From an uncultured Clostridia bacterium (GTDB taxonomy: Bacteria; Bacillota; Clostridia; Christensenellales; UBA1242), in NCBI GenBank assembly GCA_944383415.1, contig CALWPK010000001.1, positions 11,261-75,260 of the forward strand: a stretch of 64,000 bases of DNA, in the 5' to 3' direction. The notes below the pieces were generated by a model. That model worked only from the letters and a program-made list of their open reading frames with translations. It had not been told where the DNA came from and searched no databases. Numbering within the stretch: the stretch's first letter is position 1; every line of letters starts with the position of its first letter. Below, one piece after another: positions 1-64,000 of the stretch. The translations under genes were made by a program, and so were the position numbers.

Positions 1-25
1 CTGCGATAGGGTCTAAACTTAACAT
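1..25 (-). CDS. rpsH: 30S ribosomal protein S8, first codons only (gene runs off the window start)
   Basis: Reverse complement of 1..25 reads ATG TTA AGT TTA GAC CCT ATC GCA = MLSLDPIA, the conserved S8 N-terminus. GGAG lies at 32..35. The position after rpsN matches spc operons. Confidence 0.6.
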
Positions 26-37
26 ACTTTTCTCCTT

Positions 38-223
38 TTACCAACTAGCCTTCTTAACGCCAGGGATCTCACCTTTGCTAGCCAAATTTCTAAAACAAAT
101 TCTGCAAATTCCATATTTTTTAAGTACGGCATGTGGACGACCGCAAATAGAACATCTCGTGTATTCACGAGTTGTGAACTTTTGCTTTCTTTTTTGTTTA
201 TTTACCATTGCTTTTCTTGCCAT
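38..223 (-). CDS. rpsN: 30S ribosomal protein S14, short zinc-binding type Z
   Basis: 61 aa with [21 protein letters not shown] (CxxC...CxxC) and C-terminal ...GVKKASW. Lies between rplE and rpsH. Confidence 0.95.
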
Positions 224-232
224 AATTCACTC

Positions 233-790
233 CTATTTACTCTTCTTGAACGGAACGCCCATCAATTTCAACAATTCTAGCGCCTCTTCGTTCGATTTTG
301 CGGTAGTTACGAATATGATATCAAATCCTCTCACTGCATCAATTTTATCGTATATGATTTCAGGGAAAATGATTTGCTCTTTCACACCAAAACTATAGTT
401 TCCACGTCCATCAAAAGATTTTGTGCTCAGTCCTTGAAAGTCTCTTACACGTGGAAGAGCGATTGAAATCAATCTATCGAAGAACTCGTACATTCTTTCT
501 CCACGAAGGGTCACTTTCGCACCGATCTTTTGTCCTTGACGAAGTTTGAAATTTGCAACTGATTTTCGCGCAGTTGTTACAACCGCCTTCTGTCCAGCGA
601 TCAAACTCAACTCTTCGACGGCGTTATTGAAACTCTTTGCGTTATCTTTTTCCTTACCAAGACGAAGACTTAAAACGATTTTGTCGAGTTTTGGTATTTC
701 CATTACATTTTTATATCCAAATTTCTCTTTCAAAGCCTTTTTAACCACTTCGTTGTAGTATGCATGACGTCTATTAATTTCTTTTTCCAT
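233..790 (-). CDS. rplE: 50S ribosomal protein L5
   Basis: 185 aa. L5 signatures ...[17 protein letters not shown]... and ...[25 protein letters not shown]... Operon position fits. Confidence 0.96.
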
Positions 791-803
791 AAGTCATACT
801 CCT

Positions 804-1307
804 TTATGCTTTTTTACTGCTCTTTGCAGTCTTTTTGGTAGTTGTATTTCCTACACTTTCGCTCTTTTGAACTTTCTTTTCAGAATCTTTCTTTGCCGTT
901 TTCTTGGCGTCAATAGTTTCTGTTTTTTCAGTTTTTTGAACTTTCTTGTCAGTAGATGTTTCTACTTTTTTCGTTGTCTTCTTTGCTTTTGCAACGTCTA
1001 GAGATGCACCACATTTCTTGCAAATACGAGATTTTTCATCTCTCACAATAGAATGTGACACACGAGTTGCTTTCTTGCAAACTGGGCAGATGATTTGAAC
1101 ATTGCTAATATCAATAGCGCCTTCAGTTTTCAAAATGCCACCCTTGTCATCCTTGCTTCTTGGCTTTTTGTGATGTGCCTGAATATTGATGCCAGAGACA
1201 ATCACTCTTCCTGACTCTCTATTCACTTCCAACACTTCGCCAGTTTTGCCAGCATCTTTTCCAGCAAGTACAAGAACGTTATCGCCTTTTTTCACACTAT
1301 ACTTCAT
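804..1307 (-). CDS. rplX: 50S ribosomal protein L24 with a Cys4 knuckle and a Lys-rich C-terminal tail
   Basis: KOW N-terminus KKGDNVLVLAGKDAGKTGEVLEV. The L24 core runs to about aa 104, followed by a 63-aa K/T/S-rich tail. C74-x2-C77 and C96-x2-C99 are present. Confidence 0.9.
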   Translation of the reverse strand: MKYSVKKGDNVLVLAGKDAGKTGEVLEVNRESGRVIVSGINIQAHHKKPRSKDDKGGILKTEGAIDISNVQIICPVCKKATRVSHSIVRDEKSRICKKCGASLDVAKAKKTTKKVETSTDKKVQKTEKTETIDAKKTAKKDSEKKVQKSESVGNTTTKKTAKSSKKA

Positions 1308-1316
1308 CTCTGCCTC

Positions 1317-1685
1317 CTATAATACTTCCGGTGCTAGTGAGATGATTTGATTGAATCCCTTAGCACGAAGTTCTCTAGCAATTGGTCCAAAAACACGTGT
1401 ACCTCTTGGAGCCTTTTGCTTATCAATTATTACAGCAGCATTTTCGTCAAACTTGATTGAACTGCCATCTGGTCTTTGCACTCCCTTTTTCGAGCGAACG
1501 ATAACTGCCATAACTACGTCACCTTTTTTCACCTTTCCATCTGGATCAGCCTTTTTGACAGAAGCCACGATGATATCACCGATATTTGCGAATCGCCTCA
1601 CTGAGCCACCTAAACAACGGATACACATAATCTCTTTTGCTCCTGTATTGTCGGCAACTTTCAATCTTGATAATGGTTGTATCAT
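1317..1685 (-). CDS. rplN: 50S ribosomal protein L14
   Basis: 122 aa, [22 protein letters not shown]..., canonical L14. Confidence 0.97.
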
Positions 1686-1694
1686 ACCTGCCTC

Positions 1695-1955
1695 CTACTT
1701 CGCTCTTTCAACGATAGAAAGAAGTCTGAAATATTTATCTTTGCTGAGCGGACGCGTTTCTACGATCAAAACAGTGTCCCCTACGTGCGCTTCATTCTTC
1801 TCATCGTGAGCCTTATATTTTTTTGTATAAGTTGTATATTTCTTATATATTGGGTGTCTTTTCTTGCTGGTGACCAAAACAGTAATGGTCTTGTCCATTT
1901 TGTCAGAAACAACAACACCTTGAATTGTCTTGCGGTTTACATCTTTACTTTCCAT
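1695..1955 (-). CDS. rpsQ: 30S ribosomal protein S17
   Basis: 86 aa, ...[18 protein letters not shown]... S17 OB-fold signature. Operon position fits. Confidence 0.95.
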
Positions 1956-1958
1956 ACA

Positions 1959-2156
1959 TTACTCCTTCGTTCCAGCCATTTTTTCTTTTAGGGCAGTCTT
2001 TACCCTAGCGATGTTCTTGCGAACAATTCTGATTCTTGATGTATCAGTCAGTTGACCCACTTTGTGTTGGAAAGTTAGGTTGAACAATTCACTTCTAAGT
2101 TTGCTTTCCTCTGCTGTCAACTCCTGAATTGATAGTTCTCTATAATTATTCTTCAT
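1959..2156 (-). CDS. rpmC: 50S ribosomal protein L29
   Basis: ...[14 protein letters not shown]... ATG at 2156 ([13 protein letters not shown]) aligns with typical L29 N-termini; the ORF-track GTG at 2165 is an alternative. Overlaps the rplP 3' end. Confidence 0.9.
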
Positions 2157-2577
2157 TGTTTTCACCGCCTTTTTCCTTATAGACTACTCTAGTCTTGCAA
2201 GGAAGTTTATGTGAAGCGAGCCTAAGCGCCTCTAAACAAACTTCTTCGCTAGGACCGCTCACTTCAATGATCACTCTGTCACGTTTCACCACTGCTACGT
2301 GACCGATCTGTGCACCCTTACCGCTACCCATACGAGTATCTGCAGGTTTTTTAGTAATAGGTTTGTCTGGGAAAACTTTTATCCAAAGTTTACCGCCACG
2401 TTTCATATATCTATTAATAGCAACACGTGCTGCCTCTAGTTGGTTAGGTGTGATCCAACAAGGTTCAGTGGCTTGAAGACCATAATCTCCATAGGTTACT
2501 TTGCTACCACGAATGGCACGACCGGTCATACGACCACGGTGTTGCTTTCTTCTCTTTTCTCTCTTAGGCATCAACAT
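2146..2577 (-). CDS. rplP: 50S ribosomal protein L16
   Basis: 143 aa, [17 protein letters not shown]..., canonical L16 N-terminus. Confidence 0.97.
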
Positions 2578-2578
2578 A

Positions 2579-3253
2579 TTAGTTTTCTCCTTTCTTGTGA
2601 TTTACTGAACTCTGAGAAACTTTACCCAAAATCTCACCCTTATAGATCCACACTTTCACACCGATCACACCGAATGTAGTGTGAGCTTCTGTGATAGCAT
2701 AGTCAATATTTGCTCTAAGAGTGTGTAATGGAAGTGAACCCTCGTGGTAGTGCTCACTACGCGCAATTTCTGCTCCGTCTAGTCTGCCAGACACCATGAT
2801 CTTGACACCGACAGCACCTGCTCTCATCACTCTTTGCATAGCAGATTTCATAACGCGTCTGAATTGAGCACGTTTTTCAAGTTGACTAGCGATTGACTCT
2901 GCCACCAACTTTGCATCTAAGTCTGGATTTTTCTGTTCAACGATATTTACGTTGACTTTCTTTGCGTCGGTCAATTTTTCAACATTTTTCTTGAGAGTCT
3001 CCACTCCTGCACCCTTTTGACCAATCAAAATTCCCGGTTTTGCCGTAGTGATAGTCACAGTGATTGAATCGTTCGTCCTTTCAATCAAAACATTGGAAAT
3101 TGCACAACTTTTATATTCTTTAAGGATATAGTTACGGATTACGTTATCTTCCTTAATGTTTTTTGCTATATTTTTCTTGTCTGTGTACCAAAAAGAATTC
3201 CAAGTCTTGTTGATACCTATTCTCATTCCATTCGGATTAACTTTTTGTCCCAT
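2579..3253 (-). CDS. rpsC: 30S ribosomal protein S3
   Basis: 224 aa, [18 protein letters not shown]... followed by a KH domain. Confidence 0.97.
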
Positions 3254-3257
3254 ACTT

Positions 3258-3650
3258 CTACTCCTTTACATCTAGCACAACTTTAATGTGACTAGTTCTT
3301 GTGACAATTCTATCAGCGCCGTGTGCTTTACCACGGAAATAAACTTTATTTACTCGTGTAGGACCTGCACCCAAGATAACTTCTGCCAACTTCAAATCGT
3401 GAACGTTGAGTCCCTTGTTGTGTTCAGCATTAGCACCAGCAGATTTCACCACTTTCAGCAAAATTGCTGCTGCGTCCTGTGGCATATTCGAAAGTATAGC
3501 CACTGCATCATCATAACTCTTACCACGTACTGTGTCGATAACGATCTTTGCCTTTGTAGGAGAAAGACGCACGTGACGAACACTAGCATACGGACGAGTG
3601 TCTTTGATCGCTTTGATTTTTTCTGTTTTTTCTCTAATTCTCTTTGCCAT
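3258..3650 (-). CDS. rplV: 50S ribosomal protein L22
   Basis: 130 aa with L22 core ...AKIVIDTVRGKSYDDAVAIL... Operon position fits. Confidence 0.95.
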   Translation of the reverse strand: MAKRIREKTEKIKAIKDTRPYASVRHVRLSPTKAKIVIDTVRGKSYDDAVAILSNMPQDAAAILLKVVKSAGANAEHNKGLNVHDLKLAEVILGAGPTRVNKVYFRGKAHGADRIVTRTSHIKVVLDVKE

Positions 3651-3659
3651 AGTTCACTC

Positions 3660-3938
3660 CTACTTTTTACCTTTTGCATCTTTTTGCTTGTGTCCTTTGA
3701 AGGTACGAGTTGGAGCGAATTCTCCCAACTTGTGCCCTACCATATCCACAGTGCAATATACAGGTATATGTTTTTTGCCATTGTGCACAGCAATTGTATG
3801 TCCTACGAATTCTGGATAGATTGTGCTTGAACGTGACCAGGTTTTGATTGCCTTTTTCTCGTTCTTTTCATTCATTTCGTTAATTCGTTTCATCAATTTT
3901 TCTTCCACAAATGGTTTTTTCTTCAAACTTCTACTCAT
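3660..3938 (-). CDS. rpsS: 30S ribosomal protein S19
   Basis: 92 aa, ...[15 protein letters not shown]...[16 protein letters not shown]. Confidence 0.97.
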
Positions 3939-3947
3939 AAACTACTC

Positions 3948-4784
3948 CTACTTAGTCTTGGCTCTCTTGACAATCAATTTGTCGCTAGCCTTTTTGTGTT
4001 TTCTAGTCTTGTATCCAAGCGCTGGTTTACCCCAAGGAGTGACAGGACCTGCGTGTCCGACTGGAGACTTGCCCTCACCACCGCCGTGTGGGTGATCCAC
4101 TGGGTTCATAGCAGAACCACGAACGGATGGGCGAATTCCTAGATGACGTTTACGTCCAGCCTTACCCAAAGACACGATTTCATTTTCTTCATTGCCAATC
4201 GTACCGATTGTAGCACGACATACTGCAAGCACTTTCCTCATTTCGCCAGAAGGCAAACGCAAAGTCGCATAAGCACCTTCTTTCGCCATAAGTTGAGCAG
4301 ACATTCCTGCACTTCTCGCCATCTGTCCACCTTTACCAGGCTGTAATTCTATATTATGAACAATAGCACCTAGCGGAATATCTTTCAATTCAAGTGCATT
4401 ACCCGGCTTGATTTCAGCGCCAGCACCGCTCATCACCTTATCTCCAACGTTAAGTCCTTTTGGAGCAAGGATAAATCTCTTTTCACCATCAGCATACGTG
4501 ATCAATGCGATATATGCTGTTCTATTTGGGTCGTATTGAATGCTTTCTACTTTTGCTACAATTCCATCCTTATTGCGTTTGAAATCGATCTTTCTATATT
4601 TACGCCTATTAGCACCACCGATGTTACGAACGGTTATTTTACCTTGAGCATTACGACCGCCAGTCTTCTTCACTTCTGTCAGCAATGACTTTGGAACCTC
4701 AGCATCTTTTGTCAATTCGCTGTATGTCTTGTAGGTTTTGAATCTACTGCCAGCAGAGGTAGGTTTTATCTTTCTTATAGCCAT
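3948..4784 (-). CDS. rplB: 50S ribosomal protein L2
   Basis: 278 aa, ...[32 protein letters not shown]... Confidence 0.97.
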
Positions 4785-4796
4785 AGTCTACTCCTT

Positions 4797-5099
4797 TTAG
4801 TTCAAACTCTCGAAGAATGCGATAGCCTTTGATTCAGGTTTTAGGAAAACAATTGCTTTCTTATAATCGCTCGTTCGACCAGTCACTCGACCTTGTTTTG
4901 TATTTCTTGATTTTTCTTTTCCTGAACAGTTGACCGTGTTCACACGCGCCACTTGCACTTCAAACAACTCTTCAACTGCTTTCTTTATCTCTACTTTGTT
5001 TGCATTTACATTCACTTTGAATGTATAAACTTTGTTTGGGAAGCCTGCGTACGACTTTTCAGTCATAATAGGCTCCAAGATAATTTCTTGCGCTTTCAT
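4797..5099 (-). CDS. rplW: 50S ribosomal protein L23
   Basis: 100 aa, ...MTEKSYAG...YTFKVNVNANKVEIKKAVEELF... Confidence 0.95.
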   Translation of the reverse strand: MKAQEIILEPIMTEKSYAGFPNKVYTFKVNVNANKVEIKKAVEELFEVQVARVNTVNCSGKEKSRNTKQGRVTGRTSDYKKAIVFLKPESKAIAFFESLN

Positions 5100-5722
5100 T
5101 ATACGTATGCCTCCTCTAATTTCTTAATAGCATCCTTTGTGAACACAAGATATGTGTTTTCAACGACTTGTGCCACATTCAGTAGCATAACATCTTCGCA
5201 ACTAACCTTTTGGATATTGCCAGTTGCTCTCATTACTCCCTCATCCTTACCATTTGTGAGGATCATAGTGCGTTTATTTAGTCCAAAGGTCTTCAAGAAT
5301 TCACTAGCACTTTTAGTTTTGTTGTCAGCAAATTTTACTTCATCTAAAATGAACACTTCATTTTGTCTAATTTTTTGTGATAATGCAGATGAAAATGCTA
5401 TATCTCTCATTTTCTTATTAATCTTTTGACTAAAATCGCGTGGCTTTGGAGCGAATACCACACCGCCACCATCGAATTGTGGAGCACTTCGTTCATCATG
5501 ACGAGCGCCACCAGTACCCTTTTGCCTATACATCTTTTTCTTACTAGCGTTCACTTCGCTACGAGTAAGAGTAGATTTTGTCCCCTGTCTAGCGTTGTTG
5601 TGCAATGCCACCACCACTTGATGAACAAGTGGCTCATTATAGTCTGCATCGAACACTAAATCGTTCAGACTAATATCGCCAACCGCCTCTTTCTTCATAT
5701 TATAAACTTTTAGTTTCGCCAT
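5099..5722 (-). CDS. rplD: 50S ribosomal protein L4
   Basis: 207 aa, ...YRQKGTGGARHD... Shares 1 nt with the rplW start. Confidence 0.96.
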   Translation of the reverse strand: MAKLKVYNMKKEAVGDISLNDLVFDADYNEPLVHQVVVALHNNARQGTKSTLTRSEVNASKKKMYRQKGTGGARHDERSAPQFDGGGVVFAPKPRDFSQKINKKMRDIAFSSALSQKIRQNEVFILDEVKFADNKTKSASEFLKTFGLNKRTMILTNGKDEGVMRATGNIQKVSCEDVMLLNVAQVVENTYLVFTKDAIKKLEEAYV

Positions 5723-5733
5723 AGTTTACTCCT

Positions 5734-6366
5734 TTAAGCCTTCACTGCAGACTTGATAGTGACAATTGACTTTTTAGGTCCAGGAATGGCACCTTTTATT
5801 AAAATCAAATTCCTATCAGCATCTACACGCACAACTTTAAGATTTTGCACCGTCACGGCTTCGCTACCGTAATGTCCAGGCATCTTTTTACCTTTGAATA
5901 CACGACTAGGTGTTGAGTTTGCACCCATTGAACCCACTTCTCTATGAACAGGTCCTACACCGTGAGTCATCTTCAATCTCTGTTGATTCCAACGTTTGAT
6001 AACACCAGTGAATCCGTGTCCTTTCGTGATGCCAGACACGTCTACTAGGTCACCTTCGCTGAACATATCCGCCTTGATCTCTTGACCAAGACTAAATTTT
6101 GATATGTCATCATATTTAAACTCTTTCATCACACGTTTTGGCTCAACTCCAGCCTTCTTGAATGCGCCAGTCTGTGCCTTGTTCACATTCTTTGCCTTGA
6201 TATCGCCGAATGCTACCTGCACTGAATTGTAGCCGTCTGTATCCGTCGTTTTGATCTGAGTCACATAGCAAGGACCTGCTTCAATCACTGTCACAGGCTC
6301 TACTCTTCCGTCATCAGTAAACACTTGTGTCATACCGATCTTTCTACCAATAATCGCTTTTTCCAC
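5734..6366 (-). CDS. rplC: 50S ribosomal protein L3
   Basis: 210 aa. GTG start after AAGGAGGG. Motifs ...[10 protein letters not shown]... and ...[12 protein letters not shown]... Confidence 0.96.
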
Positions 6367-6376
6367 AGTTCCCTCC

Positions 6377-6685
6377 TTATAATTCTACCTTAATATCTAC
6401 GCCCGCAGGAACATTCATCTTCAGTAATGTATCTACTGCTTTTGCGTTAGGTGCGAACACGTCAATCAATCTAAAGTGAGTGCGAGACTCAAACTGTTCG
6501 CGTGAATCTTTGTATTTGTGCGTAGCACGAATGATTGTCACCACTTCCTTCTTCGTAGGTAGTGGAACAGGTCCAGACACTTTGCATCCGGACTTTGTGG
6601 CAGTGTCAAGAATCCTTGATACCACATTCTCTAGCAAACCTGTATCATAAGATGCAAGTTTGATTCTAAGTTTTGTTGTTGCCAT
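6377..6685 (-). CDS. rpsJ: 30S ribosomal protein S10
   Basis: ATG at 6685 ([14 protein letters not shown]...) follows AAAAGGAGAAG. The longer ORF-track start at 6715 lacks support. Confidence 0.95.
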
Positions 6686-7033
6686 TTTTCTTCTCCTTTT
6701 ATTTATTGTCAACACTGAACCGACCTTCTTTACTCATATTGCCCCTAGCATTACACTTTGACCTTACAACAATTCATTAGTCACAATTATAAATCTATTC
6801 CGAATTTTAGATTGACTAAGGTATTGTCATAAATAGCCGTAGTAGTGTCTTGCGGTAGTTTGATTGCTCACTTGCACGCGTTTACACTATGCCGGGTGTA
6901 AAGTGCTGATCTTCAAAAATAAATTGGGATAAACCCACATTTTCTATCGGCGTCTCACTAGACTAGGTCAACATAAATTCCCATCTGTCGCTTGCTAACA
7001 AATGCAACCTTATGCGTCAAACCATTAATCAGC
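6686..7033 (-). promoter_or_regulatory. Putative ~345-nt 5' leader of the S10 operon with internal structure
   Basis: This is the distance from the only canonical promoter (7040..7068) to the rpsJ ATG. It holds no ORF. It contains a strong nested stem: gcac 6874..6877 pairs with gtgc 6903..6906, and tttacac 6881..6887 pairs with gtgtaaa 6896..6902. Confidence 0.4.
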
Positions 7034-7039
7034 ATTGTT

Positions 7040-7068
7040 ATTCTACCAAAGAAATATGTGATTGTCAA
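7040..7068 (-). promoter_or_regulatory. Sigma-A type promoter of the S10-spc operon
   Basis: Minus strand reads TTGACA (7068..7063), a 17-nt spacer, then TGG-TAGAAT (-10 at 7045..7040). Confidence 0.7.
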
Positions 7069-7216
7069 CCCTTTTTCATAACTTTTTTTACTTTTTGACT
7101 GACTTTCTCAAGATGCAGATTTCCTTCATTTCTTTTCGGATATGGATATAAGGCGCGGAGACCAACTCGAGAGCGATTTTCGATTGGAAGAAGTTGCGTT
7201 TTTGAAAAATAAAAAG

Positions 7217-7256
7217 TCCTAGAATCAATCAGAGCACCAAACTCTGAATTCTAGGA
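7217..7256. terminator. Orphan long hairpin between divergent promoters, terminator-like
   Basis: tcctagaat(caa)tcagag - caccaaa - ctctga attctagga gives 15 bp with a 3-nt bulge. An A-run lies on the left (7205..7215) and TTTT on the right. The T-run is better on the minus strand (CTTTTTATTTTTC). Confidence 0.4.
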
Positions 7257-7392
7257 TTTTCATATTAGTATAATACATAATGTTTGAAGAAGTGGCAATG
7301 GTTTTTAGAAAAAATTTACCCAAAGAGCGTCAAATGCATCTGTATATAGAGGATTTCTTCAATCAAATGCTTATCATAATTAATTTTCAATC

Positions 7393-7421
7393 TTGACAGG
7401 GTGGGTATTGTATGTTAGACT
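7393..7421 (+). promoter_or_regulatory. Sigma-A type promoter for the 7448 gene
   Basis: TTGACA (7393..7398), 17 nt, TGT-TAGACT (7416..7421). Confidence 0.6.
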
Positions 7422-7447
7422 ATGGATGATTGAATACGGGAGGAAAT

Positions 7448-8347
7448 ATGAGCAATTTGATCACACAACTTACAGCAAAACTGGAGAAATTGGGCGAAGA
7501 GATAGACACTCAGAAAGTAGGTGTCTATCGCCTTCAGCGAGAAATGCAGGAAAAGAAAAGAGAACTGAGATCTCTTCTCTACGAGTGGTCTAATGAGAAG
7601 AAGAAAAGTCTGCCTAATGAGCAAAAATATAATGCTATGGCAAATGAACTGCTAGAAGGCACCCCTATCAGCATAGGCGAACTGATGGATGGGCTGAAAA
7701 ACGCGTTGAATTGCGATGGCATAGACTATGTCGTCAGTCTGACGCGTCAAGACAACTACCCCTATTATCGTGAAGGAGAAGAGCAACGAAAATTTGATTA
7801 TTATAAAATGTGGCAATCGAACAATAATGACGACCGTTTCACAATAACGACAGCCAAAGACTCTATCTCTTGGCTCAAAAAGGATGTGGCTAGCAAAAAA
7901 TTTAGGGAAGAATATTTCCTAGACCACTCCGAGCGAAGTATCCGACTAGATATCTATTCCGGAGACAAGACTCTTGGCTATATCAACCTGCCACTTAATA
8001 GCAAATATACATTCAATGATGGTAGCACAATGACTGACCATATCGAAACGGACGGTGAAAAATGTAATTGTTACTCCAATGCGTTTGATCCTTTCAGATT
8101 TGGATATATTATGCAAACTATATATCTTGCTGTTAAATATTATTTGCCAAAGGATAGAATGAACTGCCTAGATGGTATGATGATCACTATCCCTGATATC
8201 ACTAGCAAAGATATACTCATCTCGCCAGATTTTGACAATAGGAAGAGGAATCACAAGCCAATGCAGTATGAGGATGTCAAACTCTTGATTCGAGCAATGT
8301 CCACTACCCTGAGCGCTAGAGGCGAAAAGACTGACAATATAGACTGA
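7448..8347 (+). CDS. Hypothetical protein (~300 aa): N-terminal coiled coil plus an unknown C-terminal domain
   Basis: ATG 7448 lies 5 nt after GGGAGG (the ORF-track start 7430 lacks an SD). The long ORF is coding-like. I recognise no motif. Confidence 0.7.
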   Translation: MSNLITQLTAKLEKLGEEIDTQKVGVYRLQREMQEKKRELRSLLYEWSNEKKKSLPNEQKYNAMANELLEGTPISIGELMDGLKNALNCDGIDYVVSLTRQDNYPYYREGEEQRKFDYYKMWQSNNNDDRFTITTAKDSISWLKKDVASKKFREEYFLDHSERSIRLDIYSGDKTLGYINLPLNSKYTFNDGSTMTDHIETDGEKCNCYSNAFDPFRFGYIMQTIYLAVKYYLPKDRMNCLDGMMITIPDITSKDILISPDFDNRKRNHKPMQYEDVKLLIRAMSTTLSARGEKTDNID

Positions 8348-8710
8348 CGAGAATATCCTAAGGTCGAGATCTATTTTCTATTAGATATACCAAGAATTTT
8401 GTATCTTTTGAGCATATTTGAGATAGATATTTTATGTTCCTATGCTCTAGCGCTGATATCTCTTCTATTGAGCAAAGATATTTCATATATAATAGTCGTA
8501 ATGATAATGATACTTTCTCTAGCCGTACGATGCGTCAACTCGTCTAAACGCCATATCTATTCTAAATTCAAGCATTGCAATACGAATATCCTTAAGGATT
8601 TCATAGAAAACTCGCGTCATAGATTGTATGAAAGGATATATAATACTATATGTGTTTATGGTCATAGTGCAACTAAATGCGTTTTAGGACTTTACTCAAC
8701 CGAAAATTTT

Positions 8711-8719
8711 TGATATACT
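8711..8719 (+). promoter_or_regulatory. Extended -10 element (TGaTATACT) 6 nt upstream of the RNHCP ATG; a leaderless-type arrangement
   Basis: TG at 8711..8712, TATACT at 8714..8719, ATG at 8726. No Shine-Dalgarno in between. Confidence 0.45.
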
Positions 8720-8725
8720 GAGATT

Positions 8726-9067
8726 ATGAAACAATTTGAGAAGAATGATTCGGGGTTCGTCTGTGTCTGGTGCAAAAGATCTGTGCCAGCACTAAGATAC
8801 TCTTCGCGAGATCACTGCACGAACTGTCTTGCCTCGCTTCACGTAGACATCAATCCTGGAGATAGAATGAATACTTGTGGAGGAATACTTTTCCCCCAAG
8901 ATGTCACAGTTAGTGGGAAAAAGGGATATATAATACAATATAAGTGTAGCAAATGTGGAAAACTGCACAACAACAAATCGGCAGAGGATGACAATTACTC
9001 CACCATACTGAAAGTGATGAACAAGACATACAGTCCGATGAACTACAAAGCGCACGATGACAAATAA
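8726..9067 (+). CDS. RNHCP-domain zinc-ribbon protein
   Basis: 113 aa. F-V-C-x2-C ... SSRDHCTNCLASLHVDINPGDRMNTCGGILFP ... YKCSKCGKLH...AEDDN matches the RNHCP family pattern (RNHCPxCLxSxHxDxxPGDR...CxGxMxP...CxxCG). The core here is the variant RDHCT. Confidence 0.8.
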   Translation: MKQFEKNDSGFVCVWCKRSVPALRYSSRDHCTNCLASLHVDINPGDRMNTCGGILFPQDVTVSGKKGYIIQYKCSKCGKLHNNKSAEDDNYSTILKVMNKTYSPMNYKAHDDK

Positions 9068-9264
9068 TTGTAATTAAAATGAAAACAGCATCATATATTA
9101 ATAAATAATGAAGTTATTGAATGAAAATGATTATCAGTAGATTTTTGTGAATTTATAGACAACGAACAATCGAATTGCAAATCACTATCAAAATTCGCTA
9201 AATACTATAACTTGTCATAAATACACACATTATCTCAAAAATTAAAAAATTTTTAAAAATGGTA

Positions 9265-9293
9265 TTTACAAATATAGAATAATGTGTTAAAAT
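9265..9293 (+). promoter_or_regulatory. Sigma-A type promoter for the 9334 gene
   Basis: TTTACA (9265..9270), 17 nt, TGT-TAAAAT (9288..9293). Confidence 0.55.
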
Positions 9294-9333
9294 CAAGATG
9301 ATTAAAGATTTTTATCAATATAAGGAGTAGATT

Positions 9334-9813
9334 ATGCCAAATACAAATAATATCGAAAATGCAGATTATCATTTCAATAGGGAAAATTCAGCAACGGCAA
9401 AAAGGCTATCTGAAATGTCGGATAGACAATTATTCAATAGATATTTCTTGCCTACCAATGACAACTCTTGGACTCCAAGAGATGAGGCTATGAAAGCATT
9501 GTCTATCAAGATCCCAAATTCTCCAAGATTTAAGTGCGAAAAAGTAAGGTCTTTGAGTGGTCCACCTTTAGACTATTTTGTGGCTGGTCTCAATATCGAT
9601 CTTATGGGCTGGGTTCCAGATGGATACAAATTCAATTTGGCAAACATTATGGAAGATTTTGAACTAATATTGGGTGAAAATTGGGAACACGCACGCACTG
9701 TGGCTAGGACAAAGACGACGGATATATTCATCGAAGAAGTACTACGATTCATCGAAGAGCACATTCAATTGGGTATTGATCATATCGTAGGAAGCACTTT
9801 TGAACAACAATAA
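9334..9813 (+). CDS. Hypothetical protein (159 aa)
   Basis: AGGAG SD 7 nt upstream of the ATG. Its own promoter and terminator flank it. No recognisable motif. Confidence 0.75.
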   Translation: MPNTNNIENADYHFNRENSATAKRLSEMSDRQLFNRYFLPTNDNSWTPRDEAMKALSIKIPNSPRFKCEKVRSLSGPPLDYFVAGLNIDLMGWVPDGYKFNLANIMEDFELILGENWEHARTVARTKTTDIFIEEVLRFIEEHIQLGIDHIVGSTFEQQ

Positions 9814-9840
9814 AAATCGCCGATTGGCGATTTTTTTGTT
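9813..9840 (+). terminator. Rho-independent terminator
   Basis: aaaatcgcc - gatt - ggcgatttt followed by a T-run, immediately after the stop codon. Confidence 0.85.
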
Positions 9841-9934
9841 TCACATTTTGTATCCAATTAATATTTGATAATTAAATATATATTAATTTCGATGTATCTG
9901 CAAAGTTTAAAATGGTTAATAAATTTTAATATTT

Positions 9935-11698
9935 TTATGGTTCAATGCTAACACTTTCATCACGACTGATCTGCACATTTTTTTCAGTCTCTTTCTGACT
10001 TGACGATACTACTTTTGCAACATTCGATTTTTGTATTAAATTTTCTCTTTCCGCATTGAAATTATCAATTTCTATATTACCAATTCCGAATTCTGCATTG
10101 CTTGCCACCTCACCATCTTTATGCTTTTGCTCATACCTAGATGATATCGTTCCATCTATTTCGTGTCTATTATTAACATTTGCATTCCTCACTGCACCTC
10201 GTATCAATCCGTGTCCTGAATTGGTGCTTTGGCTGGCTTTGCTTGATGCGGTCGTAGTCGGACTGACGCGTTTGGCTGTCTTGACTGAAGGTTTTTTACT
10301 CGCGTTGCCACCGCCTCCTCCCGAACTGCTTCCAGCAGACTTGTCAACTGTGGCTTGCGACTTGGGTTTGTTATCTACTTGTTTACTATCTGTTTTCGTA
10401 GGCTTACTTGTTTGCTCGGCATTTACGTTTGCCAATCTTTTCTTTTCAATTTGAGATATCTGCTCGCTTGTATTTGGGCTAGTGTTGTGCGTCACTGTAG
10501 CACCCTTATTCGATAGATATCTATACAACTCTGCACGATATGACGAAATTTCTTCTCCTTGTACCTGCCTCTTGCCCAAGATTGCTTTCATCCCACCATC
10601 TCCGATCGCTACGAGCAACCTAGAGGCGTCCGCAACGGGCGCATTCGCCACATCACCGACATTGAGTGCAATCGCTTCCGAGACATTTCTCTCTACCACA
10701 TTTTTTTCTATTTGCAAAGTCTCTTGCATAAGTTCGACAATGGATCTGCTTTGTTCAATATTATGCGTGTCTAAAATAATTTTATCTTTCTTCGTTGCAC
10801 TCAGTTCATCACCAATATGCTCTTCCTTAATTTCGAGAGTCTCAGATTTTATGTCGACTGCATCTCTTGACTTTATATTATATGCCACCTGCACATTATG
10901 TCTTTCTGATAAAAATTCTGCTCTTTCCTCCTCTGTCAATGCGTTTAGGTTGGCATACATAGACTTCTCTATGACTTCGTTCAACGTCTTGGCGAAGTTC
11001 GGTCTATCTATCCTGATGAAATCTTTTTTCTCTGACAAAGTCTTTTTCAACTCTTCATCTACAAGCACTTTCATTTTAGGATAATGGTCTATTATAGAAA
11101 GTATATTGACTGAATACTCCGCTTCAATCTCTTCCAACTGCTCTTCTTGATTTAGCAAAATTTCATTGGCTTTGATGAGATACTTGAATCTAGCGGTTAG
11201 TCCGAAAAGAGATGCCAAACTCTCCTCATCCATATTGAAAACGTCCAGCACTTCTCCTGGTGTAGAAGATATATTCCAACGTCTATATAATGCATTTTTA
11301 TCCACCACTCCAGACGTTTCAACTTCGTCCAAAATGTATTCGTTGATATTACTGTATGTTCCACTATTCAACTTGTTGTTCGCTTCAAAATTCATTTTCT
11401 CTACCAAAGAAAGTGTAGCACGATTGCCCTCAGTGGTGACTATGAATGTGATCTGTTTGTCAAACTTGATATTGCTTAGGCAAACTTCAATATTATCAAT
11501 AGCGTCTACGACATATTTTTGCATAGCGATCATTTCGTGCTTTATTTCGGGAGACAGCACATATTCGCCTTGAGAGTTGAAATCTCCCCACATATAACCA
11601 AGAATTGTATGTCGCAAATTGTTGAATTTCAGATATTCAATCTCTGCGCTATCTTCTACATATCCCAAATCAGAATCCTGTTTCAAATACTTAGCCAT
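9935..11698 (-). CDS. Hypothetical protein (587 aa) with a Ser/Gly/Lys-rich disordered segment
   Basis: AGGAG SD. Long ORF. Central-to-C-terminal low-complexity stretch ...KSAGSSSGGGGGNASKKPSVK... No recognisable domain. Confidence 0.75.
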   Translation of the reverse strand: MAKYLKQDSDLGYVEDSAEIEYLKFNNLRHTILGYMWGDFNSQGEYVLSPEIKHEMIAMQKYVVDAIDNIEVCLSNIKFDKQITFIVTTEGNRATLSLVEKMNFEANNKLNSGTYSNINEYILDEVETSGVVDKNALYRRWNISSTPGEVLDVFNMDEESLASLFGLTARFKYLIKANEILLNQEEQLEEIEAEYSVNILSIIDHYPKMKVLVDEELKKTLSEKKDFIRIDRPNFAKTLNEVIEKSMYANLNALTEEERAEFLSERHNVQVAYNIKSRDAVDIKSETLEIKEEHIGDELSATKKDKIILDTHNIEQSRSIVELMQETLQIEKNVVERNVSEAIALNVGDVANAPVADASRLLVAIGDGGMKAILGKRQVQGEEISSYRAELYRYLSNKGATVTHNTSPNTSEQISQIEKKRLANVNAEQTSKPTKTDSKQVDNKPKSQATVDKSAGSSSGGGGGNASKKPSVKTAKRVSPTTTASSKASQSTNSGHGLIRGAVRNANVNNRHEIDGTISSRYEQKHKDGEVASNAEFGIGNIEIDNFNAERENLIQKSNVAKVVSSSQKETEKNVQISRDESVSIEP

Positions 11699-11715
11699 AT
11701 AATTCTCCTAGTTAG

Positions 11716-11744
11716 ATTATAACATAGTCCTCCAAATTTCGCAA
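11716..11744 (-). promoter_or_regulatory. Sigma-A type promoter for the 587-aa gene
   Basis: Minus strand reads TTGCGA (11744..11739), 17 nt, TGT-TATAAT (11721..11716). Confidence 0.6.
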
Positions 11745-11772
11745 ACAAAAAATAGCGTACTTACGCTATTTA
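11745..11772 (-). terminator. Rho-independent terminator of prmC-prfA
   Basis: Minus strand reads AATAGCGTA-ag-TACGCTATT followed by TTTTTT. Confidence 0.8.
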
Positions 11773-11861
11773 TTATTTGATTTTTCAATGTTTTTTCATA
11801 AAATATTTTGGGACAAAACAATTGACTTAACAATATTTGCATATAGTTTTTTTCAGTCCTC

Positions 11862-12923
11862 TTACTCACTGAGTTTCCTCTGCTGGTCTGCTAGAGTCAG
11901 CGCGTCAATCATTTCATCCAAATCGCCGTTCATAAAATTTTCAATATTGTAAAGGCTGAGTCCTATTCTATGATCGGTCACCCTGCCTTGCGGAAAATTG
12001 TAGGTGCGGATGCGTTCGCTCCTATCCCCCGTGCCGACCTGACTTTTCCTATTTTGCCTATATTCTGCCTCTTTTTGCTGTTGATAATAATCATATATTT
12101 TTGCTCGTAACATTGCAAATGCTTTTTCCTTGTTCTGAGTCTGACTGCGCTCGTCTTGACAACTGACCACTATCCCAGTAGGAAAATGCGTGATACGAAT
12201 GGCAGATTCGGTCTTGTTGATGTGCTGACCGCCTGCACCACTACTCCTGAATAGGTCGATACGGATGTCCTTGTCATTGATCTCGACATCGGTGTCCTCC
12301 ATCTCAGGCAAGATAGCCACTGTAGCGGTAGAGGTATGCACCCTACCTTGACTCTCTGTCTCGGGCACTCTCTGCACTCTATGTACGCCAGATTCATATT
12401 TGAAACGCGAATACACGTTCTTGCCCTTGATCATCGCTTGCACCTCTTTGATTCCACCTAGTTCGGTCTCTTCAATGTTCATAATCTCCATTTTGAATTT
12501 GTGCGAATCGCAATACATCTGATACATTCTGAGCAAACTATGAGCAAACAGCGCACTCTCTTCCCCTCCAGCACCTCCGCGAATCTCTAGGATAACGTTC
12601 TTGGTGTCATTTTCATCTTTTGGCAAAAGCAAAATCTTCAATTGCTCTTCGCTAGCGGTGAGTTTTTCCTTCAGATCTTCACACTCATCCTTGAGCATAC
12701 TTTTCATCTCTGCATCTGTCTCGGTTTCGATCAAAAGTTTCGCATCTTCATAGTTCTTATTCAATTTTTCGTATTTTTCATATTCTTCCACCAAAGGTTG
12801 AAGTGAAGAATGTTCCTTCACTTTTTTCTGCCAAATCTTCGTATCCGCTATCACTTGTGGATCTGATATCTCACGAGTCAATATATCAAACTTTTCTTTG
12901 ATACCCTTCAATTTTTCTATCAT
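11862..12923 (-). CDS. prfA: Peptide chain release factor 1
   Basis: 353 aa with ...RVQRVPETESQGRVHTS... and the GGQ motif ...SGAGGQHINKTESA... Confidence 0.96.
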   Translation of the reverse strand: MIEKLKGIKEKFDILTREISDPQVIADTKIWQKKVKEHSSLQPLVEEYEKYEKLNKNYEDAKLLIETETDAEMKSMLKDECEDLKEKLTASEEQLKILLLPKDENDTKNVILEIRGGAGGEESALFAHSLLRMYQMYCDSHKFKMEIMNIEETELGGIKEVQAMIKGKNVYSRFKYESGVHRVQRVPETESQGRVHTSTATVAILPEMEDTDVEINDKDIRIDLFRSSGAGGQHINKTESAIRITHFPTGIVVSCQDERSQTQNKEKAFAMLRAKIYDYYQQQKEAEYRQNRKSQVGTGDRSERIRTYNFPQGRVTDHRIGLSLYNIENFMNGDLDEMIDALTLADQQRKLSE

Positions 12924-13765
12924 CTTCTACTCCTTTTAAATACCAGCACTCTATCTATCCCATTTAGATCTGGCACAACTTGCAATAGTTCATAATCTTT
13001 GAATATCGAAATGATGTCTTGTCTTTGATTGTATCCGATCTCAAGAATCACCGCTCCCCGATCGGTCAAGTGGTCTATGGCGTAAATTGCTATCCTTCTA
13101 TAAAAATCTAGCCCATCAACGCCTCCATCTAACGCCAGCAACGGATCATAGTCTTTCACTTCCCTACTCAAAGTCTTGATTTCATCACGAGCAATATAGG
13201 GAGGATTCGAAACGATCAAATCAAATCCGCTTTCGATTTTATCAAATAGATCGCTCAATATAAATTTGATATCAGTCGAATTTCGTTTTGCATTCGCCTT
13301 TGCTATTTTCAAGGCGGGTTTGGATAGGTCGGACGCAGTCATATCTATATCACAATTTTTTTTGATAGCAATAGCCAAGCACCCACTACCCGTGCACAAA
13401 TCTAAAACATTTTTGTATTGATTTTTCTTAATAAATTTTATAGCGGTATCAACCAAAATTTCACTATCCTGACGTGGAGAAAGCACATTTTTATCCACGA
13501 AAAATTCCAAGCCGTAAAAATATGATTTTTTGAATAATTTATCTATAGGAATCTCACTATTCATCCTTTTTTTTGCATAGTGACGAATCTCTTTTCCCTG
13601 ACGAGATGTGATCTCCTTGATCAATGGCAATTCAGTCCTCGACACTCCTAGCAGTTCGGACACAATAAAATCAATATCAGCACCATCTTTTCCGTGCTGA
13701 TTGTACACTCTTTTCAATTCGTTTCTGAGATCTATCAATTTCATAAATATAGTAGCACTTGGCAC
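12920..13765 (-). CDS. prmC: Release-factor glutamine N5-methyltransferase (HemK/PrmC)
   Basis: SAM motif ...VLDLCTGSGCLAI... and ...IVSNPPYIA... (NPPY). 4-nt overlap with prfA. The start is GTG 13765 or, more HemK-like, ATG 13744 (MKLIDLRNEL). Confidence 0.9.
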   Translation of the reverse strand: MPSATIFMKLIDLRNELKRVYNQHGKDGADIDFIVSELLGVSRTELPLIKEITSRQGKEIRHYAKKRMNSEIPIDKLFKKSYFYGLEFFVDKNVLSPRQDSEILVDTAIKFIKKNQYKNVLDLCTGSGCLAIAIKKNCDIDMTASDLSKPALKIAKANAKRNSTDIKFILSDLFDKIESGFDLIVSNPPYIARDEIKTLSREVKDYDPLLALDGGVDGLDFYRRIAIYAIDHLTDRGAVILEIGYNQRQDIISIFKDYELLQVVPDLNGIDRVLVFKRSRR

Positions 13766-13781
13766 AATTTTTTTCTAAAAA

Positions 13782-13828
13782 TAAAAAAATACGTGCCTTA
13801 TCTGCGAACGCAAAAAAAAGACACGTAA
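13782..13828 (-). terminator. Probable rho-independent terminator after rpmE
   Basis: Minus strand reads TACGTGTCTT - 18-nt loop - AAGGCACGTA (one G-U pair that forms only in the minus-strand RNA), then TTTTTTT. Confidence 0.5.
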
Positions 13829-13833
13829 ATTGG

Positions 13834-14052
13834 CTATTTCAATTTATGTTTCTTGTTGAATCTATCTACACGACCTTCTGTATCAACGAGTTTTTGCTGA
13901 CCAGTGAAGAATGGATGGCACTTATCGCAAACTTCTAGTTTGACAGTGTCTCCTGCTTTCACACCATTTTTTGAGGTCTTGCCTTTGAACTCATTGCCAC
14001 AAGCACATAGAAAAGTTACTTCTACATAATTAGGTTGAATATCTTTCTTCAT
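13834..14052 (-). CDS. rpmE: 50S ribosomal protein L31 (zinc-binding form)
   Basis: 72 aa, MKKDIQPNY..., with C16-x-C18 and C42-x2-C45-H. Confidence 0.95.
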
Positions 14053-14106
14053 AACTACTCCTTAATAATCCTGGCTAAATGATTATAACTTGAAAATAGC
14101 CATTTG

Positions 14107-15357
14107 TCAACAGTTTTTTGAATAACTTTTGATAATCTTTTTGGCAAGTTCATTAATATCTCCAGCCCCAACGAATGCTGTAGCACCTTTATCCGTCAAA
14201 AAATTAAATAAACTTTTCATGGATGCGACATATTTTACATTTTGATTATATTTTTTCAACTCCAGATATAGATCGTGTGCGCTAAGCCCTGCGCTCGGTT
14301 TTTCACGCGCGGGATATTCTTTGAAAATACATAGATTCTTCACGCCCTTCAACGCCGATACGAATTCGGGCAAAAACATTTTTGTTCGAGAATATGTGTG
14401 CGGTTGAAAGACGATTTTATATTCCTTAAATTCGTTTGAGAACGCTTCTATAAACGACTTCAATTCAGTAGGATGGTGTGCATAATCTATGAAGATTTTT
14501 GCGTTTTTGTATTGCCCAAGATATTCGTATCTTCTCGGCACTCCGGAAAATGAATTGATCGCCTTGATGATCGTCTTTTCATCTATGCCTAGCACTTGAG
14601 CGACCGCAACGGCAAGTGAGATGTTGTTTACATTGTATTCCCCTTTGATTTTCGGATTCATTTTTAATTTTGTTTTAGACACAAATGTGACATCTTTTAT
14701 TCGTCTCAAAAAATTTGTATTCGGACTGTCAAACACAAATCTTTTTTGTCCTCGTTTTAAGAATGTCAAAAATGCGGTGCGTAAATTGAAAAAATTTTTA
14801 TATGTATCTAGATGTTCCGCCTCCACGTTGGTCACCACTGAAACAGCGGGTTTTAGTTTCAAAAAACTTTTGTTGTATTCGCACGCCTCGACCACCAAAT
14901 AATCATCCCCGCACCTAAAGCGAGGAGCAAAGACGTCCGCACCTATATGGCAAGAAACTTTTTTATTTGCCGTACGCAAAATCTCATATATTATTGACGC
15001 TGTCGTACTTTTCCCGTGCGTGCCAGCAACTGCTATGACGCACTTGAATTCGTCACACAATTTCGCCAAAATTTCGGCACGGTCAAAGATCGGACATTTC
15101 AATTTTTTTAAGTTAATTATATATTTGTTGGTATCACTGATAGCACCCGTTTTCACGCAAAAATCTACCTGCAAAAATTCACGTCTAAATCGGTTTGTCA
15201 CCTCAATACCTGCATTTTCACATATCTTCGTGTACTCGCTCTTCTTTTGATCATAGCCATACACCGTATAACCCTTTTCTTTATATGCAAGGGCTAGTTG
15301 ATGCATACTCACCCCGCCTATGCCTAGAAACAAAACTGATTGAAAATTCTTCTTCAT
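14107..15357 (-). CDS. murC: UDP-N-acetylmuramate--L-alanine ligase (Mur ligase, MurC-like)
   Basis: N-terminal Rossmann FLGIGGVSMHQLALAYKEKGYTVYGYD and P-loop AVAGTHGKSTTAS. ATG 15357 follows AGGTGA (the ORF-track GTG is at 15366). Confidence 0.85.
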   Translation of the reverse strand: MKKNFQSVLFLGIGGVSMHQLALAYKEKGYTVYGYDQKKSEYTKICENAGIEVTNRFRREFLQVDFCVKTGAISDTNKYIINLKKLKCPIFDRAEILAKLCDEFKCVIAVAGTHGKSTTASIIYEILRTANKKVSCHIGADVFAPRFRCGDDYLVVEACEYNKSFLKLKPAVSVVTNVEAEHLDTYKNFFNLRTAFLTFLKRGQKRFVFDSPNTNFLRRIKDVTFVSKTKLKMNPKIKGEYNVNNISLAVAVAQVLGIDEKTIIKAINSFSGVPRRYEYLGQYKNAKIFIDYAHHPTELKSFIEAFSNEFKEYKIVFQPHTYSRTKMFLPEFVSALKGVKNLCIFKEYPAREKPSAGLSAHDLYLELKKYNQNVKYVASMKSLFNFLTDKGATAFVGAGDINELAKKIIKSYSKNC

Positions 15358-15455
15358 TTTGATCACCTATACTCATATATGAATTTAATCTTTGAAAAGT
15401 AAATTGTACAATTGAATTATATTTTTAAAAAATATATAAATATAGCGAAAAATGT

Positions 15456-15484
15456 TTGCAAAATAAATTTTAATAGGGTAAAAT
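15456..15484 (+). promoter_or_regulatory. Promoter upstream of spoVG
   Basis: TTGCAA (15456..15461), 17 nt, TAAAAT (15479..15484). Confidence 0.5.
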
Positions 15485-15533
15485 AATAATGACTACAATG
15501 TAGTTAATCTAAAAAAGGGGAAGGTGAATAAAC

Positions 15534-15800
15534 TTGGACATCACAGACATTAGAATCAGATTGGTAAGCAAAGATGATAGCAAGTTGAAGGCCGTTGCCT
15601 CATTCACGATTGATAATGCATTTGTTGTGCACGATGTGAAGATTATTGAAGGCACCAATGGCAACTTTATCGCTATGCCATCAAAGCAAGCACCTAGTGG
15701 CGAGTACAGAGATATAGTACACCCATCTAACACTGAGACAAGAGAACAAATTAGTTCTGCTGTACTGGCTGCTTACGAGAAAGAAAAAAATAATCAATAG
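15534..15800 (+). CDS. spoVG: Septation/regulatory protein SpoVG
   Basis: TTG start after GGGGAAGGTG. MDITDIRIRLV...FVVHDVKIIEG...FIAMPS... matches the SpoVG family. Confidence 0.93.
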   Translation: MDITDIRIRLVSKDDSKLKAVASFTIDNAFVVHDVKIIEGTNGNFIAMPSKQAPSGEYRDIVHPSNTETREQISSAVLAAYEKEKNNQ

Positions 15801-15812
15801 TCTCAGTACGCT

Positions 15813-15847
15813 TCTGCATTAGTTCAATACTATGCAGATTTTTTTTA
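15813..15847 (+). terminator. Terminator after spoVG
   Basis: tctgcat - 12-nt loop - atgcaga followed by T9. Confidence 0.6.
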
Positions 15848-16132
15848 CTTTCACCATTGTTGTGGAAGTATTAAAATGAATCAAAGGATTCATAGATTGG
15901 ATAAAAACAAAAATATTAGATATCTAAACTAGTATGTATCTAAAATTTTAAGATTTGCCAAATTGATATAATATAAAAACGACTTAATATCCACATAAAT
16001 TATACACTGGTGAAAAATATGCTTGCTTTCTCAATGCAAATTGCATATTTAATACAAATTATATAAATTTTGGCACTTATTTATATTCGAATATAAATAT
16101 ATCACTTGAACTATATAGACTTTGCTATTCAA

Positions 16133-16163
16133 CAAAAAAACGAGCAAAATTGCTCGTTTTTTG
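16133..16163 (-). terminator. Bidirectional-looking terminator after the 1087-aa gene
   Basis: An A-run, then cgagcaa - aa - ttgctcg, then a T-run. It sits 5 nt beyond the stop at 16168. Confidence 0.8.
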
Positions 16164-16167
16164 TCTA

Positions 16168-19100
16168 TTATACCTCAGCCAAAAATGACAATCTAATTCC
16201 AGAGTGTTGACTCCAAATATTATTTGCAAAATCAAATGTCAATTCTCTTACGTATTCTTGATTAATAGGTATGAACAAATACCAAACTCTAGCAGTCAAA
16301 GTATGCGTACCTGTAAATGTAGAATATGTACCAAATTCGCTTGATGATACAACTTTCACATTGTTGTTGTTTCCACTAGTGTTGTATGAAGTATTCCACT
16401 GTCCGCTATTGAATTCGGCCACTATCATAGTTTTGCCGTTGGATGTAGCATTGTCATTATTGACTACCACACTTTCCATTCTACCAGATGCTGCAGTACC
16501 CGCATAAATATTGTAATTATCAGCCGTGCCTGAAGCCATAGTGTTGGTATAATCTCTCCAAGTTTCACGATAGAATGTTCCGTATCCGTTCAATGCGCTA
16601 TTGACTGTAGCATTTCTTAGTGTTGCAGTATTAGGGAAGATCAAAACTAACAGAGATGTCCTAGTATCATTCGTCCTACCATATAATTCGCTTACTGCTT
16701 GAATATCTGTCATTTCGCCAGAGGTGAAATTATAACATACTCCCGCTACGAACTTATCTCCTGTGATGTAGTTTTCAGATATAGCATTTGTATCTGGGTT
16801 GAATCCGCCAACCAATACTTGATTTATTTTCGCACCCACGTTGGCCATATTTACAACCACTCCAGAAACATAGTTTCCATATATGTCTGAACCTGCGATT
16901 GCTTGAGAGATAGAAGATCTGCTAGTTGAGTTGTTCGCTGCAATTCCGCCCACATAGAAGTTTTTGCCTGCATAGTATGAGCCGACTGTTTCCATCAGGT
17001 TGTACGCGTTGGTGATAGTCGCATTGTTTGTAGCAACGATTCCGCCTACATAGATATAAGACGCATTGATATTGCTAATTGAGATACCTCTACCTGTCAA
17101 ACGAACTTCAGATACCGTTCCGTTGTTTATAGCACTCGCACCACCTACGTACAATATGCGGTTAGTTTGCGAAATTGCGATATGAAGTTCAAGTGAAGAG
17201 TTCGTGATTGTACCATTATTTTCCGCACTGATACCTCCAACATACGCATCGATATCATTGCTAGAATATGTAATGTTTGCACTGCCTGACACGTTGTTGA
17301 TAGTGCCTGCGTTGACTGCTACTACACCTGCTAGTCTTTGACTTCCGTAAATGCTCGAAGCGGAGATTGTAGAATTCATTAAAATTCCGCTATCAATTCC
17401 TCCGACCAAACCGCCGACATAAGCAATGTTTGCGTTTGAAGTAATGTCCAATCCGCTGACACTACTATTAGTGATAGTTGAATTATCGTCCAATTTCGCC
17501 ACCAATCCGCCGAAATATGAAGATTGCAAGTTGATTGAAGATTCGAACTCAACTTTGACATTGTCTATATATGACGCACTATTGATAGACTCAGAGATGA
17601 CTTCACCAGCCAATGCACCTACATTTGTAGCCGAACTAGTGATATTGAATCTAACATTTTCAAGAGTCAAGTCTCGAACGGTCGAATTGTTTATCACTGA
17701 GAATAGTCCAGTATTTCCATCTTCCAAGGTGGTCAAATTCAGACCGATGATAGAATATCCATTTCCGTCAAATGAACTATTTCTGAGTTCTACTGGAGTC
17801 CAATCAATTCCTGTCAAGTCAACATCGCCATTCAAAACTATTTTCTTATCAACAATCGCTCCATTGCCTTCTTGGATATATTGTTCAATCTTTTCAATGA
17901 ATGTTTGACCATTATCTTCTGCTGTGCCATCTCCTGGATTATCTGGATTGCTAGGATCGTCTGGATCAATAGGGTCAGTAGGTTCGCCTATGTTGTCCTC
18001 TTCCATATCTCTTAGATAATATTCGCTAGAGACTGCACTTAAACTTGCGTTGGTCATTCTAAGTTCAGGTAGGGAACCAATCACAATGTCCCACGCTGAA
18101 TTGTCCCAATAAACTCTATTTTGTCCATCTATTGCATAGAAGATATATTCTGTGTTTGCTTCCAATAGATCTTCAGAATTATAATTGACAATGAAGTAGA
18201 TATGATTTGAACTATCGTAGAAACCTTTATCAAAGAATGTCTCGTCATAATTATTCACAACGCCAGTTCCACCATTGATCGTATAATTTCCGATCAAATG
18301 TCTTAACTGATTTGCATTCGCACTAACGAAGTTTGTACCCGCTTCTATTGTGCCAATAAATGACCCAAAGTTTACATACTCACTCGTAGATACTGAATAT
18401 GATTCTTGAATAGTACCATTATATGTAGAGATTACCAATTTACCAGCAAAACCACCCACGTTTCCGCTCGCATTCATCATAATGATGTCTGAGTCTGCGA
18501 AGGTTGCTTGCACTTTCGCTCTGTCAATCTCTCCTATCAGTCCACCTACCGTTGATGAGATATTAGAAGGGGTAGGATTTGCTTGACTTGATGCCGTGCC
18601 GATGGTGATCGTAGCGTTCTGAACACTAGAGATTGTGACCAAAGAATTTTCTCCCAATAAACTTCCGATCAATCCACCAGTCTTTGAGTTATTCATTGTG
18701 TTATTGATGCTTACATCCACTGCCTGTACTCTAGTGACAGTACCACTGACAATTCCTGCTAAAGCACCTGCTGTTTGATAGTTTCCATCTATCTCAACAC
18801 CTGACAGGTTCAAGTCTGATACTTTCGCACTGGCGCTCAATTGGGTAAATAGTCCAGCGTTTGCATAATCTGTTCCAGTCAAATGTAATGAACTGATAGT
18901 CTTGCCATTTCCATTGAATGTACCGCTAAACCCAATTGTCGTATTCGTATATCCTATTGGCTTGAAATCTTGAGTAAGGGTAATATCTGACATCAAAAGA
19001 TAACTTGAACTCAACGAATATGCATCTCCTATCTTTTCCAAATCTGCCTGACTATCAATGTAATAAGGGTTGTCTTGAGTGCCCTCTCCTATATGTACGC

Positions 19101-19431
19101 TGATTTGAAACTCTGGATATTTGTCATTGGTTGTGGTGATGATCAAGATCACTTCGCCACCCTTGTTTGCCACATAATAACCTTTATCCTCGTCGAAACT
19201 AATATATTCGGTGACTTCTTCACCCCCAGCGTTGTAGTCATAGGTGGTATTCCTATGCTCTTTATAGACTGTGTGGCCTAAATCGTCTAAGGTCACCACA
19301 TCGCCAACATTACAATAGATCTCTTTAGTTTTGAAGTCTATTGCTTCATCATTGCGCAAGAAATAATAAGTAGTGAGACCAATACATACAACTACCACGA
19401 TTGCTACTAGAAAAATTAAAAATTTCTTCAT
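16168..19431 (-). CDS. Large membrane-anchored surface protein with GLUG-like beta-helix repeats (1087 aa)
   Basis: Signal-anchor MKKFLIFLVAIVVVVCIGLTTYYF. Two entry segments (...DLEKIGDAYSLSSSYLLMSDITL...FSGTFNGNGKTISSLHL... and ...DVDLTGIDWTPVELRNSSFDGNGYSIIGLNL...). Each is followed by many turns such as VGGLIGEI, VGGFAGKL, FGGLVAKL, VGGLVGGI, VGGISAEN. Confidence 0.85.
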   Translation of the reverse strand: MKKFLIFLVAIVVVVCIGLTTYYFLRNDEAIDFKTKEIYCNVGDVVTLDDLGHTVYKEHRNTTYDYNAGGEEVTEYISFDEDKGYYVANKGGEVILIITTTNDKYPEFQISVHIGEGTQDNPYYIDSQADLEKIGDAYSLSSSYLLMSDITLTQDFKPIGYTNTTIGFSGTFNGNGKTISSLHLTGTDYANAGLFTQLSASAKVSDLNLSGVEIDGNYQTAGALAGIVSGTVTRVQAVDVSINNTMNNSKTGGLIGSLLGENSLVTISSVQNATITIGTASSQANPTPSNISSTVGGLIGEIDRAKVQATFADSDIIMMNASGNVGGFAGKLVISTYNGTIQESYSVSTSEYVNFGSFIGTIEAGTNFVSANANQLRHLIGNYTINGGTGVVNNYDETFFDKGFYDSSNHIYFIVNYNSEDLLEANTEYIFYAIDGQNRVYWDNSAWDIVIGSLPELRMTNASLSAVSSEYYLRDMEEDNIGEPTDPIDPDDPSNPDNPGDGTAEDNGQTFIEKIEQYIQEGNGAIVDKKIVLNGDVDLTGIDWTPVELRNSSFDGNGYSIIGLNLTTLEDGNTGLFSVINNSTVRDLTLENVRFNITSSATNVGALAGEVISESINSASYIDNVKVEFESSINLQSSYFGGLVAKLDDNSTITNSSVSGLDITSNANIAYVGGLVGGIDSGILMNSTISASSIYGSQRLAGVVAVNAGTINNVSGSANITYSSNDIDAYVGGISAENNGTITNSSLELHIAISQTNRILYVGGASAINNGTVSEVRLTGRGISISNINASYIYVGGIVATNNATITNAYNLMETVGSYYAGKNFYVGGIAANNSTSRSSISQAIAGSDIYGNYVSGVVVNMANVGAKINQVLVGGFNPDTNAISENYITGDKFVAGVCYNFTSGEMTDIQAVSELYGRTNDTRTSLLVLIFPNTATLRNATVNSALNGYGTFYRETWRDYTNTMASGTADNYNIYAGTAASGRMESVVVNNDNATSNGKTMIVAEFNSGQWNTSYNTSGNNNNVKVVSSSEFGTYSTFTGTHTLTARVWYLFIPINQEYVRELTFDFANNIWSQHSGIRLSFLAEV

Positions 19432-19462
19432 AATTCCTTCCCCACAATTATTTGATACACTT

Positions 19463-19490
19463 ATTATAACCTAAATTCGCAATTTGTCAA
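19463..19490 (-). promoter_or_regulatory. Sigma-A type promoter of the 1087-aa gene
   Basis: Minus strand reads TTGACA (19490..19485), 16 nt, TATAAT (19468..19463). Confidence 0.6.
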
Positions 19491-19948
19491 TATGCTATTT
19501 GAATTTTATTAAAATTTATAAAATTTTACACGCGCACTTTCTCTATTTTGCACCCTTCTCTTCTCTCATTGATTTCCCAGTGCCGACAAAAGATAGATTG
19601 AAATTTTGTTTAACAATAAATTTTATGCAAATTCGGCAAATTTATTTTTGCTATCTATCAGGACTTATTTTTTGCATTGCGTTAGGTTACTTCTGTTTTG
19701 TTGGTCTAGCATCTGATATTTTACATACATATTGCATTTTGCATTCTATCAACTTTTTGCAACCTCTATCCCATTGTTGTTTTACCTCCATTTATTCCAT
19801 TTTTATTCTTATCACAATTAAATATAAATTTTGAAAATTTTTATATTTTTTGTTTTTTTATGATATTCTTATTATTTTTTTCACGTTTTATCGTGTTTTT
19901 TCTATATTTTTTTATCATTTTTTATTTTATCCGAACATTGCATAAGAT

Positions 19949-19979
19949 AAAAAAACGATTATCTATCTAGATAACCGTT
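19949..19979 (-). terminator. Terminator downstream of the 401-aa gene
   Basis: Minus strand reads AACGGTTATCTA-ga-TAGATAATCGTT (one G-U pair, minus-strand specific), then TTTTTTT. Confidence 0.6.
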
Positions 19980-20156
19980 CTCATTCTGCCCTATCTATTT
20001 CGTTCCAGTATGCTAGGGTCAAAATTTTCGTTTTATAGATAATTTGCTATGTCAACTTCAAAAATCAAATTTTCATACCCGCACCGAAATCTAGGTATTG
20101 CATTTTGTGCTTGATGGTCAGATTCATTTTTTTCAAATTTAAACTAATAACTACAC

Positions 20157-21362
20157 CTATTGTTGCTGATTATTTTTCATCAGTATTAATGCTCTTAATG
20201 GCTCCTCCACTCTAGCTGCCAATTTGCCCTGCTGTTTGTATGTCTTTTTCAAATATTCTAGCAAAGCATCTGCGTCTCCATAAATTTCCACCATTCTTTC
20301 TACAATGCTCATAATCTCTTCGTGTTTCACTTCACGGATGTTGCGAAGGAAATAGTACATCGAGCCTAAATCGTTTTTACTCCTTCTTTTCGCCATTGCC
20401 TTCGCTAGTCGGTCAACTGCTGATTGCTTGATTGATTCGCCTATGTGCAACCGATCTAGATCACGTGCCGTCAGATACAATCCGTCCGCGTCCGTTCGCA
20501 AACTCAAGGTTGTGATCAACCTCGTCTTTTCACTATCTGGAATCTTGTCGCCATAGTTTAGCAGAAAGTCAGTGATTGAATTGAAGTTTCCATATTTGAT
20601 CAATTCTTTCGTCTTCGCATCAATCTCTTCCTGCTTCAATTGTGGTACTTTTTTGCTCTTTGATAGTCTCTCGGTTGCATTGATTGGATCGGACTTTTCA
20701 TCAGTCTCTGCATTTTCTGATTGAGATATCCTATTGCTTATGATTTTTTTAGGTTCTACATTGAGATTTTCTACCGCTTCAGGAGCCCTCTCTTCAACCT
20801 TCTCTGCTGGAGAATTGTGTGTATTTTTCACTGATGTGCTGTTTTCTAGATTATTTGTACCAACTTTGCCGACTTTATTTTTTTTGCTCTCGCCCAGTTT
20901 GCCATTTCTCTTTTTGGCAGATTCACTCTCTCCTTTATTGGCACTAGACCTTTGCTTTGTCTCATCTTGACCGACTTCTGCTAAATTGGGTTCTTTTGGC
21001 AATTTCCTCTGCTCGTCTTGCTTGGCAGACAATTCATTGTGAAATTTTTTAAAGTCAGCCAAAATTTCATTCTTTACCTTCGGATCAATATTCAGGTCTC
21101 TCAAAAAGTATAGTGTGAGCCCCAAAGCATTATATTGATTGTTCTTACGCAATTGCCACAAATCGTTGCGAATGATTTGAACAATGTAGTGTGTAAATTC
21201 TCCCTTCAATGCATTATCGATTGATGAATTGTTGATTAATGCCAAACACTGATTGAATACATCCGATCTTTTCGTTGTATACAGAAAAGAAATAAATTTC
21301 TTGATCTGATCAATTCCTTCTTTTAGTCGTTCTTCACGCACCGGCTCTCTTTTCTTAGACAT
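20157..21362 (-). CDS. Hypothetical protein (~401 aa): two related helical ends joined by a charged disordered linker
   Basis: ATG 21362 (MSKKREPV...) follows GGGGGAGGAG; the ORF-track TTG at 21377 overlaps that SD. No recognised domain. Confidence 0.75.
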   Translation of the reverse strand: MSKKREPVREERLKEGIDQIKKFISFLYTTKRSDVFNQCLALINNSSIDNALKGEFTHYIVQIIRNDLWQLRKNNQYNALGLTLYFLRDLNIDPKVKNEILADFKKFHNELSAKQDEQRKLPKEPNLAEVGQDETKQRSSANKGESESAKKRNGKLGESKKNKVGKVGTNNLENSTSVKNTHNSPAEKVEERAPEAVENLNVEPKKIISNRISQSENAETDEKSDPINATERLSKSKKVPQLKQEEIDAKTKELIKYGNFNSITDFLLNYGDKIPDSEKTRLITTLSLRTDADGLYLTARDLDRLHIGESIKQSAVDRLAKAMAKRRSKNDLGSMYYFLRNIREVKHEEIMSIVERMVEIYGDADALLEYLKKTYKQQGKLAARVEEPLRALILMKNNQQQ

Positions 21363-21794
21363 AAACTCCTCCCCCAATCGTTAAAATTTATGATATTCTA
21401 ACATTAAATAATCAACTTGTCAATATCTTAAGGAAAATTAATTTAGACTCACCGCAGGTATTTTGATAAAATTGAGACCATTCTATACGCTTGCCAAATA
21501 ATTATCTACAAAACGATATAGACCACAATATATTGACGTGATATAAGTCGCCACGAAGAATACGGTTTGTATAATACTATTTTCATTCACGCACTTGATT
21601 CGTCACGCATTTACGTCTCTTGATATATCACATTTACGATCGCGAATTCATCATATATGTTTCAGTCCTATGCGTTTTATCGTAAATATAACGAAATTTA
21701 TAGGCAACTACAAAATTCATTCACTGCAAGCCATTTTTCATCTCAATTTTATATTCAAATCAAGTTTTCAAAACATTTGCAAAATTCGAAAATT

Positions 21795-21803
21795 TGGTAT
21801 AAT
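21795..21803 (+). promoter_or_regulatory. Extended -10 (TGgTATAAT) 9 nt upstream of the recD2 ATG
   Basis: tttggtataat at 21793..21803, ATG at 21813. Only a weak AGG lies in between. Confidence 0.45.
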
Positions 21804-21812
21804 ATAGGTAAT

Positions 21813-24026
21813 ATGAAAATCACAGGTAGCGTTGACAATATAGTATTCAGGAATGAGGAAAACGGCTATTCAGTCGTCAATCTTTCTTGCGACAAAAAGA
21901 AAGTGACTGCCGTTGGCAATTTCCCCGAAATCTTTGAAGGACAGACTATAGAACTCTCTGGTGAATATGTGGTGAACAAAAAGTTCGGCGAGCAATTCAA
22001 AGCAGAAGAGATATCTGTAGTTGAGCCTACGACTCTGCCCGCTATTGAAAAATATTTGTCCAGCGGACTGATATACGGAATAGGTCCTGTGACTGCGAAA
22101 AAAATTGTGGATGAATTCAAAGAGGACACTTTGGCAATACTCGAATTCAATCCCGTGAAACTTAGCAAAATTCGAGGCATTAGCAAGCAAAAAGCAATAG
22201 AGATATCCAACGCATACAACGAAATGAAAGAGATGCAAAATGTCATAATGTTTTTGCAATCTCATTTTATCAGTACAAATTTAGCAATCAAAATATATAA
22301 TGTATACAAAAACAAAACGATAGAGGTTGTGAAAAACAATCCGTATCAACTCATTGAAGATATAGACGGAGTCGGTTTCACTACTGCCGACAAAATAGCA
22401 CTGAAGTTAGGCATTGATATGTATGGCGAAAATAGGATAAAAGCAGGATTAATTTTTACATTAAAAACATATAGTGAACGTGAAGGTCATACATATCTGC
22501 CACGTGAAGATTTAATTCAAAATTGTTTGAAAATTTTAAATTTTGACGAAAATGAACGCGAAATTGTGCAAAAAAGTGTGGATTATTTGCAAATTGAAGG
22601 ATTAATTAAAAATTTTTCATATCACGGAGAAGATATCTGCGTGCTGACGAAATTTTATTTCCAAGAAAAATACATTGCTAGAAAATTATATAAATTGTCG
22701 TACAATCAATTTGAAGAAAAGGTGAATTTCATTGACAGCATCAATCATTATCAACGTGTCCACAATATTGAACTTAACGGCGAGCAAACTGACGCCGTGC
22801 TGGCAAGTCAAACGAAAGGAGTGTCTGTGATCACGGGCGGTCCAGGCACGGGTAAAACTACGATTGTGCGATGCATTTTGGAACTTTTCAAACAACAAAA
22901 TAAACGCGTCTTACTCTGCGCACCTACAGGTAGAGCGGCAAAGAGATTGAGCGAAAGTGCGAATATGGAGGCAAAGACAATACATAGAGCGTTAGAGATG
23001 AACCCTACAGAAAATGACGGAATATTTCATAGAAATGAAAACAATCCGCTCGATGCAGACGTCATTGTTATCGATGAAATGAGTATGGTAGATGTAGGTC
23101 TATTTTATCATCTTCTGAAAGCCATACGTTCCACCGCGCGAATCATAATGGTAGGAGATAAAGATCAGTTGCCAAGTGTGGGTGCGGGAAATGTGCTTCG
23201 CGACATTATTGAATCAAATCGGTTGTGCGTCACTCAACTTGTGAATATTTATAGACAGGGAAATGACAGTTTGATTATTACCAACGCACATTTGATTAAT
23301 AGCGGAAAGATGCCAATAATTGACAATACGAGCAAAGACTTCTTTTATGAAAATGGGAAAGACTTGATCGCTAATAGCGAGACTATTGTCGATCTGGTCA
23401 GCACTCGCCTACCCAACTATTTTGGATACGATCCAAAAGACATTCAAGTGCTGGCACCTATGAAAGCCGGCCCGTGCGGAATCGACAATCTTAACAAACG
23501 TTTGCAAATGACTCTCAATCCGCATTATAACGGAGTCGAACTATTGTCTGACATATCGAGATTCCACGTTGGCGATAAGATTATGCAAACTCAGAATAAC
23601 TACGAACAAAAATTTGAAAAATACGAATCTAATGGAACTGTGCAAGAAGGGACTGGTGTCTTTAATGGAGACATAGGATATATCACTCATATCGCTCCTG
23701 ATACAAATGAAGTGACGATTCGTTTTGATGACGGCAAAGTATGCAAGTATGCAAAAACTGATCTATATCAAATAAGCCTCGCCTACGCCATCACGATACA
23801 CAAGAGTCAAGGGAGTGAATTTGATTGTGTCGTCATTCCTTTGGTGCCAGGTGCGCCGATTATCATCACTAGGAATTTGTTGTATACTGCGATAACGCGT
23901 GCAAAGAAAACGGTCGTATTGATTGGTAGCAAACAAGTTTTGGCACGTATGATCCACAACAACTACACAGCCAAACGTTATACTCTATTGAAAGACTTTT
24001 TAGTCGAAGAATTCAGTCAAGATTGA
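21813..24026 (+). CDS. recD2: ATP-dependent RecD2-type (SF1B) DNA helicase
   Basis: MKITGSVDNIVFRNEENGYSV... is a RecD2 N-terminus. Walker A GGPGTGKTT, Walker B VIVIDEMSMVD, C-terminal ...AITIHKSQGSEF... The 52 codons upstream in the ORF track are non-homologous. Confidence 0.92.
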   Translation: MKITGSVDNIVFRNEENGYSVVNLSCDKKKVTAVGNFPEIFEGQTIELSGEYVVNKKFGEQFKAEEISVVEPTTLPAIEKYLSSGLIYGIGPVTAKKIVDEFKEDTLAILEFNPVKLSKIRGISKQKAIEISNAYNEMKEMQNVIMFLQSHFISTNLAIKIYNVYKNKTIEVVKNNPYQLIEDIDGVGFTTADKIALKLGIDMYGENRIKAGLIFTLKTYSEREGHTYLPREDLIQNCLKILNFDENEREIVQKSVDYLQIEGLIKNFSYHGEDICVLTKFYFQEKYIARKLYKLSYNQFEEKVNFIDSINHYQRVHNIELNGEQTDAVLASQTKGVSVITGGPGTGKTTIVRCILELFKQQNKRVLLCAPTGRAAKRLSESANMEAKTIHRALEMNPTENDGIFHRNENNPLDADVIVIDEMSMVDVGLFYHLLKAIRSTARIIMVGDKDQLPSVGAGNVLRDIIESNRLCVTQLVNIYRQGNDSLIITNAHLINSGKMPIIDNTSKDFFYENGKDLIANSETIVDLVSTRLPNYFGYDPKDIQVLAPMKAGPCGIDNLNKRLQMTLNPHYNGVELLSDISRFHVGDKIMQTQNNYEQKFEKYESNGTVQEGTGVFNGDIGYITHIAPDTNEVTIRFDDGKVCKYAKTDLYQISLAYAITIHKSQGSEFDCVVIPLVPGAPIIITRNLLYTAITRAKKTVVLIGSKQVLARMIHNNYTAKRYTLLKDFLVEEFSQD

Positions 24027-24204
24027 TCACTTATCATCCGCTGGCCGTTATTAAAATTATTTGTCATTCAAACGCCTGGCAATTCTATATGTACTATTAT
24101 TGAATCAAAATTTAATGTGAATGATTGTTTGACTAAAATACGATCAAGCGTCCAAAACTAGAGTGATAAAATTTAACATTAAATTGTCATTGAACTCAAC
24201 GGTA

Positions 24205-24951
24205 TCACAATTTTTGATTGCCTAAACCGTGTGCGAAAGTCAACACATAGAGTCCTTTCGCTCCGTTTGATTTGATCATCTTGCTCAATTCGTTGGAAGT
24301 TGAACCCGTAGTGTAAACATCGTCAATTATTAAAATTGACTTATCCTTTATCATTCGCCTGTATTCGCTATTGAATTTGAACACTCCTTTCACATTCTCT
24401 TTTCTCTGTTTAAGATTCAGTTCCGCCTGACTAATATTATCCACAATTTTTGTGCATAAAATGTGGAAAGGTATATTCAATTTTTCTGCCAAACGTCTTG
24501 CCATCAACTCAGATTGATTATATCCTCTCTTCTTTTGTTTTGACACATAGAGAGGGACGCACGTTATAATATCTGGTGAGATTTCCCAAGTGGATAAATA
24601 TTCACAAAGATAATTTGCTAGTGGCTCGTATAAAAATTTCATCTTGCTGTATTTAAACTTGTGCACAACTGCCACCACCTTATCGCTGTATGCGAATACA
24701 CTTCTAGCCAAATTAAAATCAAAGTTATTTGCCTTGCAGTTTAGACACACTCCGTCATTGTCAAGTGCCACTGGCGCACCGCAACGCGAACACGAATGAG
24801 TAATGAATGGAAGAGTCTTTAAACAAGTTTCACAAGTGTCGTTATACGATTTTTCATTCAATTCTTCTCCGCAAAAAATACATTTAATATGACGTGGATA
24901 AAGTAAATCTAAAATATTTTCTTTCAGTTTGCCAAAATTTATCTTTTTCAT
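24205..24951 (-). CDS. comFC: ComF-family protein (ComFC-like phosphoribosyltransferase with N-terminal zinc fingers)
   Basis: CIFCGEE...CETC...CSRCG...CLNC N-terminus and PRTase motif ILIIDDVYTTGST. Confidence 0.88.
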   Translation of the reverse strand: MKKINFGKLKENILDLLYPRHIKCIFCGEELNEKSYNDTCETCLKTLPFITHSCSRCGAPVALDNDGVCLNCKANNFDFNLARSVFAYSDKVVAVVHKFKYSKMKFLYEPLANYLCEYLSTWEISPDIITCVPLYVSKQKKRGYNQSELMARRLAEKLNIPFHILCTKIVDNISQAELNLKQRKENVKGVFKFNSEYRRMIKDKSILIIDDVYTTGSTSNELSKMIKSNGAKGLYVLTFAHGLGNQKL

Positions 24952-25338
24952 TTTTCCTCATTGGTAAAACTATTAAAAAAATTTTTATTTTATCTATTTT
25001 TTTATTAAAATTTCACTATTTTCAGTATTTTTCTATAATTTTGAAATTTTTTAATAATTTTGCAAATATATTTTATTTTTATATTTTTTACTTTATTTTT
25101 AATTATAATTTATTATTTTATTTTTTTAATACATTTTTTAATTAATTTTTACTTTATTTTAATGCGTTTTTATTATTAATTTATCTTATTTAGTTATTTT
25201 TAATATTATTTATTTCAATATTTTATTTATAAAAACCATTTTTACTTATAATACACCATATCGAAATCAAAATCTTAAATTACCGTATATTAGAATATTT
25301 TATTTGCCTTTTTTCAATTATCACGGCAGTCAAGGAAT
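24952..25338. other. Extremely AT-rich spacer, T-rich on the plus strand
   Basis: Direct count over 25021..25260 gives 21 G+C in 240 nt (8.8 %). Dense T-tracts. The only ORF (24894..25145) is a compositional F/I/L/Y/N artefact. Confidence 0.8.
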
Positions 25339-25662
25339 TTATTTTGATATAAAATGAAAGGAATTTTTATTCTGAGGAAGTTTCGAATAACGATACAGAA
25401 TATCGAAATAATTATCTTTTTCTAGATCTATATTTAATTTTTCTCTCATAAGTGGATTGAAAACAAGTCTATCCACAAACTCTAGAAAAAAGTATGGCAA
25501 TGTTTTATAGGTCTTTTTCTTGACATCCATCAATTCAAAATTGATAAAACCATATTGCACTTTGAATTTTTCCATATCTTCAAGTGAGGTGTAGACATAG
25601 AGATTATCCACCTTTTCAATTTCGCCTAGCAAAAAATCTTTATAGCAAATTTTTATTTTCAT
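25339..25662 (-). CDS. Small protein resembling the HipA N-terminal subdomain / HipS (107 aa)
   Basis: GGAGG SD lies inside the upstream gene, with a 23-nt overlap with the kinase ORF. MKIKICYKDFLLGEIEKVDNLYVYT...LPYFFLEFV...NPLMREKL...DNYFDILYRYSKL...NSFHF follows the HipA-N pattern (beta start 'l.V.l.g..vG.l......f.Y', later 'f.nLLPeg..r', 'd.f.lL...g.d..Gal.f'). Confidence 0.5.
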   Translation of the reverse strand: MKIKICYKDFLLGEIEKVDNLYVYTSLEDMEKFKVQYGFINFELMDVKKKTYKTLPYFFLEFVDRLVFNPLMREKLNIDLEKDNYFDILYRYSKLPQNKNSFHFISK

Positions 25663-27235
25663 CTCCGACCTCCACTATGCCTAATTTTCCATCAAATCTC
25701 AAACCTATATCATTCAGTACTCGTTCATCATTATGCTTTATTTGCTTTTTAAATATCGCAGTGTAATATTTGAGATATCTTTTCAACAACTTTTTCGTCT
25801 TCAACAATTCATTCTTTTCTTCTATAGAAAGATCATTTCTTCTTTCAGTTTCCGCACACCAAGCACGCAATTCTTTGAATACTGGGTATTGAGCCGAAAA
25901 AGTGATACCTGCTGTATACTCTGCATAACTCTTAATCACTGGTCTTGAAAAAAGTATGGATTCGACATCAAAGAAAAAATATTTCAATTGATTGTATATG
26001 TTGGGTTCTATGAATCTTCGCTCCATCGCGTATGAAAGGATGGTGGTATTGTATTCTTTGCGTTTTTTATCCAAAATTTTCTTCGCGTTTTTAATTTCTG
26101 GAGAATCTGGATGTCTAGACAATTCTTCACATTCGTCATACCATTTCCACATAGCCAATTCTCCACTTTTTTGTTTCGTGAAATTTTTGTAACTATCACT
26201 AAAATTGCTCTCATCCATATACTCGCTAAGATCTTGTACAATTCTTTTCACAACCTTAACATATTCGTCTTCTTCCAGTTCAGTCTTGTGCCTTAACACC
26301 ACTGCGTATATCGCCTCTAGAGGAATAAATTTTGCACCCTCGCGTCTAAATCTACATTGCTCAATTTTTTCTTTGACGTTGGTCTGCGTCCTCTCCCACC
26401 AATCATCCAATTCTAACCTTGAAAACAATACATCAAGTCCATAATATTGCTCAAACTCTTTCTTGATATCTTCGAATTTTTCGCCAAAAAGAGTTTGAAA
26501 TTTAATCAGCATATCTTTATAAGTAGAATTCAACAATTTTTGCTGTTCCATCCCATAAATTTCGCAATCGTTAGGGTTCAATTTGAACAGCCTCGCATAG
26601 ACGCGCAAAAAGGCGTTGGCGTTGTCATAAATCGGTGCTAGATCCAATTTCTTCACCCCATTTATTTCCCTGATCGTAAAAGCGAAGTTTTGAGAATGCC
26701 TGTCCCTTTGATTCGTCAGATAATCAAAACACGACATTTTATTCAATTTTTCGATCAATTCTTTTCGATTGATTTCAACATCTTTAAATTCCTTAAATTT
26801 GTCGATTATAAGATCGGCAACCTCTTCACAAGTGGACGAATCAAGTCCATACTTTATCTTTCCACCAATGTCTCCATACAAAAAATGTTCACCGAAATCA
26901 GGAGAGATTATCCCAATTGCCCTTTGACTGTGGTCAACGGCGATACGATAATCTACACAGTCAGATCCAACCTTTTTGGCAATGAATGCTGTCAGCAGTT
27001 CGGCAAAAATCTCGTGCCGAGCAGGATATTGACTGAGCGTTGGATATTTTATGAAATATCTTCGTCCTTCAATAGTTTTAAATTTGCTTGCAGTCACGCC
27101 CGTGTTTGAGCAAAATTCCTCATTATCTTCACCTATAAAAATTAAGCCAGGCCTAGAAACACCTTCTATATCGCACGCCATTTCTTCATACAATTCATCC
27201 ATCAATTGTTCTCTTTCATATAAACTAATATCCAT
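25640..27235 (-). CDS. HipA-like Ser/Thr kinase core with a ~315-aa helical C-terminal extension (531 aa)
   Basis: G46-VTASKFK53; catalytic-loop-like D178-R-H-S-Q-N183-FAF (HipA DxHxxN); L199-A-P-I-Y-D204 (HipA 'LaPaYD'). No N-terminal HipA subdomain. Residues ~216..531 match nothing I recognise. Confidence 0.65.
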   Translation of the reverse strand: MDISLYEREQLMDELYEEMACDIEGVSRPGLIFIGEDNEEFCSNTGVTASKFKTIEGRRYFIKYPTLSQYPARHEIFAELLTAFIAKKVGSDCVDYRIAVDHSQRAIGIISPDFGEHFLYGDIGGKIKYGLDSSTCEEVADLIIDKFKEFKDVEINRKELIEKLNKMSCFDYLTNQRDRHSQNFAFTIREINGVKKLDLAPIYDNANAFLRVYARLFKLNPNDCEIYGMEQQKLLNSTYKDMLIKFQTLFGEKFEDIKKEFEQYYGLDVLFSRLELDDWWERTQTNVKEKIEQCRFRREGAKFIPLEAIYAVVLRHKTELEEDEYVKVVKRIVQDLSEYMDESNFSDSYKNFTKQKSGELAMWKWYDECEELSRHPDSPEIKNAKKILDKKRKEYNTTILSYAMERRFIEPNIYNQLKYFFFDVESILFSRPVIKSYAEYTAGITFSAQYPVFKELRAWCAETERRNDLSIEEKNELLKTKKLLKRYLKYYTAIFKKQIKHNDERVLNDIGLRFDGKLGIVEVGDENKNLL

Positions 27236-27242
27236 ATACTAT

Positions 27243-27271
27243 ATTCTAAATCAAATGTGTGATTTTGTCAA
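27243..27271 (-). promoter_or_regulatory. Sigma-A promoter placed for a leaderless kinase mRNA
   Basis: Minus strand reads TTGACA (27271..27266), 17 nt, TAGAAT (27248..27243), then only 7 nt (ATAGTAT) before the ATG at 27235. No SD. Confidence 0.6.
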
Positions 27272-27547
27272 TCATTAATATGGCAAACACAAGTCTTTAA
27301 AATCTTGAATTTCATATAATACGCTTGTATGATTGTTGTAGTATCTATCCATAACTACGATTTTCATAACCTAAGATCCTCATCTCCTAAATATACATTT
27401 GTGAACCGAAGTTTAAAAATGCACGCCTCTTGTACTACTAATTTTTAATTTTCCACTTGAAATATCAACAATACGAATCTTAATTTGCAAATGGACTTTA
27501 AATGACAATTTTTGCTAGATCGACATTTTTTTATTTATAAAATTTAT

Positions 27548-27577
27548 TTGACATAGCATTGCTAGATATGATACAAT
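27548..27577 (+). promoter_or_regulatory. Sigma-A type promoter of the small ORF
   Basis: TTGACA (27548..27553), 18 nt, TGA-TACAAT (27572..27577). Confidence 0.6.
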
Positions 27578-27605
27578 TAATTTGACCTTAAAGGAGGGTT
27601 TTATT

Positions 27606-27737
27606 ATGACAGAAATGGATGATTGGATTTACACAAATGAGACACAGGCTCCAGGACAACCTTTGCCTCCAAAAGATGGAGATGACAAAAAGAGTGGTAA
27701 TGATGAAAAGAGTGGTAATGATGAAAAGAAAGGGTAA
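27606..27737 (+). CDS. Small acidic/lysine-rich protein (43 aa), unannotated in the ORF track
   Basis: GGAGG (27593..27597) lies 8 nt before the ATG. Sequence MTEMDDWIYTNETQAPGQPLPPKDGDDKKSGNDEKSGNDEKKG. The terminator hairpin overlaps the stop codon. Confidence 0.55.
   Translation: MTEMDDWIYTNETQAPGQPLPPKDGDDKKSGNDEKSGNDEKKG
27688..27729 (+). repeat. 18-bp tandem repeat (2.3 copies) inside the small ORF
   Basis: aaaagagtggtaatgatg occurs at 27688..27705 and 27706..27723, then a partial aaaaga. It encodes KSGNDE-KSGNDE. Confidence 0.9.
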
Positions 27738-27752
27738 CTTACCCTTTTTTTT
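27730..27752 (+). terminator. Rho-independent terminator
   Basis: aagggta - act - taccctt followed by T8. Confidence 0.75.
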
Positions 27753-28063
27753 CATTAAATTCAAATCAAAAAATTATTTATAAAACAACCTACTATTTAA
27801 TTTTCTATCGTTGACACCTTTTGCTTATTTTAATTAATATTTTTATTTAAAATACTATTGATCATCTTTTATTTCAGATATTTTATTATATTTACATAAT
27901 TTTAATTGACATATACTTTCTATAATTTCATTCAATAAGCGACATTTTTGATTCACCAAAATGAAGATAGGGCGATGTTTTGTTACTGAGACACACCTGC
28001 ATATTGAATTTTTTGATAGTTCTCATTTATTTTTTTGGAGTTTATATTTTGTCTTACCCAAAG

Positions 28064-28091
28064 TAATAAAAAATAGCCCTATCAGGACTAT
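28064..28091 (-). terminator. Terminator of rplJ-rplL
   Basis: Minus strand reads ATAGTCCT-gat-AGGGCTAT (a G-U pair in the minus RNA; a C-A mismatch on the plus strand), then TTTTTTATT. Confidence 0.7.
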
Positions 28092-28106
28092 TTTTAGCAT
28101 AAAGAA

Positions 28107-28478
28107 TTATTTAAGTTCAACAGTTGCGCCTGCAGTCTTCAATGCAGTTTCCAAAGCCTTAGCCTCTTCAGTAGGAACATTTTCCTTGACTGTGGCTGGA
28201 GCGCTTTCAACAAGATTCTTTGCTTCCATCAAGCCAAGACCAGTAGCCTCACGAACGGCTTTGATGACTGCAATTTTATTTGCTCCAACTTCTTTTAATA
28301 CTACATTGAATTCAGTTTTTTCTTCAGCAGGAGCAGCAGCCTCGCCAGCAACCGCTGGACCTGCCACTACAGCAGCCGCTGCACTGACACCAAATTCTTC
28401 TTCCAATGCTTTCACCAACTCGTTAAGTTCAACGGCGGTTTTCTTTTTGATTTCTTCAACGATTTCTTGTGTTGTCAT
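28107..28478 (-). CDS. rplL: 50S ribosomal protein L7/L12
   Basis: 123 aa. Ala-rich hinge ...[25 protein letters not shown]... and C-terminal ...[20 protein letters not shown]... Confidence 0.97.
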
Positions 28479-28503
28479 AATTTATCTCCTTTTAAATTAG
28501 TCT

Positions 28504-28992
28504 TTAACCTTTTTTCTCTGCGATAGCTTTAAATGCACGAGCAAGACCTGAAACTGGTGCATTGAGGACGTATAGCAATTGAGCAACAAGTTGTTCTTTT
28601 GTAGGAATGCTAGCAAGCGTTTTAACTTCATTCTCATCCATAACTTTGCCATTATAGTAACCAGCCTTGATAGACAATGAAGTATAATCTTTCATAGCAT
28701 TTTTTACCAACCTAGGAGCAACTGTCTCATCATCCAAGCCAAACGCAAATGCAGTAGTACCATTGAGTGCTTCGTCAAAACCTGTGATACCCAATTGCTC
28801 ACAAGCCTTTTTGAAAAGAGTGTTTTTAATAACTTTGTAAACAACATTATTATTACGCATTTCCTTTCTCAAAGCGGTGTCTTGACTAACAGTGATACCG
28901 CGATAGTCTACCAAAACAATTGACTTCGAAGACTCGATCAACTTCTTGATTTCTTCTACCGCAACTTTTTTTGCTTCTTGATTTGCTGACAC
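28504..28992 (-). CDS. rplJ: 50S ribosomal protein L10
   Basis: 162 aa. GTG start after GGAGG. ...IVLVDYRGITVSQDTALRKEMR... Lies upstream of rplL. Confidence 0.95.
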   Translation of the reverse strand: MSANQEAKKVAVEEIKKLIESSKSIVLVDYRGITVSQDTALRKEMRNNNVVYKVIKNTLFKKACEQLGITGFDEALNGTTAFAFGLDDETVAPRLVKNAMKDYTSLSIKAGYYNGKVMDENEVKTLASIPTKEQLVAQLLYVLNAPVSGLARAFKAIAEKKG

Positions 28993-29146
28993 TTTAATCC
29001 TCCTTTATGCTATTAAATAAAAATTCCTTTTGCCAAGACAAAAGGAACTCAATATATCGACATTCTTTTCTCTTCCTACACAAGCAACTAATGTTTTACG
29101 CTCTCGCACTTGTGGTCTTTGGCTAGAATTTTATTTAACTTGTATT
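28993..29146 (-). promoter_or_regulatory. L10 (rplJ) leader with an intrinsic attenuator hairpin
   Basis: ~150-nt leader between the promoter and the GTG. Minus strand reads TTCCTTTTG-tcttgg-CAAAAGGAA (29047..29024), then TTTTT, just before the SD. This is the arrangement of Firmicute L10-leader autoregulatory RNAs. Confidence 0.6.
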
Positions 29147-29175
29147 AGTTTACGCTAAATTTAACCTTTTGTCAA
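29147..29175 (-). promoter_or_regulatory. Sigma-A type promoter of rplJ-rplL
   Basis: Minus strand reads TTGACA (29175..29170), 17 nt, TAAACT (29152..29147). Confidence 0.6.
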
Positions 29176-29267
29176 GAGTTTTTATGAAATTTTTTCTTCA
29201 AACATCAAATTCGACAAATTTGCGATATCTTTTGCGCAATTGGAGGGGGAAAATTGAATTTTTTGTA

Positions 29268-29296
29268 TTGACAAACAATACTCTATATGGTAGAAT
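29268..29296 (+). promoter_or_regulatory. Sigma-A type promoter of the lipoprotein gene
   Basis: TTGACA (29268..29273), 17 nt, TGG-TAGAAT (29291..29296). Confidence 0.7.
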
Positions 29297-29332
29297 TCAA
29301 AGAGAATTTATATTCTAACAAAAGGAGTTATT

Positions 29333-30385
29333 ATGAAAAGAAAAAAATCAAGTACGTCAAAAGACGAACAAGTTTTTTACAAAAGAAAAGGGGAAAGATT
29401 AATACCAAAGATGATTAATGAGAAAATTGCAACTATAGCACTAGCAGGCACTCTCGTGCTTGGTGTGGCAGGTCTCGCAGGATGCAATAACGACATCTCA
29501 AAGGTCAATCCTCCAAATCAAGTGGATCCTGATACCGGATATTCGCAACTGGTCACCGATCTGGCAGAAAATGATTATTACAATAGTTTGATACGTAAAG
29601 CAGCAAACGATCCAGATGTATTAAATGGTCCATCTTTTGATCCTCATCCTTATGGATTTTTGGAAGATCAAGGTATCGATACTGATGGCATCAAAAAGGG
29701 TAATCTAGAGTGCAAGACGATCTCTTTCACAAGGAAAGAAGAACCCAACAATCTATACATAATGACCTATGCTGAACAAGATTCTTCTAAACCTTACTTC
29801 AACGAATATATGATTCGTTATACTCTATCTGATAGTGAAATGGAAGATTACAAATATCTTCACGAAAACCATTATATCCAAGCACAATTTATTAATGATT
29901 TCATATCGCAGGAAAAAGATCCCGAGATCCTGAGTTATACCAAGATGAGCGTCAATGCACATAAAAATTTGGCAGATAGTTTGGGTGACGGATCACTAGA
30001 TCCTTTCGTAAAGGATATCGTGAGGACGAATAATATTGATTTCGTGCTAAAGGAGTATTCTCAAGAAACTGGGCTATTCACTGTATATCTATTCCCGAAA
30101 CTGGAACTAACTTCTTCGATGAACACTAATGATAAATTTGCTGAACTTCGCCTAACTCAACATCTTACCCCTATCACTATTGAAAACGATATATTTATGG
30201 ATCCTAGTACCTCTGCAGGTTTCTTACCTAATGTTTTATCTGATGAATATCCTACCTATGAAGATTGGAAGAATGCTACGCAAACAGTTGAATATTATTC
30301 AAATCAGACCACAAGATTAAATTTGAAATTGCCTAATGTGACTGATGAAATAAATGAAATCAAGGCTAATATCGACGTAAAATAA
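29333..30385 (+). CDS. Putative lipoprotein (350 aa), function unknown
   Basis: AAGGAG SD. Signal peptide with canonical lipobox ...LVLGVAGLAG-C-NN. The mature part is Asp/Asn/Tyr-rich with no recognised domain. Confidence 0.8.
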   Translation: MKRKKSSTSKDEQVFYKRKGERLIPKMINEKIATIALAGTLVLGVAGLAGCNNDISKVNPPNQVDPDTGYSQLVTDLAENDYYNSLIRKAANDPDVLNGPSFDPHPYGFLEDQGIDTDGIKKGNLECKTISFTRKEEPNNLYIMTYAEQDSSKPYFNEYMIRYTLSDSEMEDYKYLHENHYIQAQFINDFISQEKDPEILSYTKMSVNAHKNLADSLGDGSLDPFVKDIVRTNNIDFVLKEYSQETGLFTVYLFPKLELTSSMNTNDKFAELRLTQHLTPITIENDIFMDPSTSAGFLPNVLSDEYPTYEDWKNATQTVEYYSNQTTRLNLKLPNVTDEINEIKANIDVK

Positions 30386-30396
30386 TCAAATTGATA

Positions 30397-30431
30397 TAAA
30401 AAATTGTAGATCGAAATCTACAATTTTTTTT
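30397..30431. terminator. Bidirectional terminator shared by the convergent lipoprotein gene and giant gene
   Basis: An A-run, then attgtagat - cgaa - atctacaat, then T8. It ends 3 nt before the giant gene stop codon. Confidence 0.85.
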
Positions 30432-30433
30432 GT

Positions 30434-33400
30434 TTAATACACATTGATCGAGCCGGCATTTCCACCCATTCCGATTGATCCATTCGTGTCAGAAGCAATC
30501 TTTGACAATGTTTTTCCTCCACCGAACGTAATCTTCACTCTCTCAACAAATATAGTCGTGTGTCCGATATTTGGAGAGCCCGAATATCCTTCTAGATTTT
30601 GAATTGATGGAACTAAATAGTATCCGCTCTTTTCTGCTACCTTGGTCCCCTCTTCAGTATTTCCGTCTCCGCTCAATTCTTTGATATATCGTGTCCACTC
30701 CTCTGTCAGTTGAGATTGCGTAGTGCCTTCTTGAATCGAATAACGATATCTAGTATACAAATTGATCTTTGGATAAGTAGCAAATTTGTTGAAATTGTAA
30801 TTCATATTTGAAGCATTAATATATTTGATCGTAATTGAACTAAGGATACCTGTAGTCTCATCTAATACGTATGAAGAACTAATTTGATACCATAGATTCT
30901 CATCCGTATCATAGATATATAAGTCGGTCAATCGGACAAGTTCTTCTTCTTCTTCTTGCGTGGTGTCGTCTGCTATCAGATCTGCCACATAGTATTCATC
31001 AAGGATAGATGTACTGCCCTCTATCTCTACATAAGATGCCAGATCCGCCAATGTATAAGTCGCACTATCTGACCCATCATCTTTCGTGGATAGATTGATA
31101 GTGATAGCATCGTAATATGTCGAACTCGTGTCGTTTAGGTTGTAATTTTCTAGCACGGTGTAGACTCTGTCCTCGCCATCACTATTCGCTTTCACCTGAT
31201 ATCCGCCATCATAATAGTAGTATGTGACAGCCTGTGTGATCGTAGGACTGGTAGATGCAGAATTAGACACTAAAGTATACAAATTGCTATCCTTAGAATT
31301 GCTGATAGTGCTTTCATAAGGGTCTATGAACCCATAAGGATACAACTTGATGTCATAACTCGTTCCTGAAGATGGCGGAGCAGATAGTGCTGGAATGCTA
31401 GAATATATCAATGCTGAATCGAAATCTGCACTGTTAGATATGCTTGAGATGTAGAAGTAATATATCTCTGGATCTAACACGGTAGTTGTGCCATCATCAT
31501 TTTCAATAATCTGATAATATGGAACGCTGATATAATCTATTCCATATCTTTCATCATTAGAAGGTTCTCTATTTTGATAGACGAATCTACCTACCTTTTG
31601 CTCAGCATTATCTATATTTGTACCAGACGCTGTGTAGTATGCTCCTTCGAAATAGTCATAGCCTAATAGAGAGATTGATCTATCAAAGGCTTCTGTATTA
31701 ATCGTATATTGATAGTCTACATTTTTCGTAGGGGTGGCACCTCTGAGGGATGTGAATTGCTTGCTCTCATCTATCGTGTAATAGTATGAGCCGTTGTATT
31801 TCAGATTGTTCGTAGGGTATGCACTTTCATAGTCTCCGCTAGGACCTATATCGCCTATAGAATATGTGCCAGTCGTATCGTCAAAGATACCATAGACATA
31901 TATATACCCATACCTTTGAGGATCAATTTTATAAGCACCTCGCCGTTCAGTCAAGACGCCAGAGACATTGATCATTTCTTCTATGAAGAAAGGTTGTGCT
32001 GGAGTGGTATCTACCTGCCCTGCCTCAACACTGATGTAATACATTCCGTTGATATAAATATAGGTCGGAAGAACAAAATACTCATTCCCTGCCGTATCTT
32101 CAGCGTAATAATAGCCAGCATCTTGAATCGCAGAAATGATCTCTTCGCTATTCGAACCTGAAATAGATATATCTTCATCTGTAGGAGAATAAATAATAGT
32201 CAAACTGCCTCTAGACATTAGTGAAGTATGTGCCTCCTCCATCCCGAGATTATCAACAGGTGTAGCAGTGTAATAATGAGAATAATAGTCGTTCGGTCTA
32301 GTCGATGAGAAGGCAGAGTATATATTGCCATAGTCGTCTACATATAAATAATCAAAAGTATCATCAATGACACCATTGGTGTAATTAATATTCCTTGAAT
32401 AAGAAGATGATAATACGCCGAAGTTTTGATCCTTTTGCTCCAAAAACATAGTCTTTGAAATCTGTTGTGACAAGAAATGCTGATTCAATATATTCACACC
32501 TACTGTAACTGAGACAGCAAGCATTGAAACTAATGTCGTTCTCCCTAATACTCTCAATAATTTCTTAAGTCCAGTCTTGGCTCCGCTTTTGACTACATTA
32601 TTGAGCATATTCCCAGCGAATTTACCTGCTGCTGCCAAAGGCCCTGCCACGCCAAGAGATGCCGCCAAAAGTGCAACATCAAATGCTACTGACAAGCCAA
32701 ACATTACCCAACCGAAGACATCTACAGCATTAGCATTTGCCTGCAATGCCGCCGCCTGAGAAGTAGAAAATCCGCTGACTTCGAAGATTGAACCAGATCT
32801 TGGCAAATCATAACTGACTTGCTCAACATAAGTATTGTCTCCTGCCTTCAATCCTGCCAAAGTAGCATTGTCATACACTACTGAGAATACGAAGTATGCA
32901 CCAGTATGATTTCTACCATAGGTGGCATCACCAGCAAGAGATTCATCTCCCTGCATATAGTCGCTCACGTAATATGATATGAATCGCCAACTATTGGGTT
33001 GATTTTGATAACTAACATTTCTTGGCTCCTCACTGCCACCCAATGATGTATAATCCTTGTCCCAAATGAAATAGGTCAATCCCTGATTGTTGTTCGCACT
33101 GTTGTTCATATCAAGGTAGTACAACGATTTTGGACTCTCTGTGACCAGTGCTCCCAAAATATAATCCAAAGCACTTGGTGCTCCGTCCTCAAGAGTCTTG
33201 TATCCTGAAGCGTTCTCTTCTTCTGTATTGTTTATCTCTGGGACAGCAATACCCATAGCAGAGTATAGACTTGGCGAGCCTTCCTCATCTTCATATACGG
33301 TGAAACATATATAATTAGGATTATAGTAATACAAAGTGTCGCTAAACTTTCCCACTAATTTCAACGAATTGTATTCGCGCACTGCCTCCAAATCGGTTGC

Positions 33401-36400
33401 CGATGGTTCGATTACTCGTGTTCCATTAGCATTCATTTCGAGATGAGTTGAATTTTCTACAATGCTGACCACCTCGTTCCAATCTTCTATATTGCCGTTG
33501 AGTCGAGTATTTTCCAATTCTAAATTTTTGATTGTGCCAACGTGTGTGATATTCGCCGCATCATAAATCACTGCTAATGAATCCCAGCCTATATCATCCG
33601 CTTGAGGTATGCAACGCTGGATCATCCTAAATGCCGTGTAATCTTTGTGCCAACCTTTTGCACTAGAATTGATAGGATTGTGCGCATCTTCTGAATAGAA
33701 TGATTCATTTGACGAACCTGCGATATTGAGTACATCCAGATTGATATAATAAGCCTGTGCCACCATAATTACTGAACCTTCTTCGCTCTGATCATCTACA
33801 TCAAAGTATGATTCTCCATCCGCGTAGTTGCTATTTTCTACAATGTTAATCGTGAATGGATAGTGATGTGTGCCCATTACATTTGCGGTGAAATTCCTAC
33901 CTGTATATGGCAATTTCAGCATACCTATGAAGCCTCCAAAGTTGGTCGCACTACCCACATCGTCATAAGATCCGCTGTCTGTAACATATATGTTATCTGA
34001 GATATTACCCAAGAAATTACCTTCATTATTTCTATTGCTAGTGAATTCTAATTTCCCAATCAGACCTCCAATATAGTATGAAGAATCTGTATCAATACTG
34101 ATCTTAACTGAGGACTCTTCAATAGTCAATTCGGCGTCATTTGAGACTAATTTTCCGAACAGACCGCCGACATACATTCCTGTATATTTCGACTGAATGT
34201 TAATCGTGCCTTGACCATTCGCATCAGCGAGTGAATATTGACTCAAATTCGCCGTTCCTTCATAGTATCCCAAAATTCCGCCTATGTTGTATCCTCCGTC
34301 TACGCTGACGTCACTCAATAATTCTGGAGTTATTATCAAAGTCTCAGTCGCGTCTACAGTCGTTGAATCAGAGGCATAATAAAAGCCATAATATGCACCT
34401 ACGTTGACGCCAAGTTGTGCATCGACGTTCGCTTGAACCTTGTTGCTCTCTATCGCTCTCAAGCCTCCGCTGACAGTGTGTGTCACGTCAGACATCACAG
34501 AGCCAATGAATCCGCCGAAGCCCGATGTCATTTCGTTGAAGTCGGTAGTAGCCTCAGATACATAAGAGTTTTCGTCATTATAACTATAATATTCAAATGC
34601 TTCGGTTGGATCGTTCGGATTAGTAGTACCCCCTCCGAAATAGAATTCCACCATATTGTTTGAAATAGTAGATACAGTGATATTATTCCCATCATCGTAC
34701 AAGACATCGCCTTCATTAGTTGAAAGCACATTAGTGTCATACACACAATTGTTCTGAACAGTGCCCGCCTCTGCCGTGCCAATGAATCCTCCCACACTGG
34801 TAGGAATATAGTATTCATAACCAGTCTGGACTATGCCATACTCTATGGTAGACATTCCTATTGCTAAATATATTCCTTTGACTTCTAGGAGTTGCTCGTT
34901 TTCTATAGTGGTATCACTAGAATTTTGTTTTGCTACAATATTGCCATCTATTACTGAATTTGCATTGTTGATGTATCCTACAAAACCGCCCACACTAGCA
35001 TTGCCATAGACATTCGCCTCAGTCCAGATGTTGCTAGCAACGTCTCCTTCAAAGTGTCCGAATGCACCACCGACATTCACCGCTCCTACTACTTTACCTG
35101 TGGAGGACACTGAGTTGCCACTTAATTCATACAGTTCGCCTTCCGATCCGTCTGCAATGCAGAGTTCGTAATTTGAATCATAATATTGATTTCCTGCTTC
35201 AATATTGGATGTTGGGACGAATTCAATTGTGTTCTCTACCGTCACATTTTCACCGACATAACCTATCAATCCGCCGACATTTTGATAACCAGTGATGATG
35301 TCCGCACTATTTTTGATATTCACAATCTTGACATCGGCATTTGATACTACATAACCTATTGTTCCGCCTACATTTACCATACGGATCGTATTGTCCACTT
35401 GTGCCCCTACGGCAACGTTGAGGTCGAATTCTGAGTTGTCATTATTTATTCCCCAAATGCTACCCGATTCTGAATTCGGTCCGATCAGTGAGGTATCTGA
35501 ATTCTCTAGATTTTCTACCAAAGTCGTATCTTCGCTGATGCGTCCAGCAATTCCGCCGATATTGTAGATATATTTCGTATCCTCACCTGGCGTGCTACCG
35601 ACTAGGATCAGATTGTTGCCTGTAATGGTTGCCGTATCCGAATCACCTTCTCCTGTGACGAAATCATTTGCTTGATATCTCAGTTCGCCTTTCTTGTAAT
35701 AACCGAACAGTCCGCCCCAGTTGAAGCGATTGTTGTAGCCTTGCTGATCTGCGTAAATTGTCGCATAAGTCACATCTGAGGTGAGGAAATCAAAGTAAGT
35801 CGTACCGTCTCCAGAATTGGTCAATATGATGTCACTGATATCTTCACTACCATTTTCGCTGACTAGTCCTACCGCTCCACCGACATTGGTGGTACCATAG
35901 AGTTTCACACTGTATAGATTGTCCTCATTGTGCACTATTCCAATACTACCCGATTCGTAGACTCCTACGATTCCACCCAAGTTGTAAGTATTGACAGCGT
36001 GCAGTTCTGGTAGGGTCATATCTATGCCATAATTAAATATCAAGTTCGCATTTCCACTCAATTTCCCTGCCAACATTCCTACGCCTTGCGTGTTTTCTTT
36101 GCTAGCAGTGTAGTTGACGCCCTCTTGCGTGTTACCCAACTGAGCAGTCGTCTCATAAGTGACTTTCAGTGAATTTTCCTCACCAGTGAAGTAGAAATCT
36201 TGAACATTCAATGTTCCGCCACCGACTTTTGCTGACAGCAAGCCAAAATAGTTGCCGACTTCAACGTCAGTGTTTGTATCTGTAGTGATAGTCAATCCCT
36301 GTTCACCCAAATCTAATCCACAGTTTTCAAAATTGATAGTTGAATTATTAAGGTCGACCATATCTATGCTCATCTGAGCCACGAGCCCACCAAATACACT

Positions 36401-39400
36401 GATTTTGTTTGGAGTCTCAGCCCCAGCATTAGTTCCGCCTTGATTCAAGACTACAGTCAAATTAGAGATCGTAGCCACTGCCTCAGCATCATCTCCTACC
36501 ACAGCACCGACAATACCTCCCAATGTTGATACTCCACCCTCTGTTGTGAAGATATTGACTTTGTTGTTCGAACCAGTTTCATTCGCTTTGTACGCGCTGG
36601 CGTCTATATTTGGCGTAAAGTTGTCTATATATCCTATCAGTCCGCCTGCATAACTTATATTTTCTCCAAATCTCACGTAGAATGAATCCTTAGTTCCGTT
36701 CAATCCTTCAACATTTGTTAATCCATCAGGAGTGAAACCAAGTTTCAGATTGCCAGATTCTACCTTACCTGCTATCAATCCCGCAAAGTCTGCTGAATTG
36801 ATGGTCAAATTTGGGCGAACCGAGCCAACTTCGTCAGAATTGTACGTCACAAAGTCTTTTACGCTCACATTGCCAGACGAGATCACACCAAACAAGCCTG
36901 ATACATATCCAGAACCTGCAATTTGTGTGTTTTGTACTATTTCAATTTTGTCCACAATTACATTGTCGGCAGTTTGTTCATCTTCTACGTCAGGATTGAT
37001 GTTTTCGCCGAGCAAGCCAGCGTTCTCTAGCGTTTCGTTTGAACCGCCCAGTTTGAGATAGCCGAAATATGCATCTTTTATATTTGCAAACACACTGCCA
37101 TTTAGTCCGCTGATCTGACAAGCGTTCTCCAAACTCAACTCAGAGAATGCGTAATTCTTATTCGAAATGAAGAATCCAGCGAATGATGCTTGAGAGCCGT
37201 TGTAGAAAGCGTTTGCTTGTGCATTTTCATTCGCACTTCCCACAGGGCTCCAATCCAAATGCGTTCCGTTCGTAATCCTTGCATTTATGTCATAAATCAG
37301 TACGTAATATAATGAGGTATTCGCACCTGTAAATGTAGGACTTTCCGCATTGTCGCCATAATCCATAGCCAAACTTTGAATCGCTGATAGCAATCCTAAG
37401 TGAGGTATACGCATCAAATTGGCTTTCGTAGATTCGGACAATTCACTCGTCGAACTCAATGCATTCACCACGTCTTCATAACCTTGTCCCAAATCAATAG
37501 ATATTGACCCAGTCCCTGTATAGAGTTGATAATAATTATCGAAATATTCATACGAATTCGGATCAGTCCAATCGGTGAATTCATCCACTACCATCTTGTC
37601 AATCCTTACGGTAGGATACAGATAGTTGTAGCCAAACGTTTTGCTGTCTCTATCTATCAAATAATAATTGTTATCGATCTTGCGCGTGGTATAATACCAC
37701 TTTCCGTCCTCAAATCCGTCCAACACTTCTGCCGACATTAATGTGGCGGTATTGATTGTAGACAATATCGTAATATTTGTTTCTTCGTTCGTGATATTAA
37801 ACTGCTCAATATTTGCTAGCGAATCAACATAGTTGTTTGCACCCATCAATCCGCTAAGATTTGCAATAAATGAATTGCCTTGCGTAGAGATAGATTCTAT
37901 CACACCTGTAGAATACGTGTTGTATATGAAATTGTTTGCAAAGTTTTGCTGATTGCCTTCAGACACATTTTCTATCACAATACCCGCAGATACTGCGCTG
38001 ACAGCCGTAGTATCTCCAGTTTGAGTGACGTTGTTGATATATCCAGTGAAGTAGCAAGACAGGATCATTCCTTGATTCTGATACGTAATGCCCGCTATTG
38101 AACTAGCCGAAACTTGTACTACTTCCAATGACGAATATGAATATGAAATCAGTCCAGAATTTCTTCCCGCAATGAGACCCAAATTGTTCGAACTGATCTT
38201 TGCGCCTGTGCCTTGAATCGAACTGTTGAAAATCACACCTTCGTTTAATCCTGCTATCACGCCAGATATATTGCCCGAACCTAAATCGTAAGCGTTGTCT
38301 GAAGAAAGTTTGATATGCAGATTTGAGATCGCACTATGCCTATTTACTTTCGGAATAATTCCGCTGAATGTGCCCTCAGTGCTTGAATATACAGAACTAC
38401 TAATAAATTGGGTATATTCAGTCTCTCCACCTATCAGTATGCCGTTCAATGCTCCGCCCGCTTCCCCTGTGGCACGAATACTGTCTGTGATGTTGTTTGA
38501 TAGAATATAATATTTGAATTCATCATCACTTGAAACTAGCACATTCATATTGCCACTATCAATGATTGTAGGGTTGAGTGCACTCAATAGATAACTATAA
38601 GTATTGTCCGTTTGCCTTAAAATTCCATAATTCACCAATTGAGCGCTAAGGCTAGCAATGTATGGCAAATAATACGATCCTGAAGAAGAATTCAATTCTC
38701 CCCAAAAACCATTCCTTGAATTCAATCCGTTGTTTGTGTCCAATCTCCAAGCGTTGTTTCTAGTGAGAGTGTATGCGGATAGGTTGTACCCCGCTCCGCT
38801 CTCTTCTGAGAACAGTGCATAATCTGAAGAATAATATACATATTCAGTAGAAACGACATTGATCGCTCCGAACAATGCATTGATGTTGAGAGCCTGTATT
38901 GCTTGATAATCTATGCTATCTATTATTATGCTTGTCAACGAATATGCATTAATTATTGTCGCATTTTCTGCCTGACCTATGAATCCACCAATGTAGAAAT
39001 GATTGTTCGTATGATCGTCTGAATATGCTGTGATAGGCACGATCCTACCCGTACTTGCGAAGTTTGTCGCAGTGACAAGATTTGCCTGCCCTACCATACT
39101 GCCCGCATATAAACGCGTGGTCGTGACACTGCCGACAATGATGTCTGTGGTGGTCATAACCTCATTAATAGAAAGTCCACTATCATCACCAGCATAAGCC
39201 ACCACACCACTGGCGTAGACATTCCTTAGATCGCTATCTACACCTTCGCTATCCTCAGTGCTTATCGTACCAGTGAAGAGTGATTGATTGATAGAAAGCA
39301 TTGATTCATTATAACTTTCTGCAATTGCCACCCCGCTCGACAGATACAGGTTTGTAATCTGTGTGTTGCCCAAAACATTTATATTTGATGAAGTGTTCGC

Positions 39401-42400
39401 AGAAGTAATGCTCAAATTGCTACTACCACTTCCCGCAATAGTATAATATCCTACGAGTCCTGCGTATGCGTTGATATAAGAAGTCGTAGAAGTGTCTTCT
39501 ATCGCACGATTTTCGCTACCAGATATGTTTACCTCAGTGATCGCATCGATTGTCGAGAGTTGACTGCCCTCAAGTCCACCAATTGCTCCACCAAAATAAT
39601 TGTTCGCGTTCGAATTGTCTAGATTGATATTGAATGTAATTCGCCTATAATTTGTCTCATAAGCATAATGACCTACTGTGATCGAAGCAATTGATGTGTT
39701 GCTAGCATATCCCACTGCTCCGCCGATATACGCATTTGCCCCATTTGCAATGTTCAGATTGAACACTGTTCTTTCAATTGCGTTGGTAGTGTTCGTATTA
39801 TCAATACCGACCGTTGAATTCATAATGGTCATATTGACTTCTTCATCTTCATTTTCAGGATTTTCCAATATGTCAGATTCTGCCACAAGTCCACCGAAAT
39901 GTATGCTAGAATTTGTCCCCATTGATGACAGCGTCACATCCACACGACCTGAGAATGTACAATTCAATATATTGCTATTCGTCGCACGGCCTACTATTCC
40001 TCCAAAGCCCGCGATTGTGCCATTGTTTGAATTGAATAGGCTGGTCTCTCTACCCGTGTTCGTACTAGAATTTTCATTTGTCACGCGCACGGTTAGATTG
40101 CTGAACAACGATCCGTTATCTAGTGCCGACACTCCGCCGAATGTGTCAATCGTGTTGCCAAGTATGACAGAACTAGACACATCTGCAACATTCATCTCGT
40201 TTATATTGGAACCCCATTCAAATGTGATGTTGCGCAATGTGGCTTCGCTCGTTGACCTAAATAGTCCTGCGTCTTCTGCATTCATCGGATTCAAGAATAG
40301 GTTGTATAAAATTGGAATAGAGTCGTCCTCTTTCTGTCCTATCAATACGCCTGTGAATTCAATATCGAATATGAAGTTGGAATTGTTCCTTGCACACCAT
40401 TCTGTCATGTCAATGTCATTCACTATCATGAAACTGCCATCTGGATCGTTGACGAGTTGATAGAAATCATCCGCCGTCTCTATAATGGTGTAATTCTCTA
40501 CCTCTTCATTGAGTAGAAGAGGGAAATATCTCTCCGCATTCAATGTCCAATATCTAGTATCCCAGCCAGAGAAAATGTTGTTGAATGTAGATACTTGCTC
40601 AACATTATCTTCGCTCGTATCATACAAGAGTTTGATCTCTTCATCGCTGGCGCGCGCTTCGTTTGAGTGTTTAACGATAGATTCGCCCCCGTCTGTGATG
40701 CTATCATAAGCCCCGACACGCCCTGCGAAAACATACAGTAGCGCACTGCCATTATTACTCGTTAGATATCCTGTGCTGTTTCCATCGAACTGACCATAAT
40801 CAGCACATATATAGTCGAAGTTGATATAATCTTGTGTAACAGTATTCTTCGTCGTAATATCGTTGACATCCATCAAAATCGTAGAGAATGTGAACTGAAT
40901 ATCTGTATTCTTATTCGTCTCGCCCATTATCAAAGTCAAATAATTGATATATTCGCTGACCTCTTCATTCCTATCTACCACACCACTTCTAGAACCATAA
41001 GCCGATCCTATCAATCCGCCCACTTTCATGAGATACGTGTCGTCCACATTCACATAAGGCACTGCGTACGAATAGATGATGTTCGCACCAATGGATACTC
41101 CTATAAGTCCTCCGATGGTGGATCCCACTTTGAATCCCGCCTTGCTATAGCACGAATCTAATCTAGAACTTATTGATATACCTATCAATCCGCCACCGTA
41201 GCCATAGGTTTCAAGCAAATTCAAATTGCCTGTTTTTGTCGTGTCTAGCACTGCTTCTTCGCCATTTTCAAGATCTAGAATATACTCACCCAATTTGGTA
41301 TCATAGACGAATTGCTCATCTTCCTCTGCCGTCACTTGAGACGCCGTGATGTCTCCACTGCTGACTGCAAATATTCCTCCGACCGCGTATTGTCCGCGAA
41401 TAAGATTCGTCTGACCTACGAAATATTTGAGTCTTAGGCTCGTGGTTTCTCGCCCTGCATAGCCTGCTATACCGCCTGCGTAATCGGCGAGGATGTTGGC
41501 GTCTATCTCTCGCTTGTCATACATTTCATTGCCGTAGACATTGATATATGACAAATTGAAATCGACATATTGTCTAGTGTCTAGATCAATTACGCCAGCG
41601 ATACCGCCCGCAAAGGACAATCTGGTCAGATAATCTGCATAACTGCCTGTATAATTGATCGCACCGAAAGCACGCATCGTGTTGAAATCTTGCTCGCTAT
41701 AGTAGTTGTAATAATGATTCGTGTCAGTGTTGACTGCCTTTACGCTCAGATTCGAATCTATACCGTAGATCAAACTTGAACCAGTGATCATACCTGCTAG
41801 ACCACCTGCGAAATTCTGTCCACTGATAGTCGTATTCGATCCGTTGAGGTCGATATTGATAATGACGCTATTGTCTATCCTACCCGCAAGTCCGCCCGAA
41901 TAAATTGCGCTCAACGAACTGAATTGCCCGTCCGTTTCGGCAGTTGTAGCAAATTCAAGGTTCAAATTCTTCACATACGAATTGACCACCTGAGCAAATA
42001 GACCAATAGACTTTTCTTCCGCATTGCCGACATCTAGATATATACCGCTGATGGTCATACCGTTGCCCTCAATGCTAGTGATAGAGTTGTTGTTTTCATC
42101 TCCTAGTGTGAAGTTTACACGCGTCTTGATCGCCGTTTCGTCACTTGCGAAATCAATATCGTTGATGAATCGCACGTATCCAGTCATACTGTCTAGGGTG
42201 TCCCCGCTGAGCATTATCTCATTGTATTCTTCAACACTGCGTATGATATTTGGATTATTCACACTGCCTGGCAGATATGACACGGCATTTGAATAGTAAT
42301 AAACAGAATTTTCTTGTCTTAGCAAATATCTATATGAATGTGCTATTTGATTGGCATTGGTGAGTTCTGGCAAAATTCTAAACGAATTGTTTTGATTGTA

Positions 42401-45400
42401 ATATGACCATACTCCCTGATTCCTTTCGGTGCGTGAATTGCTTGCGATGAACACAAAGCCGTTCAGATTGTCCGAAACGTTGAAACTATCTTGATTGAGC
42501 CCTGTAGCCTGATCTTTTCCTGACTCTGTCTTGACGATGAACGAATTGTTTTCATCTATCAAATAATAAGTGTTTTCAAGTCTGCCAAACGATAGCAATT
42601 CGTCACTGCTACTAACTCCCACAAACGGTTGCTCTGAGGCGTCATTTGCAGTAAACACACCATTCAGAGTGCTAGCCGAATAACTCTCGCTGATCACTCC
42701 ACTAGATTGATTGTTGTACACAAATCCAGCGACATACGCAGATGTCGAGGTCAATACTGTATTCGCAAATGAATTGTTGATATTACCCGAATTGAGGTAT
42801 ACAAATCCTGCCACGTTGCCGTTGGTAGGTGAATAGATTTCTACACCTGTAGAGTACGGATTCGTCTCACTGATGGTGCTCTCTAGTGCTTTCACATAAC
42901 TAAACGATATATCGCCCGAGTTCTCTCCTACAAAACCTGCTGTGATGCTATAACTATCTCCCGTTCCTTCTGGGGCAGTTGAATAGTTCGTAAGCCCGGT
43001 GTTGACCACATACGATGAGGCGATCGTGCCCATATTTTTTCCAACAAACCCTGCCGTGATTCCGACAAAGCCCTGTCCAGACTGAGAGATCGATGAATTG
43101 TTGCCGATGACGAATTGGAGTGGACTTCCGCCTTGTTGAACCGAAGTTTCGCTATTCTCATTCGCCGTGATTTTTGTATATCCTAGTCTGCCTACGCGTG
43201 AGTTTGTGATGATGCCAGTGTTGCGTCCTACGAGTCCGCCGAACACAATCTCTACATCGCTATCATTGTCCAACAATATGTTTATAGTCTTGGTAGATGT
43301 GCCTAGATTCAGCACGTCACAGTTGTAGATCAAGCCGTTGTTGACCGCCACCAAGCCACCGAATGTGACAGAGGTGATGTCATTGTTCGTAAGATTCAGA
43401 CTCGTGTCAAATTCGCTATAATCTACTATTACATTTTTCAATATCGTAGTCTGAGTGACATCATAAATGTCTTGATATGTGCCAATATTGGCGAACAGTC
43501 CATACTCACTCCTATCTACACTGACTGCGAAACTTCTGATTTTGATCACCTTGTTGTTGCCATCTAGACTGGCGATATCTACATCAATAGGAACGAAATT
43601 TTCTAGCACTATATCGTTCATCAAAATATAGTCCGCGTCCTCACCCAAAATACACTCGCCAGTGTCTGGATTGAAGATGTCGTCAACTGAATAAATTGGA
43701 ATGGCATTTTCCTCTGTCGTGCTAGCGTAAATATTCAATGTGAAACTGAATTCCAAAGTTTGATTAAGTGAATTGCTAGACATTGTGCCGAATTTCAATA
43801 CATACTGACCATTTTCCAATACGTAGCCATAATGTACGCTAAATTCGACCGTCCTATAGAATGCATCTTGCCCTGTGATAGTGAGTCTACCGTTCACAAT
43901 ATTGATAGAGAATTCTGGATGCGACTCTGCTGGATCGCTGAATTGAACTATCTCGCCATTTGAATTCATATACATAAACAAACTTGCTAGATTGTCAACG
44001 CCAATGTCTTGCAAAAGTTTGTTGTAAACGCTATCTGACAAATCATTGTTTGGATTGTTGGTTTCGAATGAAAGGTTGATTGAAGAAGATCTATTATATG
44101 CTATATTTAGACTGCCATTCGTCAGATTCGATGCAAATACCGAATTCAATATATAATCCACAGGATAGAATATCAAACTATCCTCCTGCTCGCTAGTGAT
44201 CAAAGATTCTGACGTTGCCAAAGTGAGAGTGGCGTTCATCTCGAACCCTGCTGGAATGTTCGGTGCAACATTTAGCAAAATCGTCATAGAGTAAGAGCCG
44301 TCCGAATTCTGAGTCACCTGATCGAAATTGTCTAGGAATCTATAACTTACATAGTCTAAGATATTATAGTTATTGCCGTGATTGTCTATTACAACATTTC
44401 TATTATCCTCATAATAAACTTGCCCTAATACGAATGAAGAATCTTCATCACACTTTTGATAAATTCCATTGTCTAGCGTATACAAAGACAATTTTCTCTC
44501 TTCAAAATTCGTTTCGTTCACGTCTGTAGCCAGTCTCTTATCATAAGTATAGTTTGTGTCACCATCATTCAATTTCCATACAAAATTCACTCTTGGATTG
44601 CTATTGAACTGATAACCATAGATACGAATATTTACTTCGTTGTTGTATGTGTCTTTTTGGATCAAATATTCGTCTGTTCCTACGCTGATTCCGTCATAAC
44701 TAAGTGTAGCGCCTGGCAAATATTCAGTGATGAGCGTTTTCGTCTGCTCAATTGTCTTTCCATCATTTGTATTCACCGTAAGTTTTGCCTCAATAGTGCC
44801 GGTCATCCCCACGAATCTATCCATCTGAGTATGAATGTATATTATTCCATTATAAGAATAATTTCCACTTCTATCCACGCTGGATACGAGTCTCAATTTT
44901 ATTCCACCATTGACTGTTTCGTTGTTTGGATACACCGTTTCATAGTCACCGTTCTCGTTCTTGACGAGTTGTTCGAATATGATTGAGACATTCCTTCCTA
45001 GCGATGGAATGTATAATGTTGAACTCGTAAGGGTCGCGGAAAGAATATTAGAGTAACTAGGCTCTAAATATACCATCATAACGCCACCATATCCACCTGG
45101 AGAGATGATTGAAGTCTCAGTTGCGTTACTTTCTATTAATGATGTGTAATTTGTGATAGTTGTGACATTTGTGGCTGTGTAGTTTTCTATACGAACTGTG
45201 GATAGTTCCGTAGGTCTGAAAGTGATCAATACACTATCCGTAATGGTCGTATTGTTTGCCCCATATACAGTCAATCTGAACTCTATATTTGAAGTGATGT
45301 ATCTGAATTCAAATTGATCTTTTAGACTCATTTCTATCGAATATTGATATCCTTGAACTTCACCATTTCCGATGGTCAGCAAGGAGTAATAGATGTCAAA

Positions 45401-48400
45401 GTCAAACAATTCTACGATATAATCTACACCAGCATTTTCTAATAGATCCTCTAGTTCGTCCTGCCCTGAAATCACGTCCATTGTAAGATTGATGCTGTCT
45501 TTGTTTTCTTCACGTAGCATTACAGTATTATTCACGGTATAATCAGGAGCAAAACCGCTCTCTTCTTCGCCTACATATCCAGTATATAGTTTTACGCCCA
45601 AATTGATATTTGCGCTCGTTTCTACCGAATTGTCTCCATCATCAATCTCTATATTTGTGGCAGTTTTGTATATGACAACTCTTAGATTTGAACTAGCCAA
45701 TTCAAGATATTGATCCACTCCTTCCACTTGAGGATAGAATTGTTCGCCAAAATATTCGGTTAGATTCAACCTAAGAGTGAAGGTGATCATCTCTGTAGTC
45801 AAATTACCATCAAAATTGTCGTCTTCTACCTGAACCATAATGCCGTTGGTCGAATTCGCATTCACTATGTTCAAAATTGAATTTCCGCTATTCGAAACAG
45901 CCTCAACTTGCAGATAGTTGTTTATGCCAGCATCTAGAATTGATGCAAATTCCTGCCCTTGATAGATATTCTCTGCCATAATGCTCACCAGAGTCGGATT
46001 GGCTCCCGTATGAGTATACAATTCAAAGTCCACACCATCTTCATCGACCGAATATATCGAATTCGATGTCAGCATCAAATCGCTGAGTCCGAGTTGTGTG
46101 AAGAATACAACATATTCCTCCAATTCATCATTAAATATCGAATAACATCTAACGATTATAGGATTGGCACCACTCACGCCAGTGAATACGATTTGATTTT
46201 GTGCATTGATATAAGCATAAGCCGATCCTCGCACTATCTCGAATCTCACGCCTCCTTGTGCATTCGATGGAATGACGTTTAGATCAACTAGCCCATTCGG
46301 TGTATTACCATCCGATGCTGTGTTGACTATATTGTACCTATTGTATGTTTCATTATTCAAAGGATTGTTCACATCGCTATGATAGTTGACTATGGTCGTG
46401 CTACTCACCGCATATTCATTGATTGAATAATCTTTGTCTACGAAAGAAGAATTGATTTCGATGACATAATTTGCATTGATACTCGCCTGAATTTCTGTAG
46501 GGCGTTCTATCATTAGAATGTTGCCCTGATCGTCAAGTAGATATGGGAAATAAAAATTCATTCCATATATTGACACGAAATTACGCTCTGAACTAATAGC
46601 CCATTGATTCGAATCTGCACCTATCCACGTCAAAACTGTACTTTCCCAGATGTTGTCGCTTGATTTCCAAGCGAGTTCATAATAGGTAGTATTTATATTA
46701 ATGTTAGAATTATCGTTCTTGATATAATCACTATTCTCATCTAGTGTATAATAATCTCTAATATTGACATTTTCTATTGAATAATATGTGACATTAGGAT
46801 TGAAATTAAAATCTGTGAGTGCAAGCAAATACCCCTCGCTATTTGCGACATACAGACTCGCTCTATTGTTCTGCCACAAATTGTTGTCAAATAGATAGTA
46901 TGTAGCGTTTTCGTCAAACAATGCGTCACTTGCGACACGAGAATATACGCCATCAGTTGAAATGTATAGATATTCTCTTTGGCTATCAAATTCTTCGCTC
47001 GTGATATCGGTTTCTTGCAAAAATTGTTGCGTTGAATATAATTCTTCTCTATTTATGACTCTCACATCGAAATACTGAGACAGATCTAATTCGTTCGGAG
47101 TATTTGCATTGAAATCTATGATTGAATTATCAGTATAAACGACATAGTAGCCTGCATTTGTGTCACGAGAATAGATATTGCTTTGGATCATATCAATATT
47201 GTTCACTCTGCCCAAGAAATACACATTGAATTCGTTTGCATTCGACGTCAATATGATTGTTTTAAGATCTGATATAGTATCCAAATTCGTATCGATATTT
47301 GCCGACACAAATGAATTGCTTAGCGTCGTGTTTGAAGCGGTGTATATTAGCCCCGCCACATTATTTCGTGTGCTATACAGCATATAGAAAGTCTCTTCAG
47401 CACCACTAGAGGTCGTCGTATTTGAAATGAAACTTTCTACACTGGCGAATGTGATGGTATCTCTTTCAGAATCTGCAACGATACCTGCCACATTTCCCTG
47501 ACCTGAGATCACACCATAAGAAGTCAGTCCTTGATCAAAACTCACTTTTGATGCCAGTACGCGAACGTCCGTGATCATAGAACCTATAGACTGCCCGACG
47601 ATTCCCGCAACTGCCAGATATGAATTGTCTGCATATAGATCCAATCCCAACACTGCTACCGTTTCAATTCCCTTCACGCTGACAGAAGACCCTGCATTAT
47701 CATCAGAATATCCTGCAATACCTGCCACGAATCCTGAGATTTCACGCATATTTGCGACATTTTTATTGTCTGTGACACGAATGAAACCGCCTGAAATTAA
47801 ATTGTGGATATATCCACCTAAGTTGTATCCTACGACCGAACCCATATATAATGTCGGAGTGTTTGTTGCGGAATTGATCAGGACAATATTCGCAATGACT
47901 GAATAGTCCACGTTATTCAAACTATTTTTGCCCAAGTATGCTCCATAAATTTCGCCCAAATTTTTACCCGCAACCATACCGATATTGTGCTGAACTGCAG
48001 TATTGGTATAAATTGAAATTTGCGAGTCTGCATTCACGATAGATGAGGTGAGATCAATATAGCCCGAATTTATTCCCACCACTCCACCAAAATTGATTGG
48101 TGTAGATATTTTGTCCGTAGCGAAATAGATATTGTCTTGACTGCCTCCAAGTAGTGTCACATTGACATCTCGAATCATCCCGCCCTCATTCGCTCCTGCT
48201 ATCGCTCCGATATTCAATTCTCCACCAGCGGTAGAAGTGAAATTTGATAGGTCAAAATTTACGTCAATATCCAGATCTGATATCACAGCCTCTGAACCAA
48301 GTCGCGTGAACAAGCCGGCGTATACGCTATTGTTTGTGTTCAACACATAGTTTTTCAAATTTAATGTGATTTTGTATCTTGTCGTCACTATTTCATTGTC

Positions 48401-51400
48401 TGAATTGAGATTTTCCACCGTGCCAGTAAGTGTGCCGTTGAAGGCATTTTCTCCACCGATAGGTGCTACTGAAACAGTTTGACCGTCTATCACGATATCT
48501 CCAACTGTAATATTGTTGCGCAACACATAGTCTGCATCCAAATTGTTGTTGATATTATATAGATCTTCTATGTCATTAATGATATATTTGTTCTGTGGTG
48601 TACCATCGCTAATTGATATGAATAAGGAGCGTGTGGTGGTATATGCTTGAATTGTAGGATCGTACGAATCTAGACTCGCCAGTTCCAATCTGAACAAACC
48701 GCCACCCAATGTCTGTGAGGCACGTATTGTGACCAGATGTGTATCAGGATTAATAGTAATATTGAGTCTATTTGAAGTGACAGCGTCCTCAAGTGCTTGA
48801 CCATTTTCGTCTCTAACTATATTCCCATCTTCATCTTGACGTATTTGATATAAGTTATAAGTCAAGTCTCCGCGCCTTAGTCCTGTGGCAATATTTGATT
48901 CATAATAAGGTGTAGCAGTAAACTCTGCTGATGTATTTCCGTTCTCAGGTACGTCTATAAATGACATATACACATAATAACTATCCACACCATTTTGAAC
49001 AATGCTATTGCCAGATAATGAGATTCCTGCCACAGGTTCGTGCTCTGCAAATTCGATCGTTGCAGAGATCGCGGTGTTCGATTCTACGCCGAATCTCAAT
49101 GCTGTCAAACTGATAGTCAAACTATTGTAATCGCTCACTCCGTTCAATTTCACTCTCAAAGTGCCCGCCAATATGTTTTCCGAACCTATCTTCAATATGC
49201 TTTCATCTGTTATTGCGACCTCTTCACCATCTTCATTGACTAGATAGATCTCTATAGTGTTATCGATTTCTAGATCTCGATTGATCTCAAGTCTGAGTTG
49301 CGATGCGTCTGTCTTCACGATCTCTGTGCCATCAGGACCGCTAAATACCACGCTATTTGAAGCGGCTGAATAGTTTGAAGCGTAAGAAGCAAAGGTTATT
49401 TCGCTAGTTGACGCACTCTCATAATACTCATTGATGTAGACGATTTCATCCGCTGAGATTGTCCTATATATCTCAGAGATAGGGTCATACACCGCAATAT
49501 CTGCAAATATGATTTGATTCGTGAGCAGTATTATATCGTTTATCTTTGCATAATAACTGACATTAATGGTCAAGACTGTAGTTTTTGCGCCTATTTGACC
49601 TGTCAGACTGAATTCGTTGGTATCCAATTTGTTGTAACTCAATGCTGAGGTGCTGAAATTGTTGTTCCCACCATAATTTGAGTCAAAATCAGCATTTGCG
49701 TCGATTGTAAAATTGACTATACCCGTATCGTTCAAGACCGATCCGCCCTGCACTCTTGCTAAAATGCTAAATTCGACCAATTGATTCTTCGCTACAGCGA
49801 AATTGAAATGCCCATTATCGATATCGTCAAATGTAGTGACATTCCTGCTTGACGACTGAACTGATATACTATCCTCTTGCAACAAATATACGCTATTGAC
49901 GGCAAATCCTGTATCTACTCCTACACTACCTTCGCCTGCGCTGACTGTGATATTGGCAGTTTCTAGCGCTGAAGTGTTCAAGAATGACACGCGGAATAAA
50001 TCATATTTAGCATTGGCATCTGTCTGTGCTATTTGCAATCGTTCAACCGTTGGGTCGTTCAACAAAATTGAAGTTGAATTGTTTTCGAACCTGATTAAAG
50101 GATTGTCGCTTTGCAAACGAATGGACGATGTTTCAAGAGTGGTGCCAGTATAGTAGACTTTCACATAAGCATCTGTCGAGTTTGTTGCGTCAATATTCAA
50201 AACGCTATTAGTTATAGGTGCTGTCTGACTCTCATCTGCATATATCTCAATGCTGTCTGCAGTGACCACTTTCCTCAACCTATACGAAATCTCCACAAAT
50301 CGCTGGGAGATTACTTGATTTTCAAACATAGTTGGAGTCACCTGCGTACTGAAAGTGATGATTTGATCGGCATCTACGTTTGCTCTGATACTGATATAAA
50401 TGGTGCTACCACTCTTCAGCACATAAGTATTTGAGCCGAGATTTTCAACCTCACCAGTGATTATCACATTTTCATTGCCTGTGATATATATATCTGTATT
50501 TTGATTGGCATTTGCAGGCACGGCGAGCAATGTCAGACTCAATCCTTGATATGCAGTACTATTCGAACTATATATTATACCTTCCATACTGCCCTTAGAA
50601 TCAATCAATTCGGGCAACACATCGTTTATTGAAATGTTTTCAGGCAATACACTTTTGTTTATCACGATCTCTCGCGAATAATTGGGAGCATTTGATGCCG
50701 AAAAATCTAAATCATTCAATTCATAAGTAATCTTAACCGTGTTGGTAGGATAACTATCGCTAGTGGAGGTCAGTCTGATTTGAGTATTGCTTTCGTTTAA
50801 TCTTTCGACTAGCAATCCATTGATGACCTGAGAAGTCGATAGGTCTACAAGTTTTCCATCCACATAAACACATATTTCATAATTCACTTGATCGTTTTGA
50901 TTGATGGTATTGATCGGAGTTTTGTATACGCTTATCAGTTCTTGCGTGTCAATCGTTAAACTCGTCGAAGCATAATTTTCGTTTTCATTATATAATGTAA
51001 GACTATGTTCCAATTCCTCTTGAGTCGGATCGCTTGAATAGTAAACAGATGGTACAAAATCTTGTTCCTCTACCAAATATACATCAAATTCTGCTGTGAT
51101 ATTAGGGTTGTGTTTTGAAGTGGCAGACACACGAACAATATGTTCGTTAGCATTGATTGTGAGGTTTGAATTGACTGTCAATACGCCATTCTCACTAATG
51201 GATATATATTGCAATGCATACGTGTCGTTTCTCACTAAAATAAATTCGTTTTGACCGTCTTGATTTGTTTGATTTGAATAATAACCTATACCTAAAATTT
51301 GATAGTCTACACCAGTTTGATTCGTAAGAGTGTTTCCGTTCTGCATTGGCAAATAATATAGATTTTTAAGGCTCATCAAACTAATCATATCTCCCACTTT

Positions 51401-51910
51401 CACTGCGGGCTTGATCGAAGTGTCCACTTGAATTCCTGTCAGGCTTCGATATATAGATAAATCAATGTCGAAATGCCTACCAGATTCAGTTTCATAAAAT
51501 CTAAGAGAAGAATTTATATTTCCTCTGATATCAATATTGAACACTTCATTTTGCTCTACTGTAATAGATGAAGAATTGATTCCTCCAGAAGATGGAAAAT
51601 TGATTCCTTCGCTCGCGCCTCTTTTTGTAACGATGATTTCATCAATATATTTCGATTTCACATTAGATATTTTAACTTTTATATAGAGGGTGCCGACTCC
51701 AGTTTCTTCTGAGATTTGAAATTCATCCTCCTCTCCACCATAGTTTAGTTCAATGCCGTTCGTGGCATCATACCACTCGCTAGCATCTTCACTGAAGGCA
51801 TAATATATTTTGAATTTCATATCTTCATATCTATCACCACACGCAGAAAAAACTCCGCACATAACGAAGATAAATACTGCTGTCAAAATGCTAAATATTT
51901 TCTTTTTCAT
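30434..51910 (-). CDS. Giant modular surface lipoprotein (7,158 aa) with multiple GLUG-like beta-helix modules, an internal TM hairpin and a Tyr-rich C-terminal domain
   Basis: Uninterrupted 21,477-nt ORF. GTGAGGGG SD. MKKKIFSILTAVFIFVMCGVFSAC-GD is a lipobox-like signal. There are repeated entry segments followed by arrays of G-G-[LIVF]-[VIA]-G turns. Hydrophobic pair VFGWVMFGLSVAFDVALLAASLGVAGPLAAA / TTLVSMLAVSVTVGVNIL lies at about aa 6395-6475. Confidence 0.9.
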   Translation of the reverse strand: MKKKIFSILTAVFIFVMCGVFSACGDRYEDMKFKIYYAFSEDASEWYDATNGIELNYGGEEDEFQISEETGVGTLYIKVKISNVKSKYIDEIIVTKRGASEGINFPSSGGINSSSITVEQNEVFNIDIRGNINSSLRFYETESGRHFDIDLSIYRSLTGIQVDTSIKPAVKVGDMISLMSLKNLYYLPMQNGNTLTNQTGVDYQILGIGYYSNQTNQDGQNEFILVRNDTYALQYISISENGVLTVNSNLTINANEHIVRVSATSKHNPNITAEFDVYLVEEQDFVPSVYYSSDPTQEELEHSLTLYNENENYASTSLTIDTQELISVYKTPINTINQNDQVNYEICVYVDGKLVDLSTSQVINGLLVERLNESNTQIRLTSTSDSYPTNTVKITYELNDLDFSASNAPNYSREIVINKSVLPENISINDVLPELIDSKGSMEGIIYSSNSTAYQGLSLTLLAVPANANQNTDIYITGNENVIITGEVENLGSNTYVLKSGSTIYISIRANVDADQIITFSTQVTPTMFENQVISQRFVEISYRLRKVVTADSIEIYADESQTAPITNSVLNIDATNSTDAYVKVYYTGTTLETSSIRLQSDNPLIRFENNSTSILLNDPTVERLQIAQTDANAKYDLFRVSFLNTSALETANITVSAGEGSVGVDTGFAVNSVYLLQEDSISVQSSSRNVTTFDDIDNGHFNFAVAKNQLVEFSILARVQGGSVLNDTGIVNFTIDANADFDSNYGGNNNFSTSALSYNKLDTNEFSLTGQIGAKTTVLTINVSYYAKINDIILLTNQIIFADIAVYDPISEIYRTISADEIVYINEYYESASTSEITFASYASNYSAASNSVVFSGPDGTEIVKTDASQLRLEINRDLEIDNTIEIYLVNEDGEEVAITDESILKIGSENILAGTLRVKLNGVSDYNSLTISLTALRFGVESNTAISATIEFAEHEPVAGISLSGNSIVQNGVDSYYVYMSFIDVPENGNTSAEFTATPYYESNIATGLRRGDLTYNLYQIRQDEDGNIVRDENGQALEDAVTSNRLNITINPDTHLVTIRASQTLGGGLFRLELASLDSYDPTIQAYTTTRSLFISISDGTPQNKYIINDIEDLYNINNNLDADYVLRNNITVGDIVIDGQTVSVAPIGGENAFNGTLTGTVENLNSDNEIVTTRYKITLNLKNYVLNTNNSVYAGLFTRLGSEAVISDLDIDVNFDLSNFTSTAGGELNIGAIAGANEGGMIRDVNVTLLGGSQDNIYFATDKISTPINFGGVVGINSGYIDLTSSIVNADSQISIYTNTAVQHNIGMVAGKNLGEIYGAYLGKNSLNNVDYSVIANIVLINSATNTPTLYMGSVVGYNLGGYIHNLISGGFIRVTDNKNVANMREISGFVAGIAGYSDDNAGSSVSVKGIETVAVLGLDLYADNSYLAVAGIVGQSIGSMITDVRVLASKVSFDQGLTSYGVISGQGNVAGIVADSERDTITFASVESFISNTTTSSGAEETFYMLYSTRNNVAGLIYTASNTTLSNSFVSANIDTNLDTISDLKTIILTSNANEFNVYFLGRVNNIDMIQSNIYSRDTNAGYYVVYTDNSIIDFNANTPNELDLSQYFDVRVINREELYSTQQFLQETDITSEEFDSQREYLYISTDGVYSRVASDALFDENATYYLFDNNLWQNNRASLYVANSEGYLLALTDFNFNPNVTYYSIENVNIRDYYTLDENSDYIKNDNSNININTTYYELAWKSSDNIWESTVLTWIGADSNQWAISSERNFVSIYGMNFYFPYLLDDQGNILMIERPTEIQASINANYVIEINSSFVDKDYSINEYAVSSTTIVNYHSDVNNPLNNETYNRYNIVNTASDGNTPNGLVDLNVIPSNAQGGVRFEIVRGSAYAYINAQNQIVFTGVSGANPIIVRCYSIFNDELEEYVVFFTQLGLSDLMLTSNSIYSVDEDGVDFELYTHTGANPTLVSIMAENIYQGQEFASILDAGINNYLQVEAVSNSGNSILNIVNANSTNGIMVQVEDDNFDGNLTTEMITFTLRLNLTEYFGEQFYPQVEGVDQYLELASSNLRVVIYKTATNIEIDDGDNSVETSANINLGVKLYTGYVGEEESGFAPDYTVNNTVMLREENKDSINLTMDVISGQDELEDLLENAGVDYIVELFDFDIYYSLLTIGNGEVQGYQYSIEMSLKDQFEFRYITSNIEFRLTVYGANNTTITDSVLITFRPTELSTVRIENYTATNVTTITNYTSLIESNATETSIISPGGYGGVMMVYLEPSYSNILSATLTSSTLYIPSLGRNVSIIFEQLVKNENGDYETVYPNNETVNGGIKLRLVSSVDRSGNYSYNGIIYIHTQMDRFVGMTGTIEAKLTVNTNDGKTIEQTKTLITEYLPGATLSYDGISVGTDEYLIQKDTYNNEVNIRIYGYQFNSNPRVNFVWKLNDGDTNYTYDKRLATDVNETNFEERKLSLYTLDNGIYQKCDEDSSFVLGQVYYEDNRNVVIDNHGNNYNILDYVSYRFLDNFDQVTQNSDGSYSMTILLNVAPNIPAGFEMNATLTLATSESLITSEQEDSLIFYPVDYILNSVFASNLTNGSLNIAYNRSSSINLSFETNNPNNDLSDSVYNKLLQDIGVDNLASLFMYMNSNGEIVQFSDPAESHPEFSINIVNGRLTITGQDAFYRTVEFSVHYGYVLENGQYVLKFGTMSSNSLNQTLEFSFTLNIYASTTEENAIPIYSVDDIFNPDTGECILGEDADYILMNDIVLENFVPIDVDIASLDGNNKVIKIRSFAVSVDRSEYGLFANIGTYQDIYDVTQTTILKNVIVDYSEFDTSLNLTNNDITSVTFGGLVAVNNGLIYNCDVLNLGTSTKTINILLDNDSDVEIVFGGLVGRNTGIITNSRVGRLGYTKITANENSETSVQQGGSPLQFVIGNNSSISQSGQGFVGITAGFVGKNMGTIASSYVVNTGLTNYSTAPEGTGDSYSITAGFVGENSGDISFSYVKALESTISETNPYSTGVEIYSPTNGNVAGFVYLNSGNINNSFANTVLTSTSAYVAGFVYNNQSSGVISESYSASTLNGVFTANDASEQPFVGVSSSDELLSFGRLENTYYLIDENNSFIVKTESGKDQATGLNQDSFNVSDNLNGFVFIASNSRTERNQGVWSYYNQNNSFRILPELTNANQIAHSYRYLLRQENSVYYYSNAVSYLPGSVNNPNIIRSVEEYNEIMLSGDTLDSMTGYVRFINDIDFASDETAIKTRVNFTLGDENNNSITSIEGNGMTISGIYLDVGNAEEKSIGLFAQVVNSYVKNLNLEFATTAETDGQFSSLSAIYSGGLAGRIDNSVIINIDLNGSNTTISGQNFAGGLAGMITGSSLIYGIDSNLSVKAVNTDTNHYYNYYSEQDFNTMRAFGAINYTGSYADYLTRLSFAGGIAGVIDLDTRQYVDFNLSYINVYGNEMYDKREIDANILADYAGGIAGYAGRETTSLRLKYFVGQTNLIRGQYAVGGIFAVSSGDITASQVTAEEDEQFVYDTKLGEYILDLENGEEAVLDTTKTGNLNLLETYGYGGGLIGISISSRLDSCYSKAGFKVGSTIGGLIGVSIGANIIYSYAVPYVNVDDTYLMKVGGLIGSAYGSRSGVVDRNEEVSEYINYLTLIMGETNKNTDIQFTFSTILMDVNDITTKNTVTQDYINFDYICADYGQFDGNSTGYLTSNNGSALLYVFAGRVGAYDSITDGGESIVKHSNEARASDEEIKLLYDTSEDNVEQVSTFNNIFSGWDTRYWTLNAERYFPLLLNEEVENYTIIETADDFYQLVNDPDGSFMIVNDIDMTEWCARNNSNFIFDIEFTGVLIGQKEDDSIPILYNLFLNPMNAEDAGLFRSTSEATLRNITFEWGSNINEMNVADVSSSVILGNTIDTFGGVSALDNGSLFSNLTVRVTNENSSTNTGRETSLFNSNNGTIAGFGGIVGRATNSNILNCTFSGRVDVTLSSMGTNSSIHFGGLVAESDILENPENEDEEVNMTIMNSTVGIDNTNTTNAIERTVFNLNIANGANAYIGGAVGYASNTSIASITVGHYAYETNYRRITFNINLDNSNANNYFGGAIGGLEGSQLSTIDAITEVNISGSENRAIEDTSTTSYINAYAGLVGYYTIAGSGSSNLSITSANTSSNINVLGNTQITNLYLSSGVAIAESYNESMLSINQSLFTGTISTEDSEGVDSDLRNVYASGVVAYAGDDSGLSINEVMTTTDIIVGSVTTTRLYAGSMVGQANLVTATNFASTGRIVPITAYSDDHTNNHFYIGGFIGQAENATIINAYSLTSIIIDSIDYQAIQALNINALFGAINVVSTEYVYYSSDYALFSEESGAGYNLSAYTLTRNNAWRLDTNNGLNSRNGFWGELNSSSGSYYLPYIASLSAQLVNYGILRQTDNTYSYLLSALNPTIIDSGNMNVLVSSDDEFKYYILSNNITDSIRATGEAGGALNGILIGGETEYTQFISSSVYSSTEGTFSGIIPKVNRHSAISNLHIKLSSDNAYDLGSGNISGVIAGLNEGVIFNSSIQGTGAKISSNNLGLIAGRNSGLISYSYSSLEVVQVSASSIAGITYQNQGMILSCYFTGYINNVTQTGDTTAVSAVSAGIVIENVSEGNQQNFANNFIYNTYSTGVIESISTQGNSFIANLSGLMGANNYVDSLANIEQFNITNEETNITILSTINTATLMSAEVLDGFEDGKWYYTTRKIDNNYYLIDRDSKTFGYNYLYPTVRIDKMVVDEFTDWTDPNSYEYFDNYYQLYTGTGSISIDLGQGYEDVVNALSSTSELSESTKANLMRIPHLGLLSAIQSLAMDYGDNAESPTFTGANTSLYYVLIYDINARITNGTHLDWSPVGSANENAQANAFYNGSQASFAGFFISNKNYAFSELSLENACQISGLNGSVFANIKDAYFGYLKLGGSNETLENAGLLGENINPDVEDEQTADNVIVDKIEIVQNTQIAGSGYVSGLFGVISSGNVSVKDFVTYNSDEVGSVRPNLTINSADFAGLIAGKVESGNLKLGFTPDGLTNVEGLNGTKDSFYVRFGENISYAGGLIGYIDNFTPNIDASAYKANETGSNNKVNIFTTEGGVSTLGGIVGAVVGDDAEAVATISNLTVVLNQGGTNAGAETPNKISVFGGLVAQMSIDMVDLNNSTINFENCGLDLGEQGLTITTDTNTDVEVGNYFGLLSAKVGGGTLNVQDFYFTGEENSLKVTYETTAQLGNTQEGVNYTASKENTQGVGMLAGKLSGNANLIFNYGIDMTLPELHAVNTYNLGGIVGVYESGSIGIVHNEDNLYSVKLYGTTNVGGAVGLVSENGSEDISDIILTNSGDGTTYFDFLTSDVTYATIYADQQGYNNRFNWGGLFGYYKKGELRYQANDFVTGEGDSDTATITGNNLILVGSTPGEDTKYIYNIGGIAGRISEDTTLVENLENSDTSLIGPNSESGSIWGINNDNSEFDLNVAVGAQVDNTIRMVNVGGTIGYVVSNADVKIVNIKNSADIITGYQNVGGLIGYVGENVTVENTIEFVPTSNIEAGNQYYDSNYELCIADGSEGELYELSGNSVSSTGKVVGAVNVGGAFGHFEGDVASNIWTEANVYGNASVGGFVGYINNANSVIDGNIVAKQNSSDTTIENEQLLEVKGIYLAIGMSTIEYGIVQTGYEYYIPTSVGGFIGTAEAGTVQNNCVYDTNVLSTNEGDVLYDDGNNITVSTISNNMVEFYFGGGTTNPNDPTEAFEYYSYNDENSYVSEATTDFNEMTSGFGGFIGSVMSDVTHTVSGGLRAIESNKVQANVDAQLGVNVGAYYGFYYASDSTTVDATETLIITPELLSDVSVDGGYNIGGILGYYEGTANLSQYSLADANGQGTINIQSKYTGMYVGGLFGKLVSNDAELTIEESSVKISIDTDSSYYIGGLIGKLEFTSNRNNEGNFLGNISDNIYVTDSGSYDDVGSATNFGGFIGMLKLPYTGRNFTANVMGTHHYPFTINIVENSNYADGESYFDVDDQSEEGSVIMVAQAYYINLDVLNIAGSSNESFYSEDAHNPINSSAKGWHKDYTAFRMIQRCIPQADDIGWDSLAVIYDAANITHVGTIKNLELENTRLNGNIEDWNEVVSIVENSTHLEMNANGTRVIEPSATDLEAVREYNSLKLVGKFSDTLYYYNPNYICFTVYEDEEGSPSLYSAMGIAVPEINNTEEENASGYKTLEDGAPSALDYILGALVTESPKSLYYLDMNNSANNNQGLTYFIWDKDYTSLGGSEEPRNVSYQNQPNSWRFISYYVSDYMQGDESLAGDATYGRNHTGAYFVFSVVYDNATLAGLKAGDNTYVEQVSYDLPRSGSIFEVSGFSTSQAAALQANANAVDVFGWVMFGLSVAFDVALLAASLGVAGPLAAAGKFAGNMLNNVVKSGAKTGLKKLLRVLGRTTLVSMLAVSVTVGVNILNQHFLSQQISKTMFLEQKDQNFGVLSSSYSRNINYTNGVIDDTFDYLYVDDYGNIYSAFSSTRPNDYYSHYYTATPVDNLGMEEAHTSLMSRGSLTIIYSPTDEDISISGSNSEEIISAIQDAGYYYAEDTAGNEYFVLPTYIYINGMYYISVEAGQVDTTPAQPFFIEEMINVSGVLTERRGAYKIDPQRYGYIYVYGIFDDTTGTYSIGDIGPSGDYESAYPTNNLKYNGSYYYTIDESKQFTSLRGATPTKNVDYQYTINTEAFDRSISLLGYDYFEGAYYTASGTNIDNAEQKVGRFVYQNREPSNDERYGIDYISVPYYQIIENDDGTTTVLDPEIYYFYISSISNSADFDSALIYSSIPALSAPPSSGTSYDIKLYPYGFIDPYESTISNSKDSNLYTLVSNSASTSPTITQAVTYYYYDGGYQVKANSDGEDRVYTVLENYNLNDTSSTYYDAITINLSTKDDGSDSATYTLADLASYVEIEGSTSILDEYYVADLIADDTTQEEEEELVRLTDLYIYDTDENLWYQISSSYVLDETTGILSSITIKYINASNMNYNFNKFATYPKINLYTRYRYSIQEGTTQSQLTEEWTRYIKELSGDGNTEEGTKVAEKSGYYLVPSIQNLEGYSGSPNIGHTTIFVERVKITFGGGKTLSKIASDTNGSIGMGGNAGSINVY

Positions 51911-51956
51911 AACCCCTCACTTTTAATTTGTGCCAATGCGTAAATATTATAATTAA

Positions 51957-51986
51957 ATTATATAAAATAATAGGGAATTAAGTCAA
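51957..51986 (-). promoter_or_regulatory. Candidate promoter of the giant gene
   Basis: Minus strand reads TTGACT (51986..51981), 18 nt, TATAAT (51962..51957). The region is AT-rich, so alternative -10 boxes exist. Confidence 0.45.
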
Positions 51987-52173
51987 GAAATTTGGATAAA
52001 TATATAATTTTGTATAATTAATTTGTTGAAAACAAATATGAAAAAAATATTACAATGTACTATGGGAACAATACTTTGAAAAAACACTGAAAATAAAATA
52101 AAAATAATTATATTTGTTTTTTCTTTAATTTTTTATAAAAATTCAAAAAATTTTATTTTTCAATGAAAATATA

Positions 52174-52201
52174 TTGAAAATTTAATATTTTTTGCTATAA
52201 T
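52174..52201 (+). promoter_or_regulatory. Candidate promoter of ttcA
   Basis: TTGAAA (52174..52179), 16 nt, TGC-TATAAT (52196..52201). Confidence 0.5.
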
Positions 52202-52234
52202 TTAATAAAATTTTTAAATTTTTTTGGAGTGAAT

Positions 52235-52957
52235 ATGCAAAAAATTCTCAGCACATTGCGAAAGGCGATACAAAAATATGACCTAATTCAAGATGGAGAC
52301 AGGATCGCTGTCGGAGTATCTGGAGGAAAAGATAGTTTGGTACTGCTCAAAGCATTATCAGATTTTAGAAAATTCAACTTGTTCAAATTCGAGTTGTTCG
52401 CTGTGACGATAGATATATATTCAGGCGAAGTGAGTTATGATAGACTCAATGAATTTTGCCAAGAAATAGACGTCCCACTGATTATTGAAAAGACAGATAT
52501 AAAGCATATCGTATTTGATATAAGGAAAGAAAAAAATCCCTGCTCTCTATGTGCCAAAATGAGAAGAGGAGCATTGAACTCGGTATGTCAAAGACTCCAA
52601 TGCAATAAACTTGCTCTAGCACACCATTTGCAAGACGTGGTGACCACATTTTTCATCTCTTTGATATACGAAGGACGTCTCTCAACTATGCTACCAAAAT
52701 CATATATGTCAAGATCAAATATTACCTTGATTCGCCCACTATATTTGACAGATGAAAAGAATATAATCAGTTGTAGCAGGAACTATCCGATTTTGAAAAG
52801 TCGTTGCCCCGCAAATGACAATTCAAAGCGTAAGGAAATCAAAGATTTTGTAAGAGAAATTGATCAACGATTTCCCCAGTCTAGAAAGCGAATTGAAACT
52901 GCAATTCTTACCTCTGAAAGTTATAATCTTTTGGACAAAGTTAATAAAGATAAATAG
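52235..52957 (+). CDS. ttcA: TtcA-family PP-loop ATPase (tRNA 2-thiocytidine biosynthesis-like)
   Basis: PP-loop VGVSGGKDS and CSLCAKMRRGAL. ATG 52235 lies 5 nt after GGAG (the ORF-track GTG is at 52229). Confidence 0.85.
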   Translation: MQKILSTLRKAIQKYDLIQDGDRIAVGVSGGKDSLVLLKALSDFRKFNLFKFELFAVTIDIYSGEVSYDRLNEFCQEIDVPLIIEKTDIKHIVFDIRKEKNPCSLCAKMRRGALNSVCQRLQCNKLALAHHLQDVVTTFFISLIYEGRLSTMLPKSYMSRSNITLIRPLYLTDEKNIISCSRNYPILKSRCPANDNSKRKEIKDFVREIDQRFPQSRKRIETAILTSESYNLLDKVNKDK

Positions 52958-53151
52958 ATAACTATTCTATTGATTAATATTATACACAAAGAAATTCAAA
53001 ATATAATTTCTCGATAATCAAAAGACTTTTATGAGATTTGTTATGATTTTCAAACGTTGTTCAGAGTCAATCAATTCATAAACTAAATCAGATATTAATT
53101 ATAGTGCTGACATTGTAGCATAGACAATTCATCACTTTCAAATTTTCAATC

Positions 53152-53182
53152 GACACAAAACGACAGTTTTTGTGTTTTTTTT
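53152..53182 (+). terminator. Rho-independent terminator ~195 nt downstream of ttcA
   Basis: acacaaaa - cgacagt - ttttgtgt followed by T8. Confidence 0.7.
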
Positions 53183-53238
53183 GCTAAATTTGTCATAATT
53201 TAGCACATAAAAAAATAGGTTAAATCAAGGAGTTTAAA

Positions 53239-53538
53239 ATGAATTATATTGACCTTGATGAGCGAACGATAAAACTAGCATATTACATACTAGAAAATCA
53301 TACCACAATCAGAGCCACCGCAAAAGCATTCCATATACCTAAGAGTACAGTACATAACGATTTGAGCAAAAAATTAAAATATATAAATTATAATTTGTTT
53401 TTACAAGTGAAAAAACTGATGGAAGAAAATTTCAGCATAAAACACATTCACGGCGGAGAATCCACAAAACTAAAATACGAAGCACTGAAAAAAGAGATCG
53501 ACAAAAATGATGAGAGCGAAGCATTATACGGACTTTAA
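53239..53538 (+). CDS. spoIIID: Sporulation transcriptional regulator SpoIIID family
   Basis: 99 aa. ...ERTIKLAYYILENHTTIRATAKAFHIPKSTVHNDLSKKL...HIHGGESTKLKYE matches the SpoIIID HTH and the C-terminal GGExTKxKY motif. Confidence 0.88.
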   Translation: MNYIDLDERTIKLAYYILENHTTIRATAKAFHIPKSTVHNDLSKKLKYINYNLFLQVKKLMEENFSIKHIHGGESTKLKYEALKKEIDKNDESEALYGL

Positions 53539-53539
53539 T

Positions 53540-53563
53540 AGAAGGGCAAATCCCTTCTTTTTG
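53540..53563 (+). terminator. Rho-independent terminator of spoIIID
   Basis: gaaggg - caaat - cccttc followed by TTTTT. Confidence 0.8.
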
Positions 53564-53564
53564 A

Positions 53565-54049
53565 ATATTTATTATTTTATTGAATCTATTAATTTTATTT
53601 TATAGACAGTCAATTATTTTTATCTAAACGATATCAAATTTTGTAAAAATTCAAATAATATTATATCTTTCCATTAGATAAGCAACAATCGACCAATGCG
53701 AATAAAAAAAAATAATAAAACTAACTAAAATAAATTTATAATATTAATTATATTTAATAAATTTTTTATTATTTCATTAATTTTTTTATTTTTTATTAAT
53801 ATTTGATGTTTTTTATTATTTTTTTATATATTATCTCTAATTTTTAATTATTTTTTATATATTTCTCTAATTTTTTTATATTTTTTTATTATTTTAAATT
53901 TTTGTTTTTTATATTTTAGTGTTTAAATTTTAGTTCTTATGTTTTTCCATTTTAATTTGTTCAAATACAATTCTCATTTTGATTCGGTTGATGTTTCGTT
54001 TTTATTATAATTAATCTATGCTATTGAATTATATAATTTTCGATGCTTA
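53565..54049. other. Ultra AT-rich spacer between convergent genes, T-tract-rich on the plus strand
   Basis: Direct count over 53701..53940 gives 14 G+C in 240 nt (5.8 %). Imperfect direct repeats ttatctctaattttta (about 53831) and atttctctaattttttt (about 53861). Confidence 0.8.
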
Positions 54050-54964
54050 TTACTTTAAAAACCCTTCAATAATTTTTTCTTCCGCTTGCTTTTCACTCAA
54101 ACCCAAAGTCATCAATTTCATAATCTGTTCACTGGCAATTTTCCCAATCGCTGCCTCGTGACTAAGTGATGCCTGTGATGAATGTGCACTGACCTTTGGG
54201 GCGGAATCAATTTTCGAATTTTCTAGCACAATACCATCGCACTCTACGTGACCGAAACACTCATTTTTCCCTATCAGTTCACTCTTGAAAGTTTGCTCAC
54301 TTTCATCGCGTGCGACACTTCTTGAAATAATATTGCATTTGGAATTTTTCCCTTGAAGATATACTTTGAAATTCGTTTTCGCCACATTGAAATTGGATGT
54401 CAATATTTTTTCTTTCACCTCAAGAGTGCTATCATTCTTCAAATATGCCTTCGTCTCTCTAGAGGAATAATCAACTCCTCCCAATTGATTCGTCTCCATT
54501 GTCATCGTGCTACCCTCACCCAAGCGGATGATGGTGACAGGATTGATTTCTTTCCCTCCGCCATTTCCTAATGCCAAATGATTTTCCAAATATAACACTT
54601 TTGCATTCTTGCCAATATGGAAAGTGTGTATTCCGTTGTGACCCGCTTCAGCAGAGGAGTGTACTCCACAGCCCGCCACTATCACAACGTCCGCATCGTC
54701 CTCGATATAAAAATCATTGTACACCAAATCAAATATTCCCGCCTCGCTTACCACAACGGGTATATGGCACGCTTCTTTTTGGCAACTAGAGTGAACGAAA
54801 ATATCTATGCCTGAACCATCGCCTTTTTTCATTATCTCAATGTTTGGAGTGGAGCGGACAAACTCTCCCTTACCATTTTTCCTAAACGAAACCGCACCGT
54901 CAGGAAGCGCGTGAATATTGGCTATTTTTTCTAACAAATTTTGTGAAATTTTATCCAACTTCAT
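54050..54964 (-). CDS. sufB: SufB/SufD-family Fe-S cluster assembly protein (short, 304 aa)
   Basis: C-terminal ...HSSQASLSHEAAIGKI..EQIMKLMTLGLSEKQAEEKIIEGF is typical of SufB/D. Lies immediately after sufC. Confidence 0.8.
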   Translation of the reverse strand: MKLDKISQNLLEKIANIHALPDGAVSFRKNGKGEFVRSTPNIEIMKKGDGSGIDIFVHSSCQKEACHIPVVVSEAGIFDLVYNDFYIEDDADVVIVAGCGVHSSAEAGHNGIHTFHIGKNAKVLYLENHLALGNGGGKEINPVTIIRLGEGSTMTMETNQLGGVDYSSRETKAYLKNDSTLEVKEKILTSNFNVAKTNFKVYLQGKNSKCNIISRSVARDESEQTFKSELIGKNECFGHVECDGIVLENSKIDSAPKVSAHSSQASLSHEAAIGKIASEQIMKLMTLGLSEKQAEEKIIEGFLK

Positions 54965-54965
54965 A

Positions 54966-55667
54966 CTAATCCTCCCTGACCAATTTGCACTTGTATTTTT
55001 GCAGTTTGTCGATTATTTCGTTTGAATTGCCAAAATTTGAGACTTTTCCATTCTCAAGCACCAAAATTTTATCTGCCCGCTTTAGCAATCTAGATTGATG
55101 GCTAACCACGATATAACAAATATTTTTTTCAAATATTTCATTTAGTTTGTCAAAACTCCACAAATCAATTCCCGCCTCAGGCTCGTCAAAAATCACACAC
55201 TCGCCACCTTTTGCTAGAGTCAATGCCAATTCTATTCGTTTTTGTTCTCCGCCTGACAATGTTTTGTCAAACTCACGATTGATATAATCCTTTGCACATA
55301 TACCCACGCGCGAGAGATATTCGCACGCTTTTGACAATGAATTGTCCTCTTTTGATGCAATGTCTATCAATTCCTTTATTGTGATACCTCTGAACGTTAC
55401 AGGCTGTTGAAACGCGTAAGTTATGCCCATTTTCGCACGTTCATCCACTGTCGTGTCAGTAATATCCTTTCCATTGAAATAGATTTTTCCGCTAGTCGGC
55501 GAAAGAATTCCCATTATTATTTTGGTCAAAGTTGACTTTCCACTGCCATTTTGCCCTGTAATTGCAGTTATGCAGTTGTCATAAAACGTACAATTAATGT
55601 CGTTTAGCAGGGTTTTTTCTTTTTCATTATCCATAATCGTGTAATATATATGTTTAAGTTCTATCAT
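54966..55667 (-). CDS. sufC: Fe-S cluster assembly ABC ATPase SufC-like
   Basis: Walker A GQNGSGKST, signature LSGGEQKR, Walker B VIFDEPEAGID. Adjacent to the SufB/D-like gene. Confidence 0.82.
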   Translation of the reverse strand: MIELKHIYYTIMDNEKEKTLLNDINCTFYDNCITAITGQNGSGKSTLTKIIMGILSPTSGKIYFNGKDITDTTVDERAKMGITYAFQQPVTFRGITIKELIDIASKEDNSLSKACEYLSRVGICAKDYINREFDKTLSGGEQKRIELALTLAKGGECVIFDEPEAGIDLWSFDKLNEIFEKNICYIVVSHQSRLLKRADKILVLENGKVSNFGNSNEIIDKLQKYKCKLVRED

Positions 55668-55683
55668 TTTTCCTCACGTAAAT

Positions 55684-55712
55684 ATTTTAGCATAAACTAC
55701 GCAACAAATCAA
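55684..55712 (-). promoter_or_regulatory. Sigma-A type promoter of sufC-sufB/D
   Basis: Minus strand reads TTGATT (55712..55707), 17 nt, TGC-TAAAAT (55689..55684), then a GAGG SD. Confidence 0.55.
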
Positions 55713-55736
55713 TTAATATTTTTAAATAAAATGATG

Positions 55737-56525
55737 TTACACTGGTTCAAAATAGGTGTGGAATTCCAATCTAAAGTTATCCACGTTGAGAGTTTCTTCA
55801 TAGGCATTATCCAACACGACTCCTCTACACAGATTGATAGTTTGTCCACCCTTAATTGGCTGGCTACTATAATAATATCCATCATCACCATTGTAGAAAA
55901 GATCTCTATTCGGATAATACACTATAATATTCTCTAATGATTCATCATTCTGGAAAACATCAATTCTGAATCGCACATTGAAATCCCCCCTACTCTCAAT
56001 TTTGATGCTGAACTGTGCACGCAAGACGCGATTTCCCTGCAGATTGTTTGGAGTCCTGAATCTGCTCATTTCCACCCCATCAACTACATAGGTGGCATTG
56101 CAATTGCCGTGTGTATATAAAAAACAATTGTTCTGCAAATACACCATAGTTGCGTATAAGACTATACCCAAAATTGAAGCCAATAGCAAGACCACGAGTG
56201 CCAAAATGATGACACGATTTCTTTTCGTTCTGCTCCTATAATATTTTAAATTTTGTTCGTTGAGTTCTTCCAACTCTTCCAGTGCCGTACTGTTAGACAT
56301 CTGTCGTGATTTGGTCAAGGGAATGTCTTGATATGAAAGACTATTCGTCTGAAGATTTTGATTATTTTTTTCTTTCTGCTTTTTTTCTTTCTTTAACTTT
56401 TTTTCCTTTTTCTTCCTATTCTTGTCATCTTCAGGTTCGTAGTTGTTGTAGATGTCAATTGGAAAATCCGCGTAAGTATCTAGTGGCAAATCATTTTTTT
56501 CGTATTTATTGAAAAAATGTTTCAT
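55737..56525 (-). CDS. Bitopic membrane protein (262 aa), last gene of the SipW cluster
   Basis: GGGGGTGA SD lies 10 nt after the upstream stop. It has a ~100-aa Lys/Glu-rich cytoplasmic N-terminus (KKKEKKLKKEKKQKEK), one TM (VIILALVVLLLASILGIVLYATMVYL), and a ~140-aa beta-rich ectodomain. Confidence 0.75.
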   Translation of the reverse strand: MKHFFNKYEKNDLPLDTYADFPIDIYNNYEPEDDKNRKKKEKKLKKEKKQKEKNNQNLQTNSLSYQDIPLTKSRQMSNSTALEELEELNEQNLKYYRSRTKRNRVIILALVVLLLASILGIVLYATMVYLQNNCFLYTHGNCNATYVVDGVEMSRFRTPNNLQGNRVLRAQFSIKIESRGDFNVRFRIDVFQNDESLENIIVYYPNRDLFYNGDDGYYYSSQPIKGGQTINLCRGVVLDNAYEETLNVDNFRLEFHTYFEPV

Positions 56526-56535
56526 ACTTCACCCC

Positions 56536-57198
56536 CTACGCCTGCGGATCGACATCATATCCTTCCACCGTTAGCACCAACTTCAAGTTGTTGCCATTGA
56601 TGGTCGAATAGTTGCCCGCGAATGCAAAGTCCGAATACGGAATCATAAATGATCCAATCAGGGTAGCATCATCTTGAGAAGTAAGTGTCTGATTTTCCCC
56701 CTCATTGTTTCGATAATAGAAATAGCCGTCCGTAGGATCGTATACAAAGCCATTTGAATTTCCCGTAGGTGTAGTATACCCAGAAATGTTGGGATGAAGC
56801 AAAATGTCATAATTATTGCCACAAGCGTACAATTCAATTTTGTATCTAACATACAGCGACTGATTTCCTTCATCACTATTCCTAAGAACTAAATTCAAAG
56901 TATAATTTTGATCTGGGACTATCTCTCTAGAATCTGTCCCGTCCGTAATATCAATATAACTAGGAGTAGTAGCCGTCTGATTGTCCTCATTGGTATTAAT
57001 CAACACCTCTGTGCCGTCAGTTTTGACTTGATAGAGTTCTATGTCAATCTGACCGATATGTACTTCTATTTCTATTTTCTTGTTTTCGCCCGAAGTAAAC
57101 CACGAATTTGTGATCCCTATGATCGCCAAGAAAATACTCAACAGTAAAATCATTACTGTCAAAATCTTTAATTGAGAATATTTTTGAAATCTTTTCAC
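56536..57198 (-). CDS. TasA/camelysin-like secreted protein with SipW-cognate-type signal (~220 aa)
   Basis: GTG 57198 overlaps the upstream TAG (TAGTG) and lies 11 nt after GGAG; the ORF-track TTG at 57207 sits too close to the SD. Signal ...LLLSIFLAIIGITNS-WFTSGE, then IEVHIGQIDIELY, parallel to the neighbouring paralog. Confidence 0.65.
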   Translation of the reverse strand: MKRFQKYSQLKILTVMILLLSIFLAIIGITNSWFTSGENKKIEIEVHIGQIDIELYQVKTDGTEVLINTNEDNQTATTPSYIDITDGTDSREIVPDQNYTLNLVLRNSDEGNQSLYVRYKIELYACGNNYDILLHPNISGYTTPTGNSNGFVYDPTDGYFYYRNNEGENQTLTSQDDATLIGSFMIPYSDFAFAGNYSTINGNNLKLVLTVEGYDVDPQA

Positions 57199-57875
57199 TA
57201 TGCCCAACTCTCCAGATACCCCCAGCCGTCATTAAAGACAGAGAGATATGCTTGATTTTCTGACTGAACTGCCTCAAATGTTATAGACAAATTGATCTGC
57301 GAATTCAACAATGCCACAGGAGCAGTTTCCAACAATTTTATTGAAGAAGCGAACACTCTTCGAACATTACCAGCCACCTCTTCTTCAATGTAATATATCG
57401 CATTTGTCTCATTGCCAACTGTAAGGACACGCCTTGTGACAAAATTTCCACCCTGAAATTCGAAATACTGCCCATAATTTACCGATTCGTCAATCGTTTC
57501 ATTTATAACCTTATATGCGTTGATTCTATATCGGATATAACTCGGAGTCGAATCGGACGTACTGCTGAATGCTAAATATTGAATGTCCGCACCAGATTCC
57601 GTTGCCAGATATATCGTGCCTCCTCTTGAAATCACTCCTGTTGAGTCGCTAGGATATATCTTCAGAGTATCTGTATCTACAATTGTGTCTACGTTGTTTG
57701 ACCTATAGGCGAAACGTATATCAAGATTGGAAAATTGAATATTCCCAGTCACTCGTTTGCTTGCCGTAAAGTATGCATAAGTCACATTGAAAGCAAACAA
57801 AAATATTAGAGTCAATATGACCAATAGCCCCAATAATTTAATTTGTTTGCTCGTATTTTTCACGCCACTCCTCAT
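57198..57875 (-). CDS. TasA/camelysin-like secreted protein with SipW-cognate class signal peptide (225 aa)
   Basis: ...LTLIFLFAFNVTYA-YFTASKRVTGNIQFSNLDIRF. The T-[YF]-A-x-F-[TN]-[DSA] motif is the hallmark of SipW substrates (TasA ...GTWA-AFND). C-terminal ...ITFEAVQSENQ. ATGA overlap with the upstream gene. Confidence 0.7.
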   Translation of the reverse strand: MRSGVKNTSKQIKLLGLLVILTLIFLFAFNVTYAYFTASKRVTGNIQFSNLDIRFAYRSNNVDTIVDTDTLKIYPSDSTGVISRGGTIYLATESGADIQYLAFSSTSDSTPSYIRYRINAYKVINETIDESVNYGQYFEFQGGNFVTRRVLTVGNETNAIYYIEEEVAGNVRRVFASSIKLLETAPVALLNSQINLSITFEAVQSENQAYLSVFNDGWGYLESWA

Positions 57876-60250
57876 TTAAAATAATCTTCAAATAATGCTT
57901 GCACTTCGCTTCCCCAACTCGCTAATGTATTAGACGTATATGTATCGGTTGCCACAATTGTGGTAAGCGTAGATGGTGTATTGCTTGACATATTTAGGCG
58001 AATAATTTGTCCAGGTCGTACTATGCCAATGTAATAATTATAGTCGCCAATGCGTTCAACATTTGGGACGGAAGAATCCACCGAACCTGTAAATCTCACG
58101 TAATACGAGTTGGTAGAACTGTTGCTAATATATGCGTACTGACTAGTGCTATTGACGATTTCAATTCTGTTGTCCACCCTATTTGATGCTCCTTGTGCTG
58201 ACATCGTGAAAACTAATTCATTATTCGTGTTTGATATGACTACGCTTAAAATTTTTGCACTCTCATTTGGTTTGAGAGAAAGAGATGAAGAAACGTATCG
58301 ATTGCTAGACAAAGTGAAATTATTGTATAAAGTAGCATTATTAAGACTTATATTTGACGTCGTATAAGACAACGAATAATATTGATTGCTAACCCACTGG
58401 TCAAATCCAAACGGATTTGATTGCACTTGTATATACTGCCCATCGCTTAAATAATAATATGTCCAGAAACTGCTTTCCCAATCGCTAGGTTTAACTGTCT
58501 GGAGAGCATAGGTAGGCACGCGTTGAGAAAGGTTGATTTGTGCACTGACATTGGAGATAACTTCGTTTGATTTATTTTTCACATTAAAAGTGACTGTTGT
58601 ACTAGAACTTCCGCGCACAGCACTTGCCTCAACTTCCAAAGCATTAGTTGTGATAGAATCACTCACTGTCTGATAATTAATATCGGTGACGACGAGTTCT
58701 ACCCAAGCATCATATCTTCCAGAATATCGTTGCAAAATCGTGTTGGCTAGCGAGACACTAAACGAACTGCAAATATTTATTGTCGTGTATGGTGCAATGT
58801 AGACATTGCTACCTATATTGTTCGCTGATAAACTGATTGCCATAGAATCTTCTTGCCTATACCAAAGATTGCTAGAATTGGAAAATGAATCTCCTTCATG
58901 CACAGTATGATTGCCATTACTAAGAGTATATTTTAGTTCAAATGTCACACTGGTTACTCTTATTTTTGAGGAAGTATTGTTGCTAAGGCTAACGTTCGTA
59001 TTAAAGGTCTGGCTACCTCCCGTCATACCTAGTGTGACATCGTATAATCCAGGCAGGTATTTACCCGTGTTGATGACCTCTATATCTTGTTGCTCATAAG
59101 GAGTCGTATCAGAAAATGTCCCAGCAGATTGAATATCCGTTGACAACATTCCGTTCGTAAAATTCGAATTTGTAAATGTGACATTGTTGAAGAGAAGAGA
59201 TGTGGAAACGGCAAAATACGAGTAGTTCTCCAACGCTGACACTGTTCTACAAGTGATCTCAATGCTATCTACAAGGTCAATATACACTGCTGAGTTCGCT
59301 GGAATGGAATATCTATAATGCACCATTTCAAACGTGCTATCCACTTGATAACCTTCAAAGATCCAATCATCAGAGTAATTGTATAAAATATTGTTATCTA
59401 TGACCGACAAGGTCGTATCCTCAATCGACTGCCACGAACCAGACGCCGAGATACTGATTGTGACAGGGCTATTACCAGTGATGATATATGCCGATAGTCC
59501 AGCATAATATCTATTCCCGCCTGCCCAAATTGATGAAATCACTCTTCCGTCCGTCACCGACTTGTAATACGCACTCTCGACACCTGGATGAGTGACATAA
59601 TACTGACGTTCAGAACGCTTATTATAAAGCAAAACATAGGCATCACCTGCTATTGAAGATGGATTTTTATATTTTAGCCACGCATCACCCGCTTCACTGT
59701 CAATGTAAAGCGGATGACTTTCAGAATAGGACTCCATTTCCTTATAGACTCTAACTTCGTCAATATTGATCGTGAGGGATGCTCCGATGTAGGATTCGTC
59801 CTCTTCATCAATGAAATCCACACCTGTAAAGATGCTGAGCGTGCCATTTCCTGCTGGTATTGTATCTTTGTAATAAATATACTCATTGTCAACTATATAA
59901 CTATCTCTATTCGCAAAGTGCAAAATCACATTGTTGATATCGTTATTTATTCCGCCCGTCCACTCTAGCGAATATTTTATGCGTATGTCAAAATTGTATC
60001 CAAAGGAGTATTTTATTTTGACCTCTTGATTGTGAAATCCTTGAGAGAATAATATAGGATTGTCTATAGTGTCGTTTACAATTGCGTATTGCTGATTCGT
60101 TGCATAAGTCGTAGTAGAATATGAGTCATTACCATATTCTGAGTTTAAAATCTCCATAGCGAAAGTGTATCCTATAGAGAATGCAAAGACTAGACCTAAC
60201 AATAGGTTCAATATAATTATCAAATATTTCTTTGTCTTTGCTCTTTTCAT
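57872..60250 (-). CDS. Large secreted protein (792 aa) with a TasA-type N-terminus
   Basis: TAATG overlap with the sipW stop. MKRAKTKKYLIIILNLLLGLVFAFSIGYTFA-MEIL. Asn/Ser/Thr/Tyr-rich beta-type sequence with no recognised catalytic motif. Confidence 0.7.
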   Translation of the reverse strand: MKRAKTKKYLIIILNLLLGLVFAFSIGYTFAMEILNSEYGNDSYSTTTYATNQQYAIVNDTIDNPILFSQGFHNQEVKIKYSFGYNFDIRIKYSLEWTGGINNDINNVILHFANRDSYIVDNEYIYYKDTIPAGNGTLSIFTGVDFIDEEDESYIGASLTINIDEVRVYKEMESYSESHPLYIDSEAGDAWLKYKNPSSIAGDAYVLLYNKRSERQYYVTHPGVESAYYKSVTDGRVISSIWAGGNRYYAGLSAYIITGNSPVTISISASGSWQSIEDTTLSVIDNNILYNYSDDWIFEGYQVDSTFEMVHYRYSIPANSAVYIDLVDSIEITCRTVSALENYSYFAVSTSLLFNNVTFTNSNFTNGMLSTDIQSAGTFSDTTPYEQQDIEVINTGKYLPGLYDVTLGMTGGSQTFNTNVSLSNNTSSKIRVTSVTFELKYTLSNGNHTVHEGDSFSNSSNLWYRQEDSMAISLSANNIGSNVYIAPYTTINICSSFSVSLANTILQRYSGRYDAWVELVVTDINYQTVSDSITTNALEVEASAVRGSSSTTVTFNVKNKSNEVISNVSAQINLSQRVPTYALQTVKPSDWESSFWTYYYLSDGQYIQVQSNPFGFDQWVSNQYYSLSYTTSNISLNNATLYNNFTLSSNRYVSSSLSLKPNESAKILSVVISNTNNELVFTMSAQGASNRVDNRIEIVNSTSQYAYISNSSTNSYYVRFTGSVDSSVPNVERIGDYNYYIGIVRPGQIIRLNMSSNTPSTLTTIVATDTYTSNTLASWGSEVQALFEDYFK

Positions 60251-60831
60251 TATGCGTCGAGTATCCTCCTATCACGTTTGAATTCTATCTCATTTTGCAC
60301 TGTAGCGCTAACGCACCAGATCGATACAATAATAGCGATTATCAGCAGTTTATGATCCCCAATGAAATTGAAGTACGATCCCCAGTTGTCGAAACTCGCC
60401 ACAACTTTTCCTTCAATTTTTGATAATGTGACGCGCTGAATACTGATATCCTGTGATATTTCTTCCCAAGTCATATTTCCCAAATCTTCTGACGTCAGGT
60501 CATTCACATTATCACCGTGACAAAGATAATAAGTCGTGCCGTTTACTTCTCTGATCTCTAAGAGTCTATGAGTAGTAGGAGTACCCGAACTATCAAATTT
60601 TAAGATATCACCGACCTCGTATTCGTCTTGCGCTTTCACTACAACCATATCGCCCGCCGTAAACACTGGAGCCATACTGTCTGACAGTACTTCGTATGGC
60701 CTAAATTTGAAGCCATACACAAGTACCAAACAAACTACAAGTATAATACATATTGCTAGCACAATATTATACATCAAAAGTTTAAAGAAATTGAATGCTT
60801 TGTTCTCCAAAATTTCGTCTGAATAATTCAT
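60250..60831 (-). CDS. sipW: Signal peptidase I, ER/archaeal type (SipW-like)
   Basis: 193 aa. N-terminal TM, catalytic Ser box VLSDSMAPVF, His box PTTHRLLE, HGDNVND, and a C-terminal TM LLIIAIIVSIWCVSATV as in SipW. Confidence 0.85.
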   Translation of the reverse strand: MNYSDEILENKAFNFFKLLMYNIVLAICIILVVCLVLVYGFKFRPYEVLSDSMAPVFTAGDMVVVKAQDEYEVGDILKFDSSGTPTTHRLLEIREVNGTTYYLCHGDNVNDLTSEDLGNMTWEEISQDISIQRVTLSKIEGKVVASFDNWGSYFNFIGDHKLLIIAIIVSIWCVSATVQNEIEFKRDRRILDA

Positions 60832-60842
60832 CTGTTCTCCTT

Positions 60843-63800
60843 TTACTCTATATAGGTATTGCCAGAGACAATCACATTCGTCTGACTACTATAACCATAC
60901 AATCCGATAGCAATAATGCCTGTCGAAGATAAACTAGTTTCATTGATAAATTCATACGCAACGACACAATCGGTCACTTGACAATCCATTGAATCTATTG
61001 TGGTCAATCTTCCTGCCACCGCACCAATGTAGATTGATGAAGATGTGGAATTGATAATGCCAATATCGTAGGTCAAATTGATCGTGTTGCCTAAGATGAT
61101 TCCGCTCTGACTCGTTCCTGCGATTGCACCGATATTTGTATCGTTGTTGATTCCAGTATGGACAATTGAACCATTCGATGTGCTATCTTCTACTCTTGCT
61201 CTACTGATGAATCCTACCACGCCACCTAAGTTGCTAGCATAGATGTTGTTGAATGTTACGTAGGATGTAGCATTGAATATTCCAGTATTTCTATCGCTAT
61301 CTCCTATCAAGTATCCAATGAGTCCGCCAATGTGAGAGAATGTCCTATTCGTCTTGGATTGAGTGATAGCAAATTCTACCGATGTCTCTCGTGTGCTAGA
61401 CGAATTGATCGTTGTGCCAGTGGCATTACCCACGATTCCACCAATATAACTGTTTCGCGATGTGAAGTCTACGTCAAACTGAACCTCTACCTCCAATATT
61501 GAGCCTGAAATGGTCGTATTTTCAGAAATACCAATCAATCCACCAATGTAGATATTCTCTGTCAATCTTCCATTGCCTTGCAAAACGAATTTGAAATTAT
61601 GCAAAGTGATATCTTCTATGGTTGAATTGTTCGCATTGTTGGCTATCAAAGATAAGTTTATCACATTATCATTCGTTGACGCAAATGAATAGGATATTAT
61701 TGTGTCCAAATTGGCCTCTCCAAACACAATATTTTTGATAGTCGCACCATTTAGTGCGTTGAACAATGCGAATTGAGAGACTTCGCTGACTGCTACGCTA
61801 CCAAATCCATATATTGCAAAACCCTGTCCATCCAAACTGCCCGAGAATGAAGAAGATATTATCGAACCTTGAGAAGTGATCAAATCCGCCACGTTTGTAC
61901 CTGCAAAATTGATTGCCGATATTAGTTTGAAGTTCGCAGAATTGAAGTGGTCGATTCTCAACAATTCGATTGCAGAATCAATTCCATAAGGATCCTCTGC
62001 CGTGCCAGAACCTAAACTATACATATCCATAGTGATATTTTGACCTCTGCTGGTGGTCGAATATAGAGTACCCTCTCTTTCTACCTGAACTGTGAAGTCT
62101 GAAATTGTGCCCATTACAGTAGGTGCATAGAAGTAATATGTGATTTCATTTGATACGAAGAATGTGCCCACTTGATTGTAATTATACACGACTTCGACAC
62201 GTCTTTCGCTGTCTAGGACAATGCCGTCAGCAGACTCTACAAATGGACGGAATTGATATACAATGTGCAATTTATCTCCATCGCCGAAGTCTGACGCCGT
62301 AGTCCAATAGTATCTATAATTCTCTTCATCGTACACTATTGTACCGACTGGATTAGGTCTATCTTTTGAACTAGTATACGTTGCGATACCGCTATTGAAT
62401 ACATATCCGTCACCTACACCAATCGCCCTAATAGACACTGTATATTGTCCGATCATACCATCTGGAGCAGAGATTGAGTTTTGTTCGCTTCCTACTAAGG
62501 TCTCTTCATACGTTACCAATTCGCCACCAGCATTGGTGTATTCAAATTTCACCCAATATCCTTGAGCGGCCTCATTTTTCTCCCACGTGATGTTGTTTGG
62601 ATTCGTGCTATCTACTCCAATAGACTGCACGACATCTAGTTTCGTGAATGTGTTTGTCGAACTGGTGATCCTTGAATGAATGCTATCTTCGCCTATCGCC
62701 CTAATACCAACAGAATATTGCCCTACTGGCAAGGCTCTACCTAAACTATCAACTGCGTTTTCGAAATCTATTGAATTTTCACTCACTTCAAATTCGAAAC
62801 TTCCAGCACTCGATGTGAGTGTCACGATATAATTGATAGCATTGTAGATATCGTTCCAAGTGAGTATTCCGTCTTGAGATTTTAGTTCGCTATCTAGCAC
62901 TCTATCCAGCCTCGTCATAAAGATAGATTCTGAATAATTGCTATTCAGCACTGCCCGTTCCCCATTGCTCGTGCCTGCGACATACAATCTCACAGAATAG
63001 TCAACTCCCGCATCAATATATGTCATTCCAGTGCCATCGTCCAAGCGGTATCTATCGTCAAGGAAGGTATAATAATGATACTGATATGTTCCATCCTCAT
63101 CATATCTATCACCAGAGGTAGATATTGTGATGGACTTTCTTTGATTGTTTTGGTCAAAGAAACTGACTTCTATAGACACTGTGGTGTAACTATTGAGATC
63201 TAGCACTTTCCATTTCAATACGCCGTCTTCAATCCTGAGATTTTCTCCGTTTACGGTGCTGATTCCGCTAGATTTCGCAAATTCTAGTTGCCTATCCACG
63301 CCATTATCTTTGATATAACTAGCATTCAATGCACGTTGATTTCCTCCAGCAAGCCCTTTGACCTTGATAGAATATTGTTGAGTATTTTCGATATATAGCA
63401 CTCTACCAGTGCTATCCTCTATGTTGGATGGCAACTCATAAGTAACAATATGATTGATCGAATCTATGCTCACTCCCTCACTGTCACGAGAGATCTCGTA
63501 TGTATAACTCGTGCCAGCATCGTCCGTTATAGTCAACTCGTAATCATAAATATAGACAGTCGTATTTTCACTGCTGAATGAAGATTGACTAAATTTCAGC
63601 ACTCCATCTTCTGCATATATAGATGTGTCCGTAATTTTGCTGAATAAATAACTATTATTAGGATTTTTCGAGTTCAATAGATAGTCGGATGAATTCTCAA
63701 CTGTTGCGTTGCCAAGTCCCGCAATTGTACGAACAGATATCTGATAACTGCCCGCCGAGAATATATAATTTCCGCTTTGGTCTAGGCAGTTCGACATATC

Positions 63801-64000
63801 AAATAGCACCGCCTGCATTTCATCATATATGATTTGCACATATATTGCGTCAGGATCGTCTATTATACTACGCGCACTCGCTTCGTCATCATAATATAGA
63901 TATACAATCTTTGTATCCTGAGTATTCAATCTTGTTATTGTCAATTCATATAGAGGTCTATCGATCACTTCGCCCGTTTCTTCATTCGTAGGGCTTTGAT
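60843..64000 (-). CDS. Large FN3-like plus GLUG-repeat surface protein, C-terminal >=1052 aa (5' end outside the window)
   Basis: The frame stays open upstream of the ORF-track GTG (63968) to the window edge (...QSPTNEETGE-VIDRPLY). It has repeated 'DGVLKW.../DGILTWNDI...YIVTL/ITWEKNEAAQGYWVKF' FN3-like units. These are followed by an entry segment ...DPYGIDSAIELLRIDHFNSANFKLISAINF...FSGSLDGQGFAIYGF and then turns IGGLIGIS, IGGIVGNA, IGGLIGYL, LGGVVGFI. Confidence 0.85.
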   Translation of the reverse strand, partial: QSPTNEETGEVIDRPLYELTITRLNTQDTKIVYLYYDDEASARSIIDDPDAIYVQIIYDEMQAVLFDMSNCLDQSGNYIFSAGSYQISVRTIAGLGNATVENSSDYLLNSKNPNNSYLFSKITDTSIYAEDGVLKFSQSSFSSENTTVYIYDYELTITDDAGTSYTYEISRDSEGVSIDSINHIVTYELPSNIEDSTGRVLYIENTQQYSIKVKGLAGGNQRALNASYIKDNGVDRQLEFAKSSGISTVNGENLRIEDGVLKWKVLDLNSYTTVSIEVSFFDQNNQRKSITISTSGDRYDEDGTYQYHYYTFLDDRYRLDDGTGMTYIDAGVDYSVRLYVAGTSNGERAVLNSNYSESIFMTRLDRVLDSELKSQDGILTWNDIYNAINYIVTLTSSAGSFEFEVSENSIDFENAVDSLGRALPVGQYSVGIRAIGEDSIHSRITSSTNTFTKLDVVQSIGVDSTNPNNITWEKNEAAQGYWVKFEYTNAGGELVTYEETLVGSEQNSISAPDGMIGQYTVSIRAIGVGDGYVFNSGIATYTSSKDRPNPVGTIVYDEENYRYYWTTASDFGDGDKLHIVYQFRPFVESADGIVLDSERRVEVVYNYNQVGTFFVSNEITYYFYAPTVMGTISDFTVQVEREGTLYSTTSRGQNITMDMYSLGSGTAEDPYGIDSAIELLRIDHFNSANFKLISAINFAGTNVADLITSQGSIISSSFSGSLDGQGFAIYGFGSVAVSEVSQFALFNALNGATIKNIVFGEANLDTIISYSFASTNDNVINLSLIANNANNSTIEDITLHNFKFVLQGNGRLTENIYIGGLIGISENTTISGSILEVEVQFDVDFTSRNSYIGGIVGNATGTTINSSSTRETSVEFAITQSKTNRTFSHIGGLIGYLIGDSDRNTGIFNATSYVTFNNIYASNLGGVVGFISRARVEDSTSNGSIVHTGINNDTNIGAIAGTSQSGIILGNTINLTYDIGIINSTSSSIYIGAVAGRLTTIDSMDCQVTDCVVAYEFINETSLSSTGIIAIGLYGYSSQTNVIVSGNTYIE

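What the first reader, a model, noticed from the sequence alone, without database searches (positions are those of the whole stretch)
25339..27235. Permuted, HipB-less split HipA-like kinase module: kinase with a long extension followed by an overlapping HipS-like gene
The 531-aa protein has HipA kinase-core motifs: G46VTASKFK, D178-R-H-S-Q-N183, L-A-P-I-Y-D204. It lacks the HipA N-terminal subdomain and instead carries about 315 extra, mostly helical C-terminal residues that I cannot assign. The 107-aa ORF overlaps its 3' end by 23 nt, with a GGAGG SD inside the kinase gene. It reads like the missing N-terminal subdomain (MKIKICYKDFLLGEIEKVDNLYVYT..., ...NPLMREKL..., ...YFDILYRYSKL...NSFHF). 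In established systems the order is hipB-hipA, or hipB-hipS-hipT with HipS upstream acting as antitoxin. Here the order is kinase then HipS-like. No HTH/HipB gene is nearby, and the upstream 370 nt hold no credible ORF. The promoter geometry implies a leaderless kinase mRNA. This may be an undescribed variant of the Hip kinase toxin-antitoxin or defence family.
Basis: partly seen in the sequence, partly recalled or inferred. Interest (0 to 1): 0.7.

Follow-up and report, generated by a model that had tools for sequence, protein, structure and literature searches.

The report
Leaderless Hip kinase with downstream HipS
This is a two-gene accessory cassette in an uncultured gut Clostridia bacterium: a HipA-type protein kinase with an unassigned extra tail, followed by a small HipS-like partner. 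It is most likely a toxin–antitoxin or defence module of a gene order already described in 2021, so it is a new variant and not a new kind of system.

Summary
**Observation.** Both ORFs are real and lie on the minus strand: a 531-aa protein (K) and a 107-aa protein (S). They overlap by 23 nt, and a GGAGG lies 6 nt before the S start.

**Identity.**
- K has a HipA/HipT-fold kinase core (Pfam HipA_C sub-threshold, PADLOC PDC-M03A E=1e-12, Foldseek top hits HipT, CtkA and HipA). All catalytic residues are invariant.
- The truly extra C-terminal tail is about 230 aa, not 315.
- The S model matches HipS and HipA N-subdomain 1 as its top 14 PDB hits, with the same strand and helix order.

**Novelty.** The order "core kinase then HipS, no HipB" is not undescribed. 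It is the hipJS/hipIN organisation of Gerdes et al. 2021, known only from bioinformatics.

**What is new here.**
- The long kinase form carries a family-restricted helical tail.
- Every kinase gene of the family examined starts 6–7 nt after a TTGACA-17-TAnnnT promoter, which predicts a leaderless mRNA.
- The cassette occupies a hotspot between rplL and comF. It is present or absent among close relatives, has discordant alleles, and is 98.6% identical in nucleotides where the flanks are 82–92%.

**Function.** A kinase toxin held in check by S is the most likely reading, but it is inferred and not shown.

The parts
27243..27271 (-). Promoter-like site TTGACA (27271-27266), 17-nt spacer, TAGAAT (27248-27243). 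The K start codon begins 7 nt after the -10 element, which predicts a leaderless kinase mRNA.
   Evidence: 11 of 12 matches, the best on this strand; the only match in the window; the same geometry ends exactly at the start codon of every K-family kinase gene examined, against 5 matches in all other fetched loci.
26339..27235 (-). K residues 1-~299: HipT-like core kinase without HipA N-subdomain 1. Gly-rich loop S43-K51 (27083-27109), ATP-binding Lys K63 (27047-27049), catalytic DRHSQN 178-183 (26687-26704), Mg-binding YDN 203-205 (26621-26629).
   Evidence: Pfam HipA_C E=2.7e-6, 27.6 bits, below the 30.5 cut-off. PADLOC PDC-M03A E=1.3e-12. hhalign register against E. coli HipA. Foldseek top hits HipT(Lp) 8ezr_B E=4e-5, CtkA and Shewanella HipA. 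Residues invariant. Numbering.
25640..26338 (-). K residues ~300-531: conserved, mostly helical C-terminal extension of unknown function. It contains invariant W363/Y366/E368 within the GELxxWKWYDECEEL consensus (C369 is replaced by Ala in the more distant L014 homologue). The last residues overlap the S ribosome-binding site and start codon.
   Evidence: Secondary structure and pLDDT. No Pfam or PDB sequence match. The genome-wide pattern scan found it only in K-family kinases, always followed by S. Absent from the short relative L019, and not detectably homologous to the tails of L018 and L108.
25669..25673 (-). Shine-Dalgarno GGAGG for S, inside the K coding sequence, 6 nt before the S ATG.
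   Evidence: Read directly from the sequence. Overlapping or abutting K-S junctions recur in relatives: 23 nt in L005 and L019, 11 nt in L001, 0-1 nt in L014 and L018.
25339..25662 (-). S: 107-aa HipS-like protein, the putative antitoxin or regulatory subunit. It overlaps the K 3' end by 23 nt (25640-25662).
   Evidence: AlphaFold2 model pLDDT 82.8. Top 14 Foldseek PDB hits are all HipS or HipA N-terminal domain, TM 0.55-0.66. No comparable hit in the viral control library. Topology matches the published HipS description. Three of 24 family members hit Pfam Couple_hipA weakly. Always found downstream of a PDC-M03A-like kinase wherever the upstream gene was on the contig.

Best explanation
This is a bicistronic, HipB-less Hip-family kinase module of the hipJS type, carried as an accessory cassette between rplL and comF.

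Shown by computation:
- K is a HipT-like core Ser/Thr kinase with intact ATP-binding and catalytic residues, plus a family-specific helical tail of about 230 aa.
- S has the fold and topology of HipS / HipA N-subdomain 1.
- The pair is co-inherited and overlaps.
- Every kinase gene of the family examined sits directly behind a consensus promoter with no leader.
- The cassette is present or absent among close relatives and is exchanged between them.

Inferred mechanism:
- K is transcribed as a leaderless mRNA with no Shine-Dalgarno sequence.
- S is translated from a strong internal GGAGG, coupled to termination of K. S would therefore be made at least in step with K, despite lying downstream and despite the lack of a HipB autorepressor.
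- S binds the N-lobe of K through its conserved three-helix face, as HipS binds HipT, and holds the Gly-rich loop in an inactive state.
- When S is lost or displaced, K phosphorylates an essential translation factor. By analogy with HipA (GltX) and HipT (TrpS), the target would be an aminoacyl-tRNA synthetase. Growth would then stop, giving persistence, cassette addiction or abortive infection.
- The invariant Ser43 lies three residues before the loop Gly, as HipA S150 does, so it may be an autophosphorylation switch.
- The variable C-terminal tail probably sets the target or senses the trigger.
For: - Kinase identity.
- HipS-like fold of S. Invariant residues of S are concentrated in the helical subdomain: 26 of 45 positions in residues 53-97 against 19 of 52 in residues 1-52. 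In HipS that subdomain is the HipT interface.
- Pairing and overlap conserved across long, middle and short kinase forms.
- Leaderless promoter at 9 distinct kinase genes.
- Accessory and mobile behaviour: absent from L021, L023, L024 and L025 at the same site. K and S are 98.6% and 99.4% identical in nucleotides to L020 while rplJ, rplL, comF and recD2 are 92, 92, 87 and 82%. K identity is discordant with flank identity in L022 compared with L011. The same cassette lies next to an IS transposase in L014 and in another context in L105.
- Purifying selection.
- Precedent for HipS as an inhibitor of a split kinase: PMC10627512 and PMC9325769. Precedent for the hipJS/hipIN organisation: PMC8262856.
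Against: - No experiment or complex prediction was possible, so toxicity, K-S binding and the direction of the S effect are all inferred.
- Sequence-level links are weak. HipA_C is below Pfam's cut-off. S itself hits no library. hhalign of the S family against a single HipA sequence is not significant.
- The K model is only moderate (pLDDT 70.6) and the Foldseek E-values for S are marginal (1.7e-3).
- In HipA the same N-subdomain is part of the active toxin and is not an inhibitor.
- The Trp65 that makes E. coli HipS inhibitory has no clearly conserved counterpart in the S family.
- Relatives with two kinases, each with its own promoter, carry only one S. This is awkward for a strict 1:1 antidote model.
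- No match in phage or plasmid collections.
Confidence: 0.6

Rival explanations
1. Split HipA holoenzyme. S is not an antidote but the detached N-subdomain 1 that completes or activates the kinase, as the covalently attached subdomain does in HipA. Control would then come from Ser43 autophosphorylation or from the C-terminal tail acting as a cis-inhibitor or sensor. The cassette would be a one-enzyme, two-chain toxin or defence effector with no dedicated antitoxin.
For: - S matches the HipA N-terminal domain (7czo and full-length HipAs) as well as it matches HipS.
- S is more conserved than K: 55-79% against 40-63% identity in the same genomes. Antitoxins usually evolve faster than their toxins (general knowledge, not tested here), so this fits an integral subunit better.
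- Two kinases share one S in some relatives.
Against: - In both solved split systems, E. coli and Legionella HipBST, the free HipS chain inhibits the kinase.
- Translational coupling with a strong SD for S behind an SD-less leaderless K fits a design that keeps S in excess.
- A constitutively assembled active toxin with a consensus promoter would be hard to maintain.
Confidence: 0.22
2. Non-toxic signalling or housekeeping kinase. K/S would phosphorylate a specific cellular or host-facing substrate, as the HipA-fold kinases CtkA or MavQ do, and would not be a toxin-antitoxin or defence module.
For: - CtkA and MavQ are among the Foldseek hits.
- The cassette sits in a conserved chromosomal position beside ribosomal protein genes in several species.
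- No match in phages or plasmids.
Against: - Close relatives lack it at the same site, alleles are discordant with the flanks, and near-identical copies occur in genomes whose flanking genes are only 82-92% identical in nucleotides.
- A copy lies next to an IS element.
- The closest profile family is a PADLOC defence candidate.
- Neither protein shows a secretion signal on reading the sequences (not tested with a predictor).
Confidence: 0.12
3. The small ORF is a chance overlap, or K is a dead pseudokinase, and there is no functional two-gene module.
For: S has no direct hit in Pfam, NCBIfam, PADLOC or PHROGs.
Against: - S is conserved at 55-99% identity with pN/pS about 0.2.
- It gives a confident fold.
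- It belongs to a family of ~108-aa proteins, 21 representative clusters. Wherever the upstream gene was on the contig, it is a kinase.
- All catalytic residues of K are invariant.
Confidence: 0.02

Closest known systems
[quoted passage not shown]
   Same: A core Hip kinase that lacks N-subdomain 1, with the Gly-rich loop near the N terminus. A ~100-aa HipS-like gene lies immediately downstream. There is no HipB/HTH gene. Known only from sequence analysis.
   Different: HipJ kinases are 279-321 aa, whereas K is 531 aa with a tail of about 230 aa not described there. Phylogenetic placement next to HipJ was not tested. The leaderless promoter and the hotspot behaviour were not reported.
hipIN / PADLOC PDC-M03 (HipI kinase plus HipN = HipS-HIRAN), a candidate phage-defence system
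   Same: The best profile match of K and of the short and middle relatives is PDC-M03A (E=1e-12 to 1e-16). The gene order is the same. One S-family member weakly matches the N-terminal part of PDC-M03B.
   Different: S is 107 aa with no HIRAN domain, and window S itself does not hit PDC-M03B. That PDC-M03 equals hipIN is my inference from the profile lengths and from PMC11706625; it was not checked against the PADLOC models.
HipBST of E. coli O127:H6 and Legionella pneumophila (PDB 7AB3, 8EZR, 7VKB)
   Same: A split HipA: a kinase without N-subdomain 1 plus a separate ~100-aa HipS of the same fold. These are the best structural matches for both K and S. They also provide the experimentally shown mechanism, in which HipS blocks the Gly-rich (P-) loop.
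   Different: The order is hipB-hipS-hipT with an HTH HipB autoregulator. HipT is about 335 aa with no tail. Here the order is reversed, there is no HipB, and the kinase is predicted to be leaderless.
HipL kinases (core kinase - HipS-like - HIRAN in one chain)
   Same: A long Hip kinase with the core at the N terminus and about 200 extra C-terminal residues.
   Different: The HipL tail is a HipS-like domain plus HIRAN. The K tail is almost all helical apart from two short strands at its very end, shows no HipS-like strand pattern, and has no HIRAN or other Pfam match. HipS is a separate gene here.

Membership tests
HipA-homologous (Hip) kinase superfamily | HipA/PI3-4-kinase-like fold with catalytic D-x-H-x-x-N, a Mg-binding Asp and an ATP-binding Lys | tested here: met
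   DRHSQN 178-183, D204 and K63 are invariant. They align with HipA D309/N314, D332 and K181. Foldseek top hits are HipT, CtkA and HipA. PDC-M03A E=1.3e-12.
HipA-homologous (Hip) kinase superfamily | Passes Pfam HipA_C (PF07804) gathering threshold | tested here: not met
   27.6 bits against a cut-off of 30.5, covering residues 156-211 only. Precomputed Pfam lists PF07804 for 5 of the 7 full-length homologues (P0001-P0004, P0006), and the context look-ups mark those hits weak or faint where marked. K is a divergent member.
Hip kinase superfamily | Gly-rich loop with an adjacent Ser/Thr that can be autophosphorylated | tested here: inconclusive
   S43-N-T-G46-V-T-A-S-K51 has S43, G46 and K51 invariant. 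S43 sits three residues before the Gly, as HipA S150 does. The loop is one residue longer, and phosphorylation cannot be tested here.
Hip kinase superfamily | Conserved activation-loop motif | not tested
   I did not identify or align the activation loop.
HipJ / hipJS (Gerdes 2021) | Kinase lacks N-subdomain 1 | tested here: met
   The Gly-rich loop lies at residues 43-51. hhalign starts at HipA residue 165.
HipJ / hipJS (Gerdes 2021) | HipS-like gene immediately downstream, with no HipB | tested here: met
   The same holds in relatives.
HipJ / hipJS (Gerdes 2021) | Short kinase of 279-321 aa, core domain only | tested here: not met
   K is 531 aa. Relatives partnered with S-like genes are 311, 386, 495 and 515-535 aa.
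HipJ / hipJS (Gerdes 2021) | Branches within the HipJ subclade of main clade XI | not tested
Only the PDC-M03A profile similarity points to clade XI-type short kinases.
HipS antitoxin / HipA N-subdomain 1 (Pfam Couple_hipA) | About 100 aa, with four N-terminal strands, a three-helix subdomain and a fifth strand | tested here: met
   The model has strands at 2-7, 10-18, 21-26 and 50-52, helices at 57-68, 70-75 and 85-93, and a strand at 102-106. Foldseek TM 0.55-0.66 to 8ezr_A, 7vkb_B, 7ab3_E and 7czo.
HipS antitoxin / HipA N-subdomain 1 (Pfam Couple_hipA) | Significant sequence match to Couple_hipA or to HipS | tested here: not met
   Window S has no hit at E<=10. Only 3 of 24 family members match, best E=0.0098. 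hhalign against HipA is not significant, though it is co-linear (S 48-93 against HipA 50-94).
HipS antitoxin | Binds and neutralises its cognate kinase | not testable with these tools
   This needs co-expression and rescue, pull-down, or a complex prediction. No multimer prediction was available.
Type II toxin-antitoxin system | Toxin arrests growth, and a labile protein antitoxin autoregulates the operon | not testable with these tools
   No DNA-binding component was found. Toxicity is untested.

The most novel reading that the evidence does not exclude
The S-partnered kinases of gut Clostridia would form an uncharacterised family of abortive-infection or addiction cassettes. A constant HipT-like core and HipS-like lid would be combined with interchangeable C-terminal sensor or target-selection domains: none in the 311-aa form, and mutually unrelated tails in the 386-, 495- and 515-535-aa forms. 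The toxin-to-inhibitor ratio would be set by an obligatory leaderless toxin mRNA plus translational coupling of S, not by a HipB repressor.
Probability: 0.3. Interest if true: 0.7.

Novelty: new variant of a known kind. Interest (0 to 1): 0.5.

Why it matters
Clade XI Hip modules, with the kinase first and HipS-type partners downstream, have been known only as a handful of sequences. Only 2 hipJS modules were found among 1,239. In the literature I could search, none has been tested.

This locus and its relatives add three things:
- A well-sampled natural series of short, middle, long and duplicated kinases, all with the same small partner.
- A concrete and testable idea for how a HipB-less, toxin-first operon avoids self-poisoning: a leaderless kinase mRNA plus a coupled, SD-driven HipS.
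- A new conserved domain fused to a Hip kinase, which may reveal how these kinases choose targets or sense triggers.

It also marks the rplL-comF gap as an exchange hotspot in an uncultured gut lineage.

Tried and rejected
- **PDB sequence searches.** phmmer and hmmsearch with K, the K family, the S family and the tail gave only chance-level hits such as MAD2, pilus subunits and GNAT.
- **hhalign against one HipA sequence.** For S it was not significant. For K the register was correct but the probability was low. A single-sequence template is too weak for this test.
- **The search for homologous proteins with the tail alignment A7.** It returned nothing at all, not even the known family members. 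I treat this as a failed search, not as evidence of absence.
- **Remnant of a second kinase upstream of K.** None found.
- **Remnant of the cassette in the empty site of L021.** None found.
- **Rfam on 24900-28200.** No match.
- **Phage and plasmid tblastn with K.** No match.
- **BFVD fold search with S.** Nothing above TM 0.4, which served as a negative control.
- **RecD2 identities.** They were computed out of frame and are wrong. One search replaces them.
- **The tail as a HipS-like or HIRAN domain, as in HipL.** Rejected: it is almost entirely helical, with only two short strands at its very end, and has no Pfam match.
- **The 30-aa upstream ORF as a third component.** Rejected: it occurs only in the window and its nearest relative.
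Full report
**1.

On the minus strand, 25640..27235 encodes a 531-aa protein (K) and 25339..25662 a 107-aa protein (S). The two overlap by 23 nt. The sequence before the S start reads GGAGG-TCGGAG-ATG, inside the end of K.

The neighbours are RecD2, ComF, ribosomal proteins L7/L12 and L10, and a 350-aa protein with no Pfam match. None is an HTH protein.

**2. K is a Hip-family kinase**

- Pfam gives HipA_C at E=2.7e-6 (27.6 bits, below the 30.5 cut-off), over residues 156-211 only.
- NCBIfam gives a faint YjjJ/HipA match.
- PADLOC gives PDC-M03A at E=1.3e-12 over residues 56-210.

A family alignment of 10 sequences (39-97% identity) keeps these residues invariant: S43, G46, K51, K63, D178-R-H, N183 and Y203-D204-N205.

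hhalign places K 39-210 opposite E. coli HipA 165-338. This puts K63, D178/N183 and D204 opposite HipA K181, D309/N314 and D332 (numbering checked). Separately, by motif, S43 lies three residues before the loop Gly, as the autophosphorylated S150 of HipA does. The hhalign alignment does not cover that stretch of HipA.

The AlphaFold2 model is moderate (pLDDT 70.6). Its best PDB matches are HipT of Legionella (8ezr_B, E=4e-5; 7vkb_A), CtkA and Shewanella HipA, over about 290 columns.

Two facts correct the size of the tail. HipA has about 108 residues after D332. The shortest relative, a 311-aa kinase in L019, ends about 100 residues after its Asp. The truly extra tail is therefore about 215-230 aa (residues ~300-531), not 315.

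**3. S is HipS-like in fold**

S hits nothing in Pfam, NCBIfam, PADLOC or PHROGs, and nothing in PDB by sequence.

Its AlphaFold2 model is good (pLDDT 82.8, pTM 0.75). The top 14 Foldseek PDB matches are all of one kind:
- HipS of Legionella (8ezr_A, 7vkb_B);
- HipS of E. coli (7ab3_E and 7ab3_B, TM 0.61-0.66);
- the isolated HipA N-terminal domain (7czo);
- the N-terminal part of full-length HipAs.

The E-values are marginal (1.7e-3 and above). However, the same model finds nothing above TM 0.4 in the viral library, which has no HipS.

The order of elements in the model matches the published description of HipS. That description is four strands in residues 1-52, a three-helix domain at 53-94 that contacts HipT, and a fifth strand (PMC10627512). 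The model has:
- strands at 2-7, 10-18, 21-26 and 50-52;
- helices at 57-68, 70-75 and 85-93;
- a fifth strand at 102-106.

Invariant residues of S are concentrated in that helical part: 26 of 45 positions, against 19 of 52 in the N-terminal sheet.

A profile search of 1.84 billion representative proteins found 21 relatives, nearly all 103-111 aa (two shorter, 52 and 92 aa). Three of 24 family members hit Pfam Couple_hipA weakly. It is the most recurrent family among them.

**4. The pair is a unit**

In every relative where enough contig was available, an S-like gene overlaps or directly follows a PDC-M03A-like kinase. The kinases are of several lengths:

| Kinase length | Loci |
|---|---|
| 515-535 aa | L001, L005, L007, L010-L015, L105 |
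| 495 aa | L108 |
| 386 aa | L018 |
| 311 aa, with the same 23-nt overlap | L019 |

The K-type tail occurs only in the long form. A genome-wide pattern scan for its WKWYDECEE motif found only K-family genes, each followed by S. The tails of the 495-aa and 386-aa kinases are not detectably related to it.

Some relatives carry two tandem kinase paralogues, both catalytically intact, followed by one S.

Both genes are under purifying selection. pN/pS is 0.19-0.40 for K and 0.19-0.22 for S.

**5. A conserved leaderless design**

Upstream of K lies TTGACA-17 nt-TAGAAT, with the ATG 7 nt further on and no Shine-Dalgarno sequence. It is the only match to TTGACA-N16-18-TANNNT-N5-8-ATG in the 64-kb window.

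One match is not significant by itself, since 0.5 is expected by chance. The comparative result is much stronger. The same pattern ends exactly on the start codon of every K-family kinase gene examined. This includes both paralogues in the two-kinase loci, the copy next to an IS element, the sheep-rumen copy, and the short 311-aa kinase.

That makes nine distinct genes that are 24-62% identical to K. All the other fetched loci together give five matches.

**6. The cassette is accessory and exchanged**

The window belongs to an uncultured gut lineage near Candidatus Onthoplasma (Christensenellales in NCBI taxonomy).

ComF-centred loci from species representatives show the following:
- The module lies between rplL and comF in some genomes.
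- Others have an empty site. These include L021, whose flanks are as close to the window as those of the nearest cassette-bearing genome, and L023, L024 and L025.
- The empty sites show no remnants of the cassette.

Nucleotide identity between the window and L020:

| Region | Identity |
|---|---|
| K | 98.6% |
| S | 99.4% |
| S-comF spacer | 96.9% |
| rplJ | 92% |
| rplL | 92% |
| comF | 87% |
| recD2 | 82% |

Allele similarity is also discordant with the flanks. L022 has RecD2 90% identical in amino acids, yet K is 40%. L011 has RecD2 79%, yet K is 62%.

Other copies sit beside a transposase (L014) or in an unrelated context (L105). K has no match in the phage or plasmid collections.

**7. 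Comparison with what is known**

Gerdes, Baerentsen & Brodersen 2021 (PMC8262856) defined clade XI Hip families in which short core kinases are followed by putative antitoxins:
- hipJS: HipS downstream, 2 of 1,239 modules.
- hipIN: HipS-HIRAN downstream, 14 modules.
- hipL: kinase-HipS-HIRAN fused in one chain.

None has a HipB. "Kinase then HipS, no HipB" is therefore a described organisation, although I found no experimental work on it in the searchable library.

PADLOC's PDC-M03 is probably the hipIN type. The A profiles are 250-428 positions long, most of them 280-305, and the B profile is 245 positions. An S relative weakly matches the start of the B profile. PMC11706625 states that HipA-domain plus HIRAN-domain gene pairs are PADLOC-predicted defence genes. 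This identification is my inference.

For HipBST, experiments show that free HipS inhibits HipT at the Gly-rich (P-) loop.

**8. Mechanism, with shown and inferred steps marked**

Shown by computation:
- the identity of both folds;
- intact catalytic residues;
- co-inheritance and overlap of the two genes;
- the conserved promoter-ATG geometry;
- the accessory and exchanged nature of the cassette.

Inferred:
- K is translated from a leaderless mRNA.
- S is translated from its strong SD, coupled to K. This would keep S at least in step with K without a repressor.
- S caps the K N-lobe and blocks the Gly-rich loop.
- Free K phosphorylates an essential translation component and stops growth.
- The tail selects the target or senses the trigger.

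The main rival is that S is a required lid of a split holoenzyme and not an inhibitor. Three observations favour it. S is more conserved than K. S lacks an evident Trp65 equivalent. One S serves two kinases in some genomes.

**9. Verdict**

The claim of an undescribed arrangement is not supported.

The locus is a long-tailed variant of the hipJS-type Hip module. Three features are new:
- a conserved tail domain restricted to this family;
- a family-wide leaderless promoter;
- hotspot and allele dynamics between rplL and comF.

Interest is moderate.

Noticed in passing
window 27606-27737 (+), with promoter-like site 27548-27577 and hairpin plus T-run at 27729-27747: A divergently transcribed 43-aa gene (MTEMDDWIYTNETQAPGQPLPPKDGDDKKSGNDEKSGNDEKKG) has a strong SD (AAGGAGG). 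Its first 20 residues are 90-95% conserved in relatives whose kinase is only 40% identical. It is absent from the two cassette-less close relatives, but also from some cassette-bearing genomes. It has no Pfam match. It could be an unrelated small gene or a third partner.
   Followed up: partly
window 27275-27367 (-): A 30-aa ORF (MKIVVMDRYYNNHTSVLYEIQDFKDLCLPY) with an SD ends just before the -35 element of the kinase promoter. It is conserved only in the nearest relative (L010/L020), so it is probably not part of the module.
   Followed up: partly
L001 6001-9507; L007 1698-5208; L013 4341-7843: Some relatives carry two tandem kinase paralogues (515 aa and 518 aa, each about 40% identical to K). 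Each has its own consensus leaderless promoter and intact catalytic residues. Only one HipS-like gene is present, coupled to the second kinase.
   Followed up: partly
window 24952-25338; L021 6247-7000: An extremely AT-rich spacer (13% GC, 387 bp) lies between S and comF. A similar 754-bp, 14% GC spacer fills the empty site in a relative that lacks the cassette, so this is a feature of the comF upstream region and not of the cassette.
   Followed up: partly
window 27674-28068: About 400 bp between the rplL terminator and the small divergent gene have no counterpart in the closest relative (L020). In L020 the alignment resumes only at 27673. The content is unknown and Rfam gives no match.
   Followed up: no
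window 30434-51910 (-): A single 7,158-aa ORF with an N-terminal lipoprotein-like signal and repetitive sequence. In relatives the corresponding giant protein has a weak Flg_new match. It looks like a giant surface protein.
   Followed up: no
L016 1893-3086; L017 4363-5679: Bacilli MAGs encode 397-438-aa HipA_C-like proteins. They share the DRH..N and APxYDN motifs with K but have a fused N-terminal domain and no downstream S-like gene. They appear to be a different, monocistronic branch.
   Followed up: no
tool result: The word-indexed protein search with the tail alignment returned no hit at all, not even the family members found. That negative result carries no information.
   Followed up: no

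Follow-up and report, generated by a model that had tools for sequence, protein, structure and literature searches.

This locus raised the question of whether one reading frame of 7,158 codons was a genuine gene and, if so, what a bacterium would do with a protein of that size. The window, i.e., the whole 64-kb stretch of DNA that was analysed, contained the frame uninterrupted from an ATG to a TAA codon at positions 30434-51910 of the reverse strand, as a previous sequence-only reading had claimed. Two further statements of that reading were borne out: none of the other frames over the gene had an ORF of more than 260 aa (39678..40460, forward strand), and the gene occupied about one third of the window (33.6%). 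The mature protein had a calculated mass of ~778 kDa and a pI of 4.1.

The gene was intact in 11 further, independent same-species assemblies, where it encoded 7,137-7,159 aa. Samples with such contigs include ERZ24773287, ERZ28614065, and SRR14630074. Its pN/pS within the species was 0.12-0.18, indicating that it is under purifying selection. One same-species contig (L030) carried a split gene (5,491 + 1,643 aa) and in a related species one contig (L020) had a short call of 4,005 aa; therefore, loss may be tolerated, or both may be assembly errors. Full-length collinear orthologues were found in at least six other species, and the alignments built for the family covered 13 or more species. 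A comparison of lengths among related genomes, which had been suggested earlier, gave 6,675, 6,695, 6,771, and 7,055 aa for full-length orthologues in other species, and collinearity with the window protein extended over aa 1-3230 and aa ~2850-7150. All species with orthologues were uncultured Christensenellales, including Ca. Onthoplasma, and the order ttcA / giant gene / lipoprotein / rplJ was kept in every related species sampled. The giant gene was single-copy, with conserved length and module order, and its product was 30-60% identical between species in which the neighbouring genes were 78-98% identical. Thus, the ORF is a genuine gene for a 7,158-residue protein that is conserved in a clade of uncultured gut Christensenellales.

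Two other origins were considered and rejected. A prophage tail fibre did not fit a chromosomal position, between ttcA and rplJ, that is kept across species. The gene contained neither tandem nor long direct repeats at the DNA level, and its modules were at most ~24% identical to one another, which argued against a recent expansion of repeats and against a collapsed assembly. Homologue searches in a word index, with the last 1,058 aa or aa 5500-5760 as the query, returned no match although relatives exist, which suggests that this protein family lies beyond the reach of such an index.

Candidate expression signals were present on both sides of the gene. The promoter proposed previously existed as a good consensus match, but promoter-like sites in the AT-rich spacer were no more frequent than chance (6 found versus 4.3 expected in shuffles), so it remains a candidate only. 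The proposed Shine-Dalgarno sequence GTGAGGGG was located just before the ATG, and its GAGGGG was kept upstream of the giant gene at six orthologous loci from other species (L019-L024). A candidate for the bidirectional terminator was also recovered, a hairpin with a 14-bp A/U-rich stem, an A-run on one side and a U-run on the other, and none of 200 shuffles was as stable. It was missed by a consensus terminator scanner because the stem has fewer than three G-C pairs.

The earlier view of a modular protein with at least five modules was supported and extended: these five were confirmed, and a sixth (module E), starting at aa ~4460, was added (Table 1). The four entry segments quoted in that reading were found at aa 1113, 2758, 3226, and 3813 (nt 48574, 43639, 42235, and 40474), and the one described as near nt 37400 corresponded to module F (aa ~4850). 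Between modules A and B there was a second motif-free stretch (aa 1571-2730) that had been overlooked.

Table 1. Features of the giant gene and its surroundings (positions within the 64-kb window)
Feature	Position	Strand	Evidence or remark
Candidate sigma-70-type promoter TTGACT-18-TATAAT	51957..51986	-	11/12 matches
Shine-Dalgarno GTGAGGGG, 2 nt 5' of ATG	51913..51920	-	GAGGGG conserved in orthologues
Giant-protein CDS, 7,158 aa	30434..51910	-	ORF; 11 intact same-species contigs; pN/pS 0.12-0.18
Predicted lipoprotein signal peptide aa 1-23 and lipobox Cys24	51839..51910	-	Pattern match; conserved
N-terminal region aa 25-1100	48611..51838	-	No GLUG motif or recognisable domain
GLUG-type module A, aa 1101-1570	47201..48610	-	Motif cluster; entry ~24% identical to B and D
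Middle region aa 1571-2730	43721..47200	-	No GLUG motif or recognisable domain
GLUG-type module B, aa 2731-3214	42269..43720	-	Motif cluster; entry matches A and D
GLUG-type module C, aa 3215-3800	40511..42268	-	Motif cluster; hhalign links entry to module D
GLUG-type module D, aa 3801-4455	38546..40510	-	Pfam GLUG 30-32.8 bits
Module E, aa 4456-4850	37361..38545	-	Weakest GLUG signal; conserved and collinear in relatives
GLUG-type module F, aa 4851-6050, largest	33761..37360	-	GLUG tile match, hhalign, AlphaFold2
Juxtamembrane region aa 6051-6395	32726..33760	-	Conserved family motifs; fast diverging
Predicted membrane hairpin aa 6396-6479	32474..32725	-	Two hydrophobic helices and basic loop
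C-terminal domain aa 6480-7158, 11.6% Tyr	30437..32473	-	Tail ...TTxFVExVxVxLGGG conserved
Candidate bidirectional terminator hairpin between convergent genes	30398..30429	.	-12.8 kcal/mol, z = -4.2
Convergent 350-aa lipoprotein gene, lipobox LAGC	29333..30385	+	Directly downstream in 12/12 related loci

The modules had been described as turns of 20-25 aa centred on a glycine-rich core. The core was indeed enriched, since [GA][GA][LIVFM][LIVFAT][GA] occurred 38 times, always within a module, versus 2.4 +/- 1.6 in shuffles, but the spacing of the turn motif was 27-45 aa rather than 20-25 aa. A custom HMM of the motif detected no copies beyond the regular-expression set. With the curated gathering cut-off of Pfam GLUG (PF07581) at 20.5 bits, module D scored 30.0-32.8 bits and one tile of module F (tile 8, aa 4950-5749) scored 23.6 bits, while module F as a whole reached 14.5 bits and was below the cut-off. 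Module A remained under it (17.3 bits), and modules B and C were below it or undetected, with no Pfam GLUG detected in B. A tile at aa 4243-5042 gave 19.6 bits, but its best stretch fell in module D, and module E scanned alone had no GLUG match. For modules A, B, C, and E, the only links to D were entry-segment matches in BLAST or profile comparisons: the entry segments of A, B, and D matched one another at ~24% identity, and that of C aligned with module D in hhalign with a probability of 63% (E 7e-5). Module F aligned with D in hhalign with a probability of 93.7% (E 2e-7). Within the sampled C-terminal ~4,300 aa, module C was the most conserved part across species.

One module, F (aa 4850-6049), was modelled with AlphaFold2, which gave an all-beta structure of short, recurring strands (pLDDT 68.5, pTM 0.78). 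A Foldseek search of the PDB with this model returned 30 matches, mainly right-handed beta-helix proteins (adhesins, tailspikes, and glycan enzymes), all of them non-significant (E > 2); in BFVD, one match was significant but had a low TM-score. The giant protein matched no PDB chain by sequence or by profile, Pfam found no family in it other than GLUG, and NCBIfam yielded noise only. Accordingly, the earlier GLUG and beta-helix assignment held in part: module D and one tile of module F passed Pfam and the model of F was all-beta, but A, B, C, and E were below the cut-off or undetected. The six modules are predicted to be very divergent members of the GLUG type, and the fold predicted for module F is beta-solenoid-like.

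Outside the modules, little of the protein was recognisable. The two motif-free stretches, each of ~1,100 aa (aa 25-1100 and 1571-2730), had no recognisable domain. The first 1,100 aa had been called beta-sandwich-like, but Big, FN3, and other Ig-like families gave no match there in the window protein and three orthologues, and the sole match over aa 25-1100 was a sub-threshold PLAT (E 0.02-0.05). Pfam matched nothing in the N-terminal 3,230 aa of four species. This protein family, which is undescribed so far, was almost wholly unannotated, with the GLUG motif as its only recognised part.

The lipoprotein signal proposed for the N-terminus was confirmed by pattern. The segment MKKK...VFSAC had a basic n-region, a hydrophobic h-region, and a lipobox with Cys24; MKKKIFSILTAVFIFVMCGVFSAC-GD fitted a PROSITE-style lipobox pattern, and the lipobox was conserved as [LF][ST]AC at Cys23/24 in six other species. 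Neither lgt nor lspA was located within the 64-kb window. The 7,158 aa contained three hydrophobic segments only. Two hydrophobic helices ~700 aa from the C-terminus formed a predicted membrane hairpin (aa ~6399-6478) whose loop had a charge of +7 and no acidic residue, and both large parts of the protein had a pI of ~4.1. A hydrophobic region was present at the hairpin position in 12/12 relatives. The last 908 aa were also modelled with AlphaFold2; the helices appeared there, but a pLDDT of 41.6 made the model unusable for fold. The term surface lipoprotein was therefore right with respect to the lipobox but incomplete, because the conserved hairpin and a C-terminal domain of ~680 aa had been overlooked. 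Given this late hairpin and the large domain behind it, the chain would be tethered at both ends, and a lipobox paired with such a hairpin is an unusual topology. The host is a Firmicute and presumably monoderm. A C-terminal LPXTG sorting signal was absent (the only LPxTG-like string was internal, at aa 6000, and the C-terminus was ...GSINVY), and no SLH, other wall-binding, or S-layer domain was matched by Pfam or NCBIfam in the window protein or its relatives.

The Tyr-rich C-terminal domain of ~680 aa has no known relatives, and a search of 1.84 billion representatives gave 22 matches only. Across the family it was one homologous domain with invariant motifs. The last ~1,100 aa were 23-41% identical between sister species, versus 59-87% for the modules and 88-98% for the flanking genes, and, like the adjoining convergent lipoprotein gene, they diverged much more rapidly than the remainder of the protein. 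The tree of the C-terminal part (including juxtamembrane aa 6051-6395) disagreed with the module tree. Within the species, this part was 95-100% identical in eight contigs. Orthologues of the 350-aa lipoprotein had a lipobox in 11/12 cases and were 22-45% identical between species; an exact-sequence look-up of the lipoprotein itself gave no match. It is a possible partner of the C-terminal domain.

A 2025 study assigned Ca. Onthoplasma to the family UBA1242, whose genomes are mostly <1 Mb (about 0.7-1 Mb) and lack most biosynthesis and standard transporters, with a predicted dependence on partner cells (PMC12306168). Protein identity to Onthoplasma loci suggests that the organism of the window belongs with this reduced-genome family. 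On the basis of genomes <1 Mb, the giant gene would be ~2-3% of the genome. A lineage that has shed much of its genome has still kept, in every sampled relative, a gene of 20-21.5 kb that does not change its locus and is under purifying selection, so this gene is an obvious candidate for an attachment or interface function.

We infer, with a probability of about 0.55, that this genuine, conserved, single-copy gene encodes an acidic, doubly tethered giant adhesin or contact fibre of ~780 kDa. The chain would be exported by Sec through its lipoprotein-type signal peptide and lipidated at Cys24; the motif and its conservation were observed, and the processing is presumed. About 6,370 residues would lie outside the cell, made up of two unannotated stretches of ~1,100 aa and six right-handed beta-helix modules of the GLUG type that arose by ancient duplication. 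The chain would then enter the membrane as a two-helix hairpin with its basic loop towards the cytoplasm, and a second extracellular domain, Tyr-rich and ~680 aa long, would end it. With a lipidated N-terminus and a late hairpin, both ends of the long ectodomain would therefore be membrane-tethered. Such a fibre may serve for attachment to gut surfaces or to partner cells, and specificity may be determined by the rapidly diverging C-terminal part and the adjacent lipoprotein. The conserved lipobox, the three hydrophobic segments, the +7 loop, and the acidic large parts argued for a surface location. The divergence of the protein relative to its neighbour genes was adhesin-like; no binding domain was recognisable in it.

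Many adhesins vary in repeat number and in presence. The collinear, single-copy, core-gene behaviour observed here was unlike that and would fit a structural envelope protein equally well; moreover, double tethering would be an odd design for a far-reaching fibre. Such an envelope component (a coat, sheath, or S-layer-like scaffold) would run along the cell surface and shape or protect it with no specific target. It would be consistent with the fixed locus, the constant length and module order in sampled species, the tethering at both ends, and a very acidic, cysteine-poor composition as in many surface-layer proteins, and the S-layer protein RsaA was among the weak fold matches of module F. 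However, that match was non-significant, the protein had none of the wall-binding or S-layer domains mentioned above, and fast divergence at one end suggested an interaction surface rather than a lattice. We consider a scaffold unlikely, although it is the most serious competitor of the contact fibre.

The contact-fibre reading also has a stronger form, in which the ~780-kDa fibre is the main cell-cell contact device of partner-dependent reduced-genome Firmicutes, and the C-terminal domain with the co-diverging lipoprotein acts as an exchangeable partner-specificity module. This form is speculative and we would not expect it to hold; if true, the role would be comparable to that of the attachment machinery of CPR/Patescibacteria.

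It was improbable that the modules form a surface array of beta-helix carbohydrate-active enzymes (lyases, glycosidases, or depolymerases) degrading glycans or the walls of partner cells. Reduced-genome relatives must take nutrients from outside, and GH55, GH110, PL6, pectate lyase, and phage depolymerases were among the weak fold matches, but the PDB matches all had E > 2 and reflected a solenoid fold that binding proteins share. In addition, no enzyme family from Pfam or NCBIfam was matched in the window protein and up to 12 relatives, and no catalytic motif, including HExxH, was identified. A specific candidate, an M26 IgA1-specific/Zmp metalloprotease, was rejected: there was no HExxH in 7,158 aa and no M26 catalytic match, and the Peptidase_M26_N match at the entry of module D was sub-threshold (16 bits versus a cut-off of 27.7).

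The divergence of the last ~1,100 aa, the conflicting trees, and an equally hyperdivergent next gene could also be expected from a contact-dependent effector resembling polymorphic toxins, where a beta-helix stalk delivers a variable C-terminal domain and the adjacent gene encodes a partner or immunity protein. Yet the C-terminal part was not polymorphic among strains of the species, it was a single homologous domain and not a set of unrelated cassettes, it matched no toxin family, and it was preceded by the membrane hairpin. The neighbouring gene was convergent and encoded an exported lipoprotein rather than a cytoplasmic immunity protein. This explanation is highly improbable. Finally, the split gene and the short call might have pointed to an artefact, either an assembly that was chimeric or had collapsed or a pseudogene in decay whose frame happens to be still open. 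This was effectively refuted by the 11 intact assemblies, the lack of repeats able to collapse, purifying selection, and the orthologues in at least six other species.

With respect to known systems, the proposed contact fibre was closest in its modules to the GLUG beta-helix regions of Firmicute surface proteins, including the N-terminal region of the streptococcal M26 IgA1/Zmp metalloproteases (PF07581, PF05342). The G-G-[LIVF]-[VIA]-G turn was common to both, the entry segments were of like type, with the weak Peptidase_M26_N match at module D, and the PDB entries 7jgj and 3n6z were among the weak fold matches of module F, itself a predicted beta-solenoid. On the other hand, the giant protein had no metalloprotease domain, HExxH, or C-terminal LPXTG, it had six modules instead of one, and its anchoring would be by a lipobox and a membrane hairpin. 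A long right-handed beta-helix stalk is likewise found in the autotransporter passengers of diderms (Hbp, EspP, pertactin, and Fap2) and in FHA/CdiA filaments. Diderm beta-helix adhesins were among the weak, non-significant fold matches of module F, but the giant protein had no beta-barrel translocator or TpsB partner and its membrane anchoring was different.

Giant1-5 of Apilactobacillus kunkeei, a host-associated Firmicute with a small genome, are extracellular proteins of 3,000-8,000 aa (PMC12863079). They have an ordinary Sec/SPI signal, no transmembrane segment, and C-terminal DUF5776/SH3b-like wall-binding domains, and the bodies of Giant1-3 consist of alpha-helical repeats (PMC12863079). 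A large share of the genome, an N-terminal signal, a beta-solenoid element, and a presumed role in surface interaction were the points of likeness (PMC12863079). In contrast, the protein described here had a lipobox, a membrane hairpin, an unrelated C-terminal domain, and a non-repetitive body; a search for the Apilactobacillus traits gave no DUF5776 match and no sequence repeats, and the modelled module was all-beta.

Giants of Omnitrophota are longer than 30,000 aa, with numerous transmembrane regions and with SecA-like domains (bioRxiv 10.1101/2023.11.21.568195), whereas the present protein had 7,158 aa and three hydrophobic segments and lacked SecA-like domains. Nevertheless, both were very large, mostly unannotated, and largely extracellular, and both were associated with small genomes and suspected dependence on partners. 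In Omnitrophota and other ultra-small partner-dependent bacteria, a role in attachment has been proposed for such giant proteins (bioRxiv 10.1101/2023.11.21.568195).

The giant gene formed one uninterrupted frame, as the sequence-only reading had stated, and the longest competing ORF in the other frames across it was 260 aa. The other signals claimed there were largely recovered. GTGAGGGG lay 2 nt upstream of the ATG as a Shine-Dalgarno sequence, the N-terminus matched the lipobox pattern, and a 14-bp hairpin with A-run and U-run flanks (-12.8 kcal/mol, z = -4.2) was located a few nucleotides past the stop, between two convergent genes. This hairpin was not called by a consensus terminator scan because its stem contained few G-C pairs. 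A candidate for the gene's own promoter (TTGACT-18-TATAAT, 11/12 matches) was also found, but such sites were not more frequent in the AT-rich spacer than in shuffles of it. This spacer, 320 nt at about 26% G+C, separated the giant gene from a divergent PP-loop gene, for which TilS was rejected since its close homologues were named TtcA.

Features of the window discussed in the text
Feature	Coordinates	Strand	Remarks
1,087-aa signal-anchored protein	16168-19431	-	two GLUG/M26_N-type modules; Peptidase_M26_N 37.7 bits (Pfam)
531-aa protein	25640-27235	-	weak HipA_C kinase-like match, 27.6 bits, below cut-off
179-aa ORF (rejected)	27961-28500	+	spurious, antisense to rplL (L7/L12, 123 aa)
ribosomal protein L10 leader	29009-29140	-	Rfam RF00557, 55.6 bits; upstream of rplJ
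350-aa lipoprotein	29333-30385	+	lipobox LAGC; convergent with the giant gene, common hairpin terminator
giant ORF	30434..51910	-	7,158 codons, ATG to TAA
ttcA	52229-52957	+	tRNA 2-thiocytidine synthetase (names of close database homologues)
signal-peptidase gene cluster	55737-63968	-	runs past window end
archaeal/SipW-type signal peptidase	60250-60831	-	TIGR02228, 54.4 bits

The giant ORF was a real gene and not an assembly artefact. It had no tandem repeats, its longest direct repeats were two 31-mers at chance level, and self-comparison of the protein gave only ~24% identity, among three entry segments; thus, there was no repetitive sequence able to collapse in assembly. Using the neighbouring proteins SufC and L10 as exact-match anchors, we recovered 13 further same-species contigs, which came from different samples. 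The gene was intact in 11 of them (7,137-7,159 aa) and truncated by the contig end in one. In the remaining contig (L030, 1-8558) a frameshift near aa 5490 divided it into parts of 5,491 and 1,643 aa. The same-species proteins were 95-100% identical to that of the window, and a pN/pS of 0.12-0.18 over the first 2,300 codons showed purifying selection.

A word-index protein search found no member of the family, and in a set of 1.84 billion proteins the last 1,058 aa hit no more than 22 cluster representatives, mostly pieces of very long proteins. When one genome was scanned per species, 12 related loci emerged, all in MAGs labelled as uncultured Clostridia (series BRZ, Lapin) or as Candidatus Onthoplasma from chicken, a genus that NCBI places in Christensenellales. 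In all 12 the frame was open as far upstream as sequence was available (up to 4,173 aa). Eleven were collinear with aa ~2850-7150, or with the part that the locus held, at 30-60% identity; for the twelfth (L013) the alignment was limited to aa 5174-6920 (28%). Homologues of TtcA then gave access to the opposite end of the gene, and gene calls in four further species measured 6,675, 6,695, 6,771 and 7,055 aa, a fifth being truncated by the contig end. The first 3,200 aa were collinear with these species at 80%, 68% and 30-44% identity. Overlapping sequence identified L019 and L014 as one species and L020 and L007 as another, and stitching each pair gave total lengths of about 7,070-7,090 aa. 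One call, in L020, ended at 4,005 aa where the species representative L007 was open, and it may reflect a disruption of the gene; this call and the L030 split were either strain-level pseudogenes or assembly errors.

Gene order was also kept, namely ttcA, the giant gene, the convergent 350-aa gene, rplJ-rplL and, further on, comF, recD2 and the 1,087-aa GLUG protein. The last resembled a smaller surface paralogue and was 35-62% identical in relatives. The rplL gene was called at the site of the rejected ORF in all sister contigs. The L10 leader was the sole Rfam match in the window, and no tRNA genes were found there. The 531-aa protein was 98% identical in the sister species, a conservation far above that of its neighbours. 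Around the signal peptidase, the cluster held a 792-aa exported protein, two proteins of ~225 aa whose N-termini (…AYFTAS, …NSWFTSG) resembled TasA/camelysin-type SipW substrates, and a protein that exits the window and has 2,986 aa in sister contigs. The cluster was kept in related species (L019-L023) and may build a second surface fibre.

Within the giant protein, the module entry segments quoted in the sequence-only reading were present at the claimed positions. The G-G-[LIVF]-[VIA]-G core was indeed enriched (38 copies against 2.4 expected, confined to six clusters), but its spacing was 27-45 residues rather than 20-25. That reading had also missed a second motif-free stretch (aa 1571-2730) between the first module and the rest, and it overlooked features within the last 1,100 residues. 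Its GLUG assignment held in part: GLUG was the sole Pfam family above its cut-off (20.5 bits), with 30-32.8 bits in module D and 23.6 bits in one tile of module F, but elsewhere it was below the cut-off or absent. Pfam also gave a weak Peptidase_M26_N match over the module D entry. The Pfam picture was the same over the last 4,100 aa of the 12 relatives, and the first 3,230 aa had no Pfam match in four species. Searches of NCBIfam, PDB sequences and PDB profiles gave no match, and both HExxH and a C-terminal LPXTG were absent. In profile-profile comparison, module D was related to module F (194 columns, probability 93.7%, E 2e-7) and its entry to the module C entry (63%, E 7e-5). These links identify the modules as ancient duplicates rather than recent repeats.

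Supplied with eight homologues, AlphaFold2 modelled aa 4850-6049 as many short strands (pLDDT 68.5, pTM 0.78). The best 30 PDB matches of this model, none significant (E > 2), were mostly right-handed beta-helix proteins, including glycosidases, lyases, tailspikes, autotransporter passengers, pertactin, Fap2, RsaA, an IgA1 protease and a putative one. Among predicted viral structures there was one significant match with poor superposition, and many of the others were tailspike or pectate-lyase-like proteins. We take these matches to support the fold class only.

Only three hydrophobic segments occurred in the 7,158 residues, namely the signal peptide, aa ~6399-6421 and aa ~6458-6478. The second and third enclosed a loop of 29 residues, seven of them basic and none acidic, and both large parts of the protein had a pI of ~4.1. 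By the positive-inside rule, the basic loop predicts an out-in-out hairpin (aa ~6399-6478) with the final 680 aa also outside the cell. A hydrophobic region lay at the equivalent place in all relatives, and the otherwise poor C-terminal AlphaFold2 model had long helices there. The C-terminal domain contained 11.6% tyrosine and the conserved motifs YPxSFxNPY, TYYYYDGGY, LYTRYKY and TTxFVExVxVxLGGG; no known relative of it was found.

Compared with the sister species (L014/L019), neighbouring proteins were 88-98% identical, and the identity of the giant protein dropped steadily along its length, from 67-91% in the first 4,100 aa to about 70-76% (aa 4,100-5,300), 46-60% (aa 5,300-6,100) and 23-37% in the last ~1,000 aa. 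In the modules L014 was clearly nearest to the window; in the juxtamembrane and C-terminal parts the window was equidistant from all species, and closer pairs persisted there (L014-L007, L008-L012, L017-L015). This suggested very fast divergence or recombinational replacement of the C-terminal third. The 350-aa neighbour gene was present in all 12 related loci and encoded a lipoprotein in the window and 11 of them. It matched no Pfam or NCBIfam family and was only 22-45% identical between species, and three of its closest pairs coincided with the closest C-terminal-domain pairs. Within the window's species, both the lipoprotein and the C-terminal part were nearly invariant.

Onthoplasma has been placed in the GTDB family UBA1242 of Christensenellales, whose genomes are mostly <1 Mb, lack amino-acid, nucleotide and lipid biosynthesis and standard transporters, have incomplete glycolysis and keep sporulation genes (PMC12306168). 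These bacteria were predicted to be obligate symbionts or parasites, with just unnamed 'hypothetical membrane-bound proteins' as candidate interaction factors (PMC12306168). The genes of the window agree with this lineage: SpoIIID adjoins, and RecD2 and TtcA shared 78-80% identity with their counterparts at Onthoplasma loci. Judged by protein identity, the window organism is probably a UBA1242 member. In a genome of 0.8-0.9 Mb, the giant gene would make up 2.3-2.7%.

The data show the sequence signals and their conservation, purifying selection, the homology of the modules and the topology signals. From these it is likely that the protein would be exported by Sec and processed by SPase II/Lgt, with both large parts extracellular and a solenoid fold in all six modules. 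We favour, at a probability of roughly 0.55, a giant adhesin or contact fibre, because surface proteins with a beta-helix typically serve as binding stalks, this one has evolved far more quickly than the proteins encoded around it, the divergence is concentrated in one region, and a need for contact with other cells is predicted for the lineage. A structural coat would be consistent with a core gene and a doubly tethered product, but we consider it unlikely, as no domain for S-layer anchoring was found. A displayed enzyme array, for which fold-class resemblance was the sole basis, seems improbable. Toxin delivery is very doubtful, given a C-terminal domain that is single, homologous across the family and invariant within species, and a neighbour gene that is convergent and encodes a lipoprotein. 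An artefact has a negligible chance. The protein is a concrete, testable candidate for the means by which Firmicutes might realise a Patescibacteria-like lifestyle.

Giant surface proteins in general are already familiar. In the literature we found no description of a lipobox in one protein with a late membrane hairpin, of this C-terminal domain, or of such a family as a fixed-locus core gene in a reduced-genome lineage. By membership tests, the protein was distinct from M26 proteases, sortase substrates, SLH-anchored S-layer proteins, CdiA-like toxins and the A. kunkeei giants. It carried the GLUG motif, and the manner of working proposed for it was that of giant beta-helix surface proteins.

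Follow-up and report, generated by a model that had tools for sequence, protein, structure and literature searches.

The window, a 64,000-nt stretch of DNA from the genome of an uncultured gut bacterium of the Christensenellales (Clostridia), contains a conserved six-gene operon (Table 1). The genes encode, in order, a predicted lipoprotein of ~2,950 aa, a predicted S26B signal peptidase and proteins of 792, 221-225, 220-223 and 262 aa. The original prediction had proposed a chain of five genes starting with the peptidase gene, and all five were found to be real and to lie on the minus strand where it had placed them. The chain begins earlier, however, and the giant lipoprotein gene at the operon head had been missed. 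Its stop codon lies 11 nt upstream of the peptidase start, with AAGGAG between the two.

Table 1. Genes of the cassette, numbered from the first nucleotide of the window.
Feature	Position	Strand	Basis or remark
Giant lipoprotein gene, C-terminal ~1,050 codons	60843..64000	(-)	ORF; cut at window end
S26B (ER/archaeal, SipW-like) type I signal peptidase, 193 aa	60250..60831	(-)	TIGR02228, catalytic boxes
792-aa secreted multi-domain all-beta protein	57872..60250	(-)	Signal peptide, motif, AF2 model
225-aa ORF, small TasA-related subunit	57198..57875	(-)	Probably 221 aa from GTG 57863
223-aa ORF, second small paralog	56536..57207	(-)	Probably 220 aa from GTG 57198
262-aa bitopic membrane protein	55737..56525	(-)	Hydropathy, paralogous ectodomain

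All of the predicted gene junctions were present: TAATG at 60250, in which the peptidase stop and the start of the 792-aa gene share one base; ATGA at 57872-57875 between the 792-aa and 225-aa genes; TAGTG at 57198 between the 225-aa and 223-aa genes; and a 10-nt gap (GGGGTGAAGT) ahead of the 262-aa gene, whose ATG is at 56525. The ATGA overlap, however, is probably incidental because the 225-aa gene almost certainly starts at GTG 57863, which would give a 221-aa product and an 8-nt gap. AGGAG lies just upstream of this GTG, and all 23 relatives (23/23) have a start codon at the aligned position, with a Shine-Dalgarno sequence upstream and 1-23 nt past the previous stop. The start of the 223-aa gene is most likely the GTG of TAGTG (57198), giving 220 aa, the length at which a 99%-identical database protein was called. 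No intrinsic-terminator-like site was detected on the minus strand within the five genes. None of the six cassette proteins contained an LPXTG-like motif, and the cassette contained no sortase ORF; the lack of LPXTG indicates that the system is not sortase-dependent.

Conservation of gene order had been suggested as a check on the locus. Homologs of the 792-aa protein were present in 26 species-level metagenome-assembled genomes of uncultured Christensenellales, and the order was identical in all 22 complete loci. The identity of the 792-aa protein among relatives with this order ranged from 76% down to 29%, so the arrangement is conserved far beyond chance. The cassette recurred on more distant metagenome contigs, where HMM searches recovered all five downstream families and blastp recovered the upstream giants, and where the flanking genes differed. 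Among the distant cassettes, L018 lacked the second small gene, and L015 and L016 contained an additional canonical TasA-like gene. The 262-aa protein family was conserved in every cassette.

The first gene of the cassette encodes what its sequence identifies as a surface lipoprotein of about 2,950-3,000 aa. Full-length homologs in the 22 loci were 2,895-3,115 aa long with a conserved lipobox (e.g., LLFFGC), and with this lipobox the giant protein is predicted to be processed by signal peptidase II and not by the S26 enzyme. The giants of distant cassettes are its homologs: identity was 24% across ~800 aa, with E values from 1e-18 to 1e-25. A GLUG motif in the giant protein was a weak match.

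The peptidase exceeded the cut-off of TIGR02228 (sigpep_I_arch; 54.4 vs. 51.85 bits), and the peptidase of one distant cassette scored 76.2 bits with the same model. The SDSMAP, THR and GDN boxes were present, and the catalytic positions Ser52 (60676-60678), His88 (60568-60570) and Asp107 (60511-60513) were conserved in 26-27 of the 27 homologs. Hydropathy placed membrane segments at residues 12-46 and, near the C-terminus, at residues 156-174. These features agree with the earlier assignment to the ER/archaeal type (S26B), and the conserved residues predict a catalytically intact enzyme. The peptidase aligned with Bacillus SipW at 27% identity (E 2e-10), catalytic boxes included; because it scored only 34.5 bits against the SipW equivalog model NF046067 (cut-off 190), it is best described as SipW-like and not as a SipW ortholog.

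The secreted proteins have Lys-rich, Sec-type n-regions, and no twin-arginine motif was found in these N-termini. The signal peptides of the 792-, 225- and 223-aa gene products end in conserved motifs with small residues at -3 and -1. The 792-aa protein has the conserved motif G27-x-T29-[YF]30-[A/C/S]31 (about 60158-60172), after which the +1 residue is variable. In the 225-aa protein, T32-Y-A34 is followed by Y35-F36 (about 57768-57782); the family pattern is T-[YF]-[S/A] then YF, with Y35 and F36 invariant and [S/A]34 in 27/27 sequences. The 223-aa protein has T33-N-S35 followed by W36-F-T (about 57094-57111), corresponding to a family pattern of T-N-[A/S] then WF in which W36 and [A/S]35 were each found in 26/26 sequences. 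The original prediction had regarded these N-termini as SipW-cognate. The conserved motifs favor this view, although TIGR04088 (34-position signal model, 19 bits) did not match the window proteins directly at E up to 1, or the 225-aa protein at E up to 10. The model did match 3 of 17 close relatives, and among the 28 distant relatives of the 225-aa family it matched 16 (best E 6e-7); extra proteins in distant cassettes exceeded its cut-off (31 and 22.7 bits).

Profile comparison with membrane segments removed revealed one beta-sandwich module common to four proteins, including the ectodomain of the 262-aa protein. The two small proteins, whose likeness had been noticed earlier, are paralogs: without signal peptides, the 223-aa protein aligned with the 225-aa superfamily with an hhalign probability of 97.8% (E 8.8e-13, z 57). 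The 225-aa family comprised 208 cluster representatives at E <= 1e-3. The 262-aa ectodomain aligned with the mature 223-aa protein (probability 93.6%, E 2.1e-7, z 14.7) starting at mature residue 20 of the latter; the N-terminal extension of the paralogs is absent from the 262-aa protein. The N-domain of the 792-aa protein was related to the 262-aa ectodomain (probability 79%, E 1.6e-5) and to the 225-aa superfamily (E 2.3e-4, z 8). This relation was moderate and limited to the first ~145 mature residues, and the earlier description of the 792-aa protein as TasA-like was overstated.

The 225-aa superfamily gave a weak but collinear hhalign alignment with mature TasA, which was represented by a single-sequence template (score 27.8, E 7e-4, probability 26%, z 9.7 vs. 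shuffles). Blocks common to the module and TasA were L-[KR]-x-G-D and G-x-[SN]-[IL]-K-[IL]-x-F-x-F-E-A-x-Q. The C-terminal strand of the 223-aa protein (NGNNLKLVLTVEG) aligned with QGNSIKLQFSFEA of TasA, and the 223-aa family reached z 4.1 against TasA. Direct comparisons of mature TasA with the 262-aa ectodomain and the 792-aa N-domain were not significant. No Pfam or NCBIfam model matched the 792-, 225- or 223-aa proteins directly. PF12389 (TasA/camelysin, Peptidase_M73) matched none of the window proteins, and its matches in relatives lay solely at profile positions 8-66 of 196, corresponding to the signal peptide and first strand. The BsaA-family model TIGR04090 also had no match in the window proteins; it weakly matched 3 of 28 distant relatives and one extra cassette protein, and some relatives matched the BsaA family and PF12389 across the N-terminal region. 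The AF2 model of the 225-aa protein (pLDDT 86) consisted of a signal helix (residues 8-37), a disordered segment (39-47) and a beta-sandwich. With this model, Foldseek returned nothing from the PDB at E <= 0.001; TasA was absent from the 50 matches listed, of which the best were p53-type and adhesin beta-sandwiches (TM about 0.3). HMM searches of PDB sequences did not find TasA. The profile alignment is consistent with the proposal that the small proteins are TasA-like, which PF12389 and Foldseek did not confirm. Judged from sequence, the cassette is most likely a divergent, unannotated branch of the TasA-type system.

The 792-aa protein is organized as a signal peptide, the cleavage motif, a flexible stretch, the N-terminal module and about five more beta-sandwich domains. 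Its AF2 model (pLDDT 85.3, pTM 0.81) had a flexible post-cleavage segment at residues 30-39. In all three secreted proteins, the segment that comes after the cleavage motif is conserved. Foldseek with the 792-aa model detected only generic chains of beta-sandwich domains (TM about 0.1), and searches of Pfam and NCBIfam gave no match. The 262-aa protein combines a Lys-rich 100-aa cytoplasmic head with the 130-aa ectodomain; a single helix located by hydropathy (residues ~101-131, about 56133-56225) crosses the membrane, and a juxtamembrane motif is conserved. In its family N133 was invariant and C134-F-L-Y-x-H-G was conserved.

Known systems provide a framework for interpreting this arrangement. 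TasA fibres, encoded by tapA-sipW-tasA of Bacillus subtilis, assemble by donor-strand exchange (PMC9674648, PMC10151520). Common to the two loci are a dedicated S26B peptidase whose two membrane segments and catalytic boxes correspond, an accessory paralog, and substrates in which a signal end of the G-x-T-aromatic-A type is combined with an N-terminal strand and, at the C-terminus, an F-x-F-E-A-x-Q strand. The cassette differs in having four paralogs instead of two, none of which reaches PF12389, and in having the six-domain 792-aa subunit, a membrane-helix paralog with a 100-aa cytoplasmic head and the giant lipoprotein gene. Multi-paralog TasA/BsaA operons with a signal peptidase have already been described (PMC11580942). 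The sipW-bsaA-bsaB-bsaC operon of Clostridium perfringens (PMC7395162, PMC11580942), from the same class, resembles the cassette in placing the peptidase gene ahead of the genes for a pair of small TasA-like paralogs and a single large protein, and in having fibre subunits that lack LPXTG. Its BsaA polymers were reported to be membrane-anchored, and heteropolymers were suggested for multi-paralog operons (PMC7395162, PMC11580942). BsaC belongs to the von Willebrand A proteins; the 792-aa protein, by contrast, is all-beta and gave no vWA match, and the cassette has a dedicated anchored paralog and the giant lipoprotein. The N-terminal segment in a 17-sequence alignment of the 225-aa family had no invariant Asn or Lys (the BsaA triad is an Asn-Glu-Lys isopeptide).

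In archaeal Tafi and AbpX loci, a dedicated peptidase is encoded along with tip and pilin proteins and an anchor that joins a single helix to a jelly-roll (PMC12337348, bioRxiv 10.64898/2026.01.04.697558). The haloarchaeal Tafi parts are the TafA/TafE pilins, TafC tip, TafD signal peptidase, TafF anchor and TafG (PMC11821415, PMC12337348). The architecture of the cassette (peptidase, large tip candidate, candidate major and minor pilins and one-helix, jelly-roll-like anchor candidate) matches this part list at the level of function. Tafi systems are archaeal and mostly Tat-dependent, in contrast to the Sec-type signals here; the cassette lacks a regulator gene, and no DUF5305 (TafG) partner was found among its proteins. 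AbpX/AbpA clusters likewise have TasA-superfamily fibres beside a TIGR02228-type peptidase; minor subunits and predicted tip proteins are also encoded there, as are anchors in the bacterial clusters (PMC9245690; bioRxiv 10.64898/2026.01.04.697558). The bacterial AbpX anchors described are SLH or LPXTG proteins, in contrast to the bitopic paralog here, and the associated peptidase has ten membrane helices, compared with two membrane segments in the cassette enzyme. Chaperone-usher pili of Gram-negative bacteria may offer a mechanistic analogy in their ordered subunits, N-terminal donor strands and a subunit at one end without a donor extension, although their proteins are unrelated and the cassette has no chaperone, usher or outer membrane. 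The composition of the cassette thus has precedents in sipW-bsaABC and in the tip/pilin/anchor/peptidase layouts of Tafi and AbpX, and the earlier statement that no described system has this composition was wrong as worded (PMC11580942, PMC12337348, bioRxiv 10.64898/2026.01.04.697558). The same logic operates in published systems (PMC9674648 and the three reports just cited).

The interpretation toward which we lean is that the operon encodes a surface filament of the TasA superfamily, dependent on Sec and the SipW-type peptidase. After Sec export, the peptidase would cut past G-x-T-[YF]-[A/S] and free an N-terminal segment, which, by analogy with TasA, BsaA and archaeal Tafi/Abp, would enter the beta-sandwich of an adjacent subunit as a donor strand. 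The ~221-aa protein is the candidate major, repeating shaft subunit; the 792-aa protein, with its five extra beta-sandwich domains, the candidate distal (tip) or adhesive subunit; and the ~220-aa protein may serve as a minor subunit or adaptor. The 262-aa protein is a candidate basal anchor or terminator, a role that fits its lack of the paralogs' N-terminal extension: it could accept a strand but would have none to donate, and so would stop growth and tie the fibre to the membrane. The membrane base suggested by the original prediction gains support from the paralogy of this ectodomain. The conserved N-N-C then F-L-Y past the helix could be a cleavage site, and cleavage there, if real, would undo the anchor role. 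The giant lipoprotein may be a co-expressed surface adhesin working with the fibre.

A matrix-type system resembling that of TasA or BsaA, which we consider unlikely but the strongest competitor, would have one small protein forming a homopolymeric fibre, with the other paralogs as accessories (a TapA-like nucleator or chaperone, or BsaB/BsaC-like partners) and no tip-shaft-base order. The closest characterized bacterial systems operate in this way; in C. perfringens, BsaA polymers do not incorporate BsaB, and the large protein BsaC is monomeric when secreted. The gene missing in L018 and the extra genes in L015 and L016 point the same way, suggesting flexible stoichiometric roles. Accessory roles fit less well with the strict retention of four paralogs and their order across wide divergence, and with one paralog that keeps its membrane helix permanently and lacks the N-terminal extension, which parallels the proposed Tafi anchor TafF.

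More doubtful still is a non-polymeric, membrane-tethered complex in which the four beta-sandwich proteins, some perhaps uncleaved, would remain at the membrane and, with the peptidase, assist the export, folding, processing or retention of the giant lipoprotein. The giant lipoprotein gene heads the operon in every complete cassette, close to the peptidase gene, and the signal helix in the AF2 models of the 225-aa and 792-aa proteins runs unbroken through the proposed cleavage site; the Foldseek results, with no fold-level match to a TasA-like donor-strand architecture, are also consistent with such a complex. The lipobox, however, directs the giant protein to signal peptidase II, the small -3/-1 residues followed by invariant aromatics fit the SipW-cognate class, and the mature domains are collinearly similar to TasA.

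A spore-surface or spore-coat assembly is very improbable: TasA was first described as the spore-associated CotN (PDB entry 5OF1 labels it "spore coat-associated protein N") and, in the window (53239-53538, opposite strand) as in close relatives, a SpoIIID homolog is encoded about 2 kb downstream, but the rest of the cassette holds nothing sporulation-specific, and the spoIIID neighbourhood is lost in distant cassettes with other flanking genes, which indicates synteny shared within a single clade and not a functional link.

All five open reading frames of the original prediction were present on the minus strand, encoding a 193-aa S26B peptidase and proteins of 792, 225, 223 and 262 aa, and the junctions claimed for them were found in the sequence. 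No terminator-like site was found on the minus strand within this five-gene block. The giant ORF upstream ends 11 nt short of the peptidase gene, an AAGGAG lying between the two, and it belongs to the same unit as the five downstream genes. Counterparts of the 225-aa ORF start, in 23 of the 23 relatives examined, at the codon aligned with GTG 57863 of the window, which lies behind a Shine-Dalgarno sequence and 1-23 nt past the preceding stop. Given this conserved start, the protein probably has 221 residues, and the ATGA overlap is likely to be fortuitous. For the 223-aa gene, the GTG within TAGTG is the probable start codon; the product would then have 220 aa, which is also the called length of a 99%-identical protein.

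Positions of the cassette genes, their junctions and other features of the window
Feature	Position	Strand	Detail
Cassette giant ORF	60843 to window end	-	lipoprotein
Peptidase, 792-, 225-, 223- and 262-aa ORFs	55737-60831	-	
Junction	60250		TAATG
Junction	57872-57875		ATGA
Junction	57198		TAGTG
Junction	before 56525		10-nt gap
Promoter-like site	55684-55712		
Neighbouring ORF	54050-55667	-	
Neighbouring ORF	53239-53538	+	
Neighbouring ORF	52229-52957	+	
Very AT-rich stretch	52001-54000		GC 0.26
Second giant ORF	30434-51910	-	7,158 aa; VFSAC lipobox lipoprotein signal
Ribosomal protein L10 leader	29009-29140	-	Rfam RF00557, 55.6 bits
162-aa ORF	28504-28992		
1,087-aa ORF	16168-19431	-	

The 225-aa protein had 20 clusters of close relatives in a word-indexed search, none of them annotated, and 208 cluster representatives at E <= 1e-3 in an exhaustive profile search. 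A word-indexed search with a distant-relative profile contributed little, and all names it returned were 'hypothetical protein'. On contigs carrying relatives at 41-79% identity the neighbours were identical in kind. When one genome per species was scanned, the 792-aa family was found in 26 genomes, all uncultured Clostridia, Ca. Onthoplasma (placed in the order Christensenellales) or 'Christensenella sp.' MAGs. The order giant, peptidase, 792, 225, 223, 262 was kept in 22 of 22 complete loci. Distant contigs, with a 225-aa homolog of ~20% identity, repeated the cassette beside different flanking genes; each of the five downstream members was re-identified there with HMMs built from the close families, and the upstream giants were homologous to the cassette giant of the window (E 1e-18 to 1e-25). 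Judged by these sequence comparisons, the cassette is a functional module, more than inherited synteny.

Some members varied in size among the homologous loci. The 225-aa homolog was enlarged to 347 aa in L013 and L054, the 223-aa homolog of L047 was a 590-aa ORF, and the 262-aa homologs of L001/L038 and L037 had 397-453 aa. One enlarged shaft-type (225-aa) homolog contained an insertion of ~120 aa rich in Glu, Lys and Leu, and one homolog of the candidate anchor (262 aa) had an extra hydrophobic multi-segment insert within its cytoplasmic head. Two loci from uncultured Christensenella sp. (L055 and L056) were variants: their 3,045-aa ORF was not detected as a homolog of the giant, the peptidase ORF has 290 aa, and the counterpart of the 792-aa protein, at 1,133-1,148 aa, matches it over the N-terminal 163 residues only. 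These loci may represent a second type of the system that is more divergent.

The peptidase passed TIGR02228 (54.4 bits; cut-off, 51.85), failed the Bacillus SipW equivalog model, and aligned with SipW across the S-x-S-M-x-P, T-H-R and G-D-N boxes. Ser52, His88 and Asp107 were kept in 26-27 of 27 homologs, and the enzyme has one N-terminal and one C-terminal membrane segment. A search for the exact sequence of the window peptidase returned no record. None of the four structural proteins had a Pfam or NCBIfam match above noise. Their N-termini contained conserved motifs: F22-A-x-x-x-G27-x-T-[YF]-[A/C/S]31 in the 792-aa protein, T32-[YF]-[S/A]34 followed by invariant Y35-F36 in the 225-aa protein, and T33-N-[A/S]35 followed by invariant W36-F-T in the 223-aa protein. 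The canonical motif, G-x-T-Y-A-Y-F-S-A, was present in distant relatives of the 225-aa family; 16 of 28 such relatives matched TIGR04088, 9 of 28 matched PF12389 over the signal peptide and first strand only, and 3 of 28 weakly matched the BsaA family. Through these intermediates, assignment of the window subunits to the SipW-cognate signal class is supported. Type IV prepilins were rejected because the hydrophobic stretch here comes before the conserved motif, not after it. Two distant cassettes (L015, 12371-13195; L016, 4211-5050) had an added gene, absent from the window, for a 224-279-aa protein with a canonical GGTYAYF SipW-type signal, which passed TIGR04088 and, in one case, the PF12389 cut-off.

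Once membrane and signal segments were taken out, profile-to-profile comparison revealed one module common to the four structural proteins. The 225-aa superfamily matched the 223-aa protein (probability 97.8%, E 9e-13, z 57), the 262-aa ectodomain (probability 80%, E 1.4e-5, z 11.7) and the 792-aa N-domain (probability 44%, E 2.3e-4, z 8.2), and the 262-aa ectodomain matched the 223-aa protein (probability 93.6%, E 2e-7, z 14.7) and the 792-aa N-domain (probability 79%, E 1.6e-5, z 9.6).

Remote homology of the mature domains to the TasA superfamily is probable. The 159-sequence superfamily profile aligned end to end with mature TasA (score 27.8, E 7e-4, probability 26%), and shuffled TasA scored 11.5 ± 1.7. 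TasA, its query sequence checked against 8AUR and 5OF1, was kept as a single-sequence template because a contig search for a diverse TasA profile gave only Bacillus orthologs of 82-99% identity. Blocks common to the profile and TasA were L-[KR]-x-G-D and, in the last strand, G-x-[SN]-[IL]-K-[IL]-x-F-x-F-E-A-x-Q. The AF2 model of the 225-aa protein (pLDDT 86) consisted of a signal helix, disordered residues 39-47 and an all-beta sandwich. Foldseek found no match to this model at E <= 0.001, and TasA was absent among the 50 matches shown; p53-type sandwiches, the CLIPPER adhesin domain and a cohesin-like module (E ~0.01) were set aside as generic beta-sandwich resemblance, not homology. Searches of PDB sequences by phmmer and hmmsearch with single proteins and two family profiles did not find TasA, and the matches returned (e.g., antibodies and an S-layer protein) were attributed to chance.

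The 792-aa model (pLDDT 85, pTM 0.81) comprised a signal helix, flexible residues 30-39, about six beta-sandwich domains and a C-terminal helix. Its Foldseek matches to factor XIII, integrin legs and alpha-2-macroglobulin (TM ~0.1, rmsd >24 Å) were mere strings of sandwich domains, and a transglutaminase or macroglobulin function was therefore rejected. The 262-aa protein combines a cytoplasmic head rich in Lys with a conserved juxtamembrane motif and a single membrane helix; the sequence N-N-C-F-L-Y-x-H-G, conserved after this helix, is a candidate cleavage site. The ectodomain aligned with the 223-aa protein from mature residue 20 of the latter on, so that the 262-aa protein has the sandwich and lacks the N-terminal extension.

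Full-length homologs of the cassette giant were 2,895-3,115 aa long and began with a conserved lipoprotein signal (e.g., LLFFGC) followed by Big_2-like sequence. The lipobox predicts that the cassette giant is a substrate of signal peptidase II rather than of the S26B enzyme; with lipoboxes present, the giant lipoproteins were rejected as substrates of the cassette peptidase. The second giant ORF had no homology to the cassette giant at E 1e-3, and its equivalents at the same position in close relatives (4,005 and 6,988 aa) were cut by the locus ends. Upstream of a homologous giant gene in another locus (L014, 7522-8083) lies a 560-nt, extremely AT-rich non-coding region, which probably holds the operon promoter; its counterpart falls outside the window. 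No riboswitch was found when the window and this leader were scanned with Rfam, and the leader had no match to any Rfam family.

The cassette is best read as a putative TasA-type fibre system. Subunits would be exported via Sec and cleaved by the dedicated peptidase, and the N-terminal segments freed by cleavage would serve as donor strands. The ~221-aa protein would form the shaft, with the 792-aa protein as distal subunit, the ~220-aa protein as minor subunit and the 262-aa protein as a terminator anchored in the membrane. The parts list, paralogy, motifs and conservation are the points observed here, and they bear out the original prediction of a SipW-dependent fibre locus in part; we infer cleavage, polymerisation and subunit order from TasA (PMC9674648), BsaA (PMC11580942) and Tafi (PMC12337348). 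A sortase pilus was excluded because the cassette proteins lack an LPXTG motif, and a mobile-element or phage origin was rejected because GC content is even over the region.

That a 3,000-aa lipoprotein always accompanies the other genes may be a sign of an apparatus combining adhesin and fibre. A more specific proposal, which we hold only tentatively and consider rather unlikely, is an ordered, sortase-independent heteropolymeric pilus of a Gram-positive gut bacterium, assembled from tip to base in gene order and physically coupled to the lipoprotein as adhesin. The 792-aa subunit would come first, then repeated ~221-aa subunits, each cut by the peptidase only once the strand of the growing fibre had been accepted, and then the ~220-aa adaptor; the uncleavable 262-aa paralog would come last, stop growth and anchor the fibre. 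Such a pilus would correspond, in bacteria and with export by Sec, to the Tafi pili of archaea, and its termination would be functionally analogous to that of chaperone-usher pili.

The claim that the composition was undescribed was not borne out, as C. perfringens bsa, haloarchaeal Tafi and AbpX clusters contain sets similar to that of the cassette. Multi-paralog operons with signal peptidases were noted by the authors describing C. perfringens sipW-bsaA-bsaB-bsaC, who suggested heteropolymers (PMC11580942), and Tafi loci comprise a signal peptidase, major and minor pilins, a tip, and an anchor with one helix and a jelly-roll-like domain (PMC12337348). The cassette differs from these systems in its lineage, its unannotated and very divergent families and its Sec-type signals; it also has no DUF5305 partner, a bitopic paralog as candidate anchor and an invariant giant lipoprotein.

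Christensenellales, common in the gut and almost without cultured members, have repeatedly been associated with host health, and we know of no account of how they attach to surfaces. At least 26 species-level genomes contain the cassette, whose four structural families all lack annotation. The cassette would add a new bacterial lineage to the range of the TasA superfamily, and the descriptions so far of its proposed layout (tip, shaft, adaptor, membrane-anchored terminator and dedicated peptidase) come mainly from archaea. The 262-aa paralog, in which the donor segment appears to be naturally lost and the membrane helix is kept, is the kind of subunit needed for testing growth arrest and cell attachment of TasA-type fibres.

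Of the other genes in the window, the 162-aa ORF lies just downstream of the L10 leader, and the 1,087-aa ORF has an N-terminal hydrophobic segment that ends in GLTTYYF and did not match the cleavage-motif pattern used. The very AT-rich stretch carries a SpoIIID homolog and an ATP_bind_3 (TilS/TtcA-like) gene, and SufC- and SufD-like genes with their own promoter-like site directly follow the cassette. The SpoIIID, ATP_bind_3 and SufC/SufD neighbours were kept in the close clade only.
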